DNA of 64,000 nt from contig CAXXHO010000005.1 of NCBI GenBank assembly GCA_963667725.2, forward strand, positions 480,001 to 544,000, in the 5' to 3' direction. This document shows positions 1 to 64,000 of the stretch, piece after piece (positions within the stretch are counted from its first letter, which is position 1; each line of letters opens with the position of its first letter). The stretch comes from Treponemataceae bacterium (GTDB lineage: Bacteria; Spirochaetota; Spirochaetia; Treponematales; Rectinemataceae). The position numbers and the translations under genes are program-made. The notes under the pieces are model-generated. The model had not been told where the DNA came from, ran no database searches, and saw nothing but the letters and a program-made list of their open reading frames with translations.

Positions 1-642
1 AATAGCATCTATATAATTTGATAGTATTACTCTTGTACCTAATTTCTTTACTTGCTCTATATAATAATCTCTTTCTTCTTTATCCCAAATCTCTTGTGAA
101 TAAGGTAGTATCTCACTACTTCGAGCTATAGGTACTATTACTATATCAACTTTTGTTTCTTTAACGTCTTTAACAAGGTCTTCTTCAAACAGATCTCCAC
201 AAAGTAAGTAGCTATACTTTTTTGAACCTACAGAAAACTCTACTATTTTTTTGCCTTTACTATAAATATTTTTATCGGCATTTCTACCATGCCACCCATT
301 ACTTATCCTACGATAATGAGCGTTAATGTTTCCTGTGGTATTAATACATAGTACCGAATCATAGATTTTATTTTGATCTCGTTCAAGAAATCCTAAAGAT
401 ACGTAGACTCTACATTTACAAGCTATTTCTTTAATACTATTGATATATGAAGAATCTATTGAAACTGCATATTTGTAATCGTGTTCAGGATTATCATCAG
501 ATATAAATCCAGTTAAGCTTGTTTCTGGGAATATAATGAACTTGGCATTATTTGCAGCAGCTTCTTCTATGTACTGCTTAATAGTTTCAATACTATGAGA
601 AATACAAGTATCAATTCTTGGAACAACGATTGCATATTTCAT
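1..642 (-). CDS. Carbon-nitrogen hydrolase (nitrilase superfamily), 3' end outside window
   Basis: Manual translation MKYAIVVPRIDT...AKFIIFPETSLTGF...YLLCGDLF shows the FPE and catalytic Cys motifs. Not in the ORF track because it runs off the edge. Confidence 0.85.
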   Translation of the reverse strand, partial: MKYAIVVPRIDTCISHSIETIKQYIEEAAANNAKFIIFPETSLTGFISDDNPEHDYKYAVSIDSSYINSIKEIACKCRVYVSLGFLERDQNKIYDSVLCINTTGNINAHYRRISNGWHGRNADKNIYSKGKKIVEFSVGSKKYSYLLCGDLFEEDLVKDVKETKVDIVIVPIARSSEILPYSQEIWDKEERDYYIEQVKKLGTRVILSNYIDAI

Positions 643-805
643 ACAAACATCCGTAGGATGCATCTAACATTTTCGCTTAACCTTTAAGCCCGACCTGAGC
701 GTAAGCGAAGGCTTGGCGCGATTCTTGCACCACTTTACGTTGCCGCTCCTACTTTACTGAATCTCGCAAGAAGCGTGCCAAAGGGCTTATAAGGTTGAAG
801 CGGGT

Positions 806-1034
806 GTTAGAAAGCGTTCATGTTCCTTAATACTTTTACCTGTGCAGCTTAACACTGTTAGAAAATACGCTGCATTTCAGAGAAATACCGAGATGAAATT
901 GTCAACGTTTACTTTAGGTAAATGCTGCAATGAATCTCGGCAATAAAAGATGCAGCGTATTTTCTAACATGAAATCTTACATTCTTTTCTTACATTTACC
1001 CTTTCTTTTTCTTCGAGCCATACGTCTTTCTAAC
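806..1034. other. Gene-less cassette family A, copy 1 (internal ~115-nt hairpin)
   Basis: Bounded by GTTAGAA/TTCTAAC; no conserved ORF; inverted repeat TGTTAGAAAATACGCTGCAT...ATGCAGCGTATTTTCTAACA. Confidence 0.9.
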
Positions 1035-1147
1035 ATTTTCGCTTAACCTTTAAATCCGTCCTGAGCGTAGCGAAGGATTGGCGCGCATTTTGCATTGTTG
1101 TTCCTGCAAAATGCGTGTCAACAGGATTTATAAGGTTGAAGCGGGTG

Positions 1148-1648
1148 TTAGGCTCCTCTTTTTTCGTATTCTTCTCTTCTTATCTCTATTACAATTTCTT
1201 CTTTATCTCTGCTTATTTCTTTAAATCCATAATTCTGTAATGCCCTATATCCATTTTGATTCTTTATATCTATTCTATCTTCCATTATTTCCCCATTAAA
1301 TTCATTGAAGTAATAATGAAGTAGTAAATCTAATGCTTGTCTACCAAATCCATGATTCCTATAATTGCTTTTTATCTTTACATTGAGTCTCGCTTTCTTT
1401 TCTTCTTTATCATAATTATGAAAGCTTATCTCTCCAATACACTGATGAGTATCTTCATGCAATATCAAAAAGTACTTATTTATATCTTTATCAAGTACAA
1501 GCATTTTTTGATACCATTGAGTATATCTTTCCTCTGACAATGGTTGTATGCCTCCTACATCTTCCATTGTCTCGGGATCTTCCCATATTCCTTTTACGAG
1601 TTGCCAATCACCTTTGGTCGGTGCAACTAGTTTTATTACGCTGCCCAT
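1148..1648 (-). CDS. GNAT N-acetyltransferase (RimJ/RimL-like)
   Basis: YRNHGFGRQAL acetyl-CoA motif; stop codon is the TAA of R''. Confidence 0.85.
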   Translation of the reverse strand: MGSVIKLVAPTKGDWQLVKGIWEDPETMEDVGGIQPLSEERYTQWYQKMLVLDKDINKYFLILHEDTHQCIGEISFHNYDKEEKKARLNVKIKSNYRNHGFGRQALDLLLHYYFNEFNGEIMEDRIDIKNQNGYRALQNYGFKEISRDKEEIVIEIRREEYEKRGA

Positions 1649-1844
1649 AAATGATTTTCTCTATTGTCTAGTGAGCCTAACATTGGCTTAACCTTTAACG
1701 CTCGTTCCCGAGCGAAGCGAGGGATTGGCGTGGTTTGTGCATTGTTGTTCCTGCACAAACCATGACAAAGAACGTTATAAGGTTGAAGCATATGTTAGAA
1801 GCTTTTTTAGGTAACTTTTGTCAATATGAATATTATAATTGATT

Positions 1845-2630
1845 CTACACTTTCTTTCCAATATAAAACACATACCCATAGTATTCTTTATATTTACTAT
1901 ATAATTCAGCTCCTCGCTTTTCATATTCAACAAATACTTCAGCGGATTTATTACCCTTATACTTTCTTAAAAATATTCCAGCTGCTTTTTTTTCAGCATT
2001 GAAAAAGTTATCAATCCAACAAGATTCAGGCAGACTAAAGGATGCTGTAAATATAAATCCTGCTTTTTGCATTTTAGCTATATTATTTGGAATTGTATCT
2101 ATTTCAGGATATGCGTCATTCCAAAAATCTTCGATCTCTTTTGGCCGCTCGTCTGTGAACCAAGAGGCTTCAGTAACAGCAATATAGCCTCCTTTCTTTA
2201 AGTAATTAATAAAATATTTCATTCCATTTTTAAATCCAATATTGTAAATAGCTCCTTCACACCAGATAAGATCTAATCCACCAATTTTGAAATCAAGTTT
2301 ATCCATTGATCCAATTTCGCCCTTTACTTTATCTTGAAGTTTTAATCGATCAATATTGCTATTTAGTTTCTCAATAAAACCGGAGAATAAATCAATAGCA
2401 GTAATTGTACCCGGGATGTTTTGTGCCAAGACAATTGTCTGACAACCAGTACCACATCCAAGATCGGCTACTTTTAAGGTACTGTTTAAATTATCTATAA
2501 AGCTTAGTGCTTTTAATGTAGCATCATTGCTTCCCGGCCCTTGACGTTCCATGCTTAAGAAAAATTCGCAAATCAATGAAACATCGAAATCATGAATATT
2601 AGGCTCTTCATTTCTCATTTCTTCCTCCAA
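1845..2630 (-). CDS. Class I SAM-dependent methyltransferase
   Basis: VADLGCGTG motif I, DLIWCEGAIY. Confidence 0.92.
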   Translation of the reverse strand: MEEEMRNEEPNIHDFDVSLICEFFLSMERQGPGSNDATLKALSFIDNLNSTLKVADLGCGTGCQTIVLAQNIPGTITAIDLFSGFIEKLNSNIDRLKLQDKVKGEIGSMDKLDFKIGGLDLIWCEGAIYNIGFKNGMKYFINYLKKGGYIAVTEASWFTDERPKEIEDFWNDAYPEIDTIPNNIAKMQKAGFIFTASFSLPESCWIDNFFNAEKKAAGIFLRKYKGNKSAEVFVEYEKRGAELYSKYKEYYGYVFYIGKKV

Positions 2631-2879
2631 TGCTTCTGCATTATCATGATATTTTTATTTCACACACTATTCTTTTTAGTTATATTAGTTATTTACACAA
2701 ATGATATATTACTATTTTATCTAGCGCCGAAGGCGTCCTTCTAACATTAGCTTGACCCTTAACGCTCGCTCCTGAGCGTAGCGAAGGATTGGCGTGGTTT
2801 GTGCATTGTTGTTCTGCACAAACCATGACAAAGGGCGTTATAGGGTCGAAGCAGGTGTTAGGCATTTTTTTCTTAAGGT

Positions 2880-3233
2880 TTATTCCTTTATTCTATAATA
2901 TTTAGCGAGTTCTTTGTATTTATTATAATCATAATTACTTTTAATTCTTGCTTTTTCTTTAATATATTCTATATTACTTTTTAACTTTTCTGGAATTTCT
3001 ACTGTTTCACTCTTTCTTGCTAATACTAATATTACTTCAACTATTTCGGTCCAGCTATCTATATTCTTTCCATCAAGTAATATTGGAACAATTTGATTAA
3101 TTGTATCAAAAGCAATAATTGGTTCTAAACACTTAATATATTTTTCACAAAATCCAGAAAACGCCCATTCATTCTTAGAGTACATTTTTCGAATGGATAA
3201 CAATTCTTCTATAAACTGATTCTTATTATTCAT
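2880..3233 (-). CDS. Hypothetical protein
   Basis: 117-aa ORF with RBS, sole ORF of cassette. Confidence 0.7.
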   Translation of the reverse strand: MNNKNQFIEELLSIRKMYSKNEWAFSGFCEKYIKCLEPIIAFDTINQIVPILLDGKNIDSWTEIVEVILVLARKSETVEIPEKLKSNIEYIKEKARIKSNYDYNKYKELAKYYRIKE

Positions 3234-3620
3234 TTTACATCCTATATTAAATTGATTATACTAAATTATTCAAATTACTAAATATAATTACGCTATAGGA
3301 ACAATCTTCTCTTGCACCATCTAACAAGCTAAATTTCAATATTGATAAACAAATAAGTCAATTTTACATAATAGTTTTCAAAATAGTTCCTCGGCCCGAA
3401 GGGTCTGCCTAACATTTTCGCTTAACCTTTAAGCCCGACCTGAGCGTAGCGAAGGATTGGCGCGATTCTTGCAACACTTTACATTGCCGCTCCTACTTTA
3501 CTGAATCTCGCAAGAAGCGTGCCAAAGGGCTTATAAGGTTGAAGCGGATGTTCGATGTCTTCTCTTTTTATTCTTCTAAAATAATTTGAAGCCCTTATAT
3601 TATTTGTCTTTTCCATTTGT

Positions 3621-4043
3621 CTACATACTTCTTTTTGATATTGGATGCTCTTCATTTAATTGAAGTAGATCCCATAGGTTTCCATAGAGATCTTCAAATA
3701 CTGCTACCATTCCATACTCAGCCTTTTTAGGCTCCCTAATGAATTTGATTCCATTTTCCTTCATAGCATTATAATCTCTCCAAAAATCATCTGTATTAAG
3801 AAATAAAAATACTCTGCCGCCGGTTTGATTTCCAATAAATGGTTCTTGCTCTGGCTTTGAAGCTTTAGCAAGTAAAAGCGTAGCTCCAGAACCTCCAGGA
3901 GGAGCAACTACAACCCATCGTTTATTTTGTTCAGGCTGATACGTGTCTTCAATAAGCACAAATTTTAGTTTCTTTATATAAAAATCAAGAACCTCATCAT
4001 AATCCTTTACAACAAGTGCTATATGTACAATTGATTGTTTCAT
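3621..4043 (-). CDS. VOC family (glyoxalase/bleomycin resistance) protein
   Basis: HIALVVKDYD...AVFEDLYGNLWDL. Confidence 0.9.
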   Translation of the reverse strand: MKQSIVHIALVVKDYDEVLDFYIKKLKFVLIEDTYQPEQNKRWVVVAPPGGSGATLLLAKASKPEQEPFIGNQTGGRVFLFLNTDDFWRDYNAMKENGIKFIREPKKAEYGMVAVFEDLYGNLWDLLQLNEEHPISKRSM

Positions 4044-4272
4044 ATTCCACCAATGTTACTAGTTTATATGAATATCTTCTACGAATAGAACGTATGCTTT
4101 TTTAAGATTCTTGCGCCGAAGGCGTCCATCGAACATTGGCGCTTAACCTTTAAGCCCGACCTGAGCGTAAGCGAAGGTTTGGCGCGATTCTTGCAACACT
4201 TTAAGTTGCCGCTCCTACTTTACGGGATCTCGCAAGAATCGTGACAACAGGGCTTATAAGGTTGAAGCGTGT

Positions 4273-4501
4273 GTTAGAAAGCGTTCATGTTCCTTAATAC
4301 TTTTACCTGTGCAGCTTAACACTGTTAGAAAATACGCTGCATTTCAGAGAAATACCGAGATGAAGTTGTCAACATTTACTTTAGGTAAATGCTGCAATGA
4401 ATCTCGGCAATAAAAAATGCAGCGTATTTTCTAACATGAAATCTTACATTCTTTTCTTACATTTACCCTTTCTTTTTCTTCGAGCCATACGTCTTTCTAA
4501 C
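4273..4501. other. Gene-less cassette family A, copy 2
   Basis: Near-identical to 806-1034. Confidence 0.9.
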
Positions 4502-4614
4502 ATTTTCGCTTAACCTTTAAATCCGTCCTGAGCGTAGCGAAGGATTGGCGCGCATTTTGCATTGTTGTTCCTGCAAAATGCGTGACAACAGGATTTATAA
4601 GGTTGAAGCGTGTG

Positions 4615-5127
4615 TTAGGTTTCTTTTTTTATTATATATATGCTCTTTATCTTCCCTGATCTCTCTTCATTCATCCAATATTTCATTCCTATCGCTTTTG
4701 CCACTGCTTTGGATGCTTCATTCTCTGGATTTATAATCGCTATAATCTTATCTAGTTTCTTTTCAGTAAAAGCATAATTAACTAATGCCTTTGATATTTC
4801 TTTACCATATCCTTTTCCCCATTTTGTTCTATCTATGTAATAATTCAGCTCTATATACCCTTTTCCCTTTATCTCTTTCGGAATAAATCCCGCATGTCCT
4901 ATTAATTCATGATTGCTTTTAAGCTCAATTGGCCATAGATCATATTCTTCCCTTTTTGGATCTTCTGCTACCTTCCTAAACTCTTCTATTAAAGACAATT
5001 TATCTCTTGGGCCTCCAGTATACCTTGTCATTTCGTCATCCATCCACAAGTATACTAAGAACTTAATGTCTGATTTTCTTTGATAACGCAGTATCAATCT
5101 ACTGGTTTTTAGTATCGTATCATCCAT
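4615..5127 (-). CDS. GNAT N-acetyltransferase (RimJ/RimL-like)
   Basis: TSRLILR, WGKGYGKE, NEASKAV; start reassigned to the ATG after GGAG. Confidence 0.88.
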   Translation of the reverse strand: MDDTILKTSRLILRYQRKSDIKFLVYLWMDDEMTRYTGGPRDKLSLIEEFRKVAEDPKREEYDLWPIELKSNHELIGHAGFIPKEIKGKGYIELNYYIDRTKWGKGYGKEISKALVNYAFTEKKLDKIIAIINPENEASKAVAKAIGMKYWMNEERSGKIKSIYIIKKET

Positions 5128-5228
5128 ACTTTCTCCAACAAAATATCTCTGTGATTCAGCGATTTTACTTTTCTGCACGAAGCGCCAAACCTAACATTCG
5201 TACATATTATCTAATACACTTTTTGTTT

Positions 5229-5426
5229 TTAAATTGAAATGCATTTTTGCACGATGAATATTATTCCTCCGATAACAATTGCTTTAAAAAGTAATGAAGC
5301 AATTTTGTTATTCAAAATAGCATCCATATCTACTGTCCCATTTTTAATTAGGATATAAATAATTATCACTATAAGTATAGGCAAACCAACCAAACCAATA
5401 ATCAACTTTGTATTCATTTGTATCAC
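5229..5426 (-). CDS. Small two-TM membrane protein
   Basis: Two hydrophobic segments; first ORF of cassette 4614-5459. Confidence 0.6.
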   Translation of the reverse strand: MIQMNTKLIIGLVGLPILIVIIIYILIKNGTVDMDAILNNKIASLLFKAIVIGGIIFIVQKCISI

Positions 5427-5566
5427 CGTTTTCTATTACGCCCGAAGGGTCAACCTAACGTTGGCTTAACCTTTAAAGCCTGGCCCGAGCGGCGTTGCGT
5501 AGTAACGATGCGAGGGATTGGCATGGTTTGTGCCTTGTTGTTCTGCACAAACCATGCCAAAAGGCT

Positions 5567-6217
5567 TTACAAGGTTGAAGCATGTGTTAGGTGCTTATCT
5601 TTTCTTAATGTTTTTATAGATCTGGCTACCCCATATAATACTAAAATAACTCCAACTAATACATTCAACCATTGTATTGCTATAGAAGGTATACTTGTCT
5701 TAATTATTGATAATAAAAGCATAACAATTGAAAGAAATAAAAATGTTGCTCCACCAGCACCTATACCAAATAATATGAGTTGTTTCTTTAAATAATTCTT
5801 TTCTATTGCTTTAGTAACAAATATGCTGCTCCAAAATACAATTGTCAAAGGACTTGATATTGTTAATATGAAGCAATTTATGAAACTTTTTATTGGACTC
5901 CATTCTATTGAACTATTTTTGATATTTGTACTTATATTATATAATCCATTTTTTAAGATTATAACTCCAAATATTATTAATACCATCGATCCAATAATAC
6001 CAAATATTTTTTTTACTTTTTCCTTCTCTAATAGTTTTCCAAGCCCAATAATCGATAATGCTATATACAAGTAATCTACAATTGTAACTGCAAGGATAGC
6101 AAATATGCTATTAATAAAATTGCTTTCAAAAGTAATACCTAATATATAAAAGAAAACAGGACCTACTGCTAATTGAAGAAACAATCCTGTCAGCAATCCA
6201 TTTAATAACGGCTCCAT
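5567..6217 (-). CDS. LysE family translocator
   Basis: GLFLQLAVGPV, LTISSPLTIVFW, multiple TM helices; stop lies inside attC. Confidence 0.85.
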   Translation of the reverse strand: MEPLLNGLLTGLFLQLAVGPVFFYILGITFESNFINSIFAILAVTIVDYLYIALSIIGLGKLLEKEKVKKIFGIIGSMVLIIFGVIILKNGLYNISTNIKNSSIEWSPIKSFINCFILTISSPLTIVFWSSIFVTKAIEKNYLKKQLILFGIGAGGATFLFLSIVMLLLSIIKTSIPSIAIQWLNVLVGVILVLYGVARSIKTLRKDKHLTHASTL

Positions 6218-6356
6218 TATTATCCTCATTGAACTATTGAAAGCGCGATAGCGTCCACCTAACATTTTCGCTTAACCTTTAAATCCGTCCTGAGCGTAGC
6301 GAAGGATTGGCGCGCATTTTGCATTGTTGTTCCTGCAAAATGCGTGACAACAGGAT

Positions 6357-6800
6357 TTATAAGGTTGAAGCAGGTGTTAGGTTATTTTTTCTCCCTAAAA
6401 ATAGGTGACTTGCATTTCCACATACTAAACATTTTTCCCTATGCATACAGAGCAGTTTCCCACATTCACTACATTCCCATTTTAACTCTTCTTGCCTTAA
6501 AAACAGTTGCATCCCTTGCTCTTTGATTGTTTTAAAGTTTTCATAAATGCTTACATTGTATTTATTTGAGTATCTTTTATTTAAATCTTTGATCCTTCTA
6601 CATGGATACTTCATACATTCACTACATAAAAGAGTAGTTTCTCCGTGTTTCTCTTCGCAATTTCTTATTCCACAGACAACACAATGTTTTGCTTTATTTA
6701 TATCTGATCCATTACATCCATTGCAGCTATTCTTTTCTCTTTGAAAAGCCAAGCAAAGGCTGCAATTTATGCCACAAGGAGCTATATCTTTTGCTTTCAT
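6357..6800 (-). CDS. DUF3795-type Cys-rich protein
   Basis: APCGINCSLC..CNGC..C..C..YPC. Confidence 0.8.
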   Translation of the reverse strand: MKAKDIAPCGINCSLCLAFQREKNSCNGCNGSDINKAKHCVVCGIRNCEEKHGETTLLCSECMKYPCRRIKDLNKRYSNKYNVSIYENFKTIKEQGMQLFLRQEELKWECSECGKLLCMHREKCLVCGNASHLFLGRKNNLTPASTL

Positions 6801-6994
6801 ATTCTTACGAGTAACGCCCTTGCTTTTTCGTAATCTTCTTCACTCACCATTATTGTTGCGTCTATACTAAAATATGCTGGTATTTGACTACCACTATCCG
6901 ATGATTGAATAATGTAAGGAATATTTTCTCTATCAAGAGTTATAGCAAAAGCATCAGCCTCAAATCGATTGTTGAATTCTTTCAGCTTTTTCAA
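6797..6994 (-). CDS. DUF2007-like small protein
   Basis: FNNRFEAD...LDRENIPYIIQ...IMVSEEDYEKA; paralogues at 15627 and 53892. Confidence 0.75.
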   Translation of the reverse strand: MKKLKEFNNRFEADAFAITLDRENIPYIIQSSDSGSQIPAYFSIDATIMVSEEDYEKARALLVRI

Positions 6995-7186
6995 ATTTTC
7001 TTCCTTTATATGAAATGAATCTGATTCGTGCGCGTAGCGTCAACCTAACATTTTCGCTTAACCTTTAAGCCCGACCTGAGCGTAAGCGAAGGTTTGGCGC
7101 GATTCTTGCAACACTTTACGTTGCCGCTCCTACTTTACTGAATCTCGCAAGAAGCGTGCCAAAGGGCTTATAAGGTTGAAGCGGGT

Positions 7187-7413
7187 GTTAGAAAGCGTTC
7201 ATGTTCCTTAAAACTTATACCTGGGCAGCTTAACACTGTTAGAAAATGCGCTGCATTTCAGAGAAATACCGAGATGAGTTGTCAGCGTTTACTTTAGGTA
7301 AATGCTGCAATGAATCTCGGCAATAAAAGATGCAGCGTATTTTCTAACATGAAATCTTACATTCTTTTCTTACATTACCTTTTCTTTTTCTTCGAGCCAT
7401 ACGTCTTTCTAAC
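7187..7413. other. Gene-less cassette family A, copy 3
   Basis: Near-identical to 806-1034. Confidence 0.9.
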
Positions 7414-7550
7414 ATTTTCGCTTAACCTTTAAGCCCGACCTGAGCGATAGCTCAGGTTTGGCGCGATTCTTGCACCACTTTACATTGCCGCTCCTACTTT
7501 ACTGAATCTCGCAAGAAGCGTGCCAAAGGGCTTATAAGGTTGAAGCGGGT

Positions 7551-7779
7551 GTTAGAAAGCGTTCATGTTCCTTAATACTTATACCTGTGCAGCTTAACAC
7601 TGTTAGAAAATACGCTGCATTTCAGAGAAATACCGAGATGAAATTGTCAGTGTTTACTTTAGGTAAATGCTGCAATAAATCTCGGCAATAAAAGATGCAG
7701 CGTATTTTCTAACATGAAATCTTACATTCTTTTCTTACATTTACTCTTTTATTTTCTTTGAGCCATACGTCTTTCTAAC
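7551..7779. other. Gene-less cassette family A, copy 4 (tandem with copy 3)
   Basis: Near-identical to 806-1034. Confidence 0.9.
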
Positions 7780-7891
7780 ATTGGCTTAACCCTTAACGCC
7801 TGTTCCTGAGCGAAGCGAAGGATTGGCGTGGTTTTTGCGTGATCTTTTCGCAAAAACCATGACAAAAGGCGTTATAGGGTTGAAGCATTTG

Positions 7892-8425
7892 TTAGATTTC
7901 TGCTCTTTTATAATATATCTTTACCATATATTCATTTAGTTTCTCAACTTTCTCAATCTTGAAATGCTTCTCGATTCCTATGTTTCCGAATAATGGTATC
8001 CCTTCTCCAAGTATTTTTGCTATTGTTGTTATAATCATCTCATCTATAAGATCTTCTTTAAGGAAAGATTGAATGGTCTTCCCTCCATCAACATAAATAT
8101 TGTTTATTCCTTTATAGTTTAAATTCTTTATAATCGTCTTAATATCTCCTGATACAATTTCTGCTTTATCTTTTAATATTGCTGGAACTGTCTTCAAGCT
8201 ATTACTTAATACAAAAACAGGTTTCGGATATGACCACTCTGGAAAGCCTACTACTGTTTCGAATGTATTTCTTTCCATGATGATTCCATCTATGTTTTCA
8301 ATATATTTTGAAAAACCATAATCATCATTCTTTGGATTGGGAATATTAATAAGCCAATCTATATCTCCATCAAGTTTTGCGATGAAGCCATCAAGAGAAC
8401 AAGCAATGTAAATATAATTTGGCAT
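7892..8425 (-). CDS. Dihydrofolate reductase family (RibD C-terminal-like) protein
   Basis: YIACSLDGFIA, IYVDGGKTIQ, LGEGIPLF. Confidence 0.88.
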   Translation of the reverse strand: MPNYIYIACSLDGFIAKLDGDIDWLINIPNPKNDDYGFSKYIENIDGIIMERNTFETVVGFPEWSYPKPVFVLSNSLKTVPAILKDKAEIVSGDIKTIIKNLNYKGINNIYVDGGKTIQSFLKEDLIDEMIITTIAKILGEGIPLFGNIGIEKHFKIEKVEKLNEYMVKIYYKRAEI

Positions 8426-8726
8426 ATTTTCTCTTTTAATTTGCTCGAAGGATCAATCTAACATTAACACTAAAAAGTTTAGGATGTATCTTTTTGCGCC
8501 GAAGGCGTCAATCTAACATTGGCTTAACCCTTAACGCCTGTTCCTGAGCGAAGCGAAGGATTGGCGTGGTTTTTGCGTCATCTTCTAGCAAAAACCATGA
8601 CAAAAGGCGTTATAGGGTTGAAGCATTTGTTAGGCACTTTTTCTTTCTATAATATTAGTACTTCCATAATTCTATTTACACTTTATTTCTTTATAATATT
8701 ACTTTATCTTCTATCTGCTTACTATT

Positions 8727-9122
8727 TCAATCTATTTTTGAACTTTTACTGTAGGAGAGTATCTCGCTTATTAAATCATTCTTCTCTTTAATAATATCTA
8801 TTCCACGTATAGTCTCTTCTGAATTATTCTCATTTACCCATATACATTCCCATCGAATAATACATCGATGACCAAAGCCCAATAATTCTTCTGTTTTAAA
8901 CCTTACTTCTCTTCTTTCTTCAAATAGATTTTCATAGTATTTTCTAATTTGATCTTTCCCAATATAAATCAATCCATAAGGAATAGGAGATGTACTTTCC
9001 AGAGTACAATCATCACTTAATAATCCTATGATATCTTCTACTTTATGATTATTAATGCCATTGTATAATTCTACAACAAGGCGAATACCAGATTCTATTT
9101 GATGCATTTTGATTGGACTCAT
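8727..9122 (-). CDS. NTF2/SnoaL-like protein
   Basis: N-terminal helices, GKDQIRKYY, GIDIIKEKNDLISE pattern. Confidence 0.75.
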   Translation of the reverse strand: MSPIKMHQIESGIRLVVELYNGINNHKVEDIIGLLSDDCTLESTSPIPYGLIYIGKDQIRKYYENLFEERREVRFKTEELLGFGHRCIIRWECIWVNENNSEETIRGIDIIKEKNDLISEILSYSKSSKID

Positions 9123-9306
9123 ACAATTTGCTCTTTAATGCTAGCAAGAATAATCTTTAATCCTCGGCGCGAAGCGTCTGCCTAACATTTTCGCTTAACC
9201 CTTAACGCCCGCTCCTGAGCGAAGCGAAGGATTGGCGTGGTTTGTGCATGGGAGTCCTGCACAAACCATGACAAAGGGCGTTATAGGGTTGAAGCGGGTG
9301 TTAGGT

Positions 9307-9759
9307 TTATTTTTTTAAAATTATTGCAAATAAGCCAGTTAATGACCCTATTAATCCAATAATTATTGAAATGTAGAATGAAAATTTTTCACGCTTCCAT
9401 TTAATTTCTTCTCGATATTCTTTTCTAATAAAATCACGTCCTTTTGAACTCAAAAACAAGGTATCATAATAAGACTTATCCCAAAAATCAGTTTCTATAT
9501 CATTTTCTCTAAAAGGAGGAATATATAAATCATATTTTTTTGCAATTTTTAGTATTCCATCAGACTTATACTCATCCCATTCATCTTGAAGCATTCTTAT
9601 TTCTGATGCTTCGGAAGCATATGAACTCTGGTGATTGGTTTTTACCTTTTTTCTTTCATCTTGATATGCATTTTTAGTTGCAATTATCAAAGATGAATAG
9701 TATCTATCAGGAAATAATCTACGTTTTATATCCATTAATTTCTTTGTTAAATTGTTCAC
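9307..9759 (-). CDS. Hypothetical protein with C-terminal TM helix
   Basis: ORF; hydrophobic C-terminus. Confidence 0.7.
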   Translation of the reverse strand: MNNLTKKLMDIKRRLFPDRYYSSLIIATKNAYQDERKKVKTNHQSSYASEASEIRMLQDEWDEYKSDGILKIAKKYDLYIPPFRENDIETDFWDKSYYDTLFLSSKGRDFIRKEYREEIKWKREKFSFYISIIIGLIGSLTGLFAIILKK

Positions 9760-9803
9760 CGAATTTTACCCTTGTTTGATAAAAGATACACTAGATTAAT
9801 TAT

Positions 9804-10082
9804 CTAACCGAATAATTTGGAATGTGTCAGAATAATCTCTTCCATATAACTTTTTTCGTAGTCACTTAATTGTTCACCATTCCGTATTTTACCGGATATA
9901 CAGCTATTAATATGATTTACTGATTGATCGTGAGTATTTAATAATTCCAGAGCAAACTTTAATGTCTTTCCATTAAGCGGTTCATCAGAAAATATTCTAC
10001 GCGCAACATGACCACATTTAGCACTCCAGCTGCGAATTTCATGTTCATCTCTTTCATTTTCAGGAGAACTTTTTGATTCCAT
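9804..10082 (-). CDS. Hypothetical protein
   Basis: ATG after GGAGGA; first gene of a two-gene cassette. Confidence 0.65.
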   Translation of the reverse strand: MESKSSPENERDEHEIRSWSAKCGHVARRIFSDEPLNGKTLKFALELLNTHDQSVNHINSCISGKIRNGEQLSDYEKSYMEEIILTHSKLFG

Positions 10083-10325
10083 ATGATTCCTCCGCGCCGA
10101 AGGCGTCAACCTAACATTGGCTTAACCCTTAACGCCCGCTCCTGAGCGAAGCGAAGGATTGGCGTGGTTTTTGCGTAAAGGAGCGTAGCGACTCGCAAAA
10201 ACCATGACAAAGGGCGTTATAGGGTTGAAGCATTTGTTAGAAATCTTCCCCTTGTCTCTAAATGTCTTTTAGTATTGTATTCAATAAATCTCTTATTCTT
10301 TCTTTATGTTTTCAGTTTCATCTCT

Positions 10326-10676
10326 TTATTCAATAATATCTTCTTTATTCTCATATTTAATATAGTCTTCTCTTCTTGGGCTAAAGACTTCTATAGCTAC
10401 TGAATCCTCAAGTATTTCTGCCCTATGCTTTACATTTGATAATACTGTCCAACTATCACCTGGATGTAATACTTTAGATTTTCCTTCAATAAAGAGCCTA
10501 ATGCTTCCTTTTACCAGATATCCTGTTTGTTCATTTATATGCTTATGTTCAGGAAGTGCAGCATCTTTTTTAAGTAAGAATTCAACAAGTAATGAATTTT
10601 CTCCATAGCTAAGTGTCTTAATGCTTATACCAGGGATGATTTCTTTGTATCCATTTCTCGATGCAATACCGAACAT
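10326..10676 (-). CDS. Cupin domain protein (copy 1 of 3)
   Basis: PEHKHINEQTGY, VKH, EVFSPRRED. Confidence 0.9.
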   Translation of the reverse strand: MFGIASRNGYKEIIPGISIKTLSYGENSLLVEFLLKKDAALPEHKHINEQTGYLVKGSIRLFIEGKSKVLHPGDSWTVLSNVKHRAEILEDSVAIEVFSPRREDYIKYENKEDIIE

Positions 10677-10875
10677 ATGCTTTTCTCCATCATGTTGACT
10701 GATAATTACTGCAATGAACTATAAATATTCTTCCTGCGCGGGAGCGTCTTTCTAACATTGGCTTAACCTTTAACGCTCGTTCCCGAGCGTAGCGAGGGAT
10801 TGGCGTGGTTTGTGCATTGTTGTTCTGCACAAACCATGACAAAGAGCGTTATAAGGTTGAAGCGTTTGTTAGATT

Positions 10876-11688
10876 TCAGCACTTTCCATTTTGAGCTATA
10901 TATAACAAATGTTCTGCGCAACCTATGCAATGGGGATCCTCTATAAACTCCATGGCTAAAGTAATACATTCAGAAATCACTTCTTTAGGATACTTCTTTA
11001 AAACTTCTTCATAGGGACCAAGTATGCTCTCAACAGCATAACATCCAATTTTCTTAATCGGAAAAGAGCTCATTAGTTCTTCTACTTCTTCTATCCTTGA
11101 GAAGTAGGCTGCTGTAAAGCCATCATCACTCACAATATTAGTACCATTACTAAAGTATCCTAACAATGTATTAATGTTTCCAATAACCTTATCTGGATAT
11201 TTCTTTAATATGTCAATAATAGGAGCATATGCTGATATAAATATAGAAGCTATTATTCCATTAGGCTTTAATACTCTTAATGCATTTACTATGACTTTTT
11301 CTCTATCAGCTTTGTCTGTAAGGTGATAAAGAGGTCCCATGATAAGGACTGCATCATACTCATTTTCATTAAGATTATTAAGATCAAGAGCATTTCCTAC
11401 AACAAACGAATCTATATGCTCATCGTTATGTGTATCTTTTTCTCGTGCAAATGTGATATTTTCATCTGAAAGATCAAATAGCGTGACAGAATACCCTAAT
11501 CTTGCTAACCAAAATGAATAATGACCTGGGCCTCCCCCAAGATCTAATATTTTTGCTGGTGTCTTTGGCAGATGCCTTAGCAATAAACGTTTGGTTATTT
11601 CAAATTCTACCGGATGCCTTTCTGCACGAGTCCATTCATGTTCAACCTGTCTATTGTAAAATATTTTTACGATATCGCTATCATGCAT
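10876..11688 (-). CDS. Class I SAM-dependent methyltransferase
   Basis: ILDLGGGPG, VLIMGPLYHL; the track N-terminus is attC read-through. Confidence 0.9.
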   Translation of the reverse strand: MHDSDIVKIFYNRQVEHEWTRAERHPVEFEITKRLLLRHLPKTPAKILDLGGGPGHYSFWLARLGYSVTLFDLSDENITFAREKDTHNDEHIDSFVVGNALDLNNLNENEYDAVLIMGPLYHLTDKADREKVIVNALRVLKPNGIIASIFISAYAPIIDILKKYPDKVIGNINTLLGYFSNGTNIVSDDGFTAAYFSRIEEVEELMSSFPIKKIGCYAVESILGPYEEVLKKYPKEVISECITLAMEFIEDPHCIGCAEHLLYIAQNGKC

Positions 11689-11848
11689 TACTATCTCCGA
11701 TACATTCTGTAAATCTAACATTGGCTTGACCCTTAACGCCCACTCCTGAGCGAAGCGAAGGATTGGCGTGGTTTGTGCATTGTTGTTCTGCACAAACCAT
11801 GACAAAGGGCGTTATAGGGTCGAAGCATTTGTTAGGTGTCTGCCCTTC

Positions 11849-12502
11849 TTATTGATTAGCTTCAATTACTTTCTTAAGTATATCTTTATCTTTATATGCT
11901 TTACTTAATTCTTCCAGTCTATCTTTAACCATTCCATCTTTATCTTCATACTCTGTAAAACAATATACTTTACTATTCCCTTCAGAAAACAAAGAAAAAA
12001 TATCTTCTGTTTCATCTATTACTTTTATAAAGCTAAAGTATTTCCTTTGTTTCAAGTAATGATATAGTAAATGCCCATTTGGATGTGTTGATCCATCCAT
12101 TATCATATATCGCCAAAGATCTATTCTAAATCCTAATGGTAAATCACTCTTAATAAGCTCTTCTTCACTATAAGTCGCTATTACTGCCTTATACGTCTCA
12201 ATTGCCTTTTCAAAATCGAATAATACTTTCTTGAGTTCTATATTATAATCAACCTCAAACCATTTCTTATTTACTTTTCTAAAGTCATCTATATCTTTGA
12301 ATGGGATTTGATTTTTAATACTCTTAAGCTTGTCTGCAGAGAATGAAATCCAACGTGCCAAATGGGCAATAACATCTTTATAGTTCCAATCTTCATATGA
12401 GCTACTATTTAAATTTTCAGATTTGCATATTGTTATGAACTCAAGGACATTCTTATGTGTTCTTTCTATTTCAAGGTTAATTCTTTTAATATCAGGAATC
12501 AT
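11849..12502 (-). CDS. DinB/ClbS-like four-helix bundle protein
   Basis: WNYKDVIAHLARW and a later His. Confidence 0.65.
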   Translation of the reverse strand: MIPDIKRINLEIERTHKNVLEFITICKSENLNSSSYEDWNYKDVIAHLARWISFSADKLKSIKNQIPFKDIDDFRKVNKKWFEVDYNIELKKVLFDFEKAIETYKAVIATYSEEELIKSDLPLGFRIDLWRYMIMDGSTHPNGHLLYHYLKQRKYFSFIKVIDETEDIFSLFSEGNSKVYCFTEYEDKDGMVKDRLEELSKAYKDKDILKKVIEANQ

Positions 12503-12665
12503 TTTTTTCTCCAAATAATCTGCGCGATAGCGTCCACCTAACATTGGCTTAACCCTTAACGCCTGTTCCTGAGCGAAGCGAAGGATTGGCGTGGTTTTTG
12601 CGTGATCTTCTCGCAAAAACCATGACAAAAGGCGTTATAGGGTTGAAGCAGGTGTTAGAGGTTTC

Positions 12666-13471
12666 TTATTTTTTTCATGCAACGTATGTTCTTTAAAAAA
12701 TTCAATGATGTATGATAAGGATTCTTCAGGTATTTAATGTCCAGAATTGTTGATATACGTCTTAACTGGAGCATCTATTATCGAATCATACTCGTTTACA
12801 TTATTATTAATGATTCTTCCTACTCCACATTTATTAATATTAAGCACTATATTTACCATTTCCATTTGCCATGGAAATTTAACAAGTGGATCTTTTCTTC
12901 CTGCCACAAGAAATACTGGTTTTGGTTCTAGTTTGTTTCTATCTTCCTTTGATGGTAGTATTCCAGCTATTGGAGCGACTGCGGCAAGCACATTACCTCT
13001 CGCTGCCCATAATACATAGGTAAAAGCCGCTCCATTAGAAAAGCCAATAGAGTATATTTTAGTTTTATCTACTGAGTAATTACTATCAAAATATTGAAAT
13101 AGTTTATCGAAAAACTCGATATCTCTTCCATTTTGATCATCTATAGAACTTTGCCAACCTGGAAATTTGCCTTCAGGGTCAACGATATTTGTGAGTGTAT
13201 TTAATCCTTGTGGATAAACAACTATTGCCTTAGGCCAAAACATTTCTATATGAAAGCGCAAAGCTGCTGATTTCATTGAACCGCCGTGGCCATGAAAAGC
13301 AAACACGATAGGAAGCAAATCATTATTTATGTTTGATGGAATATAGATTTCTGCATTTCTAATAATTCCATTTTCTTCTATAGACACAGATTCTAATCCG
13401 AACAAAGGGAACAATAACAATATTTCTAATAAAATGAATAGTAAGGCTTTTCGTTGCCATCTCATTTGCAT
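12666..13471 (-). pseudogene. Alpha/beta hydrolase (PHB depolymerase/LpqC-like) with premature stop
   Basis: GFSNG nucleophile motif; GAA>TAA at 12734-12736 relative to the intact copy at 61334. Confidence 0.8.
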
Positions 13472-13597
13472 GTCCTTTACTATATTTGCAGCTAATACCT
13501 CTAACATTGGCTTAACCCTTAACGCCTGCTCCTGAGCGAAGCGAAGGATTGGCGTGGTTTTTGCGTGATCTTCTCGCAAAAACCATGACAAAAGACG

Positions 13598-14356
13598 TTA
13601 TAGGGTTGAAGCATTTGTTAGGTTCCTCACTTTTTCCAAGTATTCCCAATACTCCAATATCTTAATATCATTTGCTTTTTCTTTAAGCTTTAATAGCATA
13701 AATAATTCTGGTCTATGCTCAGCGCCAGCTAAAACAGCAACAGTCCTCTCGTTTTTGCTTTTATTTAAAATGTTCTGAACCATTGCAGCAGTTCTTTCAT
13801 TCCAAAATACTGCATCTGCTATACAGAAACTATAATATTCCTTTAATATTTCATTATTTGGAATTACTTCCATAATAACTCTATTCCATTTTTCTTCTTT
13901 TTCTATAATAATTTTATCTAATTCTATACTATTTATTCTTTTACATTTATTTCTTCTAATAAAACGATCCCTCTTTTTCATTGCTGCATAAGCATCGCTA
14001 ATAATTTTTGTTTCATTTTCAGATAAAGCTTTTTTCTTTAATAGCTTATTAATATCCGTAAACAAATCTTTATAATTCTTAAACAATTTGATATTTTTAA
14101 TCTGTTCTTGTCGGTTATATATATCATATGGTTTGATCTTAATAGTTTTCAATTGTTCATATTTATTAAGTGCATAATCCTCTTGTGATTCATTATTTCT
14201 CGCTTTTTTTAACTCACCAGACTCTGTATAAAATTCATCTGACAACTCTTCTAATATGCAAGATGGCTCTATATCAACTAATATCTGATATAGAGTATCA
14301 CCAGTATATTTCTTTGTATTTTTGTGTAATGTGCCAATAATTATTATATTTGTCAT
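13598..14356 (-). CDS. Putative TraB/GumN/ChaN-like (Tiki superfamily) protein, copy 1
   Basis: IIGTLH, ILEE, ER..AMV, VLAGAEH motif order. Confidence 0.55.
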   Translation of the reverse strand: MTNIIIIGTLHKNTKKYTGDTLYQILVDIEPSCILEELSDEFYTESGELKKARNNESQEDYALNKYEQLKTIKIKPYDIYNRQEQIKNIKLFKNYKDLFTDINKLLKKKALSENETKIISDAYAAMKKRDRFIRRNKCKRINSIELDKIIIEKEEKWNRVIMEVIPNNEILKEYYSFCIADAVFWNERTAAMVQNILNKSKNERTVAVLAGAEHRPELFMLLKLKEKANDIKILEYWEYLEKVRNLTNASTL

Positions 14357-14509
14357 ATATTCTTAGTGAACCTAACATTGGCTTAACCCTTAACGCCTGC
14401 TCCTGAGCGAAGCGAAGGATTGGCGTGGTTTTTGCGTCATCTTCTAGCAAAAACCATGACAAAAGGCGTTATAGGGTTGAAGCATTTGTTAGGCGTCAGT
14501 ACTTTCCTA

Positions 14510-15025
14510 TCAGTCGACCGTTTCAAAACCTATGAACGTTCCTAATGATCCATCATTATATTTTGCTTCTTTACATTCTTCTTTAATATCATACTTTCTA
14601 TCTTTTGATATTTCTTCTACTACTCTCTTCCAAAACTCAATTGACCCCTTATTCTTTGGATGCATCTTTATTTCCCATTTACCCCTATGTTGCTTAAAAA
14701 CTTCTATTGCTGCTTGTTTCCCTATACCCAATTTTCTATATTTATTTAAGACAAAGAATTCAGAGATTGCATAATCACTTTCTTTATAGTAATCAATATC
14801 TGTATCAACAAGCACAAAACCAACTATATTTTCTTGAACCATTATAAAATAAGCGTAATGATTATCTTTAATGAAGAATCTATCAAGGTCATGTTCAAAA
14901 GCGTAATCGCCATTTTGATCGATATCAATTCCATTATACTGAGACCATTCATAGCAGTACATCTTAATTAAGTTTCGTAATACAAATTTTTTTCTTTCTT
15001 CTACTGATGCTAACTTAATATTCAA
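14510..15025 (-). CDS. GNAT N-acetyltransferase
   Basis: ISEFFVLNKYRKLGIGK, N..SIEFW. Confidence 0.88.
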   Translation of the reverse strand: MNIKLASVEERKKFVLRNLIKMYCYEWSQYNGIDIDQNGDYAFEHDLDRFFIKDNHYAYFIMVQENIVGFVLVDTDIDYYKESDYAISEFFVLNKYRKLGIGKQAAIEVFKQHRGKWEIKMHPKNKGSIEFWKRVVEEISKDRKYDIKEECKEAKYNDGSLGTFIGFETVD

Positions 15026-15341
15026 TATGGAGCCTCGTTTTACCAGATTACTAATACCTACGTTAGTAAGATTACATTAGAAATGCATTATAGCCAATAA
15101 TTGAAAGCACATTATATATTACAAGTATTTTATAAAAATGCAGATATTAATATATTATTTCTTTTACTGATTTTTTAAAACATCGAAAATCTTAATATTG
15201 CGCGCGCTAGCGCGTCCGCCTAACATTGGCTTAACCCTCAACGCCTGCTCCTGAGCGAAGCGAAGGATTGGCGTGGTTTTTGCGCGATCTTCTCGCAAAA
15301 ACCATGACAAAAGGCGTTATAGGGTTGAAGCATTTGTTAGG

Positions 15342-15590
15342 TTATTTCTTTTCTTCTAAATTCCCAATATTTGATTCTATTAAATGATCGTATTTCTTGT
15401 TTTCTTCATGGATTAGTTGAATTTTTAGTTCTTCTTTCTTCAATTCTAGCTCTAATATGTCTTTTCTATATTTTAGCTTCTCAACATCTGCTTTAATTTT
15501 CTTATTTATGATTATAAATCCAAATGTTAACCCTGGAAGAACCAATAAACTCATAATCATTCCAAAATATGGAATAGGTATAAATTCCAT
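15342..15590 (-). CDS. Small membrane-anchored coiled-coil protein
   Basis: TM helix plus charged tail; paralogue at 39492. Confidence 0.7.
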   Translation of the reverse strand: MEFIPIPYFGMIMSLLVLPGLTFGFIIINKKIKADVEKLKYRKDILELELKKEELKIQLIHEENKKYDHLIESNIGNLEEKK

Positions 15591-15626
15591 CTTGAATCCT
15601 TGTTTTATCAAATAGAATCTACATTC

Positions 15627-15821
15627 TTATTCTTGCAGTAATATTTTTGCCTTCTCATAATCATCTTCACTCACAAATATTGCAGCATCTATACTAAATG
15701 ATGCTGGCCTTTGCTCTCCAGCATCTGCCGATTGAATAATGTATGGAATATTTTCTTGCTTTAATAGTATTGCGAAAGAATCAGCTTCAAATCTATTTTT
15801 GAACTTTTTTAGTTGAATCAT
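15627..15821 (-). CDS. DUF2007-like small protein
   Basis: Paralogue of 6797 and 53892; ATG after GAGGAAG. Confidence 0.75.
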   Translation of the reverse strand: MIQLKKFKNRFEADSFAILLKQENIPYIIQSADAGEQRPASFSIDAAIFVSEDDYEKAKILLQE

Positions 15822-16050
15822 ATTTCTTCCTCTTCTTTTGGCGCGAAGCATCAATCTAACATTAAGAAATAATTGTTTAGTATGTATATTTTTTGGCGCC
15901 GAAGGCGTCAACCTAACATTCGTTTAACCTTTAAACCCGGCCGAGCGTAGCGAGGCATTGGCGCGATTCTTGCCTCACTCTAAAAAGCCCTTTTACTCTA
16001 CGTTGTTTCGCAAGAATCGTGACAATAGGGTTTATAAGGTTGAAACGGTT

Positions 16051-16215
16051 GTTAGAATTTTCACCCCAATTGGCACTTCTTCTCTTTTCTTCTTTTTTCC
16101 ATAAGATTTTTCTTATCTTCGTTCCTTTTCTAACGACATAATGAATGCGAGAATAAGGGAAAGACGCACCGCTTCTCTTCCCTTTTCGAGCAGTATAACA
16201 TTAAATAATTCTAAC
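16051..16215. other. Gene-less cassette family B, copy 1 (variant B2)
   Basis: GTTAGAATT...AATTCTAAC with the conserved 47-nt hairpin. Confidence 0.9.
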
Positions 16216-16343
16216 ATTGGCTTGACCCTTAACGCCCGCTCCTGAGCGTAGCGAAGGATTGGCGTGGTTTTTGCGTGATCTTCTCGCAAAAACCATGACA
16301 AAGGGCGTTATAGGGTCGAAGCAGGTGTTAGGTTACTGCCCTT

Positions 16344-16937
16344 CTACTTTTGTATTTGATTAAATCTCTTGATCTTCCACTCTTCATTCTCATATATTAC
16401 TTCTGTAATCCCACAATAATCATATTTAAACCTATATCTATGATAAACAGGCATCCCTAAGAGATTGCACATTAAGATCCTTATATAACCCTCATGACAG
16501 AACAATACATATGTTCCATCTTTCTCTTTAATCTCTCTTAATAAATCATTTTGTCTTTCTTTAACCTCTTCTCCCGTCTCTCCACCTGGGAATCTACAAT
16601 CATGTTTATGTTCAAAGAAATCTCTCCAAAAGTCTGGATATTTTTTCTCTATCTCTTCATCAGACATAGTCTCAATGATTCCATTATCAATCTCATTGAG
16701 CCGTTTATCTACTATGATAGATATATTCTTATCTCTTGATAATGGTTCTGCAGTCTGCTTAACCCGTAAGTATTCGCTTGCATAAATATTATCAATTTTT
16801 TCAGCTTTAAAATATTCAACCAAGGCATGTGCCTGTTTAAAACCAATTTCAGTTAATGAAGGATCTGTATGGCCTATTAGAGAATTAATCTCTGAAGATA
16901 CTTCTTTTTCACCGTGACGAATAAAGTACAATTTCAT
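16344..16937 (-). CDS. Histidine phosphatase (phosphoglycerate mutase family)
   Basis: LYFIRHGE, RLNEID, FPGGE, CHEG. Confidence 0.92.
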   Translation of the reverse strand: MKLYFIRHGEKEVSSEINSLIGHTDPSLTEIGFKQAHALVEYFKAEKIDNIYASEYLRVKQTAEPLSRDKNISIIVDKRLNEIDNGIIETMSDEEIEKKYPDFWRDFFEHKHDCRFPGGETGEEVKERQNDLLREIKEKDGTYVLFCHEGYIRILMCNLLGMPVYHRYRFKYDYCGITEVIYENEEWKIKRFNQIQK

Positions 16938-17196
16938 ATTACTCTCTTATAAATCAATTCTTTACGAGCGCCGAAGGCGTCAACCTAACATTGGCTTAAC
17001 CCTTAACGCCTGTTCCTGAGCGAAGCGAAGGATTGGCGTGGTTTTTGCGTCATCTTCTAGCAAAAACCATGACAAAGGGCGTTATAGGGTTGAAGCATTT
17101 GTTAGATTGTTCTTAACTCAAATAATACCTATACTATAATAAGTTTCTATTTCTTATAGATTTATCGTTTTCTTTCATTTTTTCTATTAATTAATT

Positions 17197-17634
17197 CTAT
17201 AGTATTCCTTTACTTAATACTATGCTTATTGTAGTTGTAAGTCTTCGATGAACTTCAGGAGTTCGCATCTTTTCATAGGGAAGCTCATCGACATATTTTA
17301 CTTTATCCATTTCATACTTTGGTAAAGGACCTATCTCTTTTATCTCAACAAAATATTGGATTCCATATGATATGCCTTTATCAGTTTCGATAGAGTATAT
17401 AAACAATGGATTGTATACAGCTTCTAATGCTCCTGTTTCTTCCCATAGTTCTCTTTTTGCAGCTTCAATAGGTGTTTCTTTATACTCTATTCTTCCACCT
17501 GGGCAGTCCCACTTATCAAATATGCTATGATGAACAATAACCCATTTGCCCTTATACTTTGATACTAATGATACATATTGAATATTGAAGTTTTCAATTT
17601 CAGATAATGAATAGAAGCTGCTTAATTCAAACAT
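17197..17634 (-). CDS. NUDIX hydrolase
   Basis: PGGRIEYKETPIEAAKRELWEETG Nudix box. Confidence 0.92.
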   Translation of the reverse strand: MFELSSFYSLSEIENFNIQYVSLVSKYKGKWVIVHHSIFDKWDCPGGRIEYKETPIEAAKRELWEETGALEAVYNPLFIYSIETDKGISYGIQYFVEIKEIGPLPKYEMDKVKYVDELPYEKMRTPEVHRRLTTTISIVLSKGIL

Positions 17635-17827
17635 ATAATAACCTATCTTTTACAACTCTTAATTTTACCAATCTAACATTGGCTTAACCCTTAACGCCTG
17701 TTCCTGAGCGAAGCGAAGGATTGGCGTGGTTTTTGCGTCATCTTCTAGCAAAAACCATGACAAAAGGCGTTATAGGGTTGAAGCATTTGTTAGGCTCTTA
17801 TTTTCTATCTTATAATAAATTACTTCT

Positions 17828-18298
17828 TCATATTTTTTGCTTAATAACAAAATGCATCCCTTCTTCAAATTCTTTCTTTCTATAAAAATCTTTGGCTTCG
17901 GTGTTTTTCTCCCAATATGTTAATTCTAGTTGACTTACTTTATCTGCTTTTCCTTTATCTTCAGCTTTTTTCATTAATAAGGATCCTATACCTCTTTTTT
18001 GATACTCTTTTATCACACTTAACTGATCTATATGAATTCCTTTATATGAATATCTAAAAGGATTCTCTTTATATTCTTTTACATAAAATATGATATATCC
18101 AACAGGCTTGTTATCATCATATGCTATATAAGAATACCAATTATCTTGAGCAAGTAGTTCTTCAATTGCTTTTCTTAGGTTTTCATAATTATATGCTTTA
18201 AAGTATTCAGGATATTTCTCATGATGAAGATTCTGAACAGTTTCATTGAGCATAGTGATTATGTTCACATCTTTTGATTCAACGATAGTAATACTCAT
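17828..18298 (-). CDS. GNAT N-acetyltransferase
   Basis: YQKRGIGSLL, NTEAKDFY. Confidence 0.9.
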   Translation of the reverse strand: MSITIVESKDVNIITMLNETVQNLHHEKYPEYFKAYNYENLRKAIEELLAQDNWYSYIAYDDNKPVGYIIFYVKEYKENPFRYSYKGIHIDQLSVIKEYQKRGIGSLLMKKAEDKGKADKVSQLELTYWEKNTEAKDFYRKKEFEEGMHFVIKQKI

Positions 18299-18495
18299 GC
18301 TAAAGTCCCTTTCTTAATATTAATGAGCCTAACATTGGCTTAACCTTTAAAGCCTACTCCTGAGCGAAGCGAAGGATTGGCGCGCTTTTTGCATTGTTGT
18401 TCTGCAAAAAGCGTGACAAAAGGCTTTATAAGGTTGAAGCATTTGTTAGGTTTTTCTTTCTATTCAATTTTGATTCAATTTCTCAATATTCTTTC

Positions 18496-18999
18496 TTACC
18501 AAATATTCTTATGTATCTTACTTTCATTATATTTATCTATCGGCTTAACATTTTTATCAACTGCTATTCCTATTGGTATTACATTGAGTGGAATTATACC
18601 ATTTGGTATTTTGCATTCATTTCGAACAGGTTCAATTCTTGATTCATACTTATAGACTGCTGTCCAAACTGCTCCATACCCTAATGCATGCGCTGCAAGC
18701 AGTATATTTTCTGTAGCAGCAGCACAATCAACTACCCAATTTGCTTCTTTAGAATCTCCACATACAATTATCGCAGCACCAGCTTTATCAAGCATTTTGG
18801 CATATGGTAGTGATTTACATAGATTATTTAGTATTACTTTATCGGTTATGATGATAAATGACCATGGTTGAATGTTCATTGCTGATGGAGCAGCCATACC
18901 TGCTTTTACTATTGTATTTAAATCATTTTCATTGATTGGGTCTCCTGTGAATTTTCTGACGCTATGTCTTGATAAGATCCCATCAATTAATGGTTGCAT
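18496..18999 (-). CDS. Nitroreductase family protein
   Basis: RHSVRKF, APSAMNIQPW. Confidence 0.92.
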   Translation of the reverse strand: MQPLIDGILSRHSVRKFTGDPINENDLNTIVKAGMAAPSAMNIQPWSFIIITDKVILNNLCKSLPYAKMLDKAGAAIIVCGDSKEANWVVDCAAATENILLAAHALGYGAVWTAVYKYESRIEPVRNECKIPNGIIPLNVIPIGIAVDKNVKPIDKYNESKIHKNIW

Positions 19000-19191
19000 A
19001 TAATATCCTCCAAACTTAATAAACCTAACATTGGCTTAACCCTTAACGCCTGTTCCTGAGCGAAGCGAAGGATTGGCGTGGTTTTTGCATTGTTGTTCTG
19101 CAAAAACCATGACAAAAGGCGTTATAGGGTTGAAGCATGTGTTAGGCGTATTATAACTTAAGTAATATTTACATTAGTCAAAAATAAAATA

Positions 19192-19776
19192 CTATGGCCA
19201 TACGCTTTCAAGCATTAATTCTGTTATGGTATTCTCTGGTTTTCCTGCGTTTAGGACATCCTCTTGTGTAATAATACCTTTACGAATCCAATCATTCATT
19301 AATTCAGAGTAATCCATATTTAAAGTTCGATAATACAAAACAATATTATTCAGCTCATTTTCTCTAGCTCGTGAATTTTTATTTACATCATCAATTAACT
19401 CTTTTACAAGACTCTCTATAACAATATTTGCCTCTGTTATTTTTCCTGTTTTCAAGTAAATAGTCATTAAGTAGAAATAGCTAATTTTACTTTTCCATGA
19501 TTTGAGTGTGTTTATTGCTTTTTCAATATCACCGATTTTGAATTCTAACTGTGCTTTATGATATGGAGCATTGATTACTGGAGCTTTATTTTCTAATATC
19601 AAACCATCAATATATTCAATTGTCGATTGAATCGTTTGTACGTTTTTTGATGTTAATGCCTCTGAATACCTAGTAATGTATTCATCCATTATTTGACTAC
19701 CCTGCTGTGAAAAGCACGGCTTGACTAGAAGAACAAGTGTTGTGAGAAGAAGGAACTTTGCTAACGGATATTTCAT
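19192..19776 (-). CDS. Secreted helical (TPR-like) hypothetical protein
   Basis: Signal-peptide-like N-terminus; helical repeats. Confidence 0.65.
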   Translation of the reverse strand: MKYPLAKFLLLTTLVLLVKPCFSQQGSQIMDEYITRYSEALTSKNVQTIQSTIEYIDGLILENKAPVINAPYHKAQLEFKIGDIEKAINTLKSWKSKISYFYLMTIYLKTGKITEANIVIESLVKELIDDVNKNSRARENELNNIVLYYRTLNMDYSELMNDWIRKGIITQEDVLNAGKPENTITELMLESVWP

Positions 19777-19939
19777 TTTTCACCTTACCTTATCTGCGCG
19801 AAGCGTCCGCCTAACATTGGCTTAACCTTTAAATCCGTGCCTGAGCTACTGCGAAGGCTTGGCGTGGTTTGTGCATTGTTGTTCTTGCACAAACCATGAC
19901 AAAGGATTTATAAGGTTGAAGCGTTTGTTCTACGCTTTT

Positions 19940-20593
19940 TTATTTTATTAGTATTCTCTTAAATGAGTACTCCTCGATTTTCTTTGATAAAGATAGATCA
20001 CAATAGCTTTTATTCAATAAAAATTCTAATACAATATCAAACTCAGAAAAAATAGGAAGTAATTCATCATACTTATTGCAAATCTTAAGTTGTTCTTTAC
20101 TAGATAATACATCTATAATGTAGTCTTCTTCACCAGTAAAAACATCAAGTGGTTTATCATGTACTATTTGATTCCTAATGAACGCCATTTTATCAGAAAT
20201 ATCCCTAATATTTTGCGTAACTTCATTACCAAATAATATAATCAGTTTACAGGAAAGTTCAGACTTTGGTTTATTAGCAAGTTTTGATATTTGTATTTGA
20301 CTTTTAGGATTTTCAATATAGCCAATAGCAATTCTTTTATCAGTATTATTTTCTGCAATAATATTATTTATCAAAGAATCGATAGTAATTTCACTCCAAG
20401 CTAATAAAATGGATACAATTGCTTTTTCATTTTCAATATTATCATAGTTCGCTGATGAAAAGAAAATAATACCATTTTTAATCACTGGATTACTTCTATA
20501 AGGGTTATCCTTTGTTAATTTGTAAAATGAGTATGCAGTTTTTGAAAGAAGTTCCAGCCTAAGCCAGTTGTTTTCAAAATCGCTATATATCAT
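19940..20593 (-). CDS. Hypothetical protein with HEPN-like RxxxxH motif
   Basis: IRNQIVHDK in a helical protein. Confidence 0.55.
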   Translation of the reverse strand: MIYSDFENNWLRLELLSKTAYSFYKLTKDNPYRSNPVIKNGIIFFSSANYDNIENEKAIVSILLAWSEITIDSLINNIIAENNTDKRIAIGYIENPKSQIQISKLANKPKSELSCKLIILFGNEVTQNIRDISDKMAFIRNQIVHDKPLDVFTGEEDYIIDVLSSKEQLKICNKYDELLPIFSEFDIVLEFLLNKSYCDLSLSKKIEEYSFKRILIK

Positions 20594-20735
20594 AGTTTCC
20601 TTCGCCCGAAGGGTCCGTAGAACATTGGCTTAACCTTTAAAGCCTGTTCCTGAGCGTAGCGAGGGATTGGCGTGGTTTTTGCGTGATCTTTTCGCAAAAA
20701 CCATGACAAAAGGCTTTATAAGGTTGAAGCGGTTG

Positions 20736-21833
20736 TTAGTCTGTAGATATTTTATAATTCTTTTTAGCTTCTATACATACATTTATTATTGTATCTTTTT
20801 CTGGTCTTTTATTAAAATTAATTATTAGATTCACAATTTCTGGAATCAAAGTTAAGCCTAAAGATGTAATAATCGGAATAATATTTGATGCGCCCATTGA
20901 AGCTTCAATAATGCCACTTATTATTCCAAATACTGAACCTACTGAAGCTCCCATACCTATATTGAAATTTTTACTTTCTTTCATATATTTTTCTATACCA
21001 CATTTAATATTTCCCAATTTATCATTTAACCATTTTTCTTTTTCTACTTCTGTCTGCACAGAACAAGGTTGATCAAAATATTGCTTTAAGGAAGTGTATA
21101 AAGATGGATTATGCTTAATTATATTATAGAAATCTTTAATTTCATTTCCAGGTAAATATAATTCATTATTTGTTATAAATTTATTTAAATGTATATGGTA
21201 ATCTTGCTTTTCTTTCGAATAGTAATTATTAAAATCAATTAAAGTATCGTTATTTAAATATTTTTCAGTTATTGTAAATGGAAATATTCCAACTCCATCT
21301 TGTATTAAAGAAAGAACCCCTACTAAGCCTAGTGTATTAGAATCTAAATATTCTTTTGGTATACTATTAAGATTATATTTTACACGATCTGACCAAATAT
21401 ATGGAGGCGGAAGAATTACTATTCTACCATCGATCACCATATCTTTCAAAATCAATAATTCATTAGCTAATAATCCAATTTCTTCAAGTTCACATTTATT
21501 GCTTCTAATTACTCTACTCCAAAGAAAATCCCATAAAACAAGCCTATCACCTAATACTAAACCAAGCTTTACCATATCATATAGATCATTAACATATCCG
21601 AATCCTACACTAAGCATGTTCATTTTTGAATAACTATTTATATCATTAATACATTTATCAAAATTGCTTCCTAAATATATATCATTAATTTCATTTACCA
21701 CTCTTTGTATTGTAAATGAGTTGATCTTTTTATAATCTGGTATAAATATTGGAACATCATTGTTCCATTGAATTCCTAATCTATTTTCGAGAATATTTAG
21801 ATAATTTATTGAAGCAATTTGCATATTATCCAT
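20736..21833 (-). CDS. Hypothetical protein with C-terminal hydrophobic hairpin
   Basis: 365-aa ORF filling the cassette. Confidence 0.75.
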   Translation of the reverse strand: MDNMQIASINYLNILENRLGIQWNNDVPIFIPDYKKINSFTIQRVVNEINDIYLGSNFDKCINDINSYSKMNMLSVGFGYVNDLYDMVKLGLVLGDRLVLWDFLWSRVIRSNKCELEEIGLLANELLILKDMVIDGRIVILPPPYIWSDRVKYNLNSIPKEYLDSNTLGLVGVLSLIQDGVGIFPFTITEKYLNNDTLIDFNNYYSKEKQDYHIHLNKFITNNELYLPGNEIKDFYNIIKHNPSLYTSLKQYFDQPCSVQTEVEKEKWLNDKLGNIKCGIEKYMKESKNFNIGMGASVGSVFGIISGIIEASMGASNIIPIITSLGLTLIPEIVNLIINFNKRPEKDTIINVCIEAKKNYKISTD

Positions 21834-21965
21834 AATTTCTCCTATCAGACTAACATTGGCTTAACCTTTAAATCCGCGCCTGAGCTACTGCGAAGGCTTG
21901 GCGTGGTTTGTGCATGTGATTTCTGCACAAACCATGACAAAGGATTTATAAGGTTGAAGCATTTG

Positions 21966-22796
21966 TTAGAAGATTTTATCTAATAAAAATCTATTGCTAA
22001 ACCATTTTAATTTTAAAAATTGAACATCCAAATTCCTATTAATCTTTTCTAAACAAGGATAGTATGCCTTATGGAACTTATCACCAACAATTACTGTTTT
22101 AATTATTGATTCAATTGGTATTGAGATATCTATACCATTACGTACTTGTTTATCAATTAAAAGAAATCTATATTCTTTTTCATCTCTATAATCATCTTGT
22201 TTCATGAAAAATAATTTACTTGAGTATTTATTAATATATGATATAGCAAACTTATCAATTCCATTACCTATAATAGCATTTGTATCAACGATTGATGTTC
22301 CATATAATGAGCTTATATCAGAATAGTACTTTATTTTCTTATGATGAAAAGCATACGCCTCTGCTCCATATTTTTCAATTACCTTTTTTATAATTTCTTT
22401 TTTAGAAAGAACAAAACATAGACCTTCTTGATTTTCTCCGTACTGTGACCACATTCTTGTTTTTAAATACCCACAACTTGAAATCTCACCTTTACAATAA
22501 CTATTGGTACAAGTAGAAAAAAAATAAGCATTCTTAAGCATTATTGTTTCAAGTAACTTTTTTGCATCCCACCCGCATCGTGTTACTTCGTGACTTACAT
22601 CAATATTTGTTTGAATTCCAAGGAATCTTTTATTATATTCAAGCGGATCATTTGTATTAGAAAATATGCTAAACCTAATACTTTTTGTATCAAATATTTT
22701 TTCTAGAGCTGTCTTAACTTTTGTATAATGAAAGACTGAATCATCAGAATCAAGTAATGAGTAATTAATGCCATCAACTCTATCAAATAATTTCAT
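21966..22796 (-). CDS. DUF2971-like protein
   Basis: FHYT, NDPLE, MWSQYG..EGLC, K..DY.DEKEYR. Confidence 0.8.
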   Translation of the reverse strand: MKLFDRVDGINYSLLDSDDSVFHYTKVKTALEKIFDTKSIRFSIFSNTNDPLEYNKRFLGIQTNIDVSHEVTRCGWDAKKLLETIMLKNAYFFSTCTNSYCKGEISSCGYLKTRMWSQYGENQEGLCFVLSKKEIIKKVIEKYGAEAYAFHHKKIKYYSDISSLYGTSIVDTNAIIGNGIDKFAISYINKYSSKLFFMKQDDYRDEKEYRFLLIDKQVRNGIDISIPIESIIKTVIVGDKFHKAYYPCLEKINRNLDVQFLKLKWFSNRFLLDKIF

Positions 22797-22963
22797 ATTT
22801 TTATTCTTATGCGCGCCGAAGGCGTCCTTCTAACATTGGCTTAACCCTTAACGCCTGTTCCTGAGCGAAGCGAAGGATTGGCGTGGTTTTTGCGTGATCT
22901 TCAAGCAAAAACCATGACAAAAGGCGTTATAGGGTTGAAGCATTTGTTAGATGTCTTTTTTCA

Positions 22964-23590
22964 TTACCATGAATTAAGATGAATGTGATCCTTAATGTCC
23001 ATATTCACTTGTTTAAATACTTGCTCTTCTTCTTCTGGATATCCTAAAGCTAAATAGCACGGTAATTCATACTCTATTGGAATATTTAGTTCTTTCTTTA
23101 TATGAATTCTTTCTGCTTCAGAAGGTATTCTCGTTACGCCTTGAATGTTATAGCTAGAAGCTGCAATTAGAATATTCTCAATGCTACACCAGATTGATGC
23201 GAAGTAATTTAGCTCAGACAAGCTTTGGGGCTTTAAGAGATCCTTCCCTTGAAAGAAAAATGGTAATACTAACGTACTTGCCGTCAACAGCATTTTTCGC
23301 TGTAGCGGTATCGCATCAATATACATTTTCCTTTGCTCTTCATTTTTATATCCAACTTTATCTACAATCTTAGTTGCCTCATTAGTAGTTCTCTCTTTAG
23401 CAATCTTTTCAATAAGTTGTATTCTTTTATCAAGACCATCAATAATTACATATTCCCATTTCCTCATATGATCATTTGACGGTGCATGTAATCCTGCATC
23501 TAAAATAGTAGTAAGTATATCCGATGGAATTTTCTTTGAAGAAAAGCGTCGAGTAGTCTTCCTATTTTTAATTGCATCTAATGTTTCCAT
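22964..23590 (-). CDS. Nitroreductase family protein
   Basis: RKTTRRF, APSNDH, LALGYP. Confidence 0.9.
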   Translation of the reverse strand: METLDAIKNRKTTRRFSSKKIPSDILTTILDAGLHAPSNDHMRKWEYVIIDGLDKRIQLIEKIAKERTTNEATKIVDKVGYKNEEQRKMYIDAIPLQRKMLLTASTLVLPFFFQGKDLLKPQSLSELNYFASIWCSIENILIAASSYNIQGVTRIPSEAERIHIKKELNIPIEYELPCYLALGYPEEEEQVFKQVNMDIKDHIHLNSW

Positions 23591-23836
23591 ATATTCTCCA
23601 TATACTCAGGTATGTTAATTACATTTATGCTGAATAGTTCATCTCACTTTCAGGTTAACATAACTGATATTCGATTCAACATGTCTACTTTCGCGCCGAA
23701 GGCGTCCATCTAACATTGGCTTAACCCTTAACGCCTGTTCCTGAGCGTAGCGAAGGATTGGCGTGGTTTTTGCGTCATCTTCTCGCAAAAACCATGACAA
23801 AAGGCGTTATAGGGTTGAAGCATGTGTTAGGTGTCT

Positions 23837-24472
23837 TTAATTTATGATCTTTATATTTTTAGAAAAATCCAAGTAGTAGCCATATATCCATCCTTCAATA
23901 TTATTGTATTTTATTTTTATCCAATAGTCTTCAAAATCATTAATTTTTTCTATAGAATCACTTATTTCTATAGCTTGTATGGCTTTCCCTTTGTTTAATT
24001 TATCTATTACTTTCCCGTTTATATTAGGTAGATTTCTAATGTTAACGTGATCATCATTCACCACTGCATCAAGTACATTATATCCATTGACATTTACCCT
24101 ATCAATTTCTGTACAATTAGTCTGAATGTCATTACTTAAAAGCTTTAACGATATTAAATAGTATCTTGTTTTCTTATTTTTTGTATTACTATTCCAATCA
24201 TTTAGCTGCCATCGACCCTTTATTATAAGATTAACAGCCGTATTTGATGATTTGACTGCCATTATTGTTGGATACATTCCTGCATCTGATTCATAAATAA
24301 ATTTTAAATAAGTACCATCTACATATAAAGTACCTACATAGTCTTTTAATCCATCAGGACGTACAATTAGATCATATTTTTTATATACTAGCGTTTTGTA
24401 TATTTGAGAATCCTGAGGATATAGTTGATCACTAACAATTAGCATAATGATTATTACAAATATTTTTTTCAT
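23837..24472 (-). CDS. Secreted SH3b-domain protein
   Basis: Signal peptide; VNIRNLPN...WIKI...EGWIYGYYL. Confidence 0.8.
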   Translation of the reverse strand: MKKIFVIIIMLIVSDQLYPQDSQIYKTLVYKKYDLIVRPDGLKDYVGTLYVDGTYLKFIYESDAGMYPTIMAVKSSNTAVNLIIKGRWQLNDWNSNTKNKKTRYYLISLKLLSNDIQTNCTEIDRVNVNGYNVLDAVVNDDHVNIRNLPNINGKVIDKLNKGKAIQAIEISDSIEKINDFEDYWIKIKYNNIEGWIYGYYLDFSKNIKIIN

Positions 24473-24592
24473 ACATTTCCTGCGCGATAGCGTCCACCTA
24501 ACATTGGCTTAACCTTTAAATCCGCGCCTGAGCGAAGCGAAGGCTTGGCATGGTTTGTGCATTGTTGTTCTGCACAAACCATGCCAAAGGAT

Positions 24593-25147
24593 TTATAAGG
24601 TTGAAGCAGTTGTTAGGTTTATTTCTTTACAATATTTTTCAATTATGCTTACAAATTTTTTAATATCACTATTATTTCTATAACATAATAATGTATAAGA
24701 TTTTATCTTAGAATTCTCATTATCATTAATAAACTTATTAATTTCATTTTCGATATATTTTAATTGTCTCTCTTTTGATGATCTTTCTTCATTTGTCTTG
24801 CTAACATCAATTAGTTGAAAATAGCCAATTTTTTCAGAATAATTATATTCCTCGACATATCTTATATAAATACTAGAAAAGTATGATGTATAAAATTTAC
24901 CAAATATTTTTGTTGGACTTATACCAGATTCTTCTACCTCGATAATTGCATTTATTTTATTATCGTTTACAATTGCAGCATCTATTTTACACATTATATT
25001 TTCTCTATTTTTTTTATTTATAAATAAAGAAATATGTTGATCACCACCACATGCTGGATCTAGTAGTACTTTATAAGGAAACAAAAAAACTTCTTCTAAT
25101 TGTTCGCCAACTTTAGAATGTAATTGATGTTTTTCATTATTACTCAT
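24593..25147 (-). CDS. Hypothetical protein, possible PD-(D/E)xK nuclease fold
   Basis: KIDAAIV...IIEVEES. Confidence 0.5.
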   Translation of the reverse strand: MSNNEKHQLHSKVGEQLEEVFLFPYKVLLDPACGGDQHISLFINKKNRENIMCKIDAAIVNDNKINAIIEVEESGISPTKIFGKFYTSYFSSIYIRYVEEYNYSEKIGYFQLIDVSKTNEERSSKERQLKYIENEINKFINDNENSKIKSYTLLCYRNNSDIKKFVSIIEKYCKEINLTTASTL

Positions 25148-25162
25148 TTTAATTTACAGCTA

Positions 25163-25384
25163 TTAATTCTCTAGCCATGGTAATTCATCATCAGGTCCAT
25201 AAATATAATCATTTAGTATATAAAATTGACCATTACATTTTGGACCATAAATATAATTATTTACTATATAATATAAACCACTATTTTTAGGTCCATATAT
25301 ATAATTAGATTTAATATAGAATTGTCCTGACATTTTTGGCCCATAAATGTATCCATTCTTAATGTAATACTGTCCTGAACTCAT
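25163..25384 (-). CDS. Small four-repeat beta protein
   Basis: Four 16-aa repeats GQ(F/Y)YIxxxYIYGP. Confidence 0.75.
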   Translation of the reverse strand: MSSGQYYIKNGYIYGPKMSGQFYIKSNYIYGPKNSGLYYIVNNYIYGPKCNGQFYILNDYIYGPDDELPWLEN

Positions 25385-25560
25385 TTAATACCCCTTATTT
25401 TTTTGTGCCATATTATTTATTAATTTTGGCGCGAAGCGTCAACCTAACATTGGCTTAACCCTTAACGCCTGTTCCTGAGCGTAGCGAAGGATTGGCGTGG
25501 TTTTTGCGTCATCTTCTCGCAAAAACCATGACAAAAGGCGTTATAGGGTTGAAGCGTTTG

Positions 25561-26421
25561 TTAGATTTCGTATTCTAACATGTCATATGCTATTTTAATA
25601 TTTTTACCTGTAATCTCAGAACAATATATACTCAATCTCTCGCCCATTTCAAAATTAACACCATCTGGTTCTTCAACATGGCCTAGTATGAATTGCTTAC
25701 TATTTAATGTTCTTATATACTCAAGAGTCTCTAATATTGTTTGTTCATCTTCTAGTACTGGATGATTTTGGTCAATGTTCCGCTCTTTAGTTATCGGGTT
25801 AACATCAACAACACCTAGCGGCAAATATATCAGATCATAAATAGTGTCATATATCTCTCGCTTAGGAATCCAAAACTTAAGTTCGTCCATTATGACCAAT
25901 ATTCTCTTTCCAAAACCAGCAATGTCATAGCCAAATGAATAATCCTGACCTAACTGAACAGGTGTTACTCTATAGCCATCAAATTCATAGCTTTTAGAAT
26001 TTGGAATTACTTCTAACTTTATTAAGCCTGTGTATGCTAAAAAATCAAGATGACTTTTTATACCCAAACATTTAGAAAATGTTTCAGCTATCTTCTCAGT
26101 TAAGACAACATTAGTAATTTTATTTTTTGCTGGATAATTTTTCCAATCTTTATTCATCTCAAATATTCTCTTCCCAGAAGTATGATCAGGATGCCAATGA
26201 GAATAAAAACATACGGCTATATGGCTCACCTTTGATCGGTTCAGTTGAATAAATATTTCTTCAGGCGTATCAATTAGAATATCAGGACCATGAATAAACA
26301 CGCTAGGCCCGAAGCGTGAGTTCTTTGGATCTCCTAATCGAGCTTCGGTGCATGATTTGCATGTACAAAAAGGTTTTGGTGTGGTTACAGCGCCACCAGA
26401 TCCCAGGACTTCAAGTCTCAT
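25561..26421 (-). CDS. MBL-fold metallo-hydrolase (PhnP-like)
   Basis: LGSGG, CxCxxC, SHWHPDH. Confidence 0.88.
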   Translation of the reverse strand: MRLEVLGSGGAVTTPKPFCTCKSCTEARLGDPKNSRFGPSVFIHGPDILIDTPEEIFIQLNRSKVSHIAVCFYSHWHPDHTSGKRIFEMNKDWKNYPAKNKITNVVLTEKIAETFSKCLGIKSHLDFLAYTGLIKLEVIPNSKSYEFDGYRVTPVQLGQDYSFGYDIAGFGKRILVIMDELKFWIPKREIYDTIYDLIYLPLGVVDVNPITKERNIDQNHPVLEDEQTILETLEYIRTLNSKQFILGHVEEPDGVNFEMGERLSIYCSEITGKNIKIAYDMLEYEI

Positions 26422-26573
26422 ATGTTCCTCAGTAATTCCGTAAATCTAACATTGGCTTGACCCTTAACACCTGCTCCTGAGCGAAGCGAAGGATTGGCGT
26501 GGTTTGTGCATTGTTGTTCTGCACAAACCATGACAAAAGGCGTTATAGGGTCGAAGCATTTGTTAGGCGAAAA

Positions 26574-27149
26574 TTAGTACAACATTCCTTTGTAATTATT
26601 CTTTATGGCTTCAATAATTTTTTCTTTTCTTTTTCTTCGTGTCTCTTCAGTTTTTGCATCACAATAAAATCCCGCTAGTTGCTTCTGCCTAGAAGGTGTA
26701 GTGTTCTCAAATATTTTCAATGTATCATTTTCCATGCTCAACACATCTTTTAGCTTTTTAATATTGGCAGCGTGTATACTATTCTTATCTAAAACCTCAT
26801 TTTTCTTATCATCAGTTTGATATGCTTCTATTCCAGATTCTGTAATTAATCCTTTATCTTTAAGTCCTTTATAGATTGCTTTATTCTTTTCAGACCACTT
26901 CTTTTTATCAATCCTTCTTGAGAAGTACTTTTTATACTTTGTTTCATCTATTGACTTCATTAGCCCATCAATCCAACCAAAACAAATTGCCTCTTCCAAA
27001 GCATCATTTGAAGTAAAATCTTTGCTTCTTTTTGAAAAAACAATCCAAATGCCACTTAAAGAACTATGGTTGATTTCAAGCCATATTCTAAAAGCTTTTC
27101 TATTTTCAAATTGAATAATTGAACTAGTACTATTCATCATAATTATCAC
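26574..27149 (-). CDS. YdeI/OmpD-associated family protein
   Basis: DALEEAICFGWIDG, WSEKNK, AKTEETR. Confidence 0.88.
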   Translation of the reverse strand: MIIMMNSTSSIIQFENRKAFRIWLEINHSSLSGIWIVFSKRSKDFTSNDALEEAICFGWIDGLMKSIDETKYKKYFSRRIDKKKWSEKNKAIYKGLKDKGLITESGIEAYQTDDKKNEVLDKNSIHAANIKKLKDVLSMENDTLKIFENTTPSRQKQLAGFYCDAKTEETRRKRKEKIIEAIKNNYKGMLY

Positions 27150-27286
27150 CTAACTTGAATATATTTAATTAGCGCGCGAAGCGCGTCCGCCTAACATTGG
27201 CTTAACCTTTAAATCCGCGCCTGAGCTACTGCGAAGGCTTGGCGTGGTTTGTGCATGGGATTTCTGCACAAACCATGACAAAGGAT

Positions 27287-27847
27287 TTATAAGGTTGAAG
27301 CGGTTGTTGGATGCTTCTTCTTCTCTTCTTTACTCTTCTCTATTATGTCTTCAAAGAACCATTTGTATTCATTCTCTTTTACTTCAACATACTTCTCTCT
27401 ATTATTTTCACCATATCTTCTTATAATGTCATTTTTTATACTATTGTATTGATCTACTGCTTCTTTATGATTTCGTAAGTAATCCCTAAATAAAATATGC
27501 TTTCGAAACTCTAAATTATCTGAAGCACAGACATATAAATGATGTTGTATTGTATCTAAAGCTCCCAATTTATTTATTCTGTCTCTTTTAAATGCTTCTC
27601 TCCCTGGTATACCCTGGTCCCCACAATAGACGTATCCAATATTCTCTAGTTCAGTTTTTATCTGTAATAAATCATCCTTTTTATTTATCTCTATATCTAT
27701 ATCAATAATTGGCTTTGCAAACATTCCTTTTATTGATGTACTACCGACATGCTCAATTCTGACATATGACTTTAGGCTTTTTTTTAATACTTCTTTTATT
27801 ATTTCAAATTGTTTTGGCCATTTAACATTATACTCTTCAATGAGCAT
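27287..27847 (-). CDS. GrpB family protein
   Basis: IEHVGSTSI..AKPIIDID, FRDYLR. Confidence 0.9.
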   Translation of the reverse strand: MLIEEYNVKWPKQFEIIKEVLKKSLKSYVRIEHVGSTSIKGMFAKPIIDIDIEINKKDDLLQIKTELENIGYVYCGDQGIPGREAFKRDRINKLGALDTIQHHLYVCASDNLEFRKHILFRDYLRNHKEAVDQYNSIKNDIIRRYGENNREKYVEVKENEYKWFFEDIIEKSKEEKKKHPTTASTL

Positions 27848-28012
27848 CTATCACCTTCTCTATGATTTTGGCGCCGAAGGCGTCCATCCAACATTGGCTT
27901 AACCCTTAACGCCTGCTCCTGAGCGAAGCGAAGGATTGGCGTGGTTTTTGCGTGATCTTCTCGCAAAAACCATGACAAATGGCGTTATAGGGTTGAAGCT
28001 TTTGTTAGCTAT

Positions 28013-28387
28013 TTATTCTTTCTCAAAATATTTTACTGATTTCAAATCTTTAAAATGCTTATCTTGTGTCCATAAGGTTGCATTATATTTTTTATTTATT
28101 GCATAGATGATACTATCAGCCATTGCTAGTTTATTCTCTTTACCAATCTTTGCTGCATAGATTGCCAAGTCAGTATCAAGATTTACCACATTACCCTGTT
28201 TCATATGAGCAATTGCGAATATTGCTTTATCTTCATCTAATTCAATTATCAATTTCTTGAATACTTCATAGATAGTAATTGAAGGAACAAGGAGATGTTC
28301 AATATCCTCAATTATTGATGATACTTTTTCTCCTACATGACTTCCTTTGAAGTATTCAAGCCAACATGATGAATCTACAATATTCAT
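28013..28387 (-). CDS. vapC: Type II TA toxin, VapC/PIN
   Basis: VDSSCWLEY, MADSII, WTQDKHF. Confidence 0.9.
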   Translation of the reverse strand: MNIVDSSCWLEYFKGSHVGEKVSSIIEDIEHLLVPSITIYEVFKKLIIELDEDKAIFAIAHMKQGNVVNLDTDLAIYAAKIGKENKLAMADSIIYAINKKYNATLWTQDKHFKDLKSVKYFEKE

Positions 28388-28590
28388 ATTCTATCTTCTT
28401 CTCTTTGAATATCTGTATTGATCCCTTTAAAAGCTCCTTTCAGTTTCTTCATTGGTACAATTGGAACAAGTTCAATTCTTGATCCATAGGTAATGACTTC
28501 AAGCTTGGCTCCAACATTCAATCCAATGGTTTCTCTTATTTCTTTTGGTATAACTACTTGGAACTTACTTGATATGGTTACTGTTTTCAT
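28384..28590 (-). CDS. vapB: AbrB/MazE-type antitoxin
   Basis: ISSKFQVVIPKEIR; overlaps toxin start. Confidence 0.88.
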   Translation of the reverse strand: MKTVTISSKFQVVIPKEIRETIGLNVGAKLEVITYGSRIELVPIVPMKKLKGAFKGINTDIQREEDRI

Positions 28591-28608
28591 CGATAGCCTC
28601 CTCGTCTT

Positions 28609-28637
28609 ACTATACCACTATCGATAAGAATTGTCAA
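28609..28637 (-). promoter_or_regulatory. sigma70 promoter of TA cassette
   Basis: TTGACA-17-TATAGT. Confidence 0.8.
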
Positions 28638-28800
28638 ATCTTCTTATTTTGGGGCGCCGAAGGCGTCCAGCTAACATTAGCTTAACCCTTAACGCCTGCT
28701 CCTGAGCGAAGCGAAGGATTGGCGTGGTTTTTGCGTGATCTTTTAGCAAAAACCATGACAAAAGGCGTTATAGGGTTGAAGCATTTGTTAGAAATCTTTT

Positions 28801-29178
28801 TTATGGCTCGAATCTTTTGCACTCAATATTTGGAATATATTTATAGTGTTTGTCATTCGCTGTTAAGAGTGTTTCACTCGTTTGAACAACAGTTGCAGCT
28901 ATTAGTGCATCTGCTAACATCATCGAATGACTAAGTGAATATTCTTGTATATAGAATATTGCTCTTGATGAAATTTCTTTATCTATTTGTATGATATCAA
29001 TATTCCATTTTTGTATCTGCTTTTGAAAAATCCTAAACTCTTCTTTATTCTTCATCCCTTGGATAAGTTCCATATAGGTTACAGCTGATACTGAAAATGG
29101 AATATTTGCTTCAACTACTTTCTTAGCCTTCTCGTTTCCACGGAGGTACCATATTAGGACATCAGTATCAATAATCAA
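28801..29178 (-). CDS. vapC: Type II TA toxin, VapC/PIN
   Basis: IDTDVLI, LADALIAAT, LTANDKHY. Confidence 0.9.
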   Translation of the reverse strand: MIIDTDVLIWYLRGNEKAKKVVEANIPFSVSAVTYMELIQGMKNKEEFRIFQKQIQKWNIDIIQIDKEISSRAIFYIQEYSLSHSMMLADALIAATVVQTSETLLTANDKHYKYIPNIECKRFEP

Positions 29179-29417
29179 AATGAACGTCCTTTTCGAAGTT
29201 CGCGAACCGATTCTTCGACAGTCTTTTCATCTTTCCTTTTGTTCCACATACCAAAGAATCCATTATCTTCTTGCATGGAAACACTATCTTTCTTATGAAT
29301 AGGAACTATTTTTGCTAGCGCTTTCCCTCTAAAAGTAACAGTAACTTCTTGTCCATTAACAACTTGATCTATTATTTTACCAGGCTGAATTCTTAGTTCT
29401 TTCGTCGTTATCTTCAT
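29175..29417 (-). CDS. Phd/YefM-type antitoxin
   Basis: ITTKELR...VTVTFRGKALAKIVP. Confidence 0.85.
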   Translation of the reverse strand: MKITTKELRIQPGKIIDQVVNGQEVTVTFRGKALAKIVPIHKKDSVSMQEDNGFFGMWNKRKDEKTVEESVRELRKGRSF

Positions 29418-29441
29418 GGTTTCCTCCAGTATACACTTCAT

Positions 29442-29470
29442 AGTATACACTACAAAACACCACTAATCAA
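29442..29470 (-). promoter_or_regulatory. sigma70 promoter of TA cassette
   Basis: TTGATT-17-TATACT. Confidence 0.7.
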
Positions 29471-29621
29471 GTCTTTTAATATTCTTCCTGCGCGGGAGCG
29501 TCTTTCTAACATTGGCTTAACCCTTAACGCTTGTTCCTGAGCGAAGCGAAGGATTGGCGTGGTTTTTGCGTCATCCTCGAGCAAAAACCATGACAAAAGG
29601 CGTTATAGGGTTGAAGCATGT

Positions 29622-30196
29622 GTTAGCTATCTTCTCTTAACTCTATTTAGATATGTTTTATTACTATAATCGTCATGATTATATTTTTTCTTTTGGCTCT
29701 TTATATCGCCAAACATAATAAAAGACTGTTCGGTAGCCGTAACATACTCGATCAGCCAAACTCGGTTATTATGTTATATTGATATAACTTTGAAAGCAAG
29801 AATATTATGATATTCTTACGTGGCACAAAATTATAAAGCTTTTAAATCTTTTAATATCTATTTATACTATATGTTTTTATCCTTCTTCATATACAATAGT
29901 TTTATTTCTCAAAACTCTTCATTATTGTTTTTATAGATCTAGTGATTCAAAGAATTGAAGCTCATCTGAATCGGTTTTCAATAAGCTTTAAAATATTATA
30001 GATTTCATATATTCGCAACACAATAAAAAAGCCTGCGAACTCCTTATGGAATACACAGGCCTAATACTACTTGGAATGTTAAAAAATATATTAACGATTA
30101 CAAATGCTATTGATTTGTACTACTATGATTGACCATTGCCGTATAACTTTTTACTAAGGATTTAATATTCTTCCTGCGCGGGAGCGTCTAGCTAAC
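29622..30196. other. Unique gene-less cassette (575 bp)
   Basis: Complementary ends GTTAGCTA/TAGCTAAC; no ORF of 60 aa or more. Confidence 0.8.
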
Positions 30197-30324
30197 ATTG
30201 GCTTAACCCTTAACGCCTGTTCCTGAGCGTAGCGAAGGATTGGCGTGGTTTGTGCATTGTTGTTCTGCACAAACCATGACAAAAGGCGTTATAGGGTTGA
30301 AGCAGTTGTTAGATTTCTTCATCT

Positions 30325-30822
30325 TTATATCTTTTTTTTCCCTATATTATTCATTATTAATATAATTTCATTTTTTTCATATGAATTTAGATTAATATCA
30401 AATGCTCCTTTTTCTTTATGTATTATCCGTAATCCATTTTCCAATTCTTGGTATTTCTCTATTCTACTCCATTCCGCAGAATAATTAAGAAAAACTACAC
30501 CATTTGAATAAAATCCACTATTCTTTGATTCAATATAGATTCTTAAAGGGTCAATAAAAACTAAACTTCCAAAAATTATTATTCCTAATTTTTCAAAAAG
30601 TGTTTGTTGTAGAAAAGCAGAACAAAATATAATTATGCTAATAATACTTGGATATATTATTTGAGAATAACTTGAATCAACTCTTAATATAATTTTACTT
30701 CTTTTTACAACATTAATTATTTTTAGGCTTTTTATAGACGTAATAGAACCACTAAAAAATATTGATATAATAATAATTGCAGTTACAATTTTTGCAATAT
30801 TAATTAGCATATTTTTTCCCAT
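30325..30822 (-). CDS. Membrane protein (three TM plus soluble tail)
   Basis: Hydrophobic segments. Confidence 0.7.
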   Translation of the reverse strand: MGKNMLINIAKIVTAIIIISIFFSGSITSIKSLKIINVVKRSKIILRVDSSYSQIIYPSIISIIIFCSAFLQQTLFEKLGIIIFGSLVFIDPLRIYIESKNSGFYSNGVVFLNYSAEWSRIEKYQELENGLRIIHKEKGAFDINLNSYEKNEIILIMNNIGKKKI

Positions 30823-31111
30823 ATATTTTCTATCCCTGCGCGATTCGTCACTCTAACATTGGCATTAATAGGTTTAGTATGTATCTTTTTGCGCCAGAGG
30901 CGTCAATCTAACATTGGCTTAACCCTTAACGCCTGCTCCTGAGCGAAGCGAAGGATTGGCGTGGTTTTTGCATTGTTGTTCTGCAAAAAACATGACAAAA
31001 GGCGTTATAGGGTTGAAGCATTTGTTAGAAACCTTCCCCTTGTGTCTCTCAAGGTTTTTTATTATTGTCTTCAATAAATCTCTTATTATTTATGTTCTTA
31101 GTTTCTTATCT

Positions 31112-31462
31112 TTATTCAATAATATCTTCTTTATTCTCATATTCAATATAGTCTTCTCTTCTCGGGCTAAAGACTTCTATAGCTACTGAATCTTCAAGTA
31201 TTTCTGCCTTATGTTTAACATTTGATAAAATTGTCCAACTATCACCAGGATGTAATACTTTAGATTTTCCATCTATAAAGAGCCTAATGCTGCCTTTTAC
31301 GAGATATCCAGTTTGTTCATTTATATGCTTATGTTCAGGAAGTGCAGCATCTTTATTAAGTAAGAATTCAACAAGTAATGAATTTTCTCCATAGCTAAGA
31401 GTCTTAATGCTTATACCAGGGATGATTTCTTTGTATCCATTTCTCGATGCAATGCCGAACAT
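31112..31462 (-). CDS. Cupin domain protein (copy 2)
   Basis: Near-identical to 10326. Confidence 0.9.
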   Translation of the reverse strand: MFGIASRNGYKEIIPGISIKTLSYGENSLLVEFLLNKDAALPEHKHINEQTGYLVKGSIRLFIDGKSKVLHPGDSWTILSNVKHKAEILEDSVAIEVFSPRREDYIEYENKEDIIE

Positions 31463-31669
31463 ATGCTTTTCTCCATCATGTTGATTAATAATTACTGCAA
31501 TGAAATATAAATATTCTTCCTGCGCGGGAGCGTCTTTCTAACATTGGCTTAACCTTTAAAGCCTGGCCCGAGCGGCGTTGCGTAGCAACGATGCGAGGGA
31601 TTGGCGTGGTTTTTGCGTGATCTTCTCGCAAAAACCATGACAAAAGGCTTTATAAGGTTGAAGCAGTTG

Positions 31670-31966
31670 TTAGGCGAAAGTTTTTTCTCTTTTACCCTTA
31701 TGACTATTTTCTTCAAGTTTCCCTGTTACGTACTTATGTAAAATGCTAGTTACTAATGTCTGATATGGAATTCCTTCTTCTAATGCTCTTGTTTTTAAAG
31801 CTTCCACATCTCTTTTTGATATCCTCACATTTATCCTATAGTCTTTAATTGCAGTTTCTGAGGCCGCAGTAATTAACTTCTTTTTCATCTCTTCAAGGTT
31901 TTCTATACTCTTCCATTCTCCATTCTCTATGGATTCAATGATCTCTTTATCTTCTTTGGTATTCAT
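31670..31966 (-). CDS. Antitoxin (BrnA/CopG-like RHH)
   Basis: RINVRISKRD..LK.RA.EEGIPYQTL. Confidence 0.82.
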   Translation of the reverse strand: MNTKEDKEIIESIENGEWKSIENLEEMKKKLITAASETAIKDYRINVRISKRDVEALKTRALEEGIPYQTLVTSILHKYVTGKLEENSHKGKREKTFA

Positions 31967-32244
31967 ATGCTTCCTCCAAGTTTATACTGCTTTGTATATT
32001 TCCTGCTCGGATATAATGTCTTTAAAAAGAAATTACCATTTGATTCTGCTACACAGGGAATACAAAAAGCATAATCTTCTATCTCTACCACTAATATTAT
32101 TTGATTCCTATACTTCTCTTTATTTGGATGCTCTAATACATCAAGCAAATGCCCTTCTTCAATCGCAACGACTATTCTTTCAAAAGACACCCCTCTTTCT
32201 TGTTTTAAGAGAACATTCTTTTCTTCATTCCAATAGAAACTCAT
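31963..32244 (-). CDS. BrnT-like toxin
   Basis: FYWNEEKN.LLK.ERGVSFE. Confidence 0.82.
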   Translation of the reverse strand: MSFYWNEEKNVLLKQERGVSFERIVVAIEEGHLLDVLEHPNKEKYRNQIILVVEIEDYAFCIPCVAESNGNFFLKTLYPSRKYTKQYKLGGSI

Positions 32245-32250
32245 ATTATA

Positions 32251-32279
32251 AACATATTCCTATGTATGCCTTTTGTCAA
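32251..32279 (-). promoter_or_regulatory. sigma70 promoter of TA cassette
   Basis: TTGACA-17-TATGTT. Confidence 0.7.
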
Positions 32280-32451
32280 CATTCCAAGCAAAGTCAACTA
32301 TAAAATTCACTATTTCCTTTTATTATATATTCTTGCGCGCGCGAGCGCGTCCGCCTAACATTGGCTTAACCCTTAACGCCTGCTCCTGAGCGAAGCGAAG
32401 GATTGGCGTGGTTTTTGCGTGATCTTCTCGCAAAAACCATGACAAAAGGCG

Positions 32452-33210
32452 TTATAGGGTTGAAGCATTTGTTAGGTTCCTCACTTTTTCCAAGTATTCC
32501 CAATACTCCAATATCTTAATATCATTTGCTTTTTCTTTAAGCTTTAATAGCATAAATAATTCTGGCCTATGCTCAGCGCCAGCTAAAACAGCAACAGTCC
32601 TCTCGTTTTTGCTTTTATTTAAAATGTTCTGAACCATTGCAGCAGTTCTTTCATTCCAAAATACTGCATCTGCTATACAGAAACTATAATATTTCTTTAA
32701 TATTTCATTATTTGGAATTACTTCCATAATAACTCTATTCCATTTTTCTTCTTTTTCTATAATAATTTCATCTAATTCTATACTATTTATTCTTTTACAT
32801 TTATTTCTTCTAATAAAATGATCCCTCTTTTTCATTGCTGCATAAGCATCGCTAATGATTTTTGTTTCATTTTCAGATAAAGCTTTTTTCTTTAATAGCT
32901 TATTAATATCCGTAAACAAATCTTTATAATTCTTAAACAATTTGATATTTTTAATCTGTTCTTGTCGGTTATATATATCATATGGTTTGATCTTAATAGT
33001 TTTCAATTGTTCATATTTATTAAGTGCATAATCCTCTTGTGATTCATTATTTCTCGCTTTTTTTAACTCACCAGACTCTGTATAAAATTCATCTGACAAC
33101 TCTTCTAATATGCAAGATGGCTCTATATCAACTAATATCTGATATAGAGTATCACCAGTATATTTCTTTGTATTTTTGTGTAATGTGCCAATAATTATTA
33201 TATTTGTCAT
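32452..33210 (-). CDS. Putative TraB/GumN/ChaN-like protein, copy 2
   Basis: Near-identical to 13598. Confidence 0.55.
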   Translation of the reverse strand: MTNIIIIGTLHKNTKKYTGDTLYQILVDIEPSCILEELSDEFYTESGELKKARNNESQEDYALNKYEQLKTIKIKPYDIYNRQEQIKNIKLFKNYKDLFTDINKLLKKKALSENETKIISDAYAAMKKRDHFIRRNKCKRINSIELDEIIIEKEEKWNRVIMEVIPNNEILKKYYSFCIADAVFWNERTAAMVQNILNKSKNERTVAVLAGAEHRPELFMLLKLKEKANDIKILEYWEYLEKVRNLTNASTL

Positions 33211-33340
33211 ATATTCTTAGTGAACCTAACATTGGCTTAACCTTTAAAGCCTGGCCTGAGCGAAGCGAAGGATTGGCGTGGTTTTTGCGTCATCTTCTCG
33301 CAAAAACCATGACAAAAGGCTTTATAAGGTTGAAGCTTTT

Positions 33341-33503
33341 GTTAGAATTTTCACCCCAAAGAGCACTTTTTTCTTCTCTTCTCTTTAGCTTTATTATCTT
33401 CTTCTCTTCGTCGTTTTTTATATGCACGTATCATGCGAGAATAAGGGAAAGACGCACCGCTTCTCTTCCCTTTTCGAGCAGTATAACATTCAATAATTCT
33501 AAC
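33341..33503. other. Gene-less cassette family B, copy 2
   Basis: Family B sequence. Confidence 0.9.
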
Positions 33504-33636
33504 ATTCGTTTAACCTTTAAACCCGGCCGAGCGTAGCGAGGCATTGGCGCGATTCTTGCCTCACTCTAAAAAGCCCTTTTACTCTACGTTGTTTCGCAAG
33601 AATCGTGACAATAGGGTTTATAAGGTTGAAACGGTT

Positions 33637-33801
33637 GTTAGAATTTTCACCCCAATTGGCACTTCTTCTCTTTTCTTCTTTTTTCCATAAGATTTTTCTT
33701 ATCTTCGTTCCTTTTCTAACGACATAATGAATGCGAGAATAAGGGAAAGACGCACCGCTTCTCTTCCCTTTTCGAGCAGTATAACATTAAATAATTCTAA
33801 C
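33637..33801. other. Gene-less cassette family B, copy 3 (variant B2)
   Basis: Matches 16051-16215, including its long-loop attC. Confidence 0.9.
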
Positions 33802-33921
33802 ATTGGCTTAACCTTTAAAGCCTGTTCCTGAGCGAAGCGAAGGATTGGCGTGGTTTTTGCATGATCTTCTGGCAAAAACCATGCCAAAAGGCTTTATAAG
33901 GTTGAAGCAATTGTTAGAAGC

Positions 33922-34500
33922 TTATTGTTTTACTTTTCTACTTATTGTTTTATTATGATCTATTTCTAATAATCGTAACATACTATCCATATATTCTGGA
34001 TAAATATCGTTTTTATCATGAATTGGATCTCCCAAGCACATTGGAGAAGCAATCATCTCAAGGGGTTCTAATATCTTAATAGTATTAAAGTCACCCAATT
34101 TCCATACTTGTTTAAGAAATCTTTTATAATATCTGTCATTATCTGCAATAGATGCTATGTTTTGATAAAATATTGATACTCTTCTTCTATGGAAATGTAA
34201 TGAATCATCTATAACATTATTCTCATTTTTATATTTCTCAATATATTTCTGTATCATTAATACTTCACTTATGCTTTCAATATTCCCCGAATCTTTATCA
34301 CATTCTCTTTTTAAATCCCACAATTTTTTTAAGGATATTCCCATTTCTTTTGAGCCATACTGTTTATAAAGTTCATTAATAGTTTGATTTCTGTATAGTC
34401 TTTTTGATAATATCCATGCAAAAACAGAAATTAGCAATGCCATCAATGCTACAAAAACAACTCCAAATTCAGCAATTATTGATAGAGTACTTTTATCCAC
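33922..34500 (-). CDS. Hypothetical protein with N-terminal TM helix
   Basis: GTG start after AGGAGG. Confidence 0.7.
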   Translation of the reverse strand: MDKSTLSIIAEFGVVFVALMALLISVFAWILSKRLYRNQTINELYKQYGSKEMGISLKKLWDLKRECDKDSGNIESISEVLMIQKYIEKYKNENNVIDDSLHFHRRRVSIFYQNIASIADNDRYYKRFLKQVWKLGDFNTIKILEPLEMIASPMCLGDPIHDKNDIYPEYMDSMLRLLEIDHNKTISRKVKQ

Positions 34501-34694
34501 ATTATCCTCCTTTTAGTACCATTAATGCGCATTTAATATTATCATATTTAAATTTTATAATGCTTCTAACATTGGCTTAACCCTTAACGCCTGCTCCTGA
34601 GCGTAGCGAAGGATTGGCGTGGTTTGTGCATTGTTGTTCTGCACAAACCATGACAAAAGGCGTTATAGGGTTGAAGCATTTGTTAGACGAATCC

Positions 34695-35240
34695 TTATTT
34701 ACTACCCTTTTCACTTATTTTATATTTAAGCAATTCATTCAATACATAAGTTTCTCTTTCAATCCATTTCGTTTTCTTTTCAGAAGACTTCATCGTTTTT
34801 CTATTAACTTCTAATGCTTCTTTAATAGTTGTCCACTTTGGAATAAACATCAATTCTTTCTCATAATCATCAAGATTTTGACTATGTAAAGAATCTTCAA
34901 TTACAATTTCGTAGTAGGCTGATATCATTTTAAAATAATCAAATGTTTCTTCTTTAGATTTATTGTACTCAATTACTGTTCCAATTTTACATTTAATATC
35001 TACAATAGTTCCTCCAATTTCTTCATCTATTTCTCTAAATAATGCAATTTCTTGCGTTTCGTTATCTTCTACACCACCACCAGGAAATTTATATTCGTCA
35101 TTTGTTTTTGAATAAACCAAAAGTATCTGATTATTCTTAATAATTACTGCTCTTACAGCATTTCTACAAAATGATAATCCATTTAGATCTATATCTTTTT
35201 TATAAAATATCTCTTTGTTAAAAAGCATCGATCCTTCCAT
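34695..35240 (-). CDS. NUDIX hydrolase
   Basis: PGGGVEDNETQEIALFREIDEEIG. Confidence 0.9.
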   Translation of the reverse strand: MEGSMLFNKEIFYKKDIDLNGLSFCRNAVRAVIIKNNQILLVYSKTNDEYKFPGGGVEDNETQEIALFREIDEEIGGTIVDIKCKIGTVIEYNKSKEETFDYFKMISAYYEIVIEDSLHSQNLDDYEKELMFIPKWTTIKEALEVNRKTMKSSEKKTKWIERETYVLNELLKYKISEKGSK

Positions 35241-35447
35241 GATAAAATGTTACATACACAATTACACATATCAAGTTAACATTTTTACTAATTGCTTTAA
35301 TATGTATCTTTTTGCGCCGAAGGCGTCCGTCTAACATTGGCTTGACCCTTAACGCCCGCTCCTGAGCGAAGCGAAGGATTGGCGTGGTTTGTGCATTGTT
35401 GTTCTGCACAAACCATGACAAAGGGCGTTATAGGGTCGAAGCAGGTG

Positions 35448-35999
35448 TTAGAAGCTTTTTTTCTTATCTTCCTTATAGAAATCTTCTCGTACTATATCCA
35501 TAAAGATATCATTATGTCGTTCATTATTATAATAATGTGATCTTCTTCTCTCTCCCATTTTTTTAAACCCTACTTTCTCATAACTCTTTCTTGCTCGTAC
35601 ATTATAATCAAAAACTCTAAGCATTATGTTCTCTAATCCCAATATCCTGAATGAATAATCTATAAGTAATCGCAATGCTTCAGTTCCATAGCCTTTTCCC
35701 CAATACTCTTGATTGCCTATGAAGATTCCTACTTCTGATGTCTTATGTACATGGTTAACATTAATAAGTCCTACATTTCCGATTAGAGTATCGTTTTCGA
35801 TATCAATAACCCCATATACATGTTCTTTTGATAATCTTTGGAGAACTTCTTTTTCTGATTCCAATGTTATTACATTTGGCCCAGCAAGAAGATATTTGAA
35901 TACTTCTTCTGAATTGAGCCATTCTGCATACTGAGCAGCATCATCCATATTGATTGGTGCTAAATAACACTTTATACCAATCATTTTTCGAAAATACAT
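35448..35999 (-). CDS. GNAT N-acetyltransferase (RimJ/RimL-like)
   Basis: YWGKGYGTEA, N.RA.KSYEKVGF. Confidence 0.9.
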   Translation of the reverse strand: MYFRKMIGIKCYLAPINMDDAAQYAEWLNSEEVFKYLLAGPNVITLESEKEVLQRLSKEHVYGVIDIENDTLIGNVGLINVNHVHKTSEVGIFIGNQEYWGKGYGTEALRLLIDYSFRILGLENIMLRVFDYNVRARKSYEKVGFKKMGERRRSHYYNNERHNDIFMDIVREDFYKEDKKKSF

Positions 36000-36152
36000 T
36001 ACTTTCTCCTATTTCCTGGCGCCGGAGGCGTCCTTCTAACATTGGCTTAACCCTTAACGCCTGTTCCTGAGCGTAGCGAAGGATTGGCGTGGTTTTTGCG
36101 TGATCCTCTCGCAAAAACCATGACAAAAGGCATTATAGGGTTGAAGCATTTG

Positions 36153-36608
36153 TTAGGTATTTCCTCTTTCTTTACTATTGTATTCTACTTCGAATCCATT
36201 TTTTATTGTATATTTTACTTTTCCATCTTCCATGTTTTCTATCTTTATCATTTTTCTATTATATATTTCTTCATAATTTATTTTGATTCCTTTTTCATAA
36301 ACAAAGACTTTATTCCATATCTTTGAAGTATTCATAATCTCAATATAAAGATTGATTATTGTATTTATTATATATCCTACGATTAATAAGTAATTCTGAT
36401 CTTGGTTACATATCACAATCATCGTAATATTTGATAAAGTATAATTTGTAACTCCAAAAACATATTTATATGGAGTGTGAATACCTATCAAATACCCAAT
36501 ACCTATTTCTTTTCCTAGTCGTTTTGTAGTTCTATATTTATTCCAGGCTAAAGATAGCAAAGATAATACTGAGAGAATAATTGTCTTTACTATCATGCTT
36601 TTATTCAT
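36153..36608 (-). CDS. Membrane protein, copy 1
   Basis: Duplicated at 42396. Confidence 0.65.
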   Translation of the reverse strand: MNKSMIVKTIILSVLSLLSLAWNKYRTTKRLGKEIGIGYLIGIHTPYKYVFGVTNYTLSNITMIVICNQDQNYLLIVGYIINTIINLYIEIMNTSKIWNKVFVYEKGIKINYEEIYNRKMIKIENMEDGKVKYTIKNGFEVEYNSKERGNT

Positions 36609-36848
36609 CGAAAAGCCTCATTTTGATATATTTTTAAATATGCCATAATTAAAATTTATTTGATCTACAGAAGAACATATAATCTTTTTTCTTTGGGGCG
36701 AGCGAAGCGAGTCCACCTAACATTGGCTTAACCTTTAAATCCGTGCCCGAAGGGCTTGGCGTGGTTCTTGCGTAAAGGAGCGAAGCCACGAAGTGGCGAA
36801 GCGACTCGCAAGAACCATGACAAAGGATTTATAAGGTTGAAGCATGTG

Positions 36849-37184
36849 TTAGGATCGCTTTTTTTTACCACCTTCTTCTAGTAATCCAGTCTTTATATAC
36901 TTCTTCATCAATTCGTAAATATCTTTTTTATCACCGTCTTTTCTTATTCCAACAGCAATTATGATTACAATTATTTCTTTATCAAGAACTTTATAAATAA
37001 TCCTATATCGTTGTCCTACCGCACGAACTGACCGAAATTCTTTTAATGGACCTTTTAATGGCTTCCCTAATAATAATGGCTCTTCTTTTAATGATTCTAT
37101 CTTATTTATTACTTGATTCTGTGTCCTACTATCCAGCTTTTTGATATTATCAGCTGCAATTATAGTAAGCTTTATCTTATACAT
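36849..37184 (-). CDS. relE: RelE/ParE family toxin
   Basis: GKPLKGPL.EFRSVRA.GQRYRIIY. Confidence 0.88.
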   Translation of the reverse strand: MYKIKLTIIAADNIKKLDSRTQNQVINKIESLKEEPLLLGKPLKGPLKEFRSVRAVGQRYRIIYKVLDKEIIVIIIAVGIRKDGDKKDIYELMKKYIKTGLLEEGGKKKRS

Positions 37185-37443
37185 TTAAGCTCTTCTTAAA
37201 ATCTTCAAAATCAATAAGACTATCATTTTCGAACTGCTTTATCCCAATCTTTAGATCATCATATAAAGCCTCATCCGAAATGATATCTAAAGTCTCAGCA
37301 ATACTTTCGTATGTATCCCAACGAAGTAACGCAAAGACTTCTTTTCCATGATTGGTAACAGAGATTGTATCATTGAAAGAAAGATCATCCTCAAGAGAAG
37401 TGATCCTCTTCCTTGTTTCGGAGATTGATAACTGTTTAACCAT
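37177..37443 (-). CDS. Phd/YefM-type antitoxin
   Basis: LSISETRK..VTNHGKEV..YESIAETLDI. Confidence 0.82.
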   Translation of the reverse strand: MVKQLSISETRKRITSLEDDLSFNDTISVTNHGKEVFALLRWDTYESIAETLDIISDEALYDDLKIGIKQFENDSLIDFEDFKKSLNV

Positions 37444-37459
37444 AATTACCTCTGAATAA

Positions 37460-37488
37460 ATGATACATTATATTGTACAATATGTCAA
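37460..37488 (-). promoter_or_regulatory. sigma70 promoter with palindromic operator
   Basis: TTGACA-17-TATCAT; palindrome ATATTGTACAATAT in the spacer. Confidence 0.8.
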
Positions 37489-37697
37489 TAATAATTGTAC
37501 ATATTATTAATTACTGCTATTGTAATATGTTATATCGTTTCGATAAAGCTAGTCGTCCTAACATTTGTTTAACCTTTAAACCCGTCCCGAGCTACTGCGA
37601 GGGATTGGCGCGATTCTTGCAACACTCTAGTAAGCAGTAACATTCTAATTTGATATGCAAGAAGCGTGACAATAGGGTTTATAAGGTTGAAACGTTT

Positions 37698-37859
37698 GTT
37701 AGAATTTTCACCCCAAAGTGCACTTCTTTCTTCTCTTCTCTTTAACTTTTAATTTTCTTCTCTTCGTCGTTTTTTATAGGCACGTAACATGCGAGAATAA
37801 GGGAAAGACGCATCGCTTCTCTTCCCTTTTCGAGCAGCTGAACAACTAATAATTCTAAC
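37698..37859. other. Gene-less cassette family B, copy 4
   Basis: Family B sequence. Confidence 0.9.
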
Positions 37860-37975
37860 ATTGGCTTAACCTTTAAATCCGTGCCCGTAGGGCTTGGCGT
37901 GGTTCTTGCGTTATCTTCTCGCAAGAACCATGCCAAAGGATTTATAAGGTTGAAGCAGTTGTTGGACGATTTCTC

Positions 37976-38371
37976 TTATTTCCAATCTTCTATTTTTAAA
38001 TTCTTGATTCTAGAAAACTCACCAGTATTATTTGTTACTAATACTAAGTCTTTAGCTATCGCTTGCGCAGCTATAAGCATATCATACGGTCCAATTAATA
38101 TTCCATTTTGCTTCAAATATGATCGTATCTTACCAAATTCTTCAGCATCATTATCATCAAAATTCAATACTGAAAAAGGAGCTATAAACTCTGTCAACGA
38201 TATTCTATTCTTTTCTATGTTTTGACTATTGTATACACCATATTGAAGTTCCGCTACTGTTATGCTTGATACATATACTTTCTTCTTAATTACTTCTTGC
38301 AGCCTTTGTAACACATGAGGAGGCTTCCCGTTCTTGATGAAGATGCAGGTATTAGTATCTAAGAGATACAT
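37976..38371 (-). CDS. vapC: Type II TA toxin VapC
   Basis: YLLDTNTCI, GPYDMLIAAQA, VTNNTGEFSRI. Confidence 0.93.
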   Translation of the reverse strand: MYLLDTNTCIFIKNGKPPHVLQRLQEVIKKKVYVSSITVAELQYGVYNSQNIEKNRISLTEFIAPFSVLNFDDNDAEEFGKIRSYLKQNGILIGPYDMLIAAQAIAKDLVLVTNNTGEFSRIKNLKIEDWK

Positions 38372-38601
38372 TATAGACCTTCTCTTTCTTGCATAGGAGG
38401 CTGTTCTCTTCCTTCACTCATAAAATCATCAGTAAACCCATTCAACCCATGTAAAAATGTTTCCCATTCTTTTCCTTTAGGAAATAGAATTACTGAAGAA
38501 CCTACCTTTTGAATGAGCACATCGGTACCAGGGAAATTATATTCTTTGGGTAAACGTACCGCTTGGCTACGTCCATTTTTAAACAATTTAGCTATTTGCA
38601 T
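38371..38601 (-). CDS. vapB: Antitoxin VapB (AbrB-type)
   Basis: AKLFKNGRSQAVRLPKEY. Confidence 0.92.
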   Translation of the reverse strand: MQIAKLFKNGRSQAVRLPKEYNFPGTDVLIQKVGSSVILFPKGKEWETFLHGLNGFTDDFMSEGREQPPMQEREGL

Positions 38602-38621
38602 ATCATGCCTCCACACATTGA

Positions 38622-38650
38622 AGTATATATCATGATATATATTATGTCAA
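38622..38650 (-). promoter_or_regulatory. sigma70 promoter with palindromic operator
   Basis: TTGACA-17-TATACT; palindrome ATATATCATGATATAT. Confidence 0.8.
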
Positions 38651-38845
38651 GTTTATGCTATTTTACTTTATAATAACACTTTACAATGTCATATATACTG
38701 CGCGCCGAGGGCGTCCGTCCAACATTGGCTTAACCCTTAACGCCTGTTCCTGAGCGAAGCGAAGGATTGGCGTGGTTTTTGCGTCATCTTCTAGCAAAAA
38801 CCATGACAAAAGGCGTTATAGGGTTGAAGCTTTTGTTGGACGTCT

Positions 38846-39259
38846 CTACTTATTATCTTTACTTATCTTTTCTTCCAATGTCCTATAGATCTCTTCATTC
38901 TTCTCTCTACCCAATCCTAATACTATCTTTTCATTCTTTCCAATGATAAGGATATATGGTTTCTCCTTCTTGATTTCAAATAATCTTACTTTGCCTAATT
39001 CCTTATAAGAAAATATTCCAATATTCATGAATCCTAGGTTAATACCATTTGTCTTCATTCCCCAAAATGGTATCTCATCAAGTTTTCTTACTTCTTCTAT
39101 ATCTTCATATGATATTTCAACTCCATACAGGCCATTTACTTTAAGTGAACTCTCTAATACTTCTACCGATATAGTCTTAATAAAAAAGACTGAGACAGCT
39201 ATGATTATTATTGTAATGAGGATTGCCAGTAATGTTGTTTGTTTATTCGATGTTTTCAT
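38846..39259 (-). CDS. Membrane-anchored bacterial PH-like domain protein
   Basis: TM plus GLYG.EI.Y.DI..V...KTNG..G.F pattern. Confidence 0.65.
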   Translation of the reverse strand: MKTSNKQTTLLAILITIIIIAVSVFFIKTISVEVLESSLKVNGLYGVEISYEDIEEVRKLDEIPFWGMKTNGINLGFMNIGIFSYKELGKVRLFEIKKEKPYILIIGKNEKIVLGLGREKNEEIYRTLEEKISKDNK

Positions 39260-39491
39260 AGTATTGGTCCGTTATTACTATTGTAGTAGATGGCACTAAA
39301 TTTTAAATCAGTGAACAATAGCTTTATAAAGTAAATCATATTTTTAGCGCGCGTAAGCGCGTCCGTCCAACATTGGCTTAACCCTTAACGCCTGTTCCTG
39401 AGCGTAGCGAAGGATTGGCGTGGTTTGTGCATTGTTGTTCTGCACAAACCATGACAAAAGGCGTTATAGGGTTGAAGCATTTGTTAGGTTT

Positions 39492-39734
39492 CTATTTTTC
39501 TTCTTTTCCAATACCTGATCCAATCATTTTGTCATACTTTTTATTCTCTTCTTCAATCATCTTCAAATGTATCTCATCTTTTCGTATCTCTAGCTCCAAT
39601 ATTTCTTTTTGATACTTTTTCTTTTCTACATCTGCTTTTATCTTTTTGATATATGAAATAAAACCAAACGTTAATGCTGGTGCTACAAAGAAAAACATAA
39701 TCATTCCAAAGTATGGTATAGGTATAAATTCCAT
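39492..39734 (-). CDS. Small membrane-anchored coiled-coil protein
   Basis: Paralogue of 15342. Confidence 0.7.
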   Translation of the reverse strand: MEFIPIPYFGMIMFFFVAPALTFGFISYIKKIKADVEKKKYQKEILELEIRKDEIHLKMIEEENKKYDKMIGSGIGKEEK

Positions 39735-40061
39735 TTACTTTTTCCTACTACTACTTTTCGACTTAGGTATATTTACTAGTGGTTCTACAAGCTTAATTAC
39801 TTCTGTGCATAGTTCTTTATTATCAATATCCAATATGTAATGTTCTTTTGCTCCTGTATAAGGAATTCCCTTTTCTGATTCTTTCATCAACTCAACGAGA
39901 CATGCATGTTGTTTTATATATACACTATTATTACAGACTAATAGTATTGGCTTATCATCTACATATACCATATATTCACCAAACATTTTTCTATAACGAA
40001 TTCGACCAGTCTCACTAATCTGCTCACATACATACTGTATGAATTCAAGATCTGTTGCCAT
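39735..40061 (-). CDS. TfoX/Sxy N-terminal domain protein
   Basis: YRKMFGEYMVYVDDK..LLVCNN.VYIK. Confidence 0.85.
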   Translation of the reverse strand: MATDLEFIQYVCEQISETGRIRYRKMFGEYMVYVDDKPILLVCNNSVYIKQHACLVELMKESEKGIPYTGAKEHYILDIDNKELCTEVIKLVEPLVNIPKSKSSSRKK

Positions 40062-40304
40062 AGACTCTCCAAATCAGCATCACTTATTTCTTTTATTATT
40101 ATAGCGTGAAGCATCAAGTTAACATTAACAATAAATAGTTTCGCATGTATCTTTTTGCGCCGAAGGCGTCAACCTAACATTGGCTTAACCCTTAACGCCT
40201 GTTCCTGAGCGTAGCGAAGGATTGGCGTGGTTTTTGCGTCATCTTCTCGCAAAAACCATGACAAAGGGCGTTATAGGGTTGAAGCATTTGTTAGGTTTTT
40301 TATA

Positions 40305-41015
40305 TTATATTATGTACTCTATACAATTAGATTCTGATACTTTTAAAGGAAATTTCAATTGCTCATTCCAAATATATGCATTTACTTTAAGATAGTATTT
40401 TCTTTGAGAATCTAATGGTTCATATACTTTTTTATTTATTTCATTGCCTTCCATCATATTGTGATTAATTTTATTCACTTCTTCTATTAAATTTAACGTG
40501 GATAAATCAAACATATTTGATTGTATATTATTTACAACACAATAGGATTTTTTAGAAAACAAATTTTCATTGATTACTTCCATATCGCTTGAAATTTCTA
40601 TTTGATATTTTACACCCTTAAATATTTCATAATTCCATTGAATAGTATTTTTATTTCGCTCTAGTTTAAAACGTTCAGATAAATATATGGAATGTGATTG
40701 TACATTACTCCCTTTTTTTATAGCTATATTATTACTAAATAAATCTGCATTTTTTAATTTACCAATGTTTTCACCCAATTCAAGAAACACCAGATCACTT
40801 TCTTTTGATATATACCCTTTATAATAGTATTCGCCATTCTTATTAAGCTTTACGGAATGGACCCTTCCTTCTTTTAGATATGGTCCAGCAATATCTACAC
40901 TTAACTTTGATGTATCTACTCCAATAGTATCAATAATCTTCCCGGTTAACGTAAAATTATTTTTTGAACAACTAGTAATTACTAAGCATATAAGTAATAG
41001 AATCCAATTTCTCAT
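40305..41015 (-). CDS. Putative lipoprotein
   Basis: MRNWILLLICLVITSC lipobox-like signal. Confidence 0.65.
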   Translation of the reverse strand: MRNWILLLICLVITSCSKNNFTLTGKIIDTIGVDTSKLSVDIAGPYLKEGRVHSVKLNKNGEYYYKGYISKESDLVFLELGENIGKLKNADLFSNNIAIKKGSNVQSHSIYLSERFKLERNKNTIQWNYEIFKGVKYQIEISSDMEVINENLFSKKSYCVVNNIQSNMFDLSTLNLIEEVNKINHNMMEGNEINKKVYEPLDSQRKYYLKVNAYIWNEQLKFPLKVSESNCIEYII

Positions 41016-41237
41016 GTGCTCTCCAAAGCAAAACAAAAATATTTTCAATGTTTTTCTATAAACCTAACATTGGCTTAACCCTTAACGCCTGTTCCTGAGC
41101 GTAGCGAAGGATTGGCGTGGTTTGTGCATTGTTGTTCTGCACAAACCATGACAAAGGGCGTTATAGGGTTGAAGCGTTTGTTAGACGAAACCTTATCTTA
41201 ATATAGTACAACTATATAATTTATTCTAATAGAACTT

Positions 41238-41903
41238 TTATACATTTTCTTTTTTAGATTTTCCATAAAGAAATGGTTCAGCAACCTTTTGATTAAATAC
41301 TGTTATTAATGGACCCATAAAAAATGCCGTTATTATTGTTCCAATTCCAGGAATCTTTCCCAATATAGTCCCCAATGTTACACAGATAAGATCACTAATT
41401 ACCCTGATCCATTTAAAAGGAATACTATGATTCTTTATGTTTAATCTTTTCTTTGCTAATATGAGCGAAATAGCATCGTAAACAGAAACCCCAAGATCCG
41501 CAGTATAATACAAGGCAGAGCCAAAACACATTATGACCAATGCTCCTAAAAGCATTAAAAACCTCTGTAATAATGAAACCGAAGGAAGCACTGAGACAAG
41601 GAATCTATATGAGCAATCAACAATGTAGCCTGTCAAAAACATATTTATAAATGTTGCTATACCAATAAAGTGTTTATCCCATATAAATATGCCTACAAGC
41701 ATTATTAAGCTTAGTATTAAATAGTATGTGCCATATCCCAGATATTTCGAAAATAAGATATGTGAACCTTGAGCAAAGCACTGAAATGGATCAACTCCAA
41801 AAGCTGATATATTAAATAACCCAACACTAAATGAACAAACAATAACGCCGGTTATGGTCATTAATATACGCTTAATAATATTTTTATTAGTAGCAAAACT
41901 CAT
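41238..41903 (-). CDS. YczE/YyaS/YitT family membrane protein
   Basis: FGVDPF, IGIAT, LGVSVYD, GIGTII. Confidence 0.85.
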   Translation of the reverse strand: MSFATNKNIIKRILMTITGVIVCSFSVGLFNISAFGVDPFQCFAQGSHILFSKYLGYGTYYLILSLIMLVGIFIWDKHFIGIATFINMFLTGYIVDCSYRFLVSVLPSVSLLQRFLMLLGALVIMCFGSALYYTADLGVSVYDAISLILAKKRLNIKNHSIPFKWIRVISDLICVTLGTILGKIPGIGTIITAFFMGPLITVFNQKVAEPFLYGKSKKENV

Positions 41904-42120
41904 TTAATCACCATAGGTGTTTTAAATTTGTGCCTGAAGAATCCGTCTAACATATTTGATAACCTCTTAAAGATGTATCTTTTTGCGCGCGTAAGCGCGT
42001 CCGTCTAACATTGGCTTAACCCTTAACGCCTGTTCCCGAGCGAAGCGAGGGATTGGCGTGGTTTTTGCGTTATCTTCTCGCAAAAATCATGACAAAAGGC
42101 GTTATAGGGTTGAAGCTTTT

Positions 42121-42283
42121 GTTAGAATTTTCACCCCAAAGAGCACTTCTTTCTTCTCTTCTCTTTAACTTATCTATTTTCTTCTTTTCGTCGTTTTTTA
42201 TATGCACGTAACATGCGAGAATAAGGGAAAGACGCACCGCTTCTCTTCCCTTTTCGAGCAGCTGAACAATAAATAATTCTAAC
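42121..42283. other. Gene-less cassette family B, copy 5
   Basis: Family B sequence; hairpin at 42214-42260. Confidence 0.9.
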
Positions 42284-42395
42284 ATTGGCTTAACCCTTAA
42301 CGCCTGTTCCTGAGCGTAGCGAAGGATTGGCGTGGTTTTTGCGTGATCCTCTCGCAAAAACCATGACAAAAGGCATTATAGGGTTGAAGCATTTG

Positions 42396-42851
42396 TTAGG
42401 TATTTCCTCTTTCTTTACTATTGTATTCTACTTCGAATCCATTTTTTATTGTATATTTTACTTTTCCATCTTCCATGTTTTCTATCTTTATCATTTTTCT
42501 ATTATATATTTCTTCATAATTTATTTTGATTCCTTTTTCATAAACAAAGACTTTATTCCATATCTTTGAAGTATTCATAATCTCAATATAAAGATTGATT
42601 ATTGTATTTATTATATATCCTACCATTAATAAGTAATTCTGATCTTGGTTACATATCACAATCATCGTAATATTTGATAAAGTATAATTTGTAACTCCAA
42701 AAACATATTTATATGGAGTGTGAATACCTATCAAATACCCAATACCTATTTCTTTTCCTAGTCGTTTTGTAGTTCTATATTTATTCCAGGCTAAAGATAG
42801 CAAAGATAATACTGAGAGAATAATTGTCTTTACTATCATGCTTTTATTCAT
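42396..42851 (-). CDS. Membrane protein, copy 2
   Basis: One amino acid difference from 36153. Confidence 0.65.
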   Translation of the reverse strand: MNKSMIVKTIILSVLSLLSLAWNKYRTTKRLGKEIGIGYLIGIHTPYKYVFGVTNYTLSNITMIVICNQDQNYLLMVGYIINTIINLYIEIMNTSKIWNKVFVYEKGIKINYEEIYNRKMIKIENMEDGKVKYTIKNGFEVEYNSKERGNT

Positions 42852-43090
42852 CGAAAAGCCTCATTTTGATATATTTTTAAATATGCCATAATTAAAATTT
42901 ATTTGATCTACAGAAGAACATATAATCTTTTTTCTTTGGGGCGAGCGAAGCGAGTCCACCTAACATTGGCTTAACCCTTAACGCCTGCTCCTGAGCGAAG
43001 CGAGGGATTGGCATGGTTTTTGCATTGTTGTTCTGCAAAAACCATGCCAAAAGGCGTTATAGGGTTGAAGCAGTTGTTAGGCTTATTTTT

Positions 43091-43789
43091 TTACATCCAA
43101 CCATTTAAATATTTCAATGGTGTAATTGCTGCTAATTTTCCACCAGTTACATCAGAAAGTGTTCCATGGACAATACCATACAAAATTGTTTTTTCTTTTG
43201 TCATTTCAATAGCAGCAGATTTTATATATCCTAAATCAAATAATGGTCCACCACTATATCCACCAATACTTGGTAATTCCAATATTATGAAATCGCAGTT
43301 AACTTGATTATCAAATCTAGGCAAAGTAATTTGGGGTGAAGATACAAACGTTCTAAAAGAAAGTGGAGAAAACTTTGGACCAACAGCGCCAAGTCCTAAT
43401 GGAAAACCTATACTTGTGAGTTCAATATCTTTTGAAATTGGTGTACAACTCAATTCAATATGGTCGTATGGGAAACAACGGTTTTGCATGTAATCTTGAT
43501 TTGTTGTAGTTAATGATATTTTTGCATACGCTAAATCTGCAATTGGATGTTTAACAAATGCTGCTCCACCAAGAAGGATTGAAAGATCTACTCTTATTGG
43601 ATTTTGAGAATTATCAGATAATACTGCATAGGTATTTACATTTATATTAGTAACAACATGTGAAGCTGTTAATAAATAACAATCGCTTCCTTTTGAAATG
43701 AATACTCCAGTCCCGATTTTTTCATTTTTCCCATCGGGTATCCTAATATTGCATACTACCGAATTTAAATTATCACGTTCGAATACCAT
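43091..43789 (-). CDS. Trypsin-like serine protease
   Basis: GTGVF, LTASHV, DLA, GGYSGGP. Confidence 0.88.
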   Translation of the reverse strand: MVFERDNLNSVVCNIRIPDGKNEKIGTGVFISKGSDCYLLTASHVVTNINVNTYAVLSDNSQNPIRVDLSILLGGAAFVKHPIADLAYAKISLTTTNQDYMQNRCFPYDHIELSCTPISKDIELTSIGFPLGLGAVGPKFSPLSFRTFVSSPQITLPRFDNQVNCDFIILELPSIGGYSGGPLFDLGYIKSAAIEMTKEKTILYGIVHGTLSDVTGGKLAAITPLKYLNGWM

Positions 43790-43957
43790 ATATTCTCCTT
43801 TTATTCTTTTTTGCGCGAAGCGTCAGCCTAACATTGGCTTGACCCTTAACGCCTGCTCCTGAGCGAAGCGAAGGATTGGCGTGGTTTGTGCATTGTTGTT
43901 CTGCACAAACCATGACAAAGGGCGTTATAGGGTCGAAGCAGGTGTTAGACGTTTCCT

Positions 43958-44401
43958 CTACTTTCCTACAATCCCTAGGTTCTTTATTCCATTCTTCTCA
44001 AACTCCCCCCTATACTTTCCTTCCGCTTTCTCTTGTCTTTCTACTACTTCCTCTTCCGACATCTTTCGATATTCTTTCTCTCCTATCTCTTTTATCAAAT
44101 CTCTTTGTCCTAATCTATATAGAATCTCTTCCCAAAAAGATTCTTCTATAAACTCTTCAAACTCTTCTCTTAATGCTTCTTCTGCTTTCTCGGTCAATAT
44201 GTACTCATTTCTTTCTTGGTCGAACTCTATTCCTCTGTAAGCTTTATTTACTTTAGCAGCAAGAAGTACTTTTTGAATAAGGTCATTAATCTTCTTTTCT
44301 GTATCATCTTCCTCGTGATCCAGTACAAAAGAACCTGAATATACGAGCTTGAGTAATAGACTTATTTCTTCTTTAGTTACGGTAATGTTAATCTCACTCA
44401 T
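43958..44401 (-). CDS. Hypothetical acidic protein
   Basis: ORF with GGAG RBS filling the cassette. Confidence 0.7.
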   Translation of the reverse strand: MSEINITVTKEEISLLLKLVYSGSFVLDHEEDDTEKKINDLIQKVLLAAKVNKAYRGIEFDQERNEYILTEKAEEALREEFEEFIEESFWEEILYRLGQRDLIKEIGEKEYRKMSEEEVVERQEKAEGKYRGEFEKNGIKNLGIVGK

Positions 44402-44568
44402 TTAGTATCTCCAATATCTTACTATTATCTGAGCGCGCGTTAGCGCGTCCGCCTAACATTGGCTTAACCCTTAACGCCTGTTCCTGAGCGAAGCGAAGGA
44501 TTGGCGTGGTTTTTGCGTGATCTTCTCGCAAAAACCATGACAAAAGGCGTTATAGGGTTGAAGCGGGT

Positions 44569-45051
44569 GTTGGATGCTTCTTCCTCTCTTCTTTACTCTT
44601 CTCTATTATTTTCGCCATATCTTCTAATAATGTCATTTTTTATACTATTGTATTGATCTACTGATTCTTTATGATTTCGTAAGTAATCCCTAAATAGAAT
44701 ATGCTTTCGATACTCTATATTATCTGAAGTACAGACATATAAATGATGTTGTATAGTATCTAAAGCTCCTAATTTATTTATTCCGTCTCTTTTAAATGCT
44801 TCTCTCCCTGGTATACCCTGGTCTCCACAATAGACGTATCCAATATTCTCTAGTTCAGTTTTAATCTATGATAAATCATTCTTATTATTTATCTCTATAT
44901 CTATATCAACAATTGGTTTAGCAAACATTCCTTTTATTGATGTACTACCGACATGCTCAATTCTGACATATGACTTTAAGTTCTTTTCTAATACGTCTTT
45001 TATTATTTCAAATTGTTTTGGCCATTGAACATTATATTCTTCAATGAGCAT
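44569..45051 (-). pseudogene. GrpB family pseudogene
   Basis: Copy of the 27287 cassette with an in-frame TAG at 44866 and a ~59-bp deletion between TCTCTATTAT repeats. Confidence 0.85.
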
Positions 45052-45247
45052 CTATCACCTTCTCTATGATTTTGGCGCCGAAGGCGTCCATCCAACATTG
45101 GCTTAAGCTGGGAGCTTCGACCGCGAAGCGGTTGGCGCGCTTTTTGCGTAAAGGAGCGTAGCGACTCGCAAAAAGCGTGACAAAGAAGCGACTCAGCTTG
45201 AAGCTTTTGTTAGGTGTTTATATTTTATTCTTTTATCTCAACACTGC

Positions 45248-45823
45248 CTATAAAGTCGAAAAATCAAGATTATTGCTCTTTAAAAAATCATCCCATTCTC
45301 TCATACAATCTACTGCTAATTCCAAAGCATTATATTTTTTTTCTCCAATAGTAATGATAATTGAATAAGTTGAAATTGCTTTATTTTTTCTAATTGATCT
45401 TGTGCTAGAAAATATCTCTATAGTATCTCCATCTTCTACATTTCTTTCAGCTGTTATAAAAGCTTTAGCATCATGCTTGTAAGGCACATCAAGACGTATC
45501 GCAAGATTTATCTTTGCTAATTCTAAATTTTCATCAGCTTTTTTGCTTAATCCTGCATGCTTTAAAGAGTTACAAATAATTTTAGCAATTCTTAATCCTG
45601 CACAACTATCAACATATTTTTCTACCTTTTTTGGATCACCAATCCTTTTATCCTTTTTTAGCCAATCTTTTAAATGATAACAATTGATAAAAAAATTACG
45701 GGCTGCCTCTTTCGGTCTTTGATATCCAAGGATTGCAGTATCACCTACATCATTTGCCAGGCTCATTAGCTCGTTATATGAATATTTTGTCGCAATGTAT
45801 TGATCCTCAGGATGATATTCCAT
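45248..45823 (-). CDS. Hypothetical protein
   Basis: FFINCYHLKDWL...ICNSLKH; sole ORF of cassette. Confidence 0.7.
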   Translation of the reverse strand: MEYHPEDQYIATKYSYNELMSLANDVGDTAILGYQRPKEAARNFFINCYHLKDWLKKDKRIGDPKKVEKYVDSCAGLRIAKIICNSLKHAGLSKKADENLELAKINLAIRLDVPYKHDAKAFITAERNVEDGDTIEIFSSTRSIRKNKAISTYSIIITIGEKKYNALELAVDCMREWDDFLKSNNLDFSTL

Positions 45824-46069
45824 AGTTTTGCTCTCTATTATGTTACTATTAAGTAAAATACATTAATTTCTAATAGATTTATACTTTGCGCCGCTTCAGC
45901 GGCGTCCACCTAACATTGGCTTAACCTTTAACGCTCGTTCCCGAGCGTAGCGAGGGATTGGCGCGCTTCTTGCGTAAAGGAGCGAAGCGACTCGCAAGAA
46001 GCGTGACAAAGAGCGTTATAAGGTTGAAGCGGTTGTTGGACGGCTATTAATATTTATTAGTTTCCGCTT

Positions 46070-46615
46070 TTATGATTCTCTATTAGAATCCCATTCCTTT
46101 TTTAAAATCGCAAATTGCATTGTATTTTCATACTTTGGTGTACCATCCTCATTATTTATAAACGATATAAATTCCTTAAAACACTCCTCATTTCTCATTC
46201 CTAGTCTCTTACATAGTTTTTGTGATCTTATGTTATCATCTTCAACATACGCATATATCCGTCTTGCTTTTTTGACTTCAAATAGGTAGATAAATAAAGC
46301 TTCTGCACTTTCAAAAGCATAGCCTTTACCTTGATAATCTACATTAATATTCCATCCAATATCATAAGTATCAGGTTCTTCTTTCTCAAAGAACAAATCA
46401 CCAATTACTTCATCAGTATCTCTTAAACAAATGGCAATTGAATTTTTCAGTTTACATCTTTTTTTAACTTCGATTCTTGCTTCTTCAAAGGTATTTACCT
46501 TTTCTGATACAAAGCAATTTACTCTTGGTTTTGATAGATATGCGAATAGGCTTGAAGCATCTTTTTCTAAAAAACTTCGTAGAATTAACCTATCTGTTTC
46601 TATTGGATTCATCAA
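46070..46615 (-). CDS. GNAT N-acetyltransferase (RimJ/RimL-like)
   Basis: ETDRLILR, YQGKGYAFE, NIRSQKL. Confidence 0.9.
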   Translation of the reverse strand: MMNPIETDRLILRSFLEKDASSLFAYLSKPRVNCFVSEKVNTFEEARIEVKKRCKLKNSIAICLRDTDEVIGDLFFEKEEPDTYDIGWNINVDYQGKGYAFESAEALFIYLFEVKKARRIYAYVEDDNIRSQKLCKRLGMRNEECFKEFISFINNEDGTPKYENTMQFAILKKEWDSNRES

Positions 46616-46810
46616 TCAAAGCTCCCTAGACATTGTAATAGCATTATACTGAGCTAAATTCTACCCTATATTTCCATATGTCCGCCCAACATTTGCTTAA
46701 CCTGTATTTTCGCGCCCGAAGGGCTTGGCGCATTTTGTGCGTCAGGAGCGTAGCGACAGCACAAAATGTGACAAAGAAAATATCAGGTTGAAGCAGTTGT
46801 TAGGCCTCTT

Positions 46811-47614
46811 TTATTTGTATGTAATTATCACTGATTGAGCCGTGGCCAATAGTTTTTCTTCTTCCTTGGATATTTCTATACCTTTAACACTTCTACTTAT
46901 TGGTTCAGTAATTGGTTTTGGCCTTTTTAAAATTGCGGTTGTTAACCCATATCTAATATCCATTGAATACTCATCAGTGCTCATGTGTAATTTTCCTTCA
47001 ATGTTCACGCCATAAGCTCCACCAACTCCGGAACCATCAAATTTTTTATACTTTTTTCGTATAATCTGTTTTTGAATAAACCCAATAATTACATATAAAT
47101 AACATATTTCAGTATCGTCGAATAACTCTTTATTATTATCTTTCCATGATGCTAATCCTTTACCCCATGATTCATTATTAACATCAATTAAACCAGCTGT
47201 TTGATCAATAACGTTAATACTAAAAACACTTTCTGAATCAAGTTCGACTTTTAGATAGTTAAAAAGACCAATGCTAGCAGAAAGACTATTATTTATTACT
47301 ATTGCTTGCCGCAATATCGGGCTTTTTAATTTTGATTCTTCATCAACAACTACACCAGGAATTGGTAAAGGAGAAAAATCAATATTATTAGTATTAATTG
47401 ATGTTGGTATTTTCCCATCAATTTTTCTTATTTCGACTACTCTACCCAATAAAGAATACGGATTGCCAATAAATGATTCAAATTTTAGATATGGAATATT
47501 CTCCTCAATATTTAAAAGCTCTTGAATCTTTCCAGGATCAACCATTTTCTCTTTTTGTGCAATTTCTGTGTTTACCACTGCATTAATTGTGTTGACATCA
47601 TGCTTCTTGCTCAT
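46811..47614 (-). CDS. Hypothetical beta-rich protein
   Basis: ATG after GGAGG; fills the cassette. Confidence 0.7.
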   Translation of the reverse strand: MSKKHDVNTINAVVNTEIAQKEKMVDPGKIQELLNIEENIPYLKFESFIGNPYSLLGRVVEIRKIDGKIPTSINTNNIDFSPLPIPGVVVDEESKLKSPILRQAIVINNSLSASIGLFNYLKVELDSESVFSINVIDQTAGLIDVNNESWGKGLASWKDNNKELFDDTEICYLYVIIGFIQKQIIRKKYKKFDGSGVGGAYGVNIEGKLHMSTDEYSMDIRYGLTTAILKRPKPITEPISRSVKGIEISKEEEKLLATAQSVIITYK

Positions 47615-47889
47615 AATACCCTCCATAGAAAAAATATTTCTTCTACTAGACTTATGATGATCAAAAATGCTAGTAGCCAAAAAGCTTGTTTTTCCACTCT
47701 CGAAAGTCTTAGAACAAAATGTTTTTCCCTCCGCCGGAGGCGTGGGCCTAACATTGGCTTAACCTTTAAAGCCTGGCCCGAGCGGCGTTGCGTAGCAACG
47801 ATGCGAGGGATTGGCGTGGTTTTTGCGTAAAGGAGCGTAAGCGACTCACAAAAACCATGACAAAAGGCTTTATAAGGTTGAAGCGTTTG

Positions 47890-48315
47890 TTAGAGCTTTT
47901 CTTTATATAGATTTAAGAATTCTATAGGCGAATATACTTTTATTGATGAATTCTTATAATCACTTAAATTTCTTGTAACTATACAATCACATTGGTTTCT
48001 GCTTGCAGAATATTGCTGAAGAGCGTCTTCAAAATCTGGAATTTTTGATTTTAATCCATTTACTATATCAGAATGATCTATTGATATGATTGTTATGTAT
48101 TGGATTAGTTTTGTTATAAATAGACGAGCGTTTTCGTCTCCCCCTGATTTTCTTAAAATGTAATAAAGATTAGCTACACCATTGGAAGACATATACCCAA
48201 TTGCTATGTTATTTTCAAGTATCGCTAATACAATTCTACTCGCTTCAAGAAAAGGTTCTCTCGCTAACGCAACATCTAAGATTACATCTGTATCTATGAA
48301 AACTCGTTTAATCAT
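47890..48315 (-). CDS. PIN-domain toxin
   Basis: FIDTDVILD, DFEDALQ, IVTRNLSDY. Confidence 0.88.
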   Translation of the reverse strand: MIKRVFIDTDVILDVALAREPFLEASRIVLAILENNIAIGYMSSNGVANLYYILRKSGGDENARLFITKLIQYITIISIDHSDIVNGLKSKIPDFEDALQQYSASRNQCDCIVTRNLSDYKNSSIKVYSPIEFLNLYKEKL

Positions 48316-48566
48316 AAAAATCGCTCCGTTCTAGTTTCGTTGAGCAAATCTTTATAATCTTTTCCTGTGTCTTTAAACATACCAATAAGACTGTCGGTTA
48401 TTGGAGCATAAAGAATGTTCGTAAATTCTTTAGGAGTATTACTAGAGGATATATTATTCAAATACTCTTCAACTATTCGAGAAACACTTTTGTTTTTCTC
48501 TTGAGCAAAGTTCTTTGCCTTTTTTATAATCGCCTTATCAATTGTTAATGTCAATTTTGTTGCCAT
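48312..48566 (-). CDS. RHH antitoxin (DUF6364-like)
   Basis: TKLTLTIDK.II.KAK.FA.....SVSRIVE.YL. Confidence 0.8.
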   Translation of the reverse strand: MATKLTLTIDKAIIKKAKNFAQEKNKSVSRIVEEYLNNISSSNTPKEFTNILYAPITDSLIGMFKDTGKDYKDLLNETRTERFL

Positions 48567-48584
48567 ATTTCACCTCACACGTAT

Positions 48585-48613
48585 AGTATCGTTATTATAT
48601 ACGTATTTGTCAA
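48585..48613 (-). promoter_or_regulatory. sigma70 promoter of TA cassette
   Basis: TTGACA-17-GATACT. Confidence 0.65.
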
Positions 48614-48911
48614 TAGCAAATGCGAACAAATTATATTTCTATTACCTGTAATGTATTATCTTATTTTGAATAGCTCTAACATTGGCTTAACCCTTAACGC
48701 CTGTTCCTGAGCGAAGCGAAGGATTGGCGTGGTTTTTGCGTCATCTTCTAGCAAAAACCATGACAAAAGGCGTTATAGGGTTGAAGCTTTTGTTGGACGT
48801 CTCTACTTATTATCTTTACTTATCTTTTCTTCCAATGTCCTATAGATCTCTTCATTCTTCTCTTTACCTAATCCTAATACTATCTTTTCATTTTTTCCAA
48901 TGATTAATATA

Positions 48912-49625
48912 GGGGCTGCAGTAGATAAAGTCCTATGATAGACTCTAAAAGTGGCAATAAGTCATTGCAGGTTAAAGAAAAGTACTCAGACTCGATTATT
49001 GGAATATTTTGTGCTCGAGGTGACCGCTAGATCTGCGGCAAATTTACTTGGGATTCAACCAAATTCTGCTATCTTGTTTTACCGGAAAGTAAGGCAGGTA
49101 ATAGCCATTTATCTCGCCCGGGAAGCAGCAGAAATATTCAATGGTGACATCGAAATAGACGAAAGCTATTTCGGTGGTGTACGTAAAGGGAAACGTGGTC
49201 GGGGCGCTACAGGGAAAGTTGTCGTCTTTGGCATGCTAAAGCGTCATGGCAAGGTTTATACAGTAGTAGTCGAGAATACCAAGGCTGCGACCTTAATGCC
49301 TGTCATAGCCAATAAAATCAAGCCTGACAGTGTTGTCTACACGGATACTTATCGCAGTTATGATGCGTTGGACGTAACTGAATTTCATCACCATCGTATT
49401 AATCATTCAGAACTTTTCGCTGACAAGAAAAATCATATCAATGGAATTGAGAACTTCTGGAATCAAGCGAAGAGAGTACTGAGAAAATATAACGGGATTG
49501 ACAAGAAAAACTTTCCTTTGTTTCTTAAAGAGTGTGAGTTCCGATTCAACTATGGGACACCTGTGAATCAGTTGAAGATTCTACGAAAATGGTGTGGAAT
49601 CTAGAAGTTTATCTACGTCAGCCCC
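48912..49625 (+). mobile_element. IS1595 family, IS1016 group insertion sequence (714 bp)
   Basis: TIRs GGGGCTGCAGTAGATAAA / TTTATCTACGTCAGCCCC; 8-bp TSD TTAATATA at 48904-48911 and 49626-49633. Confidence 0.93.
48951..49604 (+). CDS. tnp: IS1595/IS1016 DDE transposase
   Basis: EIDESYFGG, VYTD, HINGIENFW, FLKECEFRFN. Confidence 0.95.
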   Translation: MAISHCRLKKSTQTRLLEYFVLEVTARSAANLLGIQPNSAILFYRKVRQVIAIYLAREAAEIFNGDIEIDESYFGGVRKGKRGRGATGKVVVFGMLKRHGKVYTVVVENTKAATLMPVIANKIKPDSVVYTDTYRSYDALDVTEFHHHRINHSELFADKKNHINGIENFWNQAKRVLRKYNGIDKKNFPLFLKECEFRFNYGTPVNQLKILRKWCGI

Positions 49626-50163
49626 TTAATATATATGGCTTTTCTTTCTTTATCTCAAATAATCGTACTTTACCCAATTCCTTATAAGAAAAAATTCCAA
49701 TATTCATGAACCCTAGGTTAATACCATTTGTCTTCATTCCCCAAAATGGTATCGAATCAAGTTCTCTTACTTCTTCTATATCTTCATATGATATTTCAAC
49801 TCCATACAAGCCATTTACTTTAAGTGAACTCTCTAATACTTCTACCGATATAGTCTTAATAAAAAAGACTGATACACCTATGATTACTATTGTAATGAGG
49901 ATAGCAAGTAATGTTGTCTGTTTATTCGATGTTTTCATAGAATTTGCCTATAAGAAATATCGCAAATTGCATACTCATATGAATCATATGAACTATAACT
50001 TTTCACTGTGAATCATCTCTTTTGCGCGCGCGTAAGCGCGTCCGTCCAACATTTTCGCTTAACCTTTAAATCCGTCCTGAGCGTAGCGAAGGATTGGCGC
50101 GCATTTTGCATTGTTGTTCTTGCAAAATGCGTGACAACAGGATTTATAAGGTTGAAGCGAGTG

Positions 50164-50859
50164 TTAGGCAGTTCTAATTAATTCTCGTAATACATTTACT
50201 TCATTACCTTTATACACTTTCCCATGACTCAATAACCCATACTCAATTTCATATGATAAAAGCTTTTCTGCATCTTTATATACTTGTTTTGAATCTACAT
50301 TAAACTTTTCTGGTTTTCCTATTGATAATCCTTCCTTTTTGCTTTCCCTTATTACATCTCCAAAGAACATATACTTTTTATCCTTCTCATATAGAGCAAT
50401 GCTTCCAGGCGTATGCCCTGGTACATTAATTACTTGCAGGTTATCAACTACACTATCACTCTCAAGTTGAATATCTACTCTAGGAACAACACAATTAAGA
50501 TATTTCATTGTTTTTTGTTCTTCAATCATCATTCCTTTGTAGGGTCCATCAATTATTGCTTTTTGGAGAATATAAGGAACATCATTTTTATGAGCAATGA
50601 CTTTAGCATTTGAGTTATCAAGTAATTCTTTTACTCCACCTATATGATCACAATGACAATGAGTCAGTATTATTGACTTAAGATTCTGCAATTTATAGTT
50701 ATTTTTATTTAGCTCTTGAATAAGGTATTTGGTCTTCATAAATATGCCCGAATCTATTAAGGTATATTCCTTATTTGAACCAATACAGAATATATTTGCA
50801 GTTCCGATGTTTTCGATAACAGACAAATCATCAGTAATACGAACCATCAAATACTCCAA
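50164..50859 (-). CDS. MBL-fold metallo-hydrolase
   Basis: THCHCDHIGG, PGHTPGS, FGD. Confidence 0.9.
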   Translation of the reverse strand: MEYLMVRITDDLSVIENIGTANIFCIGSNKEYTLIDSGIFMKTKYLIQELNKNNYKLQNLKSIILTHCHCDHIGGVKELLDNSNAKVIAHKNDVPYILQKAIIDGPYKGMMIEEQKTMKYLNCVVPRVDIQLESDSVVDNLQVINVPGHTPGSIALYEKDKKYMFFGDVIRESKKEGLSIGKPEKFNVDSKQVYKDAEKLLSYEIEYGLLSHGKVYKGNEVNVLRELIRTA

Positions 50860-51082
50860 TCAGGTATAGTTTCAATTCTCAAGTTAACCTGCCTAACATT
50901 GGCTTAACCTTTAAATCCGTGCCTGAGCTACTGCGAAGGCTTGGCGTGGTTTGTGCTCTTCTGTCTTGCACAAACCATGACAAAGGATTTATAAGGTTGA
51001 AGCATGTGTTAGATGAATATTTTTCGATTAATTAATCTACCTTATTAGTATTATTCATAATATTCAAATTATAATATACATT

Positions 51083-51409
51083 CTACATTAATCTTTCTAT
51101 TATATTGTCAATCTTTTTAATATCGTATATTGCTGATGCTTCTCTTTCGGTTTTCAATTTTTCTTTTAACTTGTACAATTCAGGTTTTAATGAATATATG
51201 TAAAATTCATCAATTAGGAATAAAGCATCGTATCGTCTATTCTCATCCCATAACCATTTTATAATTACATTATCAACATTTCTTCTATCAAATTCAGACA
51301 TCTTTCTATATACTTCCACTATCTTATATATTGCACTTTGTGAATCTTTCCTTTGTAATGCTTCTTCATTAATAATACTACAAATTTCTTCGAAATCTTT
51401 GTTTATCAT
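51083..51409 (-). CDS. Hypothetical protein
   Basis: 108-aa ORF with GGAG RBS. Confidence 0.65.
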   Translation of the reverse strand: MINKDFEEICSIINEEALQRKDSQSAIYKIVEVYRKMSEFDRRNVDNVIIKWLWDENRRYDALFLIDEFYIYSLKPELYKLKEKLKTEREASAIYDIKKIDNIIERLM

Positions 51410-51688
51410 TTAAAGCTCCATACTATATACATTCAAATTATTATATCAATCATGTATTCATTTAATTATTCATATAAACAATTTTAGCACTAAGCATGTT
51501 TTTCATATTTTATTATCGCTTCTCTAGCCATTTATAGCTACACTTTTTGCGCCGAAGGCGTCCATCTAACATTGGCTTAACCTTTAAATCCGCGCCTGAG
51601 CTACTGCGAAGGCTTGGCGTGGTTTGTGCATGGGGTTTCTGCACAAACCATGACAAAGGATTTATAAGGTTGAAGCAGGTGTTAGGCG

Positions 51689-52240
51689 CTATTTTCTTAA
51701 TTTAAATTCAAAGCCAAATTTTACTTCTAATGCTAAAATTTCCTTTTTAACCTCTTTTGCTTTTTCTTTTATATCCAAATCAATTGGTATTTTATCAATT
51801 TTACTAATTAATATTTCTAATTCATTTAATGGCATATCATTAGCAACAAGGCAGTATAATCCTTTCGATTTTCCATCATTATACTTTTCTAATAATATCT
51901 TTAAATACTTTTGTCTTTTACCTAAATCGGTTTCATATTTTTTAATATCATTTTTTGCTTCTATAAAATTCTGTTTTACACTTCTATATGATATAAATGA
52001 ATCACATTTGCTTTCTTCTTGATATTTTTTACATGGGTATTCACTGCATTGAAAACAATATTCCACATTATCATGTTTTCTATTGCATGTTTCTACTGCA
52101 CAAGTTGGATGCTGAGTTGAAAAGTTTTCTCCGCCACAGCCTGGACATTTCGAACTTCCATCAGTATTAAATCTTGGGCACAAACTGCAATTTAATCCAC
52201 AAAGAGAAAACAAAGGATTTTTTCGTATAAAAGGTATCAT
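51689..52240 (-). CDS. DUF3795-type Cys-rich protein, copy 1
   Basis: SLCGLNCSLC..CPGC..YCFQCSEYPC; duplicated at 62293. Confidence 0.8.
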   Translation of the reverse strand: MIPFIRKNPLFSLCGLNCSLCPRFNTDGSSKCPGCGGENFSTQHPTCAVETCNRKHDNVEYCFQCSEYPCKKYQEESKCDSFISYRSVKQNFIEAKNDIKKYETDLGKRQKYLKILLEKYNDGKSKGLYCLVANDMPLNELEILISKIDKIPIDLDIKEKAKEVKKEILALEVKFGFEFKLRK

Positions 52241-52523
52241 CTCTACTCCAGACAAAGCATAATGCCTATTCAGTCTTTATTTATCTTTGCGCGCGAAGCG
52301 CGTCCGCCTAACATTGGCTTAACCTTTAAAGCCTGGCCTGAGCGAAGCGAAGGATTGGCGTGGTTTTTGCGTGATCTTCTCGCAAAAACCATGACAAAAG
52401 GCTTTATAAGGTTGAAGCATTTGTTAGACGTATTTCTTTTCTATAATAGTCTTTATTCTCTTTCTTTAACAATTCTTCTTCTTTATCTTGACTTTTACTT
52501 GATTATGTACATACTTTGTACAC

Positions 52524-52820
52524 ATGAAGGATATTTCCTTTGTCTGGGATCCAAGAAAAAATCTCATTAATCAGACAAAACATGATATTGATTTTGATGA
52601 AGCAAAAACTGTCTTCTTTGATGAATTTGCTCGTGTAATCTTTGATCCTTTACATTCTACTGAAGAAGATCGTTTTATCATCTTAGGTCTTAGTTCCAAA
52701 TTACGACTTTTAGTCGTTTGCCATTGTTATCGTGAATCGGATTCTATTATCCGATTGATTTCAGCCAGAAAAGCTAATAAGAAGGAGGAAGTCTCCTATG
52801 AAAAACACCGAAATGCTTGA
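52524..52820 (+). CDS. brnT: BrnT family toxin (inverted in cassette)
   Basis: FVWD..KN..N..KH.IDF.EA..VF.D...IRLISARKA. Confidence 0.9.
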   Translation: MKDISFVWDPRKNLINQTKHDIDFDEAKTVFFDEFARVIFDPLHSTEEDRFIILGLSSKLRLLVVCHCYRESDSIIRLISARKANKKEEVSYEKHRNA

Positions 52821-53022
52821 TAACTATGATTTTGATAAGTCTATCAAAAATCCCTATATTAATCGCTTGAAGAAATCTATTACTATCAGGCTTGATACTG
52901 ATACAATAAATTACTTCAAGACACTTTCGAAAGACTCGGGGATTCCTTATCAAACGCTGATAAACTATTTTCTTTCTCAATGTGCTAAAGATAAGAAAAA
53001 GCCTGAGGTTGTTTGGGGATAG
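52798..53022 (+). CDS. brnA: BrnA antitoxin (inverted in cassette)
   Basis: YDF....KNPY...ITIRLD......FK.....GIPYQTLIN. Confidence 0.88.
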   Translation: MKNTEMLDNYDFDKSIKNPYINRLKKSITIRLDTDTINYFKTLSKDSGIPYQTLINYFLSQCAKDKKKPEVVWG

Positions 53023-53197
53023 TAATGTTCTCTTATTTGGGCGCCGAAGGCGTCCGTCTAACATTCGTTTAACCTTTAAACCCGTCCCGAGCTACTGCGA
53101 GGGATTGGCGCGATTCTTGCCACACTCTAATTCGCACTAACATTCTACGGTGATATGCAAGAAGCGTGACAATAGGGTTTATAAGGTTGAAACGGTT

Positions 53198-53360
53198 GTT
53201 AGAATTTTCACCCCAAAGAGCACTTCTTTCTTCTCTTCTCTTTAACATCTCTATTTTCTTCTCTTCGTCGTTTTTTATATGCCTGTAAAATGCGAGAATA
53301 AGGGAAAGACGCACCGCTTCTCTTCCCTTTTCGAGCAGTATAACATTTAATAATTCTAAC
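53198..53360. other. Gene-less cassette family B, copy 6
   Basis: Family B sequence. Confidence 0.9.
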
Positions 53361-53451
53361 ATTGGCTTAACCTGCGAGCCGTCGTGCGCTACTGCGCTAC
53401 CAGGGCATTATCAATTTAACATTGCATCTATTTATGCTTTTCAAACGCGAG

Positions 53452-53892
53452 TCAGGTTGAAGCTTTTGTTAGGTTATTTCTTTTCTCCAAATATATTAGA
53501 TTTGGATTTCCACAGAATAAACACATATCTCTATGCATACACAAATATTTGCCACATCTATCACATTGCCATTTAGCTTTTTCGTTCTTGATAAACTCTC
53601 TAATTCCCAATGTCTTTATATCCTCAAAGTTCTTATATATGTTCACATTATATCTATTAAAATATCTCTTTTCTAAATCCTTTATTCTTCTACATGGATA
53701 TTTCTTACATTTACTACATAATAGCTCTTTATTACCCTTTTTCTCTTCACAGTTCCTTATTCTACATTCTATGCAATGGTATGCCTTATGATCATCTGAT
53801 CCATTACATCCATTACAATGATTCTTATCCCTTTGATACGCTAAACAGAGACTACAATTTATTCCACAAGGCGCAAAATCTTTAGTTTTCAT
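53452..53892 (-). CDS. DUF3795-type Cys-rich protein
   Basis: Paralogue of 6357. Confidence 0.8.
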   Translation of the reverse strand: MKTKDFAPCGINCSLCLAYQRDKNHCNGCNGSDDHKAYHCIECRIRNCEEKKGNKELLCSKCKKYPCRRIKDLEKRYFNRYNVNIYKNFEDIKTLGIREFIKNEKAKWQCDRCGKYLCMHRDMCLFCGNPNLIYLEKRNNLTKAST

Positions 53893-54086
53893 TATGCTAA
53901 AAGAAGCGATTTAGCCAGTTCATAATCCTTTTCGCTAACGAGTATTGTTGCAGCTATACTATATGATGCTGGTCTTTGGCCTCCGCTATCATCTGACTGA
54001 ATGATGTAGGGAATATTTTCTTTATCCAGGATGGTAGCGAAGAATTCCGCTTCAAACCTATTTTGGAATTGCTTAAGTTTGACCAT
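53892..54086 (-). CDS. DUF2007-like small protein
   Basis: Paralogue of 6797. Confidence 0.75.
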   Translation of the reverse strand: MVKLKQFQNRFEAEFFATILDKENIPYIIQSDDSGGQRPASYSIAATILVSEKDYELAKSLLLA

Positions 54087-54290
54087 ACTATCTCCTCTCT
54101 TATTGGCTCGAAGCGTCAATCTAACATTCTCAATTATTAGTTTAGCATGTATCTTTGCGCGCCGAAGGCGTCAACCTAACATTGGCTTAACCTTTAAAGC
54201 CTGGCCTGAGCGAAGCGAAGGATTGGCGTGGTTTTTGCGTAATCTTCAAGCAAAAACCATGACAAAAGGCTTTATAAGGTTGAAGCTATT

Positions 54291-54453
54291 GTTAGAATTT
54301 TCACCCCAAAGCGCACTTTTTTATTCTCTTCTCTTTAGCTTTATTATCTTCTTCTCTTCGTCGTTTTTTATAGGCACGTAACATGCGAGAATAAGGGAAA
54401 GACGCACCGCTTCTCTTCCCTTTTCGAGCAGCTGAACAATAAATAATTCTAAC
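54291..54453. other. Gene-less cassette family B, copy 7
   Basis: Family B sequence. Confidence 0.9.
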
Positions 54454-54564
54454 ATTGGCTTAACCCTTAACGCCTGCTCCTGAGCGAAGCGAAGGATTGG
54501 CGTGGTTTTTGCATTGTTGTTCTGCAAAAACCATGACAAAAGGCGTTATAGGGTTGAAGCATTT

Positions 54565-55055
54565 GTTATATGCTTTTCTTTTATCAATAATCTTCTATGC
54601 TTTCGTTTTCTTAATTACTATTCAATTTTTTATTATAGTTTTCTATAATCTTATTTCTATTTATTCTCTTATTATCATATATTATTCATTTTTACTATAA
54701 TTTTCTTGAAGTAAACTTAAAATATTGAAGCGCTATACTTTTAGATCATGAAGAATACGAAAGCATCCTTCAATCGAAAGCCAGCTTTCATATTCGGCTG
54801 CTTTCGTATTCTTCAATATTCTTGTAAGTATTCTTATAATATTTTTGATTTTTTTAGTCTTCTATTATTTCTTTTAAATATTTATCGCAATAATAGAAAA
54901 TATGACACACTATCACAATGGAATCATAAAAAGGATTTCGAGGACCAAGGCACAAGATAAAATATAGTATTATCAAAGAGATCACTAAAAATCTTTTACC
55001 GATGCACTCAATCTTTGGTCTTTCTTGCGCGCCGCGTCAGCGGCGTCCATATAAC
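54565..55055. other. Unique gene-less cassette with 17-bp inverted repeat
   Basis: Ends GTTATATG/CATATAAC; IR at 54749-54765 and 54799-54815. Confidence 0.75.
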
Positions 55056-55190
55056 ATTTGTTTAACCTTTAAACCCGTCCCGAGCTACTGCGAGGGATTG
55101 GCGCGATTCTTGCAACACTCTAGTAAGCAGTAACATTCTACAGCGATATGCAAGAAGCGTGACAATAGGGTTTATAAGGTTGAAACGTTT

Positions 55191-55352
55191 GTTAGAATTT
55201 TCACCCCAAAGAGCACTTCTTTCTTCTCTTCTCTTTAACTTTTAATTTTCTTCTCTTCGTCGTTTTTTATAGGCACGTAACATGCGAGAATAAGGGAAAG
55301 ACGCATCGCTTCTCTTCCCTTTTCGAGCAGCTGAACAACTAATAATTCTAAC
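55191..55352. other. Gene-less cassette family B, copy 8
   Basis: Family B sequence. Confidence 0.9.
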
Positions 55353-55394
55353 ATTGGCTTAACCTTTAAAGCCTGGCCTGAGCGTAGCGAAGGA

Positions 55395-55437
55395 TTGGCA
55401 CGCTTTTTGCATTGTTGTTCTGCAAAAAGCGTGCCAA
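55395..55437. promoter_or_regulatory. Consensus sigma54 -24/-12 motif on both arms of attC (representative of the motif in almost all attC)
   Basis: TTGGCACGCTTTTTGCA on + (55395-55411) and on - (55421-55437). Confidence 0.55.
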
Positions 55438-55463
55438 AAGGCTTTATAAGGTTGAAGCATGTG

Positions 55464-56756
55464 TTAGGAAGTTACTATTTCATCAATTATTTCTTTTTCA
55501 CTATCTATTTTATCATAATCGCATTTAAATACTTCTTTATAAGCATCTTTAAATTCTTTTGTATCTCGAAATAATTCAAATAGTGGCCATTCATGATAAA
55601 ATATCTGTGGAAGTTCGTCTGTATTACCTATTTTTATCATTATTTTACTACTCAATACCCAATCTTTTTGAAGAACAGCTTTAGCAAGCAAAAACTTATC
55701 AGAACAATCAGACCAATCAAGCTTTTCTATCTGCTTCTTAACTTCTTCATCTTTATTTAATAAATAATATGTGATTATATTATTAATTGAAACAATCATG
55801 TCTTCAATTCTATTAAGCTTACTATAGATTTTTAAATACTTAATGAGATTCCTAACAATACTATAGTTTTTATATTCTAGGTTATCATATATATAAGTTA
55901 TCAATAGATTTTTACCAATTTCAATATTTTCAGGATGTAATTTTTTTATAATAAATGATGTAATTTTACCTGCTATTTCAATAAGTACAAATACACTATC
56001 GTAAAAATAGTCTGGATCGGTATACAATTCATCACCAATATTTGGACACTGTTTAAATGTAAATCCCTCTTGAATACAAGTATTTATATATTGACTAGTT
56101 ACAATACCATTAGTATGTACATATAAATTTCTTCTTTCTGTCAACTCAACAAATTTTGATATTAGCTCTTTATCATCTTTTATTGAACCGTTAATTTTTT
56201 TCGATATCCATTCTAATTGCTTAATATGGCTACCACGCATTACTGCATCAATTTCTTCATTTATTATTGCACTTTGATATTCTTCTATTGTTTTATATTT
56301 GATGAGCTCAGTATATGATATCTGCTTACATGAATCATTTAGCAAATTAGGTTTTAATGTTAGCATAAATTTAATTGTATCTGAAATATACTTATCAAAT
56401 TGACTTACAAGAGTAACAATTACACTCTTGTTAATTATACTGAACGCTCTATCATACTTGTCTTCATTATCTTGTAATATTTTGAACTTTTTTAAATAGA
56501 CTAAAGGTAACGCAAATTGCATACCATTATCATTCTCTTTAATATTGGTACATTTTTCTTTAATAAACTTCATCATATCTTTATGTGATTTTTGATGTTT
56601 TTCATTTATTGTCATTATCGTTATAGGTAATACATCTCTTAAAGTAATTGCATTATCTAAATATGTAGATAATATTTTGCTATACCCATTAATTGGACTG
56701 TCTGATTCTTGATTAGATTTCTCTTCTGGAACTTCTACACATTCTGAATTATCCAA
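55464..56756 (-). CDS. HEPN-motif protein with helical C-terminal region
   Basis: ERRNLYVHTNG RxxxxH motif; upstream LVSQFDKYISD helix. Confidence 0.65.
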   Translation of the reverse strand: MDNSECVEVPEEKSNQESDSPINGYSKILSTYLDNAITLRDVLPITIMTINEKHQKSHKDMMKFIKEKCTNIKENDNGMQFALPLVYLKKFKILQDNEDKYDRAFSIINKSVIVTLVSQFDKYISDTIKFMLTLKPNLLNDSCKQISYTELIKYKTIEEYQSAIINEEIDAVMRGSHIKQLEWISKKINGSIKDDKELISKFVELTERRNLYVHTNGIVTSQYINTCIQEGFTFKQCPNIGDELYTDPDYFYDSVFVLIEIAGKITSFIIKKLHPENIEIGKNLLITYIYDNLEYKNYSIVRNLIKYLKIYSKLNRIEDMIVSINNIITYYLLNKDEEVKKQIEKLDWSDCSDKFLLAKAVLQKDWVLSSKIMIKIGNTDELPQIFYHEWPLFELFRDTKEFKDAYKEVFKCDYDKIDSEKEIIDEIVTS

Positions 56757-56928
56757 TTTTTCCTCCTAATCTTCCTAACATTGGCTTAACCTTTAACGCT
56801 CGCTCCCGAGCGAAGCGAGGGATTGGCGCGCATCTTGCGTAAAGGAGCGACGCCACGATAGTGGCGAAGCGACGCGCAAGATGCGTGACAAAGAGCGTTA
56901 TAAGGTTGAAGCATGTGTTGGACAGTTC

Positions 56929-57513
56929 TTATTTAAATAATTCTTCAATTTTTATCCTATTCTCATATTCTTCAATATATTTCTCTATATTTTCTTCATT
57001 TATTGAATCATATATTTCAATAACGCTATTTTTACTTATATAGTATGGTTCATCTAAAAGCCCAAATGTTCTTTTCTCAAACATCCTTCCTTCGATAACA
57101 AGATAATGTTCATTTTCATTGACAGAATAAAATAGCATTTTAAAAATAATATTTTCTTTTATATATTCGTCATTATTTTTTTTCTTATATAATATCTTTG
57201 TATCAAAAATAGATTCTGGAATTTCTTTATATATCTCAACTTGATTTGTAACTGCTATTTCTTCCCAATTAAGATATTTTTCTAATACTGCCTTTAAATG
57301 CTTTATATCTTCTACTGTAAATTCTAAAAGCCCGTTATCATCGCCTAATAGAAAAGTCCCATCTTCATTATTAAATAAAAGTTCAATGTTTTGCATGATG
57401 AAGTTATTCTCAGTTTTTCTTTCTCCAGCAATTTCTAGTATTAATGAGTTATTTGCATAGATTGGTTGTACTGTCGATATTAAGAAATATAGCATTATTA
57501 TTGCTATAGTCAT
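56929..57513 (-). CDS. Secreted hypothetical protein
   Basis: Signal-peptide-like N-terminus; GGAGG RBS. Confidence 0.7.
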   Translation of the reverse strand: MTIAIIMLYFLISTVQPIYANNSLILEIAGERKTENNFIMQNIELLFNNEDGTFLLGDDNGLLEFTVEDIKHLKAVLEKYLNWEEIAVTNQVEIYKEIPESIFDTKILYKKKNNDEYIKENIIFKMLFYSVNENEHYLVIEGRMFEKRTFGLLDEPYYISKNSVIEIYDSINEENIEKYIEEYENRIKIEELFK

Positions 57514-57674
57514 TAATCCTCCAATTACAATGTATTATTTAACAATCCCTTAATCTGTCCAACATTGGCTTAACCTTTAAAGCCTGGCCCGAGCTACTGC
57601 GAGGGATTGGCGTGGTTTTTGCGTAATCTTCAAGCAAAAACCATGACAAAAGGCTTTATAAGGTTGAAGCTTTT

Positions 57675-57837
57675 GTTAGAATTTTCACCCCAAAGCGCAC
57701 TTCTTTCTTCTCTTCTCTTTACCTTATCTATTTTCTTCTCTTCGTCGTTTTTTATATGCACGTATCATGCGAGAATAAGGGAAAGACGCACCGCTTCTCT
57801 TCCCTTTTCGAGCAGTATAACATTTAATAATTCTAAC
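57675..57837. other. Gene-less cassette family B, copy 9
   Basis: Family B sequence. Confidence 0.9.
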
Positions 57838-57948
57838 ATTGGCTTAACCCTTAACGCCTGTTCCCGAGCGAAGCGAGGGATTGGCGTGGTTTTTGCGTCA
57901 TCTTCTCGCAAAAATCATGACAAAAGGCGTTATAGGGTTGAAGCTTTT

Positions 57949-58111
57949 GTTAGAATTTTCATCCCAAAGCGCACTTCTTTCTTCTCTTCTCTTTAACATC
58001 TCTATTTTCTTCTCTTCGTCGTTTTTTATATGCACGTAACATGCGAGAATAAGGGAAAGACGCACCGCTTCTCTTCCCTTTTCGAGCAGCTGAACAACAA
58101 ATAATTCTAAC
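57949..58111. other. Gene-less cassette family B, copy 10 (tandem with copy 9)
   Basis: Family B sequence. Confidence 0.9.
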
Positions 58112-58222
58112 ATTGGCTTAACCTTTAAAGCCTGGCCTGAGCGAAGCGAAGGATTGGCGTGGTTTTTGCGTCATCTTCTCGCAAAAACCATGACAAAAGG
58201 CTTTATAAGGTTGAAGCGTTTG

Positions 58223-58720
58223 TTAGATTCTTTTCACATATTCATATGCTACTTTTTCATATCCGTATTTTTGGAAAAACTGATGAGCTTTTATATTATT
58301 GATTGAACTTGCTAAACCGATCTTTGATATATTATTTTCTTTAGCAAATCTTTCTATAAACTTTATCATCTCATTTCCAATACCTTTTCTACGATATTTA
58401 TCAGCAGTAACGATATCAGATATTTCAATATATTTTTCATCTTTATTTATTTTAATTATTGCAATTGTAATCGTTTCATTAATTCCACTAAAAAATGCTT
58501 TAATTACCCTAATATTATTTTCTTCCTTAACTAATGTTTTTATTAAAGATTCAGAAAAATCTTTCTTCCATTCAAATTTATCATTTATTCGGCCTTCTGC
58601 AATATCTAATAAAGTATAATAGTCTTTACATGTTGTGGATTTTATAAAATTAGAACAATTGTATAGCTCATTTAAATTATGGCTATCTATAAACTCCACT
58701 ACAATAGAATTATTTTCCAT
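58223..58720 (-). CDS. GNAT N-acetyltransferase
   Basis: YRRKGIGNEM, NIKAHQFFQKYGY. Confidence 0.88.
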   Translation of the reverse strand: MENNSIVVEFIDSHNLNELYNCSNFIKSTTCKDYYTLLDIAEGRINDKFEWKKDFSESLIKTLVKEENNIRVIKAFFSGINETITIAIIKINKDEKYIEISDIVTADKYRRKGIGNEMIKFIERFAKENNISKIGLASSINNIKAHQFFQKYGYEKVAYEYVKRI

Positions 58721-59010
58721 ATTTATTACCCTAGTTGTCGAATGTTGAAGTAAAACAAACTATTAGTACATTTTTTTTTACACATTTCTTATAAATGAAT
58801 CTAACATTAGCTTAACCTTTAAATCCTTGCCTGAGCTACTGCGAAGGCTTGGCGTGGTTTGTGCATTGTTGTTCTGCACAAACCATGCCAAAGGATTTAT
58901 AAGGTTGAAGCAGTTGTTAGGTTTTTAATATATGCTAAATATGAATAAATAGATTATTTGTGTAATAAATATATTTTTTTTTAACCTTTATTATAATTTA
59001 TTAGCTATCT

Positions 59011-60300
59011 TTACAAATTTAACATTTTATCTTTTAGATAGGAAGGATTCCAAAATTCTTTTTCAAAGTATCTTTTTACTTCTTCTTGTTTTTCTTGCAT
59101 ATAATTTAAAATATTTTTTGAATTATCTTTTAAGATAGCATAAATTGCCCTATCTATAAGTCCCCTTTTACAATAATCTTGAAATATTTTATCTATTTCT
59201 TCTAGATTTAATCTTTTTCTATATGGCCTATCTTCTGCTAAAGCGGTAAATATATCTGCAATTCCCATTACTCTTGCTCCAGTATTTAGTCTTTCTGCTT
59301 TAATATGAAATGGATATCCCGAACCATCTAGTCGCTCATGATGAAAAGCAGCCCATTCAGAAATTCTTCTTATCCCATCACTTAGAGAATTTATAATACT
59401 ATATGTATAATATGTATGTTGACGCATAATAGCCATTTCTTGATTAGTAAGTGGTCCAGGCTTATTTAGAATTGAATTAGGTACTACAAGCTTACCAATA
59501 TCATGAAAATTACCTGCAACTTTCATGAGCTTTATCTCTGATTCCGCATATCCAGAATACATAGCAATTTGAGAAGCGACAGATGCTACTCCTGTTGAAT
59601 GCGTAGCTGTAAATGGAGATCTAAAATCTATTATGTTCCTAAATAGCACTGAAATATCTATTGCTGACTGCGTATCAATATTTATATTTCGAACAGGGGC
59701 AGTGTTTTGAAGCAATGAATAAAGCTTTATTGATACAATATCCAACCAAAAATCTTCTCTAATAGCTAAATCTGTAAAGACATTCACCAAATATGGGTTT
59801 ATCTCGGTTCCAGACATCTTTTTAATTCTATCAACAATATCTCTATTTTGATATAAAATATATACTTTCCTATCAATTGATCTTTCAACTGTATCTGCTA
59901 ATTTTAGTATTTGCGCATAATACAAATTTGATCTTTGATCATTGCTATTGCCTAATTCCCATGAAATATGATGATATAATACAATTTTAGATAATGGTAT
60001 AAATAGCGGAAGTGTACTTAACAATCGTTCCCCTAATACACAATGCCTATTAACATACTTTTCTTTCCCCATATAGATAGCCACTTTTTCTTCTGAGGAA
60101 AGAGCACCAATATCATGTAACAATGCAGCAATAAATAGATTTTCTTTTTCTTTTTCATCCAGATTTAGTTGTTGTGCTAATTCCATAACAATGAAAGCTG
60201 TTCTTATTTGATGCTGTGATAAATCTGGACTAGCTAAATCCAGTGCATCTGATAAAGCTAATAGAATATTTGCAAGACTCACTTTGGTGTTTAAGTACAT
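59011..60300 (-). CDS. Tandem HD / HD-GYP phosphodiesterase
   Basis: LLHDIG, FHDIGK, HHERLDGSGYP, ADIFTAL.EDRPYR. Confidence 0.92.
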   Translation of the reverse strand: MYLNTKVSLANILLALSDALDLASPDLSQHQIRTAFIVMELAQQLNLDEKEKENLFIAALLHDIGALSSEEKVAIYMGKEKYVNRHCVLGERLLSTLPLFIPLSKIVLYHHISWELGNSNDQRSNLYYAQILKLADTVERSIDRKVYILYQNRDIVDRIKKMSGTEINPYLVNVFTDLAIREDFWLDIVSIKLYSLLQNTAPVRNINIDTQSAIDISVLFRNIIDFRSPFTATHSTGVASVASQIAMYSGYAESEIKLMKVAGNFHDIGKLVVPNSILNKPGPLTNQEMAIMRQHTYYTYSIINSLSDGIRRISEWAAFHHERLDGSGYPFHIKAERLNTGARVMGIADIFTALAEDRPYRKRLNLEEIDKIFQDYCKRGLIDRAIYAILKDNSKNILNYMQEKQEEVKRYFEKEFWNPSYLKDKMLNL

Positions 60301-60537
60301 CTATTACCTCTTTATCAATAATTGTTTAAGGTTTAATAGTAAATCTATGTGTTAACTAACATATAGTGATTTAGCTGTTAGCATAATTGCTAAACCCCAT
60401 TTTTTATAATTTTAATAAACCTAACGTTGGCTTAACCTTTAACGCTCGCTCCCGAGCATAGCGAGGGATTGGCGTGGTTTGTGCATTGTTGTTCTGCACA
60501 AACCATGACAAAGAGCGTTATAAGGTTGAAGCAGCTG

Positions 60538-61176
60538 TTAGGTTTGCGTTTTTCTATTTCTTAACACTATTTCCCATACATTTTTAGGTTTTTTATATCT
60601 ACTTACAATATTCTCTTCCATAGTAATTATTTCCCAATTATCATCAATAATTCTATCAATATCATCTTTTTCAAAGAAACGTTTTTTCTCCCCTAAATAC
60701 CTATAGTAATTTTTCTCAATCTCTTTGCCCTTTCCAGCTCCCCAATTACTATCTTTTATTGAGTTAACCCTAAAAGCAAAGAGTCCATCATTTTCTAATA
60801 CTCTACATATTTCACAAAATATCTCTTTTGTCTTTTCCCAAGAGAAATAATGCAATGATAAGTCTGCTATTACTGCACGAAAACTATTGTCAGTAAATGG
60901 TAATGGATCTCTTATATCATGTAGTACAGTATGTGCTTTAGGTAAATACTTACTTATCTTCTTTAATGAAACTGCAGAATAGTCACAGGATACTATACTA
61001 ATTCCTTTCTCAAGCAGATATTTTGTATTATTTCCTGATCCACATCCTAAATCTAAAACAGGTTTCTCATTTATTTTTAATTGGCCCATATACTTATCAA
61101 GCCACAAGTCATATACAATCTCATTATTCATCGATTCGGAGAATAGGAAATCCCATTTTACTTTAGTTGCATCCAT
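60538..61176 (-). CDS. Class I SAM-dependent methyltransferase
   Basis: VLDLGCGSG, ADLSLHYF. Confidence 0.9.
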   Translation of the reverse strand: MDATKVKWDFLFSESMNNEIVYDLWLDKYMGQLKINEKPVLDLGCGSGNNTKYLLEKGISIVSCDYSAVSLKKISKYLPKAHTVLHDIRDPLPFTDNSFRAVIADLSLHYFSWEKTKEIFCEICRVLENDGLFAFRVNSIKDSNWGAGKGKEIEKNYYRYLGEKKRFFEKDDIDRIIDDNWEIITMEENIVSRYKKPKNVWEIVLRNRKTQT

Positions 61177-61333
61177 AAAACCTCATAATTGATATACTTA
61201 GCTAAACCTAACATTGGCTTAACCTTTAAATCCGTGCCTGAGCGAAGCGAGGGCTTGGCGTGGTTCTTGCGCAATCTTCTCGCAAGAACCATGACAAAGG
61301 ATTTATAAGGTTGAAGCATGTGTTAGAGGTTTC

Positions 61334-62140
61334 TTACTTTTTATCATGCAACATATGTTCTTTAAAAAACTCAATGATGTATGATAAGGATTCTTCAGGT
61401 ATTTCATGTCCAGAATTGTTGATATACGTCTTAACTGGAGCATCTATTATTGAATCATACTCGTTTACATTATTATTAATGATTCTTCCTACTCCACATT
61501 TATTAATATTAAGTACTATATTTGCCATTTCCATTTGCCATGAAAACTTAACAAGTGGATCTTTTCTTCCTGCCACAAGAAATACTGGTTTTGGTTCTAG
61601 TTTGTTTCTATCTTCCTTTGATGGTAGTATTCCAGCTATTGGAGCGACTGCGGCAAGCACATTACCTCTCGCTGCCCATAATACATAGGTAAAAACAGCT
61701 CCATTAGAAAAGCCAATAGAGTATATTCTAGTTTTATCTACTGAGTAATTACTATTAAGATATTGAAATAGTTTATCGAAAAACTCGATATCTCTTCCAT
61801 TTTGATCATCTACAGAACTTTGCCAACCTGGAAATTTGCCTTCCGGGTCAACGAGATTTGTGGGTGTATTTAATCCTTGTGGATAAACAACTATTGCCTC
61901 AGGCCAAAACTTTTCTATATGAAAGCGCAAAGCTGCTGATTTCATTGAACCGCCGTGGCCATGAAAAGCAAACACGATAGGATGCAAAGCATTATTTATG
62001 TTTGATGGAATATAGATTTCTGCATTTCTAATAATTCCATTAACTTCAATAGACACAGATTCTAATCCGAACACAGGAAACAAAAACAATATTTCTAATA
62101 AAAAGAATAGTAAAGCTTTTCGCTGCCATCTCATTTGCAT
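61334..62140 (-). CDS. Secreted alpha/beta hydrolase (PHB depolymerase/LpqC-like esterase)
   Basis: FHGHGG, GFSNG, G.KDPLV, GH; the track N-terminus is attC read-through. Confidence 0.85.
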   Translation of the reverse strand: MQMRWQRKALLFFLLEILFLFPVFGLESVSIEVNGIIRNAEIYIPSNINNALHPIVFAFHGHGGSMKSAALRFHIEKFWPEAIVVYPQGLNTPTNLVDPEGKFPGWQSSVDDQNGRDIEFFDKLFQYLNSNYSVDKTRIYSIGFSNGAVFTYVLWAARGNVLAAVAPIAGILPSKEDRNKLEPKPVFLVAGRKDPLVKFSWQMEMANIVLNINKCGVGRIINNNVNEYDSIIDAPVKTYINNSGHEIPEESLSYIIEFFKEHMLHDKK

Positions 62141-62292
62141 GTCCTTTACTATATTTGCAGCTAATACCTCTAACATTGGCTTAACCTTTAAATCCGCGCC
62201 TGAGCTACTGCGAAGGCTTGGCGTGGTTTGTGCATGGGGTTTCTGCACAAACCATGACAAAGGATTTATAAGGTTGAAGCAGGTGTTAGGCG

Positions 62293-62844
62293 CTATTTTC
62301 TTAATTTAAATTCAAAGCCAAATTTTACTTCTAATGCTAAAATTTCCTTTTTAACCTCTTTTGCTTTTTCTTTTATATCCAAATCAATTAGTATTTTATC
62401 AATTTTACTAATTAATATTTCTAATTCATTTAATGGCATATCATTAGCAACAAGGCAGTATAATCCTTTCGATTTTCCATCATTATACTTTTCTAATAAT
62501 ATCTTTAAATACTTTTGTCTTTTACCTAAATCGGTTTCATATTTTTTAATATCATTTTTTGCTTCTATAAAATTCTGTTTTACACTTCTATATGATATAA
62601 ATGAATCACATTTGCTTTCTTCTTGATATTTTTTACATGGGTATTCACTGCATTGAAAACAATATTCCACATTATCATGTTTTCTATTGCATGTTTCTAC
62701 TGCACAAGTTGGATGCTGAGTTGAAAAGTTTTCTCCGCCACAGCCTGGACATTTCGAACTTCCATCAGTATTAAATCTTGGGCACAAACTGCAATTTAAT
62801 CCACAAAGAGAAAACAAAGGATTTTTTCGTATAAAAGGTATCAT
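62293..62844 (-). CDS. DUF3795-type Cys-rich protein, copy 2
   Basis: One amino acid difference from 51689. Confidence 0.8.
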   Translation of the reverse strand: MIPFIRKNPLFSLCGLNCSLCPRFNTDGSSKCPGCGGENFSTQHPTCAVETCNRKHDNVEYCFQCSEYPCKKYQEESKCDSFISYRSVKQNFIEAKNDIKKYETDLGKRQKYLKILLEKYNDGKSKGLYCLVANDMPLNELEILISKIDKILIDLDIKEKAKEVKKEILALEVKFGFEFKLRK

Positions 62845-63116
62845 CTCTACTCCAGACAAAGCATAATGCCTATTCAGTCTTTATTTATCTTTGCGCGCGA
62901 AGCGCGTCCGCCTAACATTGGCTTAACCCTTAACGCCTGCTCCTGAGCGAAGCGAAGGATTGGCGTGGTTTGTGCATTGTTGTTCTGCACAAACCATGAC
63001 AAAAGGCGTTATAGGGTTGAAGCATTTGTTAGAAATCTTCCCCTTATCTCTTTAGGTCTTAATTATTGTCTTTAATAAATCTCTTATTCTTTCTTAATTT
63101 TCTTAGAATCTTCTCT

Positions 63117-63467
63117 TTATTCAAAAATATCTTCTTTATTCTCGTATTTAATATAGTCTTCTCTTCTTGGGCTAAAGACTTCTATAGCTACTGAATCCTC
63201 AAGTATTTCAGCTTTATGATTAGCATTTGACAAAATTGTCCAACTATCACCAGGATGTAATACTTTAGATTTCCCATCAATAAAGAGCCTAATGCTACCT
63301 TTTACAAGATATCCAGTTTGTTCATTTATATGCTTATGTTCGGGAAGTGAAGAACCTTTTTGGAGTAAGAATTCAACAAGTAATGAATTTTCTCCATAGC
63401 TAAGAGTCTTAATGCTTATACCATGGATGATTTCTTTGTATCCATTTCTCGATGCAATGCCGAACAT
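63117..63467 (-). CDS. Cupin domain protein (copy 3)
   Basis: Paralogue of 10326. Confidence 0.9.
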   Translation of the reverse strand: MFGIASRNGYKEIIHGISIKTLSYGENSLLVEFLLQKGSSLPEHKHINEQTGYLVKGSIRLFIDGKSKVLHPGDSWTILSNANHKAEILEDSVAIEVFSPRREDYIKYENKEDIFE

Positions 63468-63658
63468 ATGCTTTTCTCCATCATGTTGATTAATAATTAC
63501 TGCAATGAACTATAAATATTCTTCCTGCGCGGGAGCGTCTTTCTAACATTGGCTTAACCCTTAACGCCTGTTCCCGAGCGAAGCGAGGGATTGGCGTGGT
63601 TTTTGCGTTATCTTCTCGCAAAAATCATGACAAAAGGCGTTATAGGGTTGAAGCTTTT

Positions 63659-63821
63659 GTTAGAATTTTCACCCCAAAGAGCACTTCTTTCTTCTCTTCT
63701 CTTTAACTTATCTATTTTCTTCTTTTCGTCGTTTTTTATATGCACGTAACATGCGAGAATAAGGGAAAGACGCACCGCTTCTCTTCCCTTTTCGAGCAGC
63801 TGAACAACTAATAATTCTAAC
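63659..63821. other. Gene-less cassette family B, copy 11
   Basis: Family B sequence. Confidence 0.9.
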
Positions 63822-64000
63822 ATTGGCTTAACCCTTAACGCGTACATTGGCGCGGTTTGTGCTTGCGAGCGAAGCGAGTTGCACAAACCGTGACAATAGC
63901 GTTATAGGGTTGAAGCAGGTGTTGGACGACCCTATTTAGCTGTCTATATACTTCCTAACTACATTCACTTTGCCGATTTTATAATCACTAAATCCTGATT

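What the first reader, a model, noticed from the sequence alone, without database searches (positions are those of the whole stretch)
662..63927. A sigma54 (-24/-12) promoter motif is built into almost every attC, facing antisense into its own cassette
Seen: the inner stem of every attC except 53354 contains TTGGCRYR-N4-KTGC on the + strand. Examples are TTGGCGCG-ATTC-TTGCA at 713, TTGGCGTG-GTTT-TTGC in the common type, and the exact consensus TTGGCACG-CTTT-TTGCA at 55395. The GG-to-GC spacing never changes. The four middle bases vary (GTTT, ATTC, CATT, CTTT, CATC, CTTC, GTTC, TTTT), mostly with compensating changes in the other arm. The motif survives in attCs with divergent arms (45090, 46684, 63815). 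Established: the RpoN consensus is YTGGCACG-N4-TTGCW with strict spacing; RpoN holoenzyme binds without firing until an enhancer-binding protein acts. Inference: each cassette carries a portable RpoN site that could drive antisense RNA, act as a transcriptional roadblock, or control attC extrusion and recombination. That would be an array-wide regulatory layer I do not know to be described.
Basis: partly seen in the sequence, partly recalled or inferred. Interest (0 to 1): 0.88.

Follow-up and report, generated by a model that had tools for sequence, protein, structure and literature searches.

The report
Sigma-54-like motif inside integron attC sites

Summary
The window holds 87 attC sites, and 86 carry TTGGCRYR-N4-KTGC on the + strand. 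The + strand is the recombining bottom strand.

Genome-wide, 219 of 230 attCs carry TGGC-N8-TGC, spread over three "reverse" integrons. I then collected relatives using only their integrase-binding boxes. Among these, 186 of 195 distinct metagenomic attCs and 24 of 25 from named genomes keep the motif. The named hosts are mostly spirochaetes.

Across 446 aligned attCs:
- T-26, G-25, G-24, C-23, T-14, G-13 and C-12 are 99-100% invariant.
- The eight bases between them take 59 forms, 91% with compensating changes in the other arm.
- These invariant bases are the core positions of the sigma-54 motif.

Near-identical sequences are bound by sigma-54 in E. coli ChIP-seq. All six hosts tested encode rpoN.

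Several features point instead to selection on the folded strand:
- a conserved G.A mismatch at -24;
- a G.T wobble at -22, where sigma-54 prefers A;
- an equally invariant opposite arm;
- no A/T preference at -11;
- no activator gene near the arrays.

No RNA data exist. My verdict is a real, undescribed attC-class signature. RpoN binding is plausible (about 0.4) but unproven.

The parts
666..63923 (+). Array of 87 attC sites, with the bottom (recombining) strand on the + strand. They separate cassettes whose ORFs lie on the - strand. This is part of a ~160-kb array of a reverse integron.
   Evidence: attC finder; ORFs; intI at G000:C5:550880-551806(-); extrahelical T and G in the 3' arm read directly from the sequence
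7777..7893 (+). Representative attC of the common type (117 nt). Order of parts: R' box, L' box, outer stem, side hairpin, inner stem, L'' box with extrahelical G, R'' box.
   Evidence: DNA fold -35.7 kcal/mol for the bottom strand against -31.5 for the top strand, with a three-way junction
7823..7838 (+). Left arm of the inner stem, TTGGCGTGGTTTTTGC. This is the sigma-54-like -24/-12 element (GG at 7825-7826, GC at 7837-7838).
7850..7864 (+). Right arm of the inner stem (GCA...GACA). It carries an A opposite G(-24) and a T opposite G(-22). Read on the - strand it gives TGTCA, so it is not a sigma-54 element.
7810..7816 (+). GCGAAGC mini-hairpin (GNA triloop) in the side branch, specific to the bottom strand.
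   Evidence: found on the bottom strand in 337 of 474 attCs against 3 of 474 on the top strand
55395..55410 (+). Consensus-grade copy TTGGCACGCTTTTTGC. Its mirror at 55422-55437 on the - strand also fits, because both non-Watson-Crick pairs are 'repaired' in this attC.
713..728 (+). Motif of the long attC type at 666-808 (TTGGCGCGATTCTTGC). A second copy lies on the - strand at 766-781 (TTGGCACGCTTCTTGC).
53358..53470 (+). The one attC in the window without the motif. It has the same R/L boxes but an unrelated interior. The same type recurs at C5:463287, in G002 and in a metagenome contig.

Best explanation
The attC sites of this spirochaete-type class of reverse integrons contain an autonomous 16-17 bp inner hairpin. 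Its left arm, on the bottom strand, is a sequence-competent sigma-54 (RpoN) -24/-12 element.

Proposed mechanism (inferred):
1. In duplex DNA, RpoN holoenzyme sits on each attC as a closed complex, pointing antisense into the cassette.
2. While silent, it acts as a roadblock or insulator.
3. When an enhancer-binding protein acts from solution, it fires antisense RNA across the array.
4. The opposite arm is kept from being a second site by an A opposite G(-24).
5. That G.A mismatch and the G.T wobble at -22 are kept at the same time because they make the bottom strand fold better than the top strand.

Shown: the motif, its invariance, its covariation pattern, its orientation, and rpoN in the hosts. 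Inferred: binding, any transcription, and any effect on cassettes or recombination.
For: 1. The core is invariant while the spacer varies. In 446 aligned distinct attCs out of 474, T-26 is 446/446, G-25 443, G-24 441, C-23 445, T-14 446, G-13 443 and C-12 443. The 8 bases in between take 59 forms, and 393 of 431 are fully compensated. These seven positions include all five that Bonocora et al. call 'important' (GG, TGC). Their five 'unimportant' positions are the variable ones here (PMC4591121, passages).

2. The sampling was independent of the motif. Relatives were collected by R/L boxes only, and 186 of 195 metagenomic, 24 of 25 named-genome, 34 of 39 G002 and 9 of 11 G019 attCs keep TGGC-N8-TGC on the bottom strand.

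3. E. coli ChIP-seq sites with TGGCGT or TGGCGC at -24 are bound. Examples lie upstream of rmf and xdhA and inside fdoI and metF. 'TGGCG' occurs 14 times in the text that holds the site tables, against 52 for 'TGGCA'.

4. rpoN is present in G000 and in 5 of 5 other hosts tested. G000 has 9 strong matches to the activator domain, one of them without a detectable HTH_8. The host's own promoters are canonical.

5. G(-24) is more constrained than the base opposite it. The mismatch is resolved to G-C on 21 spacer backgrounds but to T-A on only 4.

6. The module is not tied to the integrase boxes. Its distance from the L' box varies, depending on whether a side branch is present. Related Treponema integrons work with 63-68 bp attCs that are too short to hold it (PMC3607928, section 11).

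7. The helix ends at -12 or -11 in 357 of 474 attCs.
Against: - G at -22 in 413 of 446 attCs, although A is the sigma-54 consensus and would pair perfectly with the invariant T opposite.
- The right arm is as invariant as the left, including the non-pairing A (391 of 446) and the T (444 of 446). Selection therefore clearly acts on the folded strand as well.
- -11 shows no A/T preference: A 152, C 105, G 146, T 43.
- None of the activator-domain matches lies in or beside the arrays or the three intI genes. No upstream activator site was identified.
- At least 219 attC-borne sites would outnumber a normal RpoN regulon. Published counts are 68-135 sites (PMC3439928, PMC4591121; passages), so titration would be costly.
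- All copies trace to one attC superfamily, so this is one evolutionary origin, not repeated convergence.
- The motif was noticed in a scan of very many windows, so a chance match of an unrelated conserved element to a known motif cannot be dismissed.
- There are no binding or transcript data.
Confidence: 0.4

Rival explanations
1. The inner hairpin is an element of the folded bottom strand only. Either it biases folding and strand choice, or a structure-specific factor other than RpoN recognises it (an unknown host or integron protein). Its likeness to a sigma-54 promoter is then coincidental.
For: - The non-Watson-Crick pairs are conserved: G.A at -24 in 87% and G.T at -22 in 92% of 446 attCs.
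- The bottom strand is more stable than the top strand in 434 of 446 attCs. The mean gap is 4.3 kcal/mol when both odd pairs are present and 0.4-0.9 when both are Watson-Crick.
- GCGNAGC mini-hairpins lie on the bottom strand in 337 of 474 attCs, against 3 of 474 on the top strand. This is the same strand bias.
- Both arms are equally invariant.
- attC sites are known to act as folded single strands (established knowledge, recalled).
Against: - Thermodynamics does not explain why the Watson-Crick pairs T-A, G-C, C-G and T-A, G-C, C-G never covary while their neighbours do.
- No known factor has this specificity, whereas RpoN does.
- The geometry relative to the R/L boxes is not fixed.
- Related integrons recombine short attCs that lack the module.
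- The chance that seven arbitrary invariant bases equal the sigma-54 core at the right spacing is about 4^-7 before correcting for the number of motifs and windows examined.
Confidence: 0.4
2. The conserved hairpin acts at the RNA level in the cassette transcript, for example as a processing, stability or translation-coupling signal between cassettes. The DNA motif is a by-product.
For: The attC lies between co-directional ORFs and would be transcribed. attC RNA structure is reported to affect translation of downstream cassettes (recalled, not checked here).
Against: - In the sense RNA the two odd pairs become U.C and A.C, so the structure is weakest in the transcript that is most likely made. 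The DNA top-strand fold is less stable.
- No Rfam family matches at gathering threshold: 0 hits in 64 kb.
- The GNA mini-hairpin is a DNA-type motif on the antisense strand.
Confidence: 0.07
3. There is no function. The invariant bases are inherited from one recent master attC and have simply not had time to change.
For: Arrays of sedentary integrons are known for homogeneous attCs (established knowledge, recalled). In the window, only 8 middle-four variants occur among 86 attCs.
Against: - Across hosts and metagenomes the outer stem, side branch, loop and spacer have all diverged: 59 spacer forms, 91% compensated.
- Meanwhile seven positions stay at 99-100%.
- In clusters far from any of the three integrase genes (contig C3), 3 of 11 attCs have lost the motif, against 8 of 219 elsewhere in the genome.
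Confidence: 0.05

Closest known systems
Sigma-54 (RpoN) -24/-12 promoters, consensus YTGGCACG-N4-TTGCW
   Same: It has the GG and GC doublets at the strict spacing, T at -26 and -14, C at -23, Y at -21, R at -20 and a T-rich -18..-15. The Vibrio cholerae ChIP motif is tGGcacnnttttTGC (PMC3439928, passages).
   Different: It has G instead of A at -22 in 93% of copies and no A/T preference at -11. It is embedded in a recombination hairpin, points antisense rather than towards a gene, has no identified activator site, and occurs more than 200 times per genome.
Intragenic and antisense sigma-54 binding sites of E. coli and Salmonella (PMC4591121; PMC3844500)
   Same: These are sequence-defined sites that hold inactive holoenzyme away from gene starts. 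The published discussion proposes roles in interference, antisense RNA or repression. Conservation at -11 is relaxed in the intragenic sites.
   Different: Those are single-copy sites inside coding sequence. Here the site is a conserved part of a mobile, repeated recombination site shared across phyla.
attC sites of sedentary chromosomal integrons, especially the 'unusual/reverse' integrons of Treponema (PMC3607928; PMC6557892)
   Same: The sites have R and L boxes with AAC/GTT, an extrahelical G and T, and an imperfect palindrome between cassettes. intI runs in the same direction as the cassettes. Long attCs of 115-132 bp occur in some Treponema species.
   Different: No description of a conserved inner-stem sequence or a sigma-54 motif turned up in the papers and searches listed under Tried and rejected. 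T. denticola attCs (63-68 bp) are too short for the module.
Antisense promoters in gene-less cassettes acting as array silencers (PMC11014356)
   Same: This is a functional analogue. An antisense promoter at the downstream end of a cassette lowers expression of the cassette upstream.
   Different: Those promoters sit in particular cassettes of Vibrio arrays, not inside the attC. Neither 'sigma54' nor 'RpoN' occurs in the paper's text.
REP/BIME-type repeated extragenic palindromes
   Same: These are repeated imperfect palindromes with conserved mismatches that serve as binding sites for host proteins (recalled).
   Different: Here the palindrome is part of an integrase substrate and moves with the cassettes. 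No dedicated transposase is implied.

Membership tests
Integron attC recombination site | Inverted core sites R''/R' with AAC...GTT, plus second L''/L' boxes | tested here: met
   87 of 87 units in the window start with AACRTT...TTRAS and end with TYGAARC...GTT.
Integron attC recombination site | Imperfect palindrome that folds as a single strand, with extrahelical bases on one strand | tested here: met
   The folds have z-scores of -8.7 and -8.6 for two attCs and -3.7 for the long type at 675-810. An extra G lies in TT[G]AAG and an extra T in TTA[T]AGG on the + strand.
Integron attC recombination site | Array adjacent to an integron integrase and an attI site | tested here: met
   Three TIGR02249 matches score above the cut-off (447-462 bits), each at the end of an array. 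A conserved attI-like CTAACATTTATTGGACAG follows each intI.
Reverse (Treponema-type) integron | intI transcribed in the same direction as the cassettes | tested here: met
   intI at C5:550880-551806 is on the - strand, as are the cassette ORFs. The integrons on C1 and C7 have the same layout.
Sigma-54-dependent promoter | GG at -24 and GC at -12 with fixed spacing, inside TGGC...TGC | tested here: met
   86 of 87 attCs in the window, 219 of 230 in the genome, and 435 of 474 distinct attCs overall as anchored, where some attCs were mis-anchored.
Sigma-54-dependent promoter | Fit to the extended consensus (A-22, C-21, G-20, T-15, W-11) | tested here: inconclusive
   Y at -21 and R at -20 fit. 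G at -22 (93%) and the mixed -11 do not. E. coli nevertheless binds such variants.
Sigma-54-dependent promoter | Host encodes RpoN and at least one enhancer-binding protein | tested here: met
   PF04552 scores 181 bits at C3:2311504. PF00158 gives nine strong matches. rpoN is present in 5 of 5 other hosts tested.
Sigma-54-dependent promoter | An activator acts on the promoter (an upstream site or a dedicated activator) | tested here: not met
   No activator gene lies in or next to the arrays or intI genes, and no upstream site was recognised. One activator lacks HTH_8 and could act from solution, but that is inference.
Sigma-54-dependent promoter | RpoN holoenzyme binds the site, and RpoN-dependent 5' ends lie about 12 nt after the GC | not testable with these tools
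   No RNA run is listed for the organism. No ChIP data exist.

The most novel reading that the evidence does not exclude
RpoN is a structure-aware host factor for this integron class. In the folded or extruded bottom strand, the inner stem offers a double-stranded -26..-12 segment, and the loop opens exactly at -12/-11. That mimics the early-melted junction that sigma-54 holds in the closed complex. RpoN, alone or as holoenzyme, would then bind and lock or unlock attC hairpins. This would couple cassette excision and shuffling across hundreds of sites, in any rpoN-bearing host, to the cell's RpoN and activator state.
Probability: 0.08. Interest if true: 0.92.

Novelty: new variant of a known kind. 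Interest (0 to 1): 0.66.

Why it matters
attC sites are thought to be defined by structure, with sequence conservation limited to the integrase boxes. Here a whole attC class, spread through spirochaetes and through digester, sludge, groundwater and sediment metagenomes, keeps seven further invariant bases. Those bases spell the core of the most universal bacterial promoter type.

If RpoN binds them, each cassette carries its own host-portable control point, and a single sigma factor could silence, insulate or mobilise hundreds of cassettes at once. That would bear directly on why large arrays are mostly silent and how their reshuffling is timed.

If RpoN does not bind, the same data still define a new sequence-specific feature of attC folding: a G.A mismatch, a G.T wobble and GNA mini-hairpins, all on the bottom strand. 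That needs its own explanation. Either way it can be tested with a gel shift and a few point mutants.

Tried and rejected
- Expression data. The look-up of sequencing runs listed no RNA holder for the stretch. Nothing follows from that, and read laying was not used.
I did not build an E. coli matrix, because that meant typing 135 published sites. A host matrix from sites seeded on the consensus would be circular at exactly the positions in question. I compared with the published site tables instead.
- Search for independent hairpin families with the same signature. I scanned 401 genomes of the class that holds Lampropedia with a loose hairpin pattern. 383 of the 401 genomes matched. The outliers (G042, G060) proved to be scattered coding-sequence matches in GC-rich DNA, not repeats. 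The scan was uninformative. Four genomes in that sample were flagged unpublished and one limited.
- Rfam at gathering threshold: 0 matches in the window.
- Earlier notes of this scan: nothing on this genome's attCs.
- Literature. Searches for attC + RpoN and for integron + sigma54 + cassette gave only primer-string or incidental hits. Term searches inside PMC3439928, PMC6557892, PMC11014356, PMC8876359 and PMC3607928 found no link between sigma-54 and attC. PMC4909258 was searched for the motif strings and has none in its main text; its primer table is a supplement that I did not open.
- Rejected: a sigma-70 promoter reading of the right arm (xTGACA has no -10 at a workable spacing, by eye), and a Type I restriction target (unlikely to be conserved across phyla).
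- Not tested: whether unrelated attC classes (Vibrio, Xanthomonas, class 1) carry the motif.


Full report
**What is there.**
The window is G000:C5:480001-544000. It has 30-36% G+C, while the contigs of the genome average 54-59% and the flanks of the arrays reach 58-68%. It is a run of short cassettes with ORFs on the - strand, separated by 87 attC sites.

Reading the + strand, each attC runs as follows:
- R' box (CTAAC);
- L' box (CTTAAC);
- an outer stem;
- in most copies, a side hairpin;
- a 16-17 bp inner stem and loop;
- the return arm;
- L'' with an extra G, and R'' (GTTAG), with an extra T in the outer stem.

The extrahelical T and G lie on the + strand's 3' arm. The + strand is therefore the bottom, recombining strand (my reading of the sequence, using the established attC model, which is recalled).

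The genome holds three integron integrases above the NCBIfam cut-off. Each sits at the end of an array and is co-directional with its cassettes. A shared attI-like sequence follows each one. This is the 'unusual/reverse' layout described for Treponema (PMC6557892, passages).

**The observation.**
TTGGCRYR-N4-KTGC occurs 86 times on the + strand and 11 times on the - strand, against 0.09 expected.
- All 86 + strand copies lie in attCs.
- The single attC without the motif is at 53358-53470.
- Genome-wide, 219 of 230 attCs have TGGC-N8-TGC on the bottom strand, and 25 have it on the top strand.

The exceptions are two copies with a one-base bulge (N9), a second attC type, two copies with TGG for TGC, one with TGTC, one with TAGC, and decayed copies on contig C3, far from the three integrase genes.

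**Is it more than shared ancestry?**
I collected relatives without using the inner stem. One pattern covered the L''/R'' boxes in 185,579 species genomes. Another covered both box pairs, with a free 70-100 nt interior, in metagenome contigs.

The same attC superfamily appears in:
- Treponemataceae and Treponema MAGs;
- Alkalispirochaeta alkalica;
- a 'Spirochaetes' MAG;
- Lampropedia hyalina;
- Trichloromonas and Desulfobacteraceae MAGs;
- 152 metagenome loci.

Among 474 distinct attC sequences, the motif is on the bottom strand in 198 of 211 (G000), 186 of 195 (metagenomes), 24 of 25 (named genomes), 34 of 39 (G002) and 9 of 11 (G019).

I aligned 446 of the 474. The other 28 had too short a helix or were mis-anchored, and some of those do carry the motif. 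In this alignment, T-26, G-25, G-24, C-23, T-14, G-13 and C-12 are 99-100% invariant.
- Position -21 is C or T.
- Position -20 is G or A.
- Positions -19 to -15 vary freely.

There are 59 different 8-mers between TGGC and TGC, and 393 of 431 spacers are fully paired with the other arm. Outer stem, side branch and loop also differ between subtypes. Simple inheritance from one master copy does not explain seven fixed bases amid this turnover.

**Fit to sigma-54.**
The seven invariant positions include all five that Bonocora et al. class as rarely deviating (GG and TGC). The five positions they class as uninformative are among the variable ones here (PMC4591121, passages).

The V. cholerae ChIP motif is tGGcacnnttttTGC (PMC3439928, passages). 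The common attC reads TGGCGTGGTTTTTGC.

E. coli ChIP-seq tables list bound sites with TGGCGT or TGGCGC at -24. One is the confirmed xdhA promoter. Others lie upstream of rmf and inside fdoI and metF, with matrix scores of 10.8-12.3.

On the host side:
- G000 has rpoN and nine strong activator-domain matches.
- Its best consensus sites have AT-rich flanks. They sit upstream of a glutamine-synthetase-like gene, two sigma-70-family genes, an Hsp20 gene and genes beside activators. The host's RpoN therefore appears to read the usual motif.
- Five of five other carriers tested have rpoN.

**What does not fit a site tuned only for RpoN.**
- Position -22 is G in 413 and A in 33 of 446 attCs. A is the consensus and would pair perfectly with the invariant T opposite. 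In the text holding the E. coli tables, 'TGGCA' outnumbers 'TGGCG' 52 to 14.
- The base opposite G-24 is A in 391 and C in 53. The stem therefore carries a conserved G.A mismatch, and two pairs further on a conserved G.T wobble.
- The right arm is as invariant as the left.
- Position -11 shows no A/T bias. Salmonella intragenic sites also relax -11 (PMC3844500, passages).
- No activator gene lies near the arrays.

**Selection on the folded strand is real.**
With DNA parameters, the bottom strand folds better than the top strand in 434 of 446 attCs (means -30.5 and -26.6 kcal/mol). The gap is 4.3 kcal/mol when both odd pairs are present. It is 0.4-0.9 kcal/mol when both are Watson-Crick.

GCGNAGC mini-hairpins occur on the bottom strand in 337 of 474 attCs and on the top strand in 3. 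They sit either in the side branch or in the apical loop. The class has thus gathered several devices that favour bottom-strand folding. The second G of 'GG' and the G at -22 are part of them.

**Weighing.**
Folding asymmetry explains the two odd pairs. It does not explain why the six Watson-Crick pairs around them never covary.

That needs a sequence-specific reader. The only known one with this specificity is RpoN.

Two asymmetries fit RpoN:
- The G.A mismatch is resolved to G-C on 21 spacer backgrounds and to T-A on 4.
- The G.T wobble is resolved to A-T on 13 backgrounds and to G-C on 2.

Both common resolutions give TGGCA on both arms.

The module is autonomous. Its distance from the L' box changes with the side branch. 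Treponema denticola integrons, described as fully active, use 63-68 bp attCs that cannot hold it (PMC3607928, section 11 and passages). A direct integrase requirement is therefore unlikely, though this is an inference across related integrons.

Against RpoN stand the points listed above, the single evolutionary origin, the titration cost of at least 219 sites, and the fact that the motif was picked out in a very large scan.

I put a selected RpoN site at about 0.4 and a folded-strand element read by something else at about 0.4. The rest is split between an RNA-level role and no function.

**How it would work if RpoN binds (inferred).**
- Holoenzyme would form closed complexes on duplex attCs, all facing antisense.
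- The A opposite G-24 prevents a mirror site that would fire in the sense direction.
- Silent complexes could block read-through between cassettes.
- An activator working from solution could fire antisense RNA array-wide. One of the nine activators has no HTH_8 match, and DBD-less activation is documented for DctD250 (PMC3844500).
- An antisense promoter downstream of a cassette has been shown to lower its expression in Vibrio constructs (PMC11014356, passages).
- The helix ends at -12 or -11 in 357 of 474 attCs. That is where sigma-54 holds the early-melted DNA (PMC3844500, passage). This allows the bolder idea that RpoN also recognises the folded site.

**Novelty.**
My two library searches and term searches in five integron or RpoN papers found no link between sigma-54 and attC. 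Supplements were not opened. I file this as a new variant of known kinds: an attC class with an embedded -24/-12 element.

Noticed in passing
window 1-64000; G000:C5:~390000-550000, C1:1-35000, C7:38000-80000: The cassette arrays have 30-41% G+C in most 5-kb bins, while the DNA just outside them reaches 58-68%. The same attC class occurs in spirochaete and other MAGs. This suggests a cassette pool shared across hosts of very different base composition.
   Followed up: partly
G000:C5:550880-551806(-), C1:34408-35331(-), C7:37069-37989(+): One genome holds three complete integron integrases. Each is co-directional with its array (reverse integron) and is followed by a conserved attI-like CTAACATTTATTGGACAG.
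   Followed up: partly
e.g. window 7810-7816, 55382-55388, 45123-45129 and 45156-45162: GCGNAGC (GNA-triloop mini-hairpin, mostly GCGAAGC or GCGTAGC) lies on the bottom strand of 337 of 474 distinct attCs and on the top strand of 3. It sits in a side branch in the window's attCs and in the apical loop in most metagenomic ones.
   Followed up: partly
window 16054-16212, 33344-33500, 33640-33798, 37701-37856, 42124-42280, 53201-53357, 54294-54450, 55194-55349, 57678-57834, 57952-58108, 63662-63818: There are eleven copies of a ~157-nt cassette body with no ORF of 60 aa or more in the one copy (16054-16212) that I read by eye. They are well conserved apart from a variable middle. This could be a regulatory or small-RNA cassette. 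Rfam gives no match.
   Followed up: no
window 53358-53470; also G000:C5:463287-463401, L008, L009, L158: A second attC type has the same R/L boxes but an unrelated interior that contains an internal AACATTG-like piece. It recurs in a congener and in a metagenome contig.
   Followed up: no
G000:C3:1539074 and G000:C5:~871300 (upstream of ORFs C3:1539115-1539948 and C5:870411-871283): Perfect-consensus sigma-54 promoters lie upstream of two RpoS/RpoD-like sigma factor genes. This recalls the RpoN-RpoS cascade of Borrelia (recalled, not checked).
   Followed up: no
window, + strand just 5' of many R' boxes (e.g. 8537-8556, 10135-10154): 24 of 87 attCs are preceded by a short G+C-rich hairpin ending in GCGTC (such as GCGCCGAAGGCGTC, again with a GNA loop). 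This corresponds to the first bases of the neighbouring cassette.
   Followed up: no
G000:C3:352952, 503171-522281, 1635373-1653897: Small attC clusters lie far from any of the three integrase genes, on the other large contig. 3 of these 11 attCs have lost the motif.
   Followed up: no
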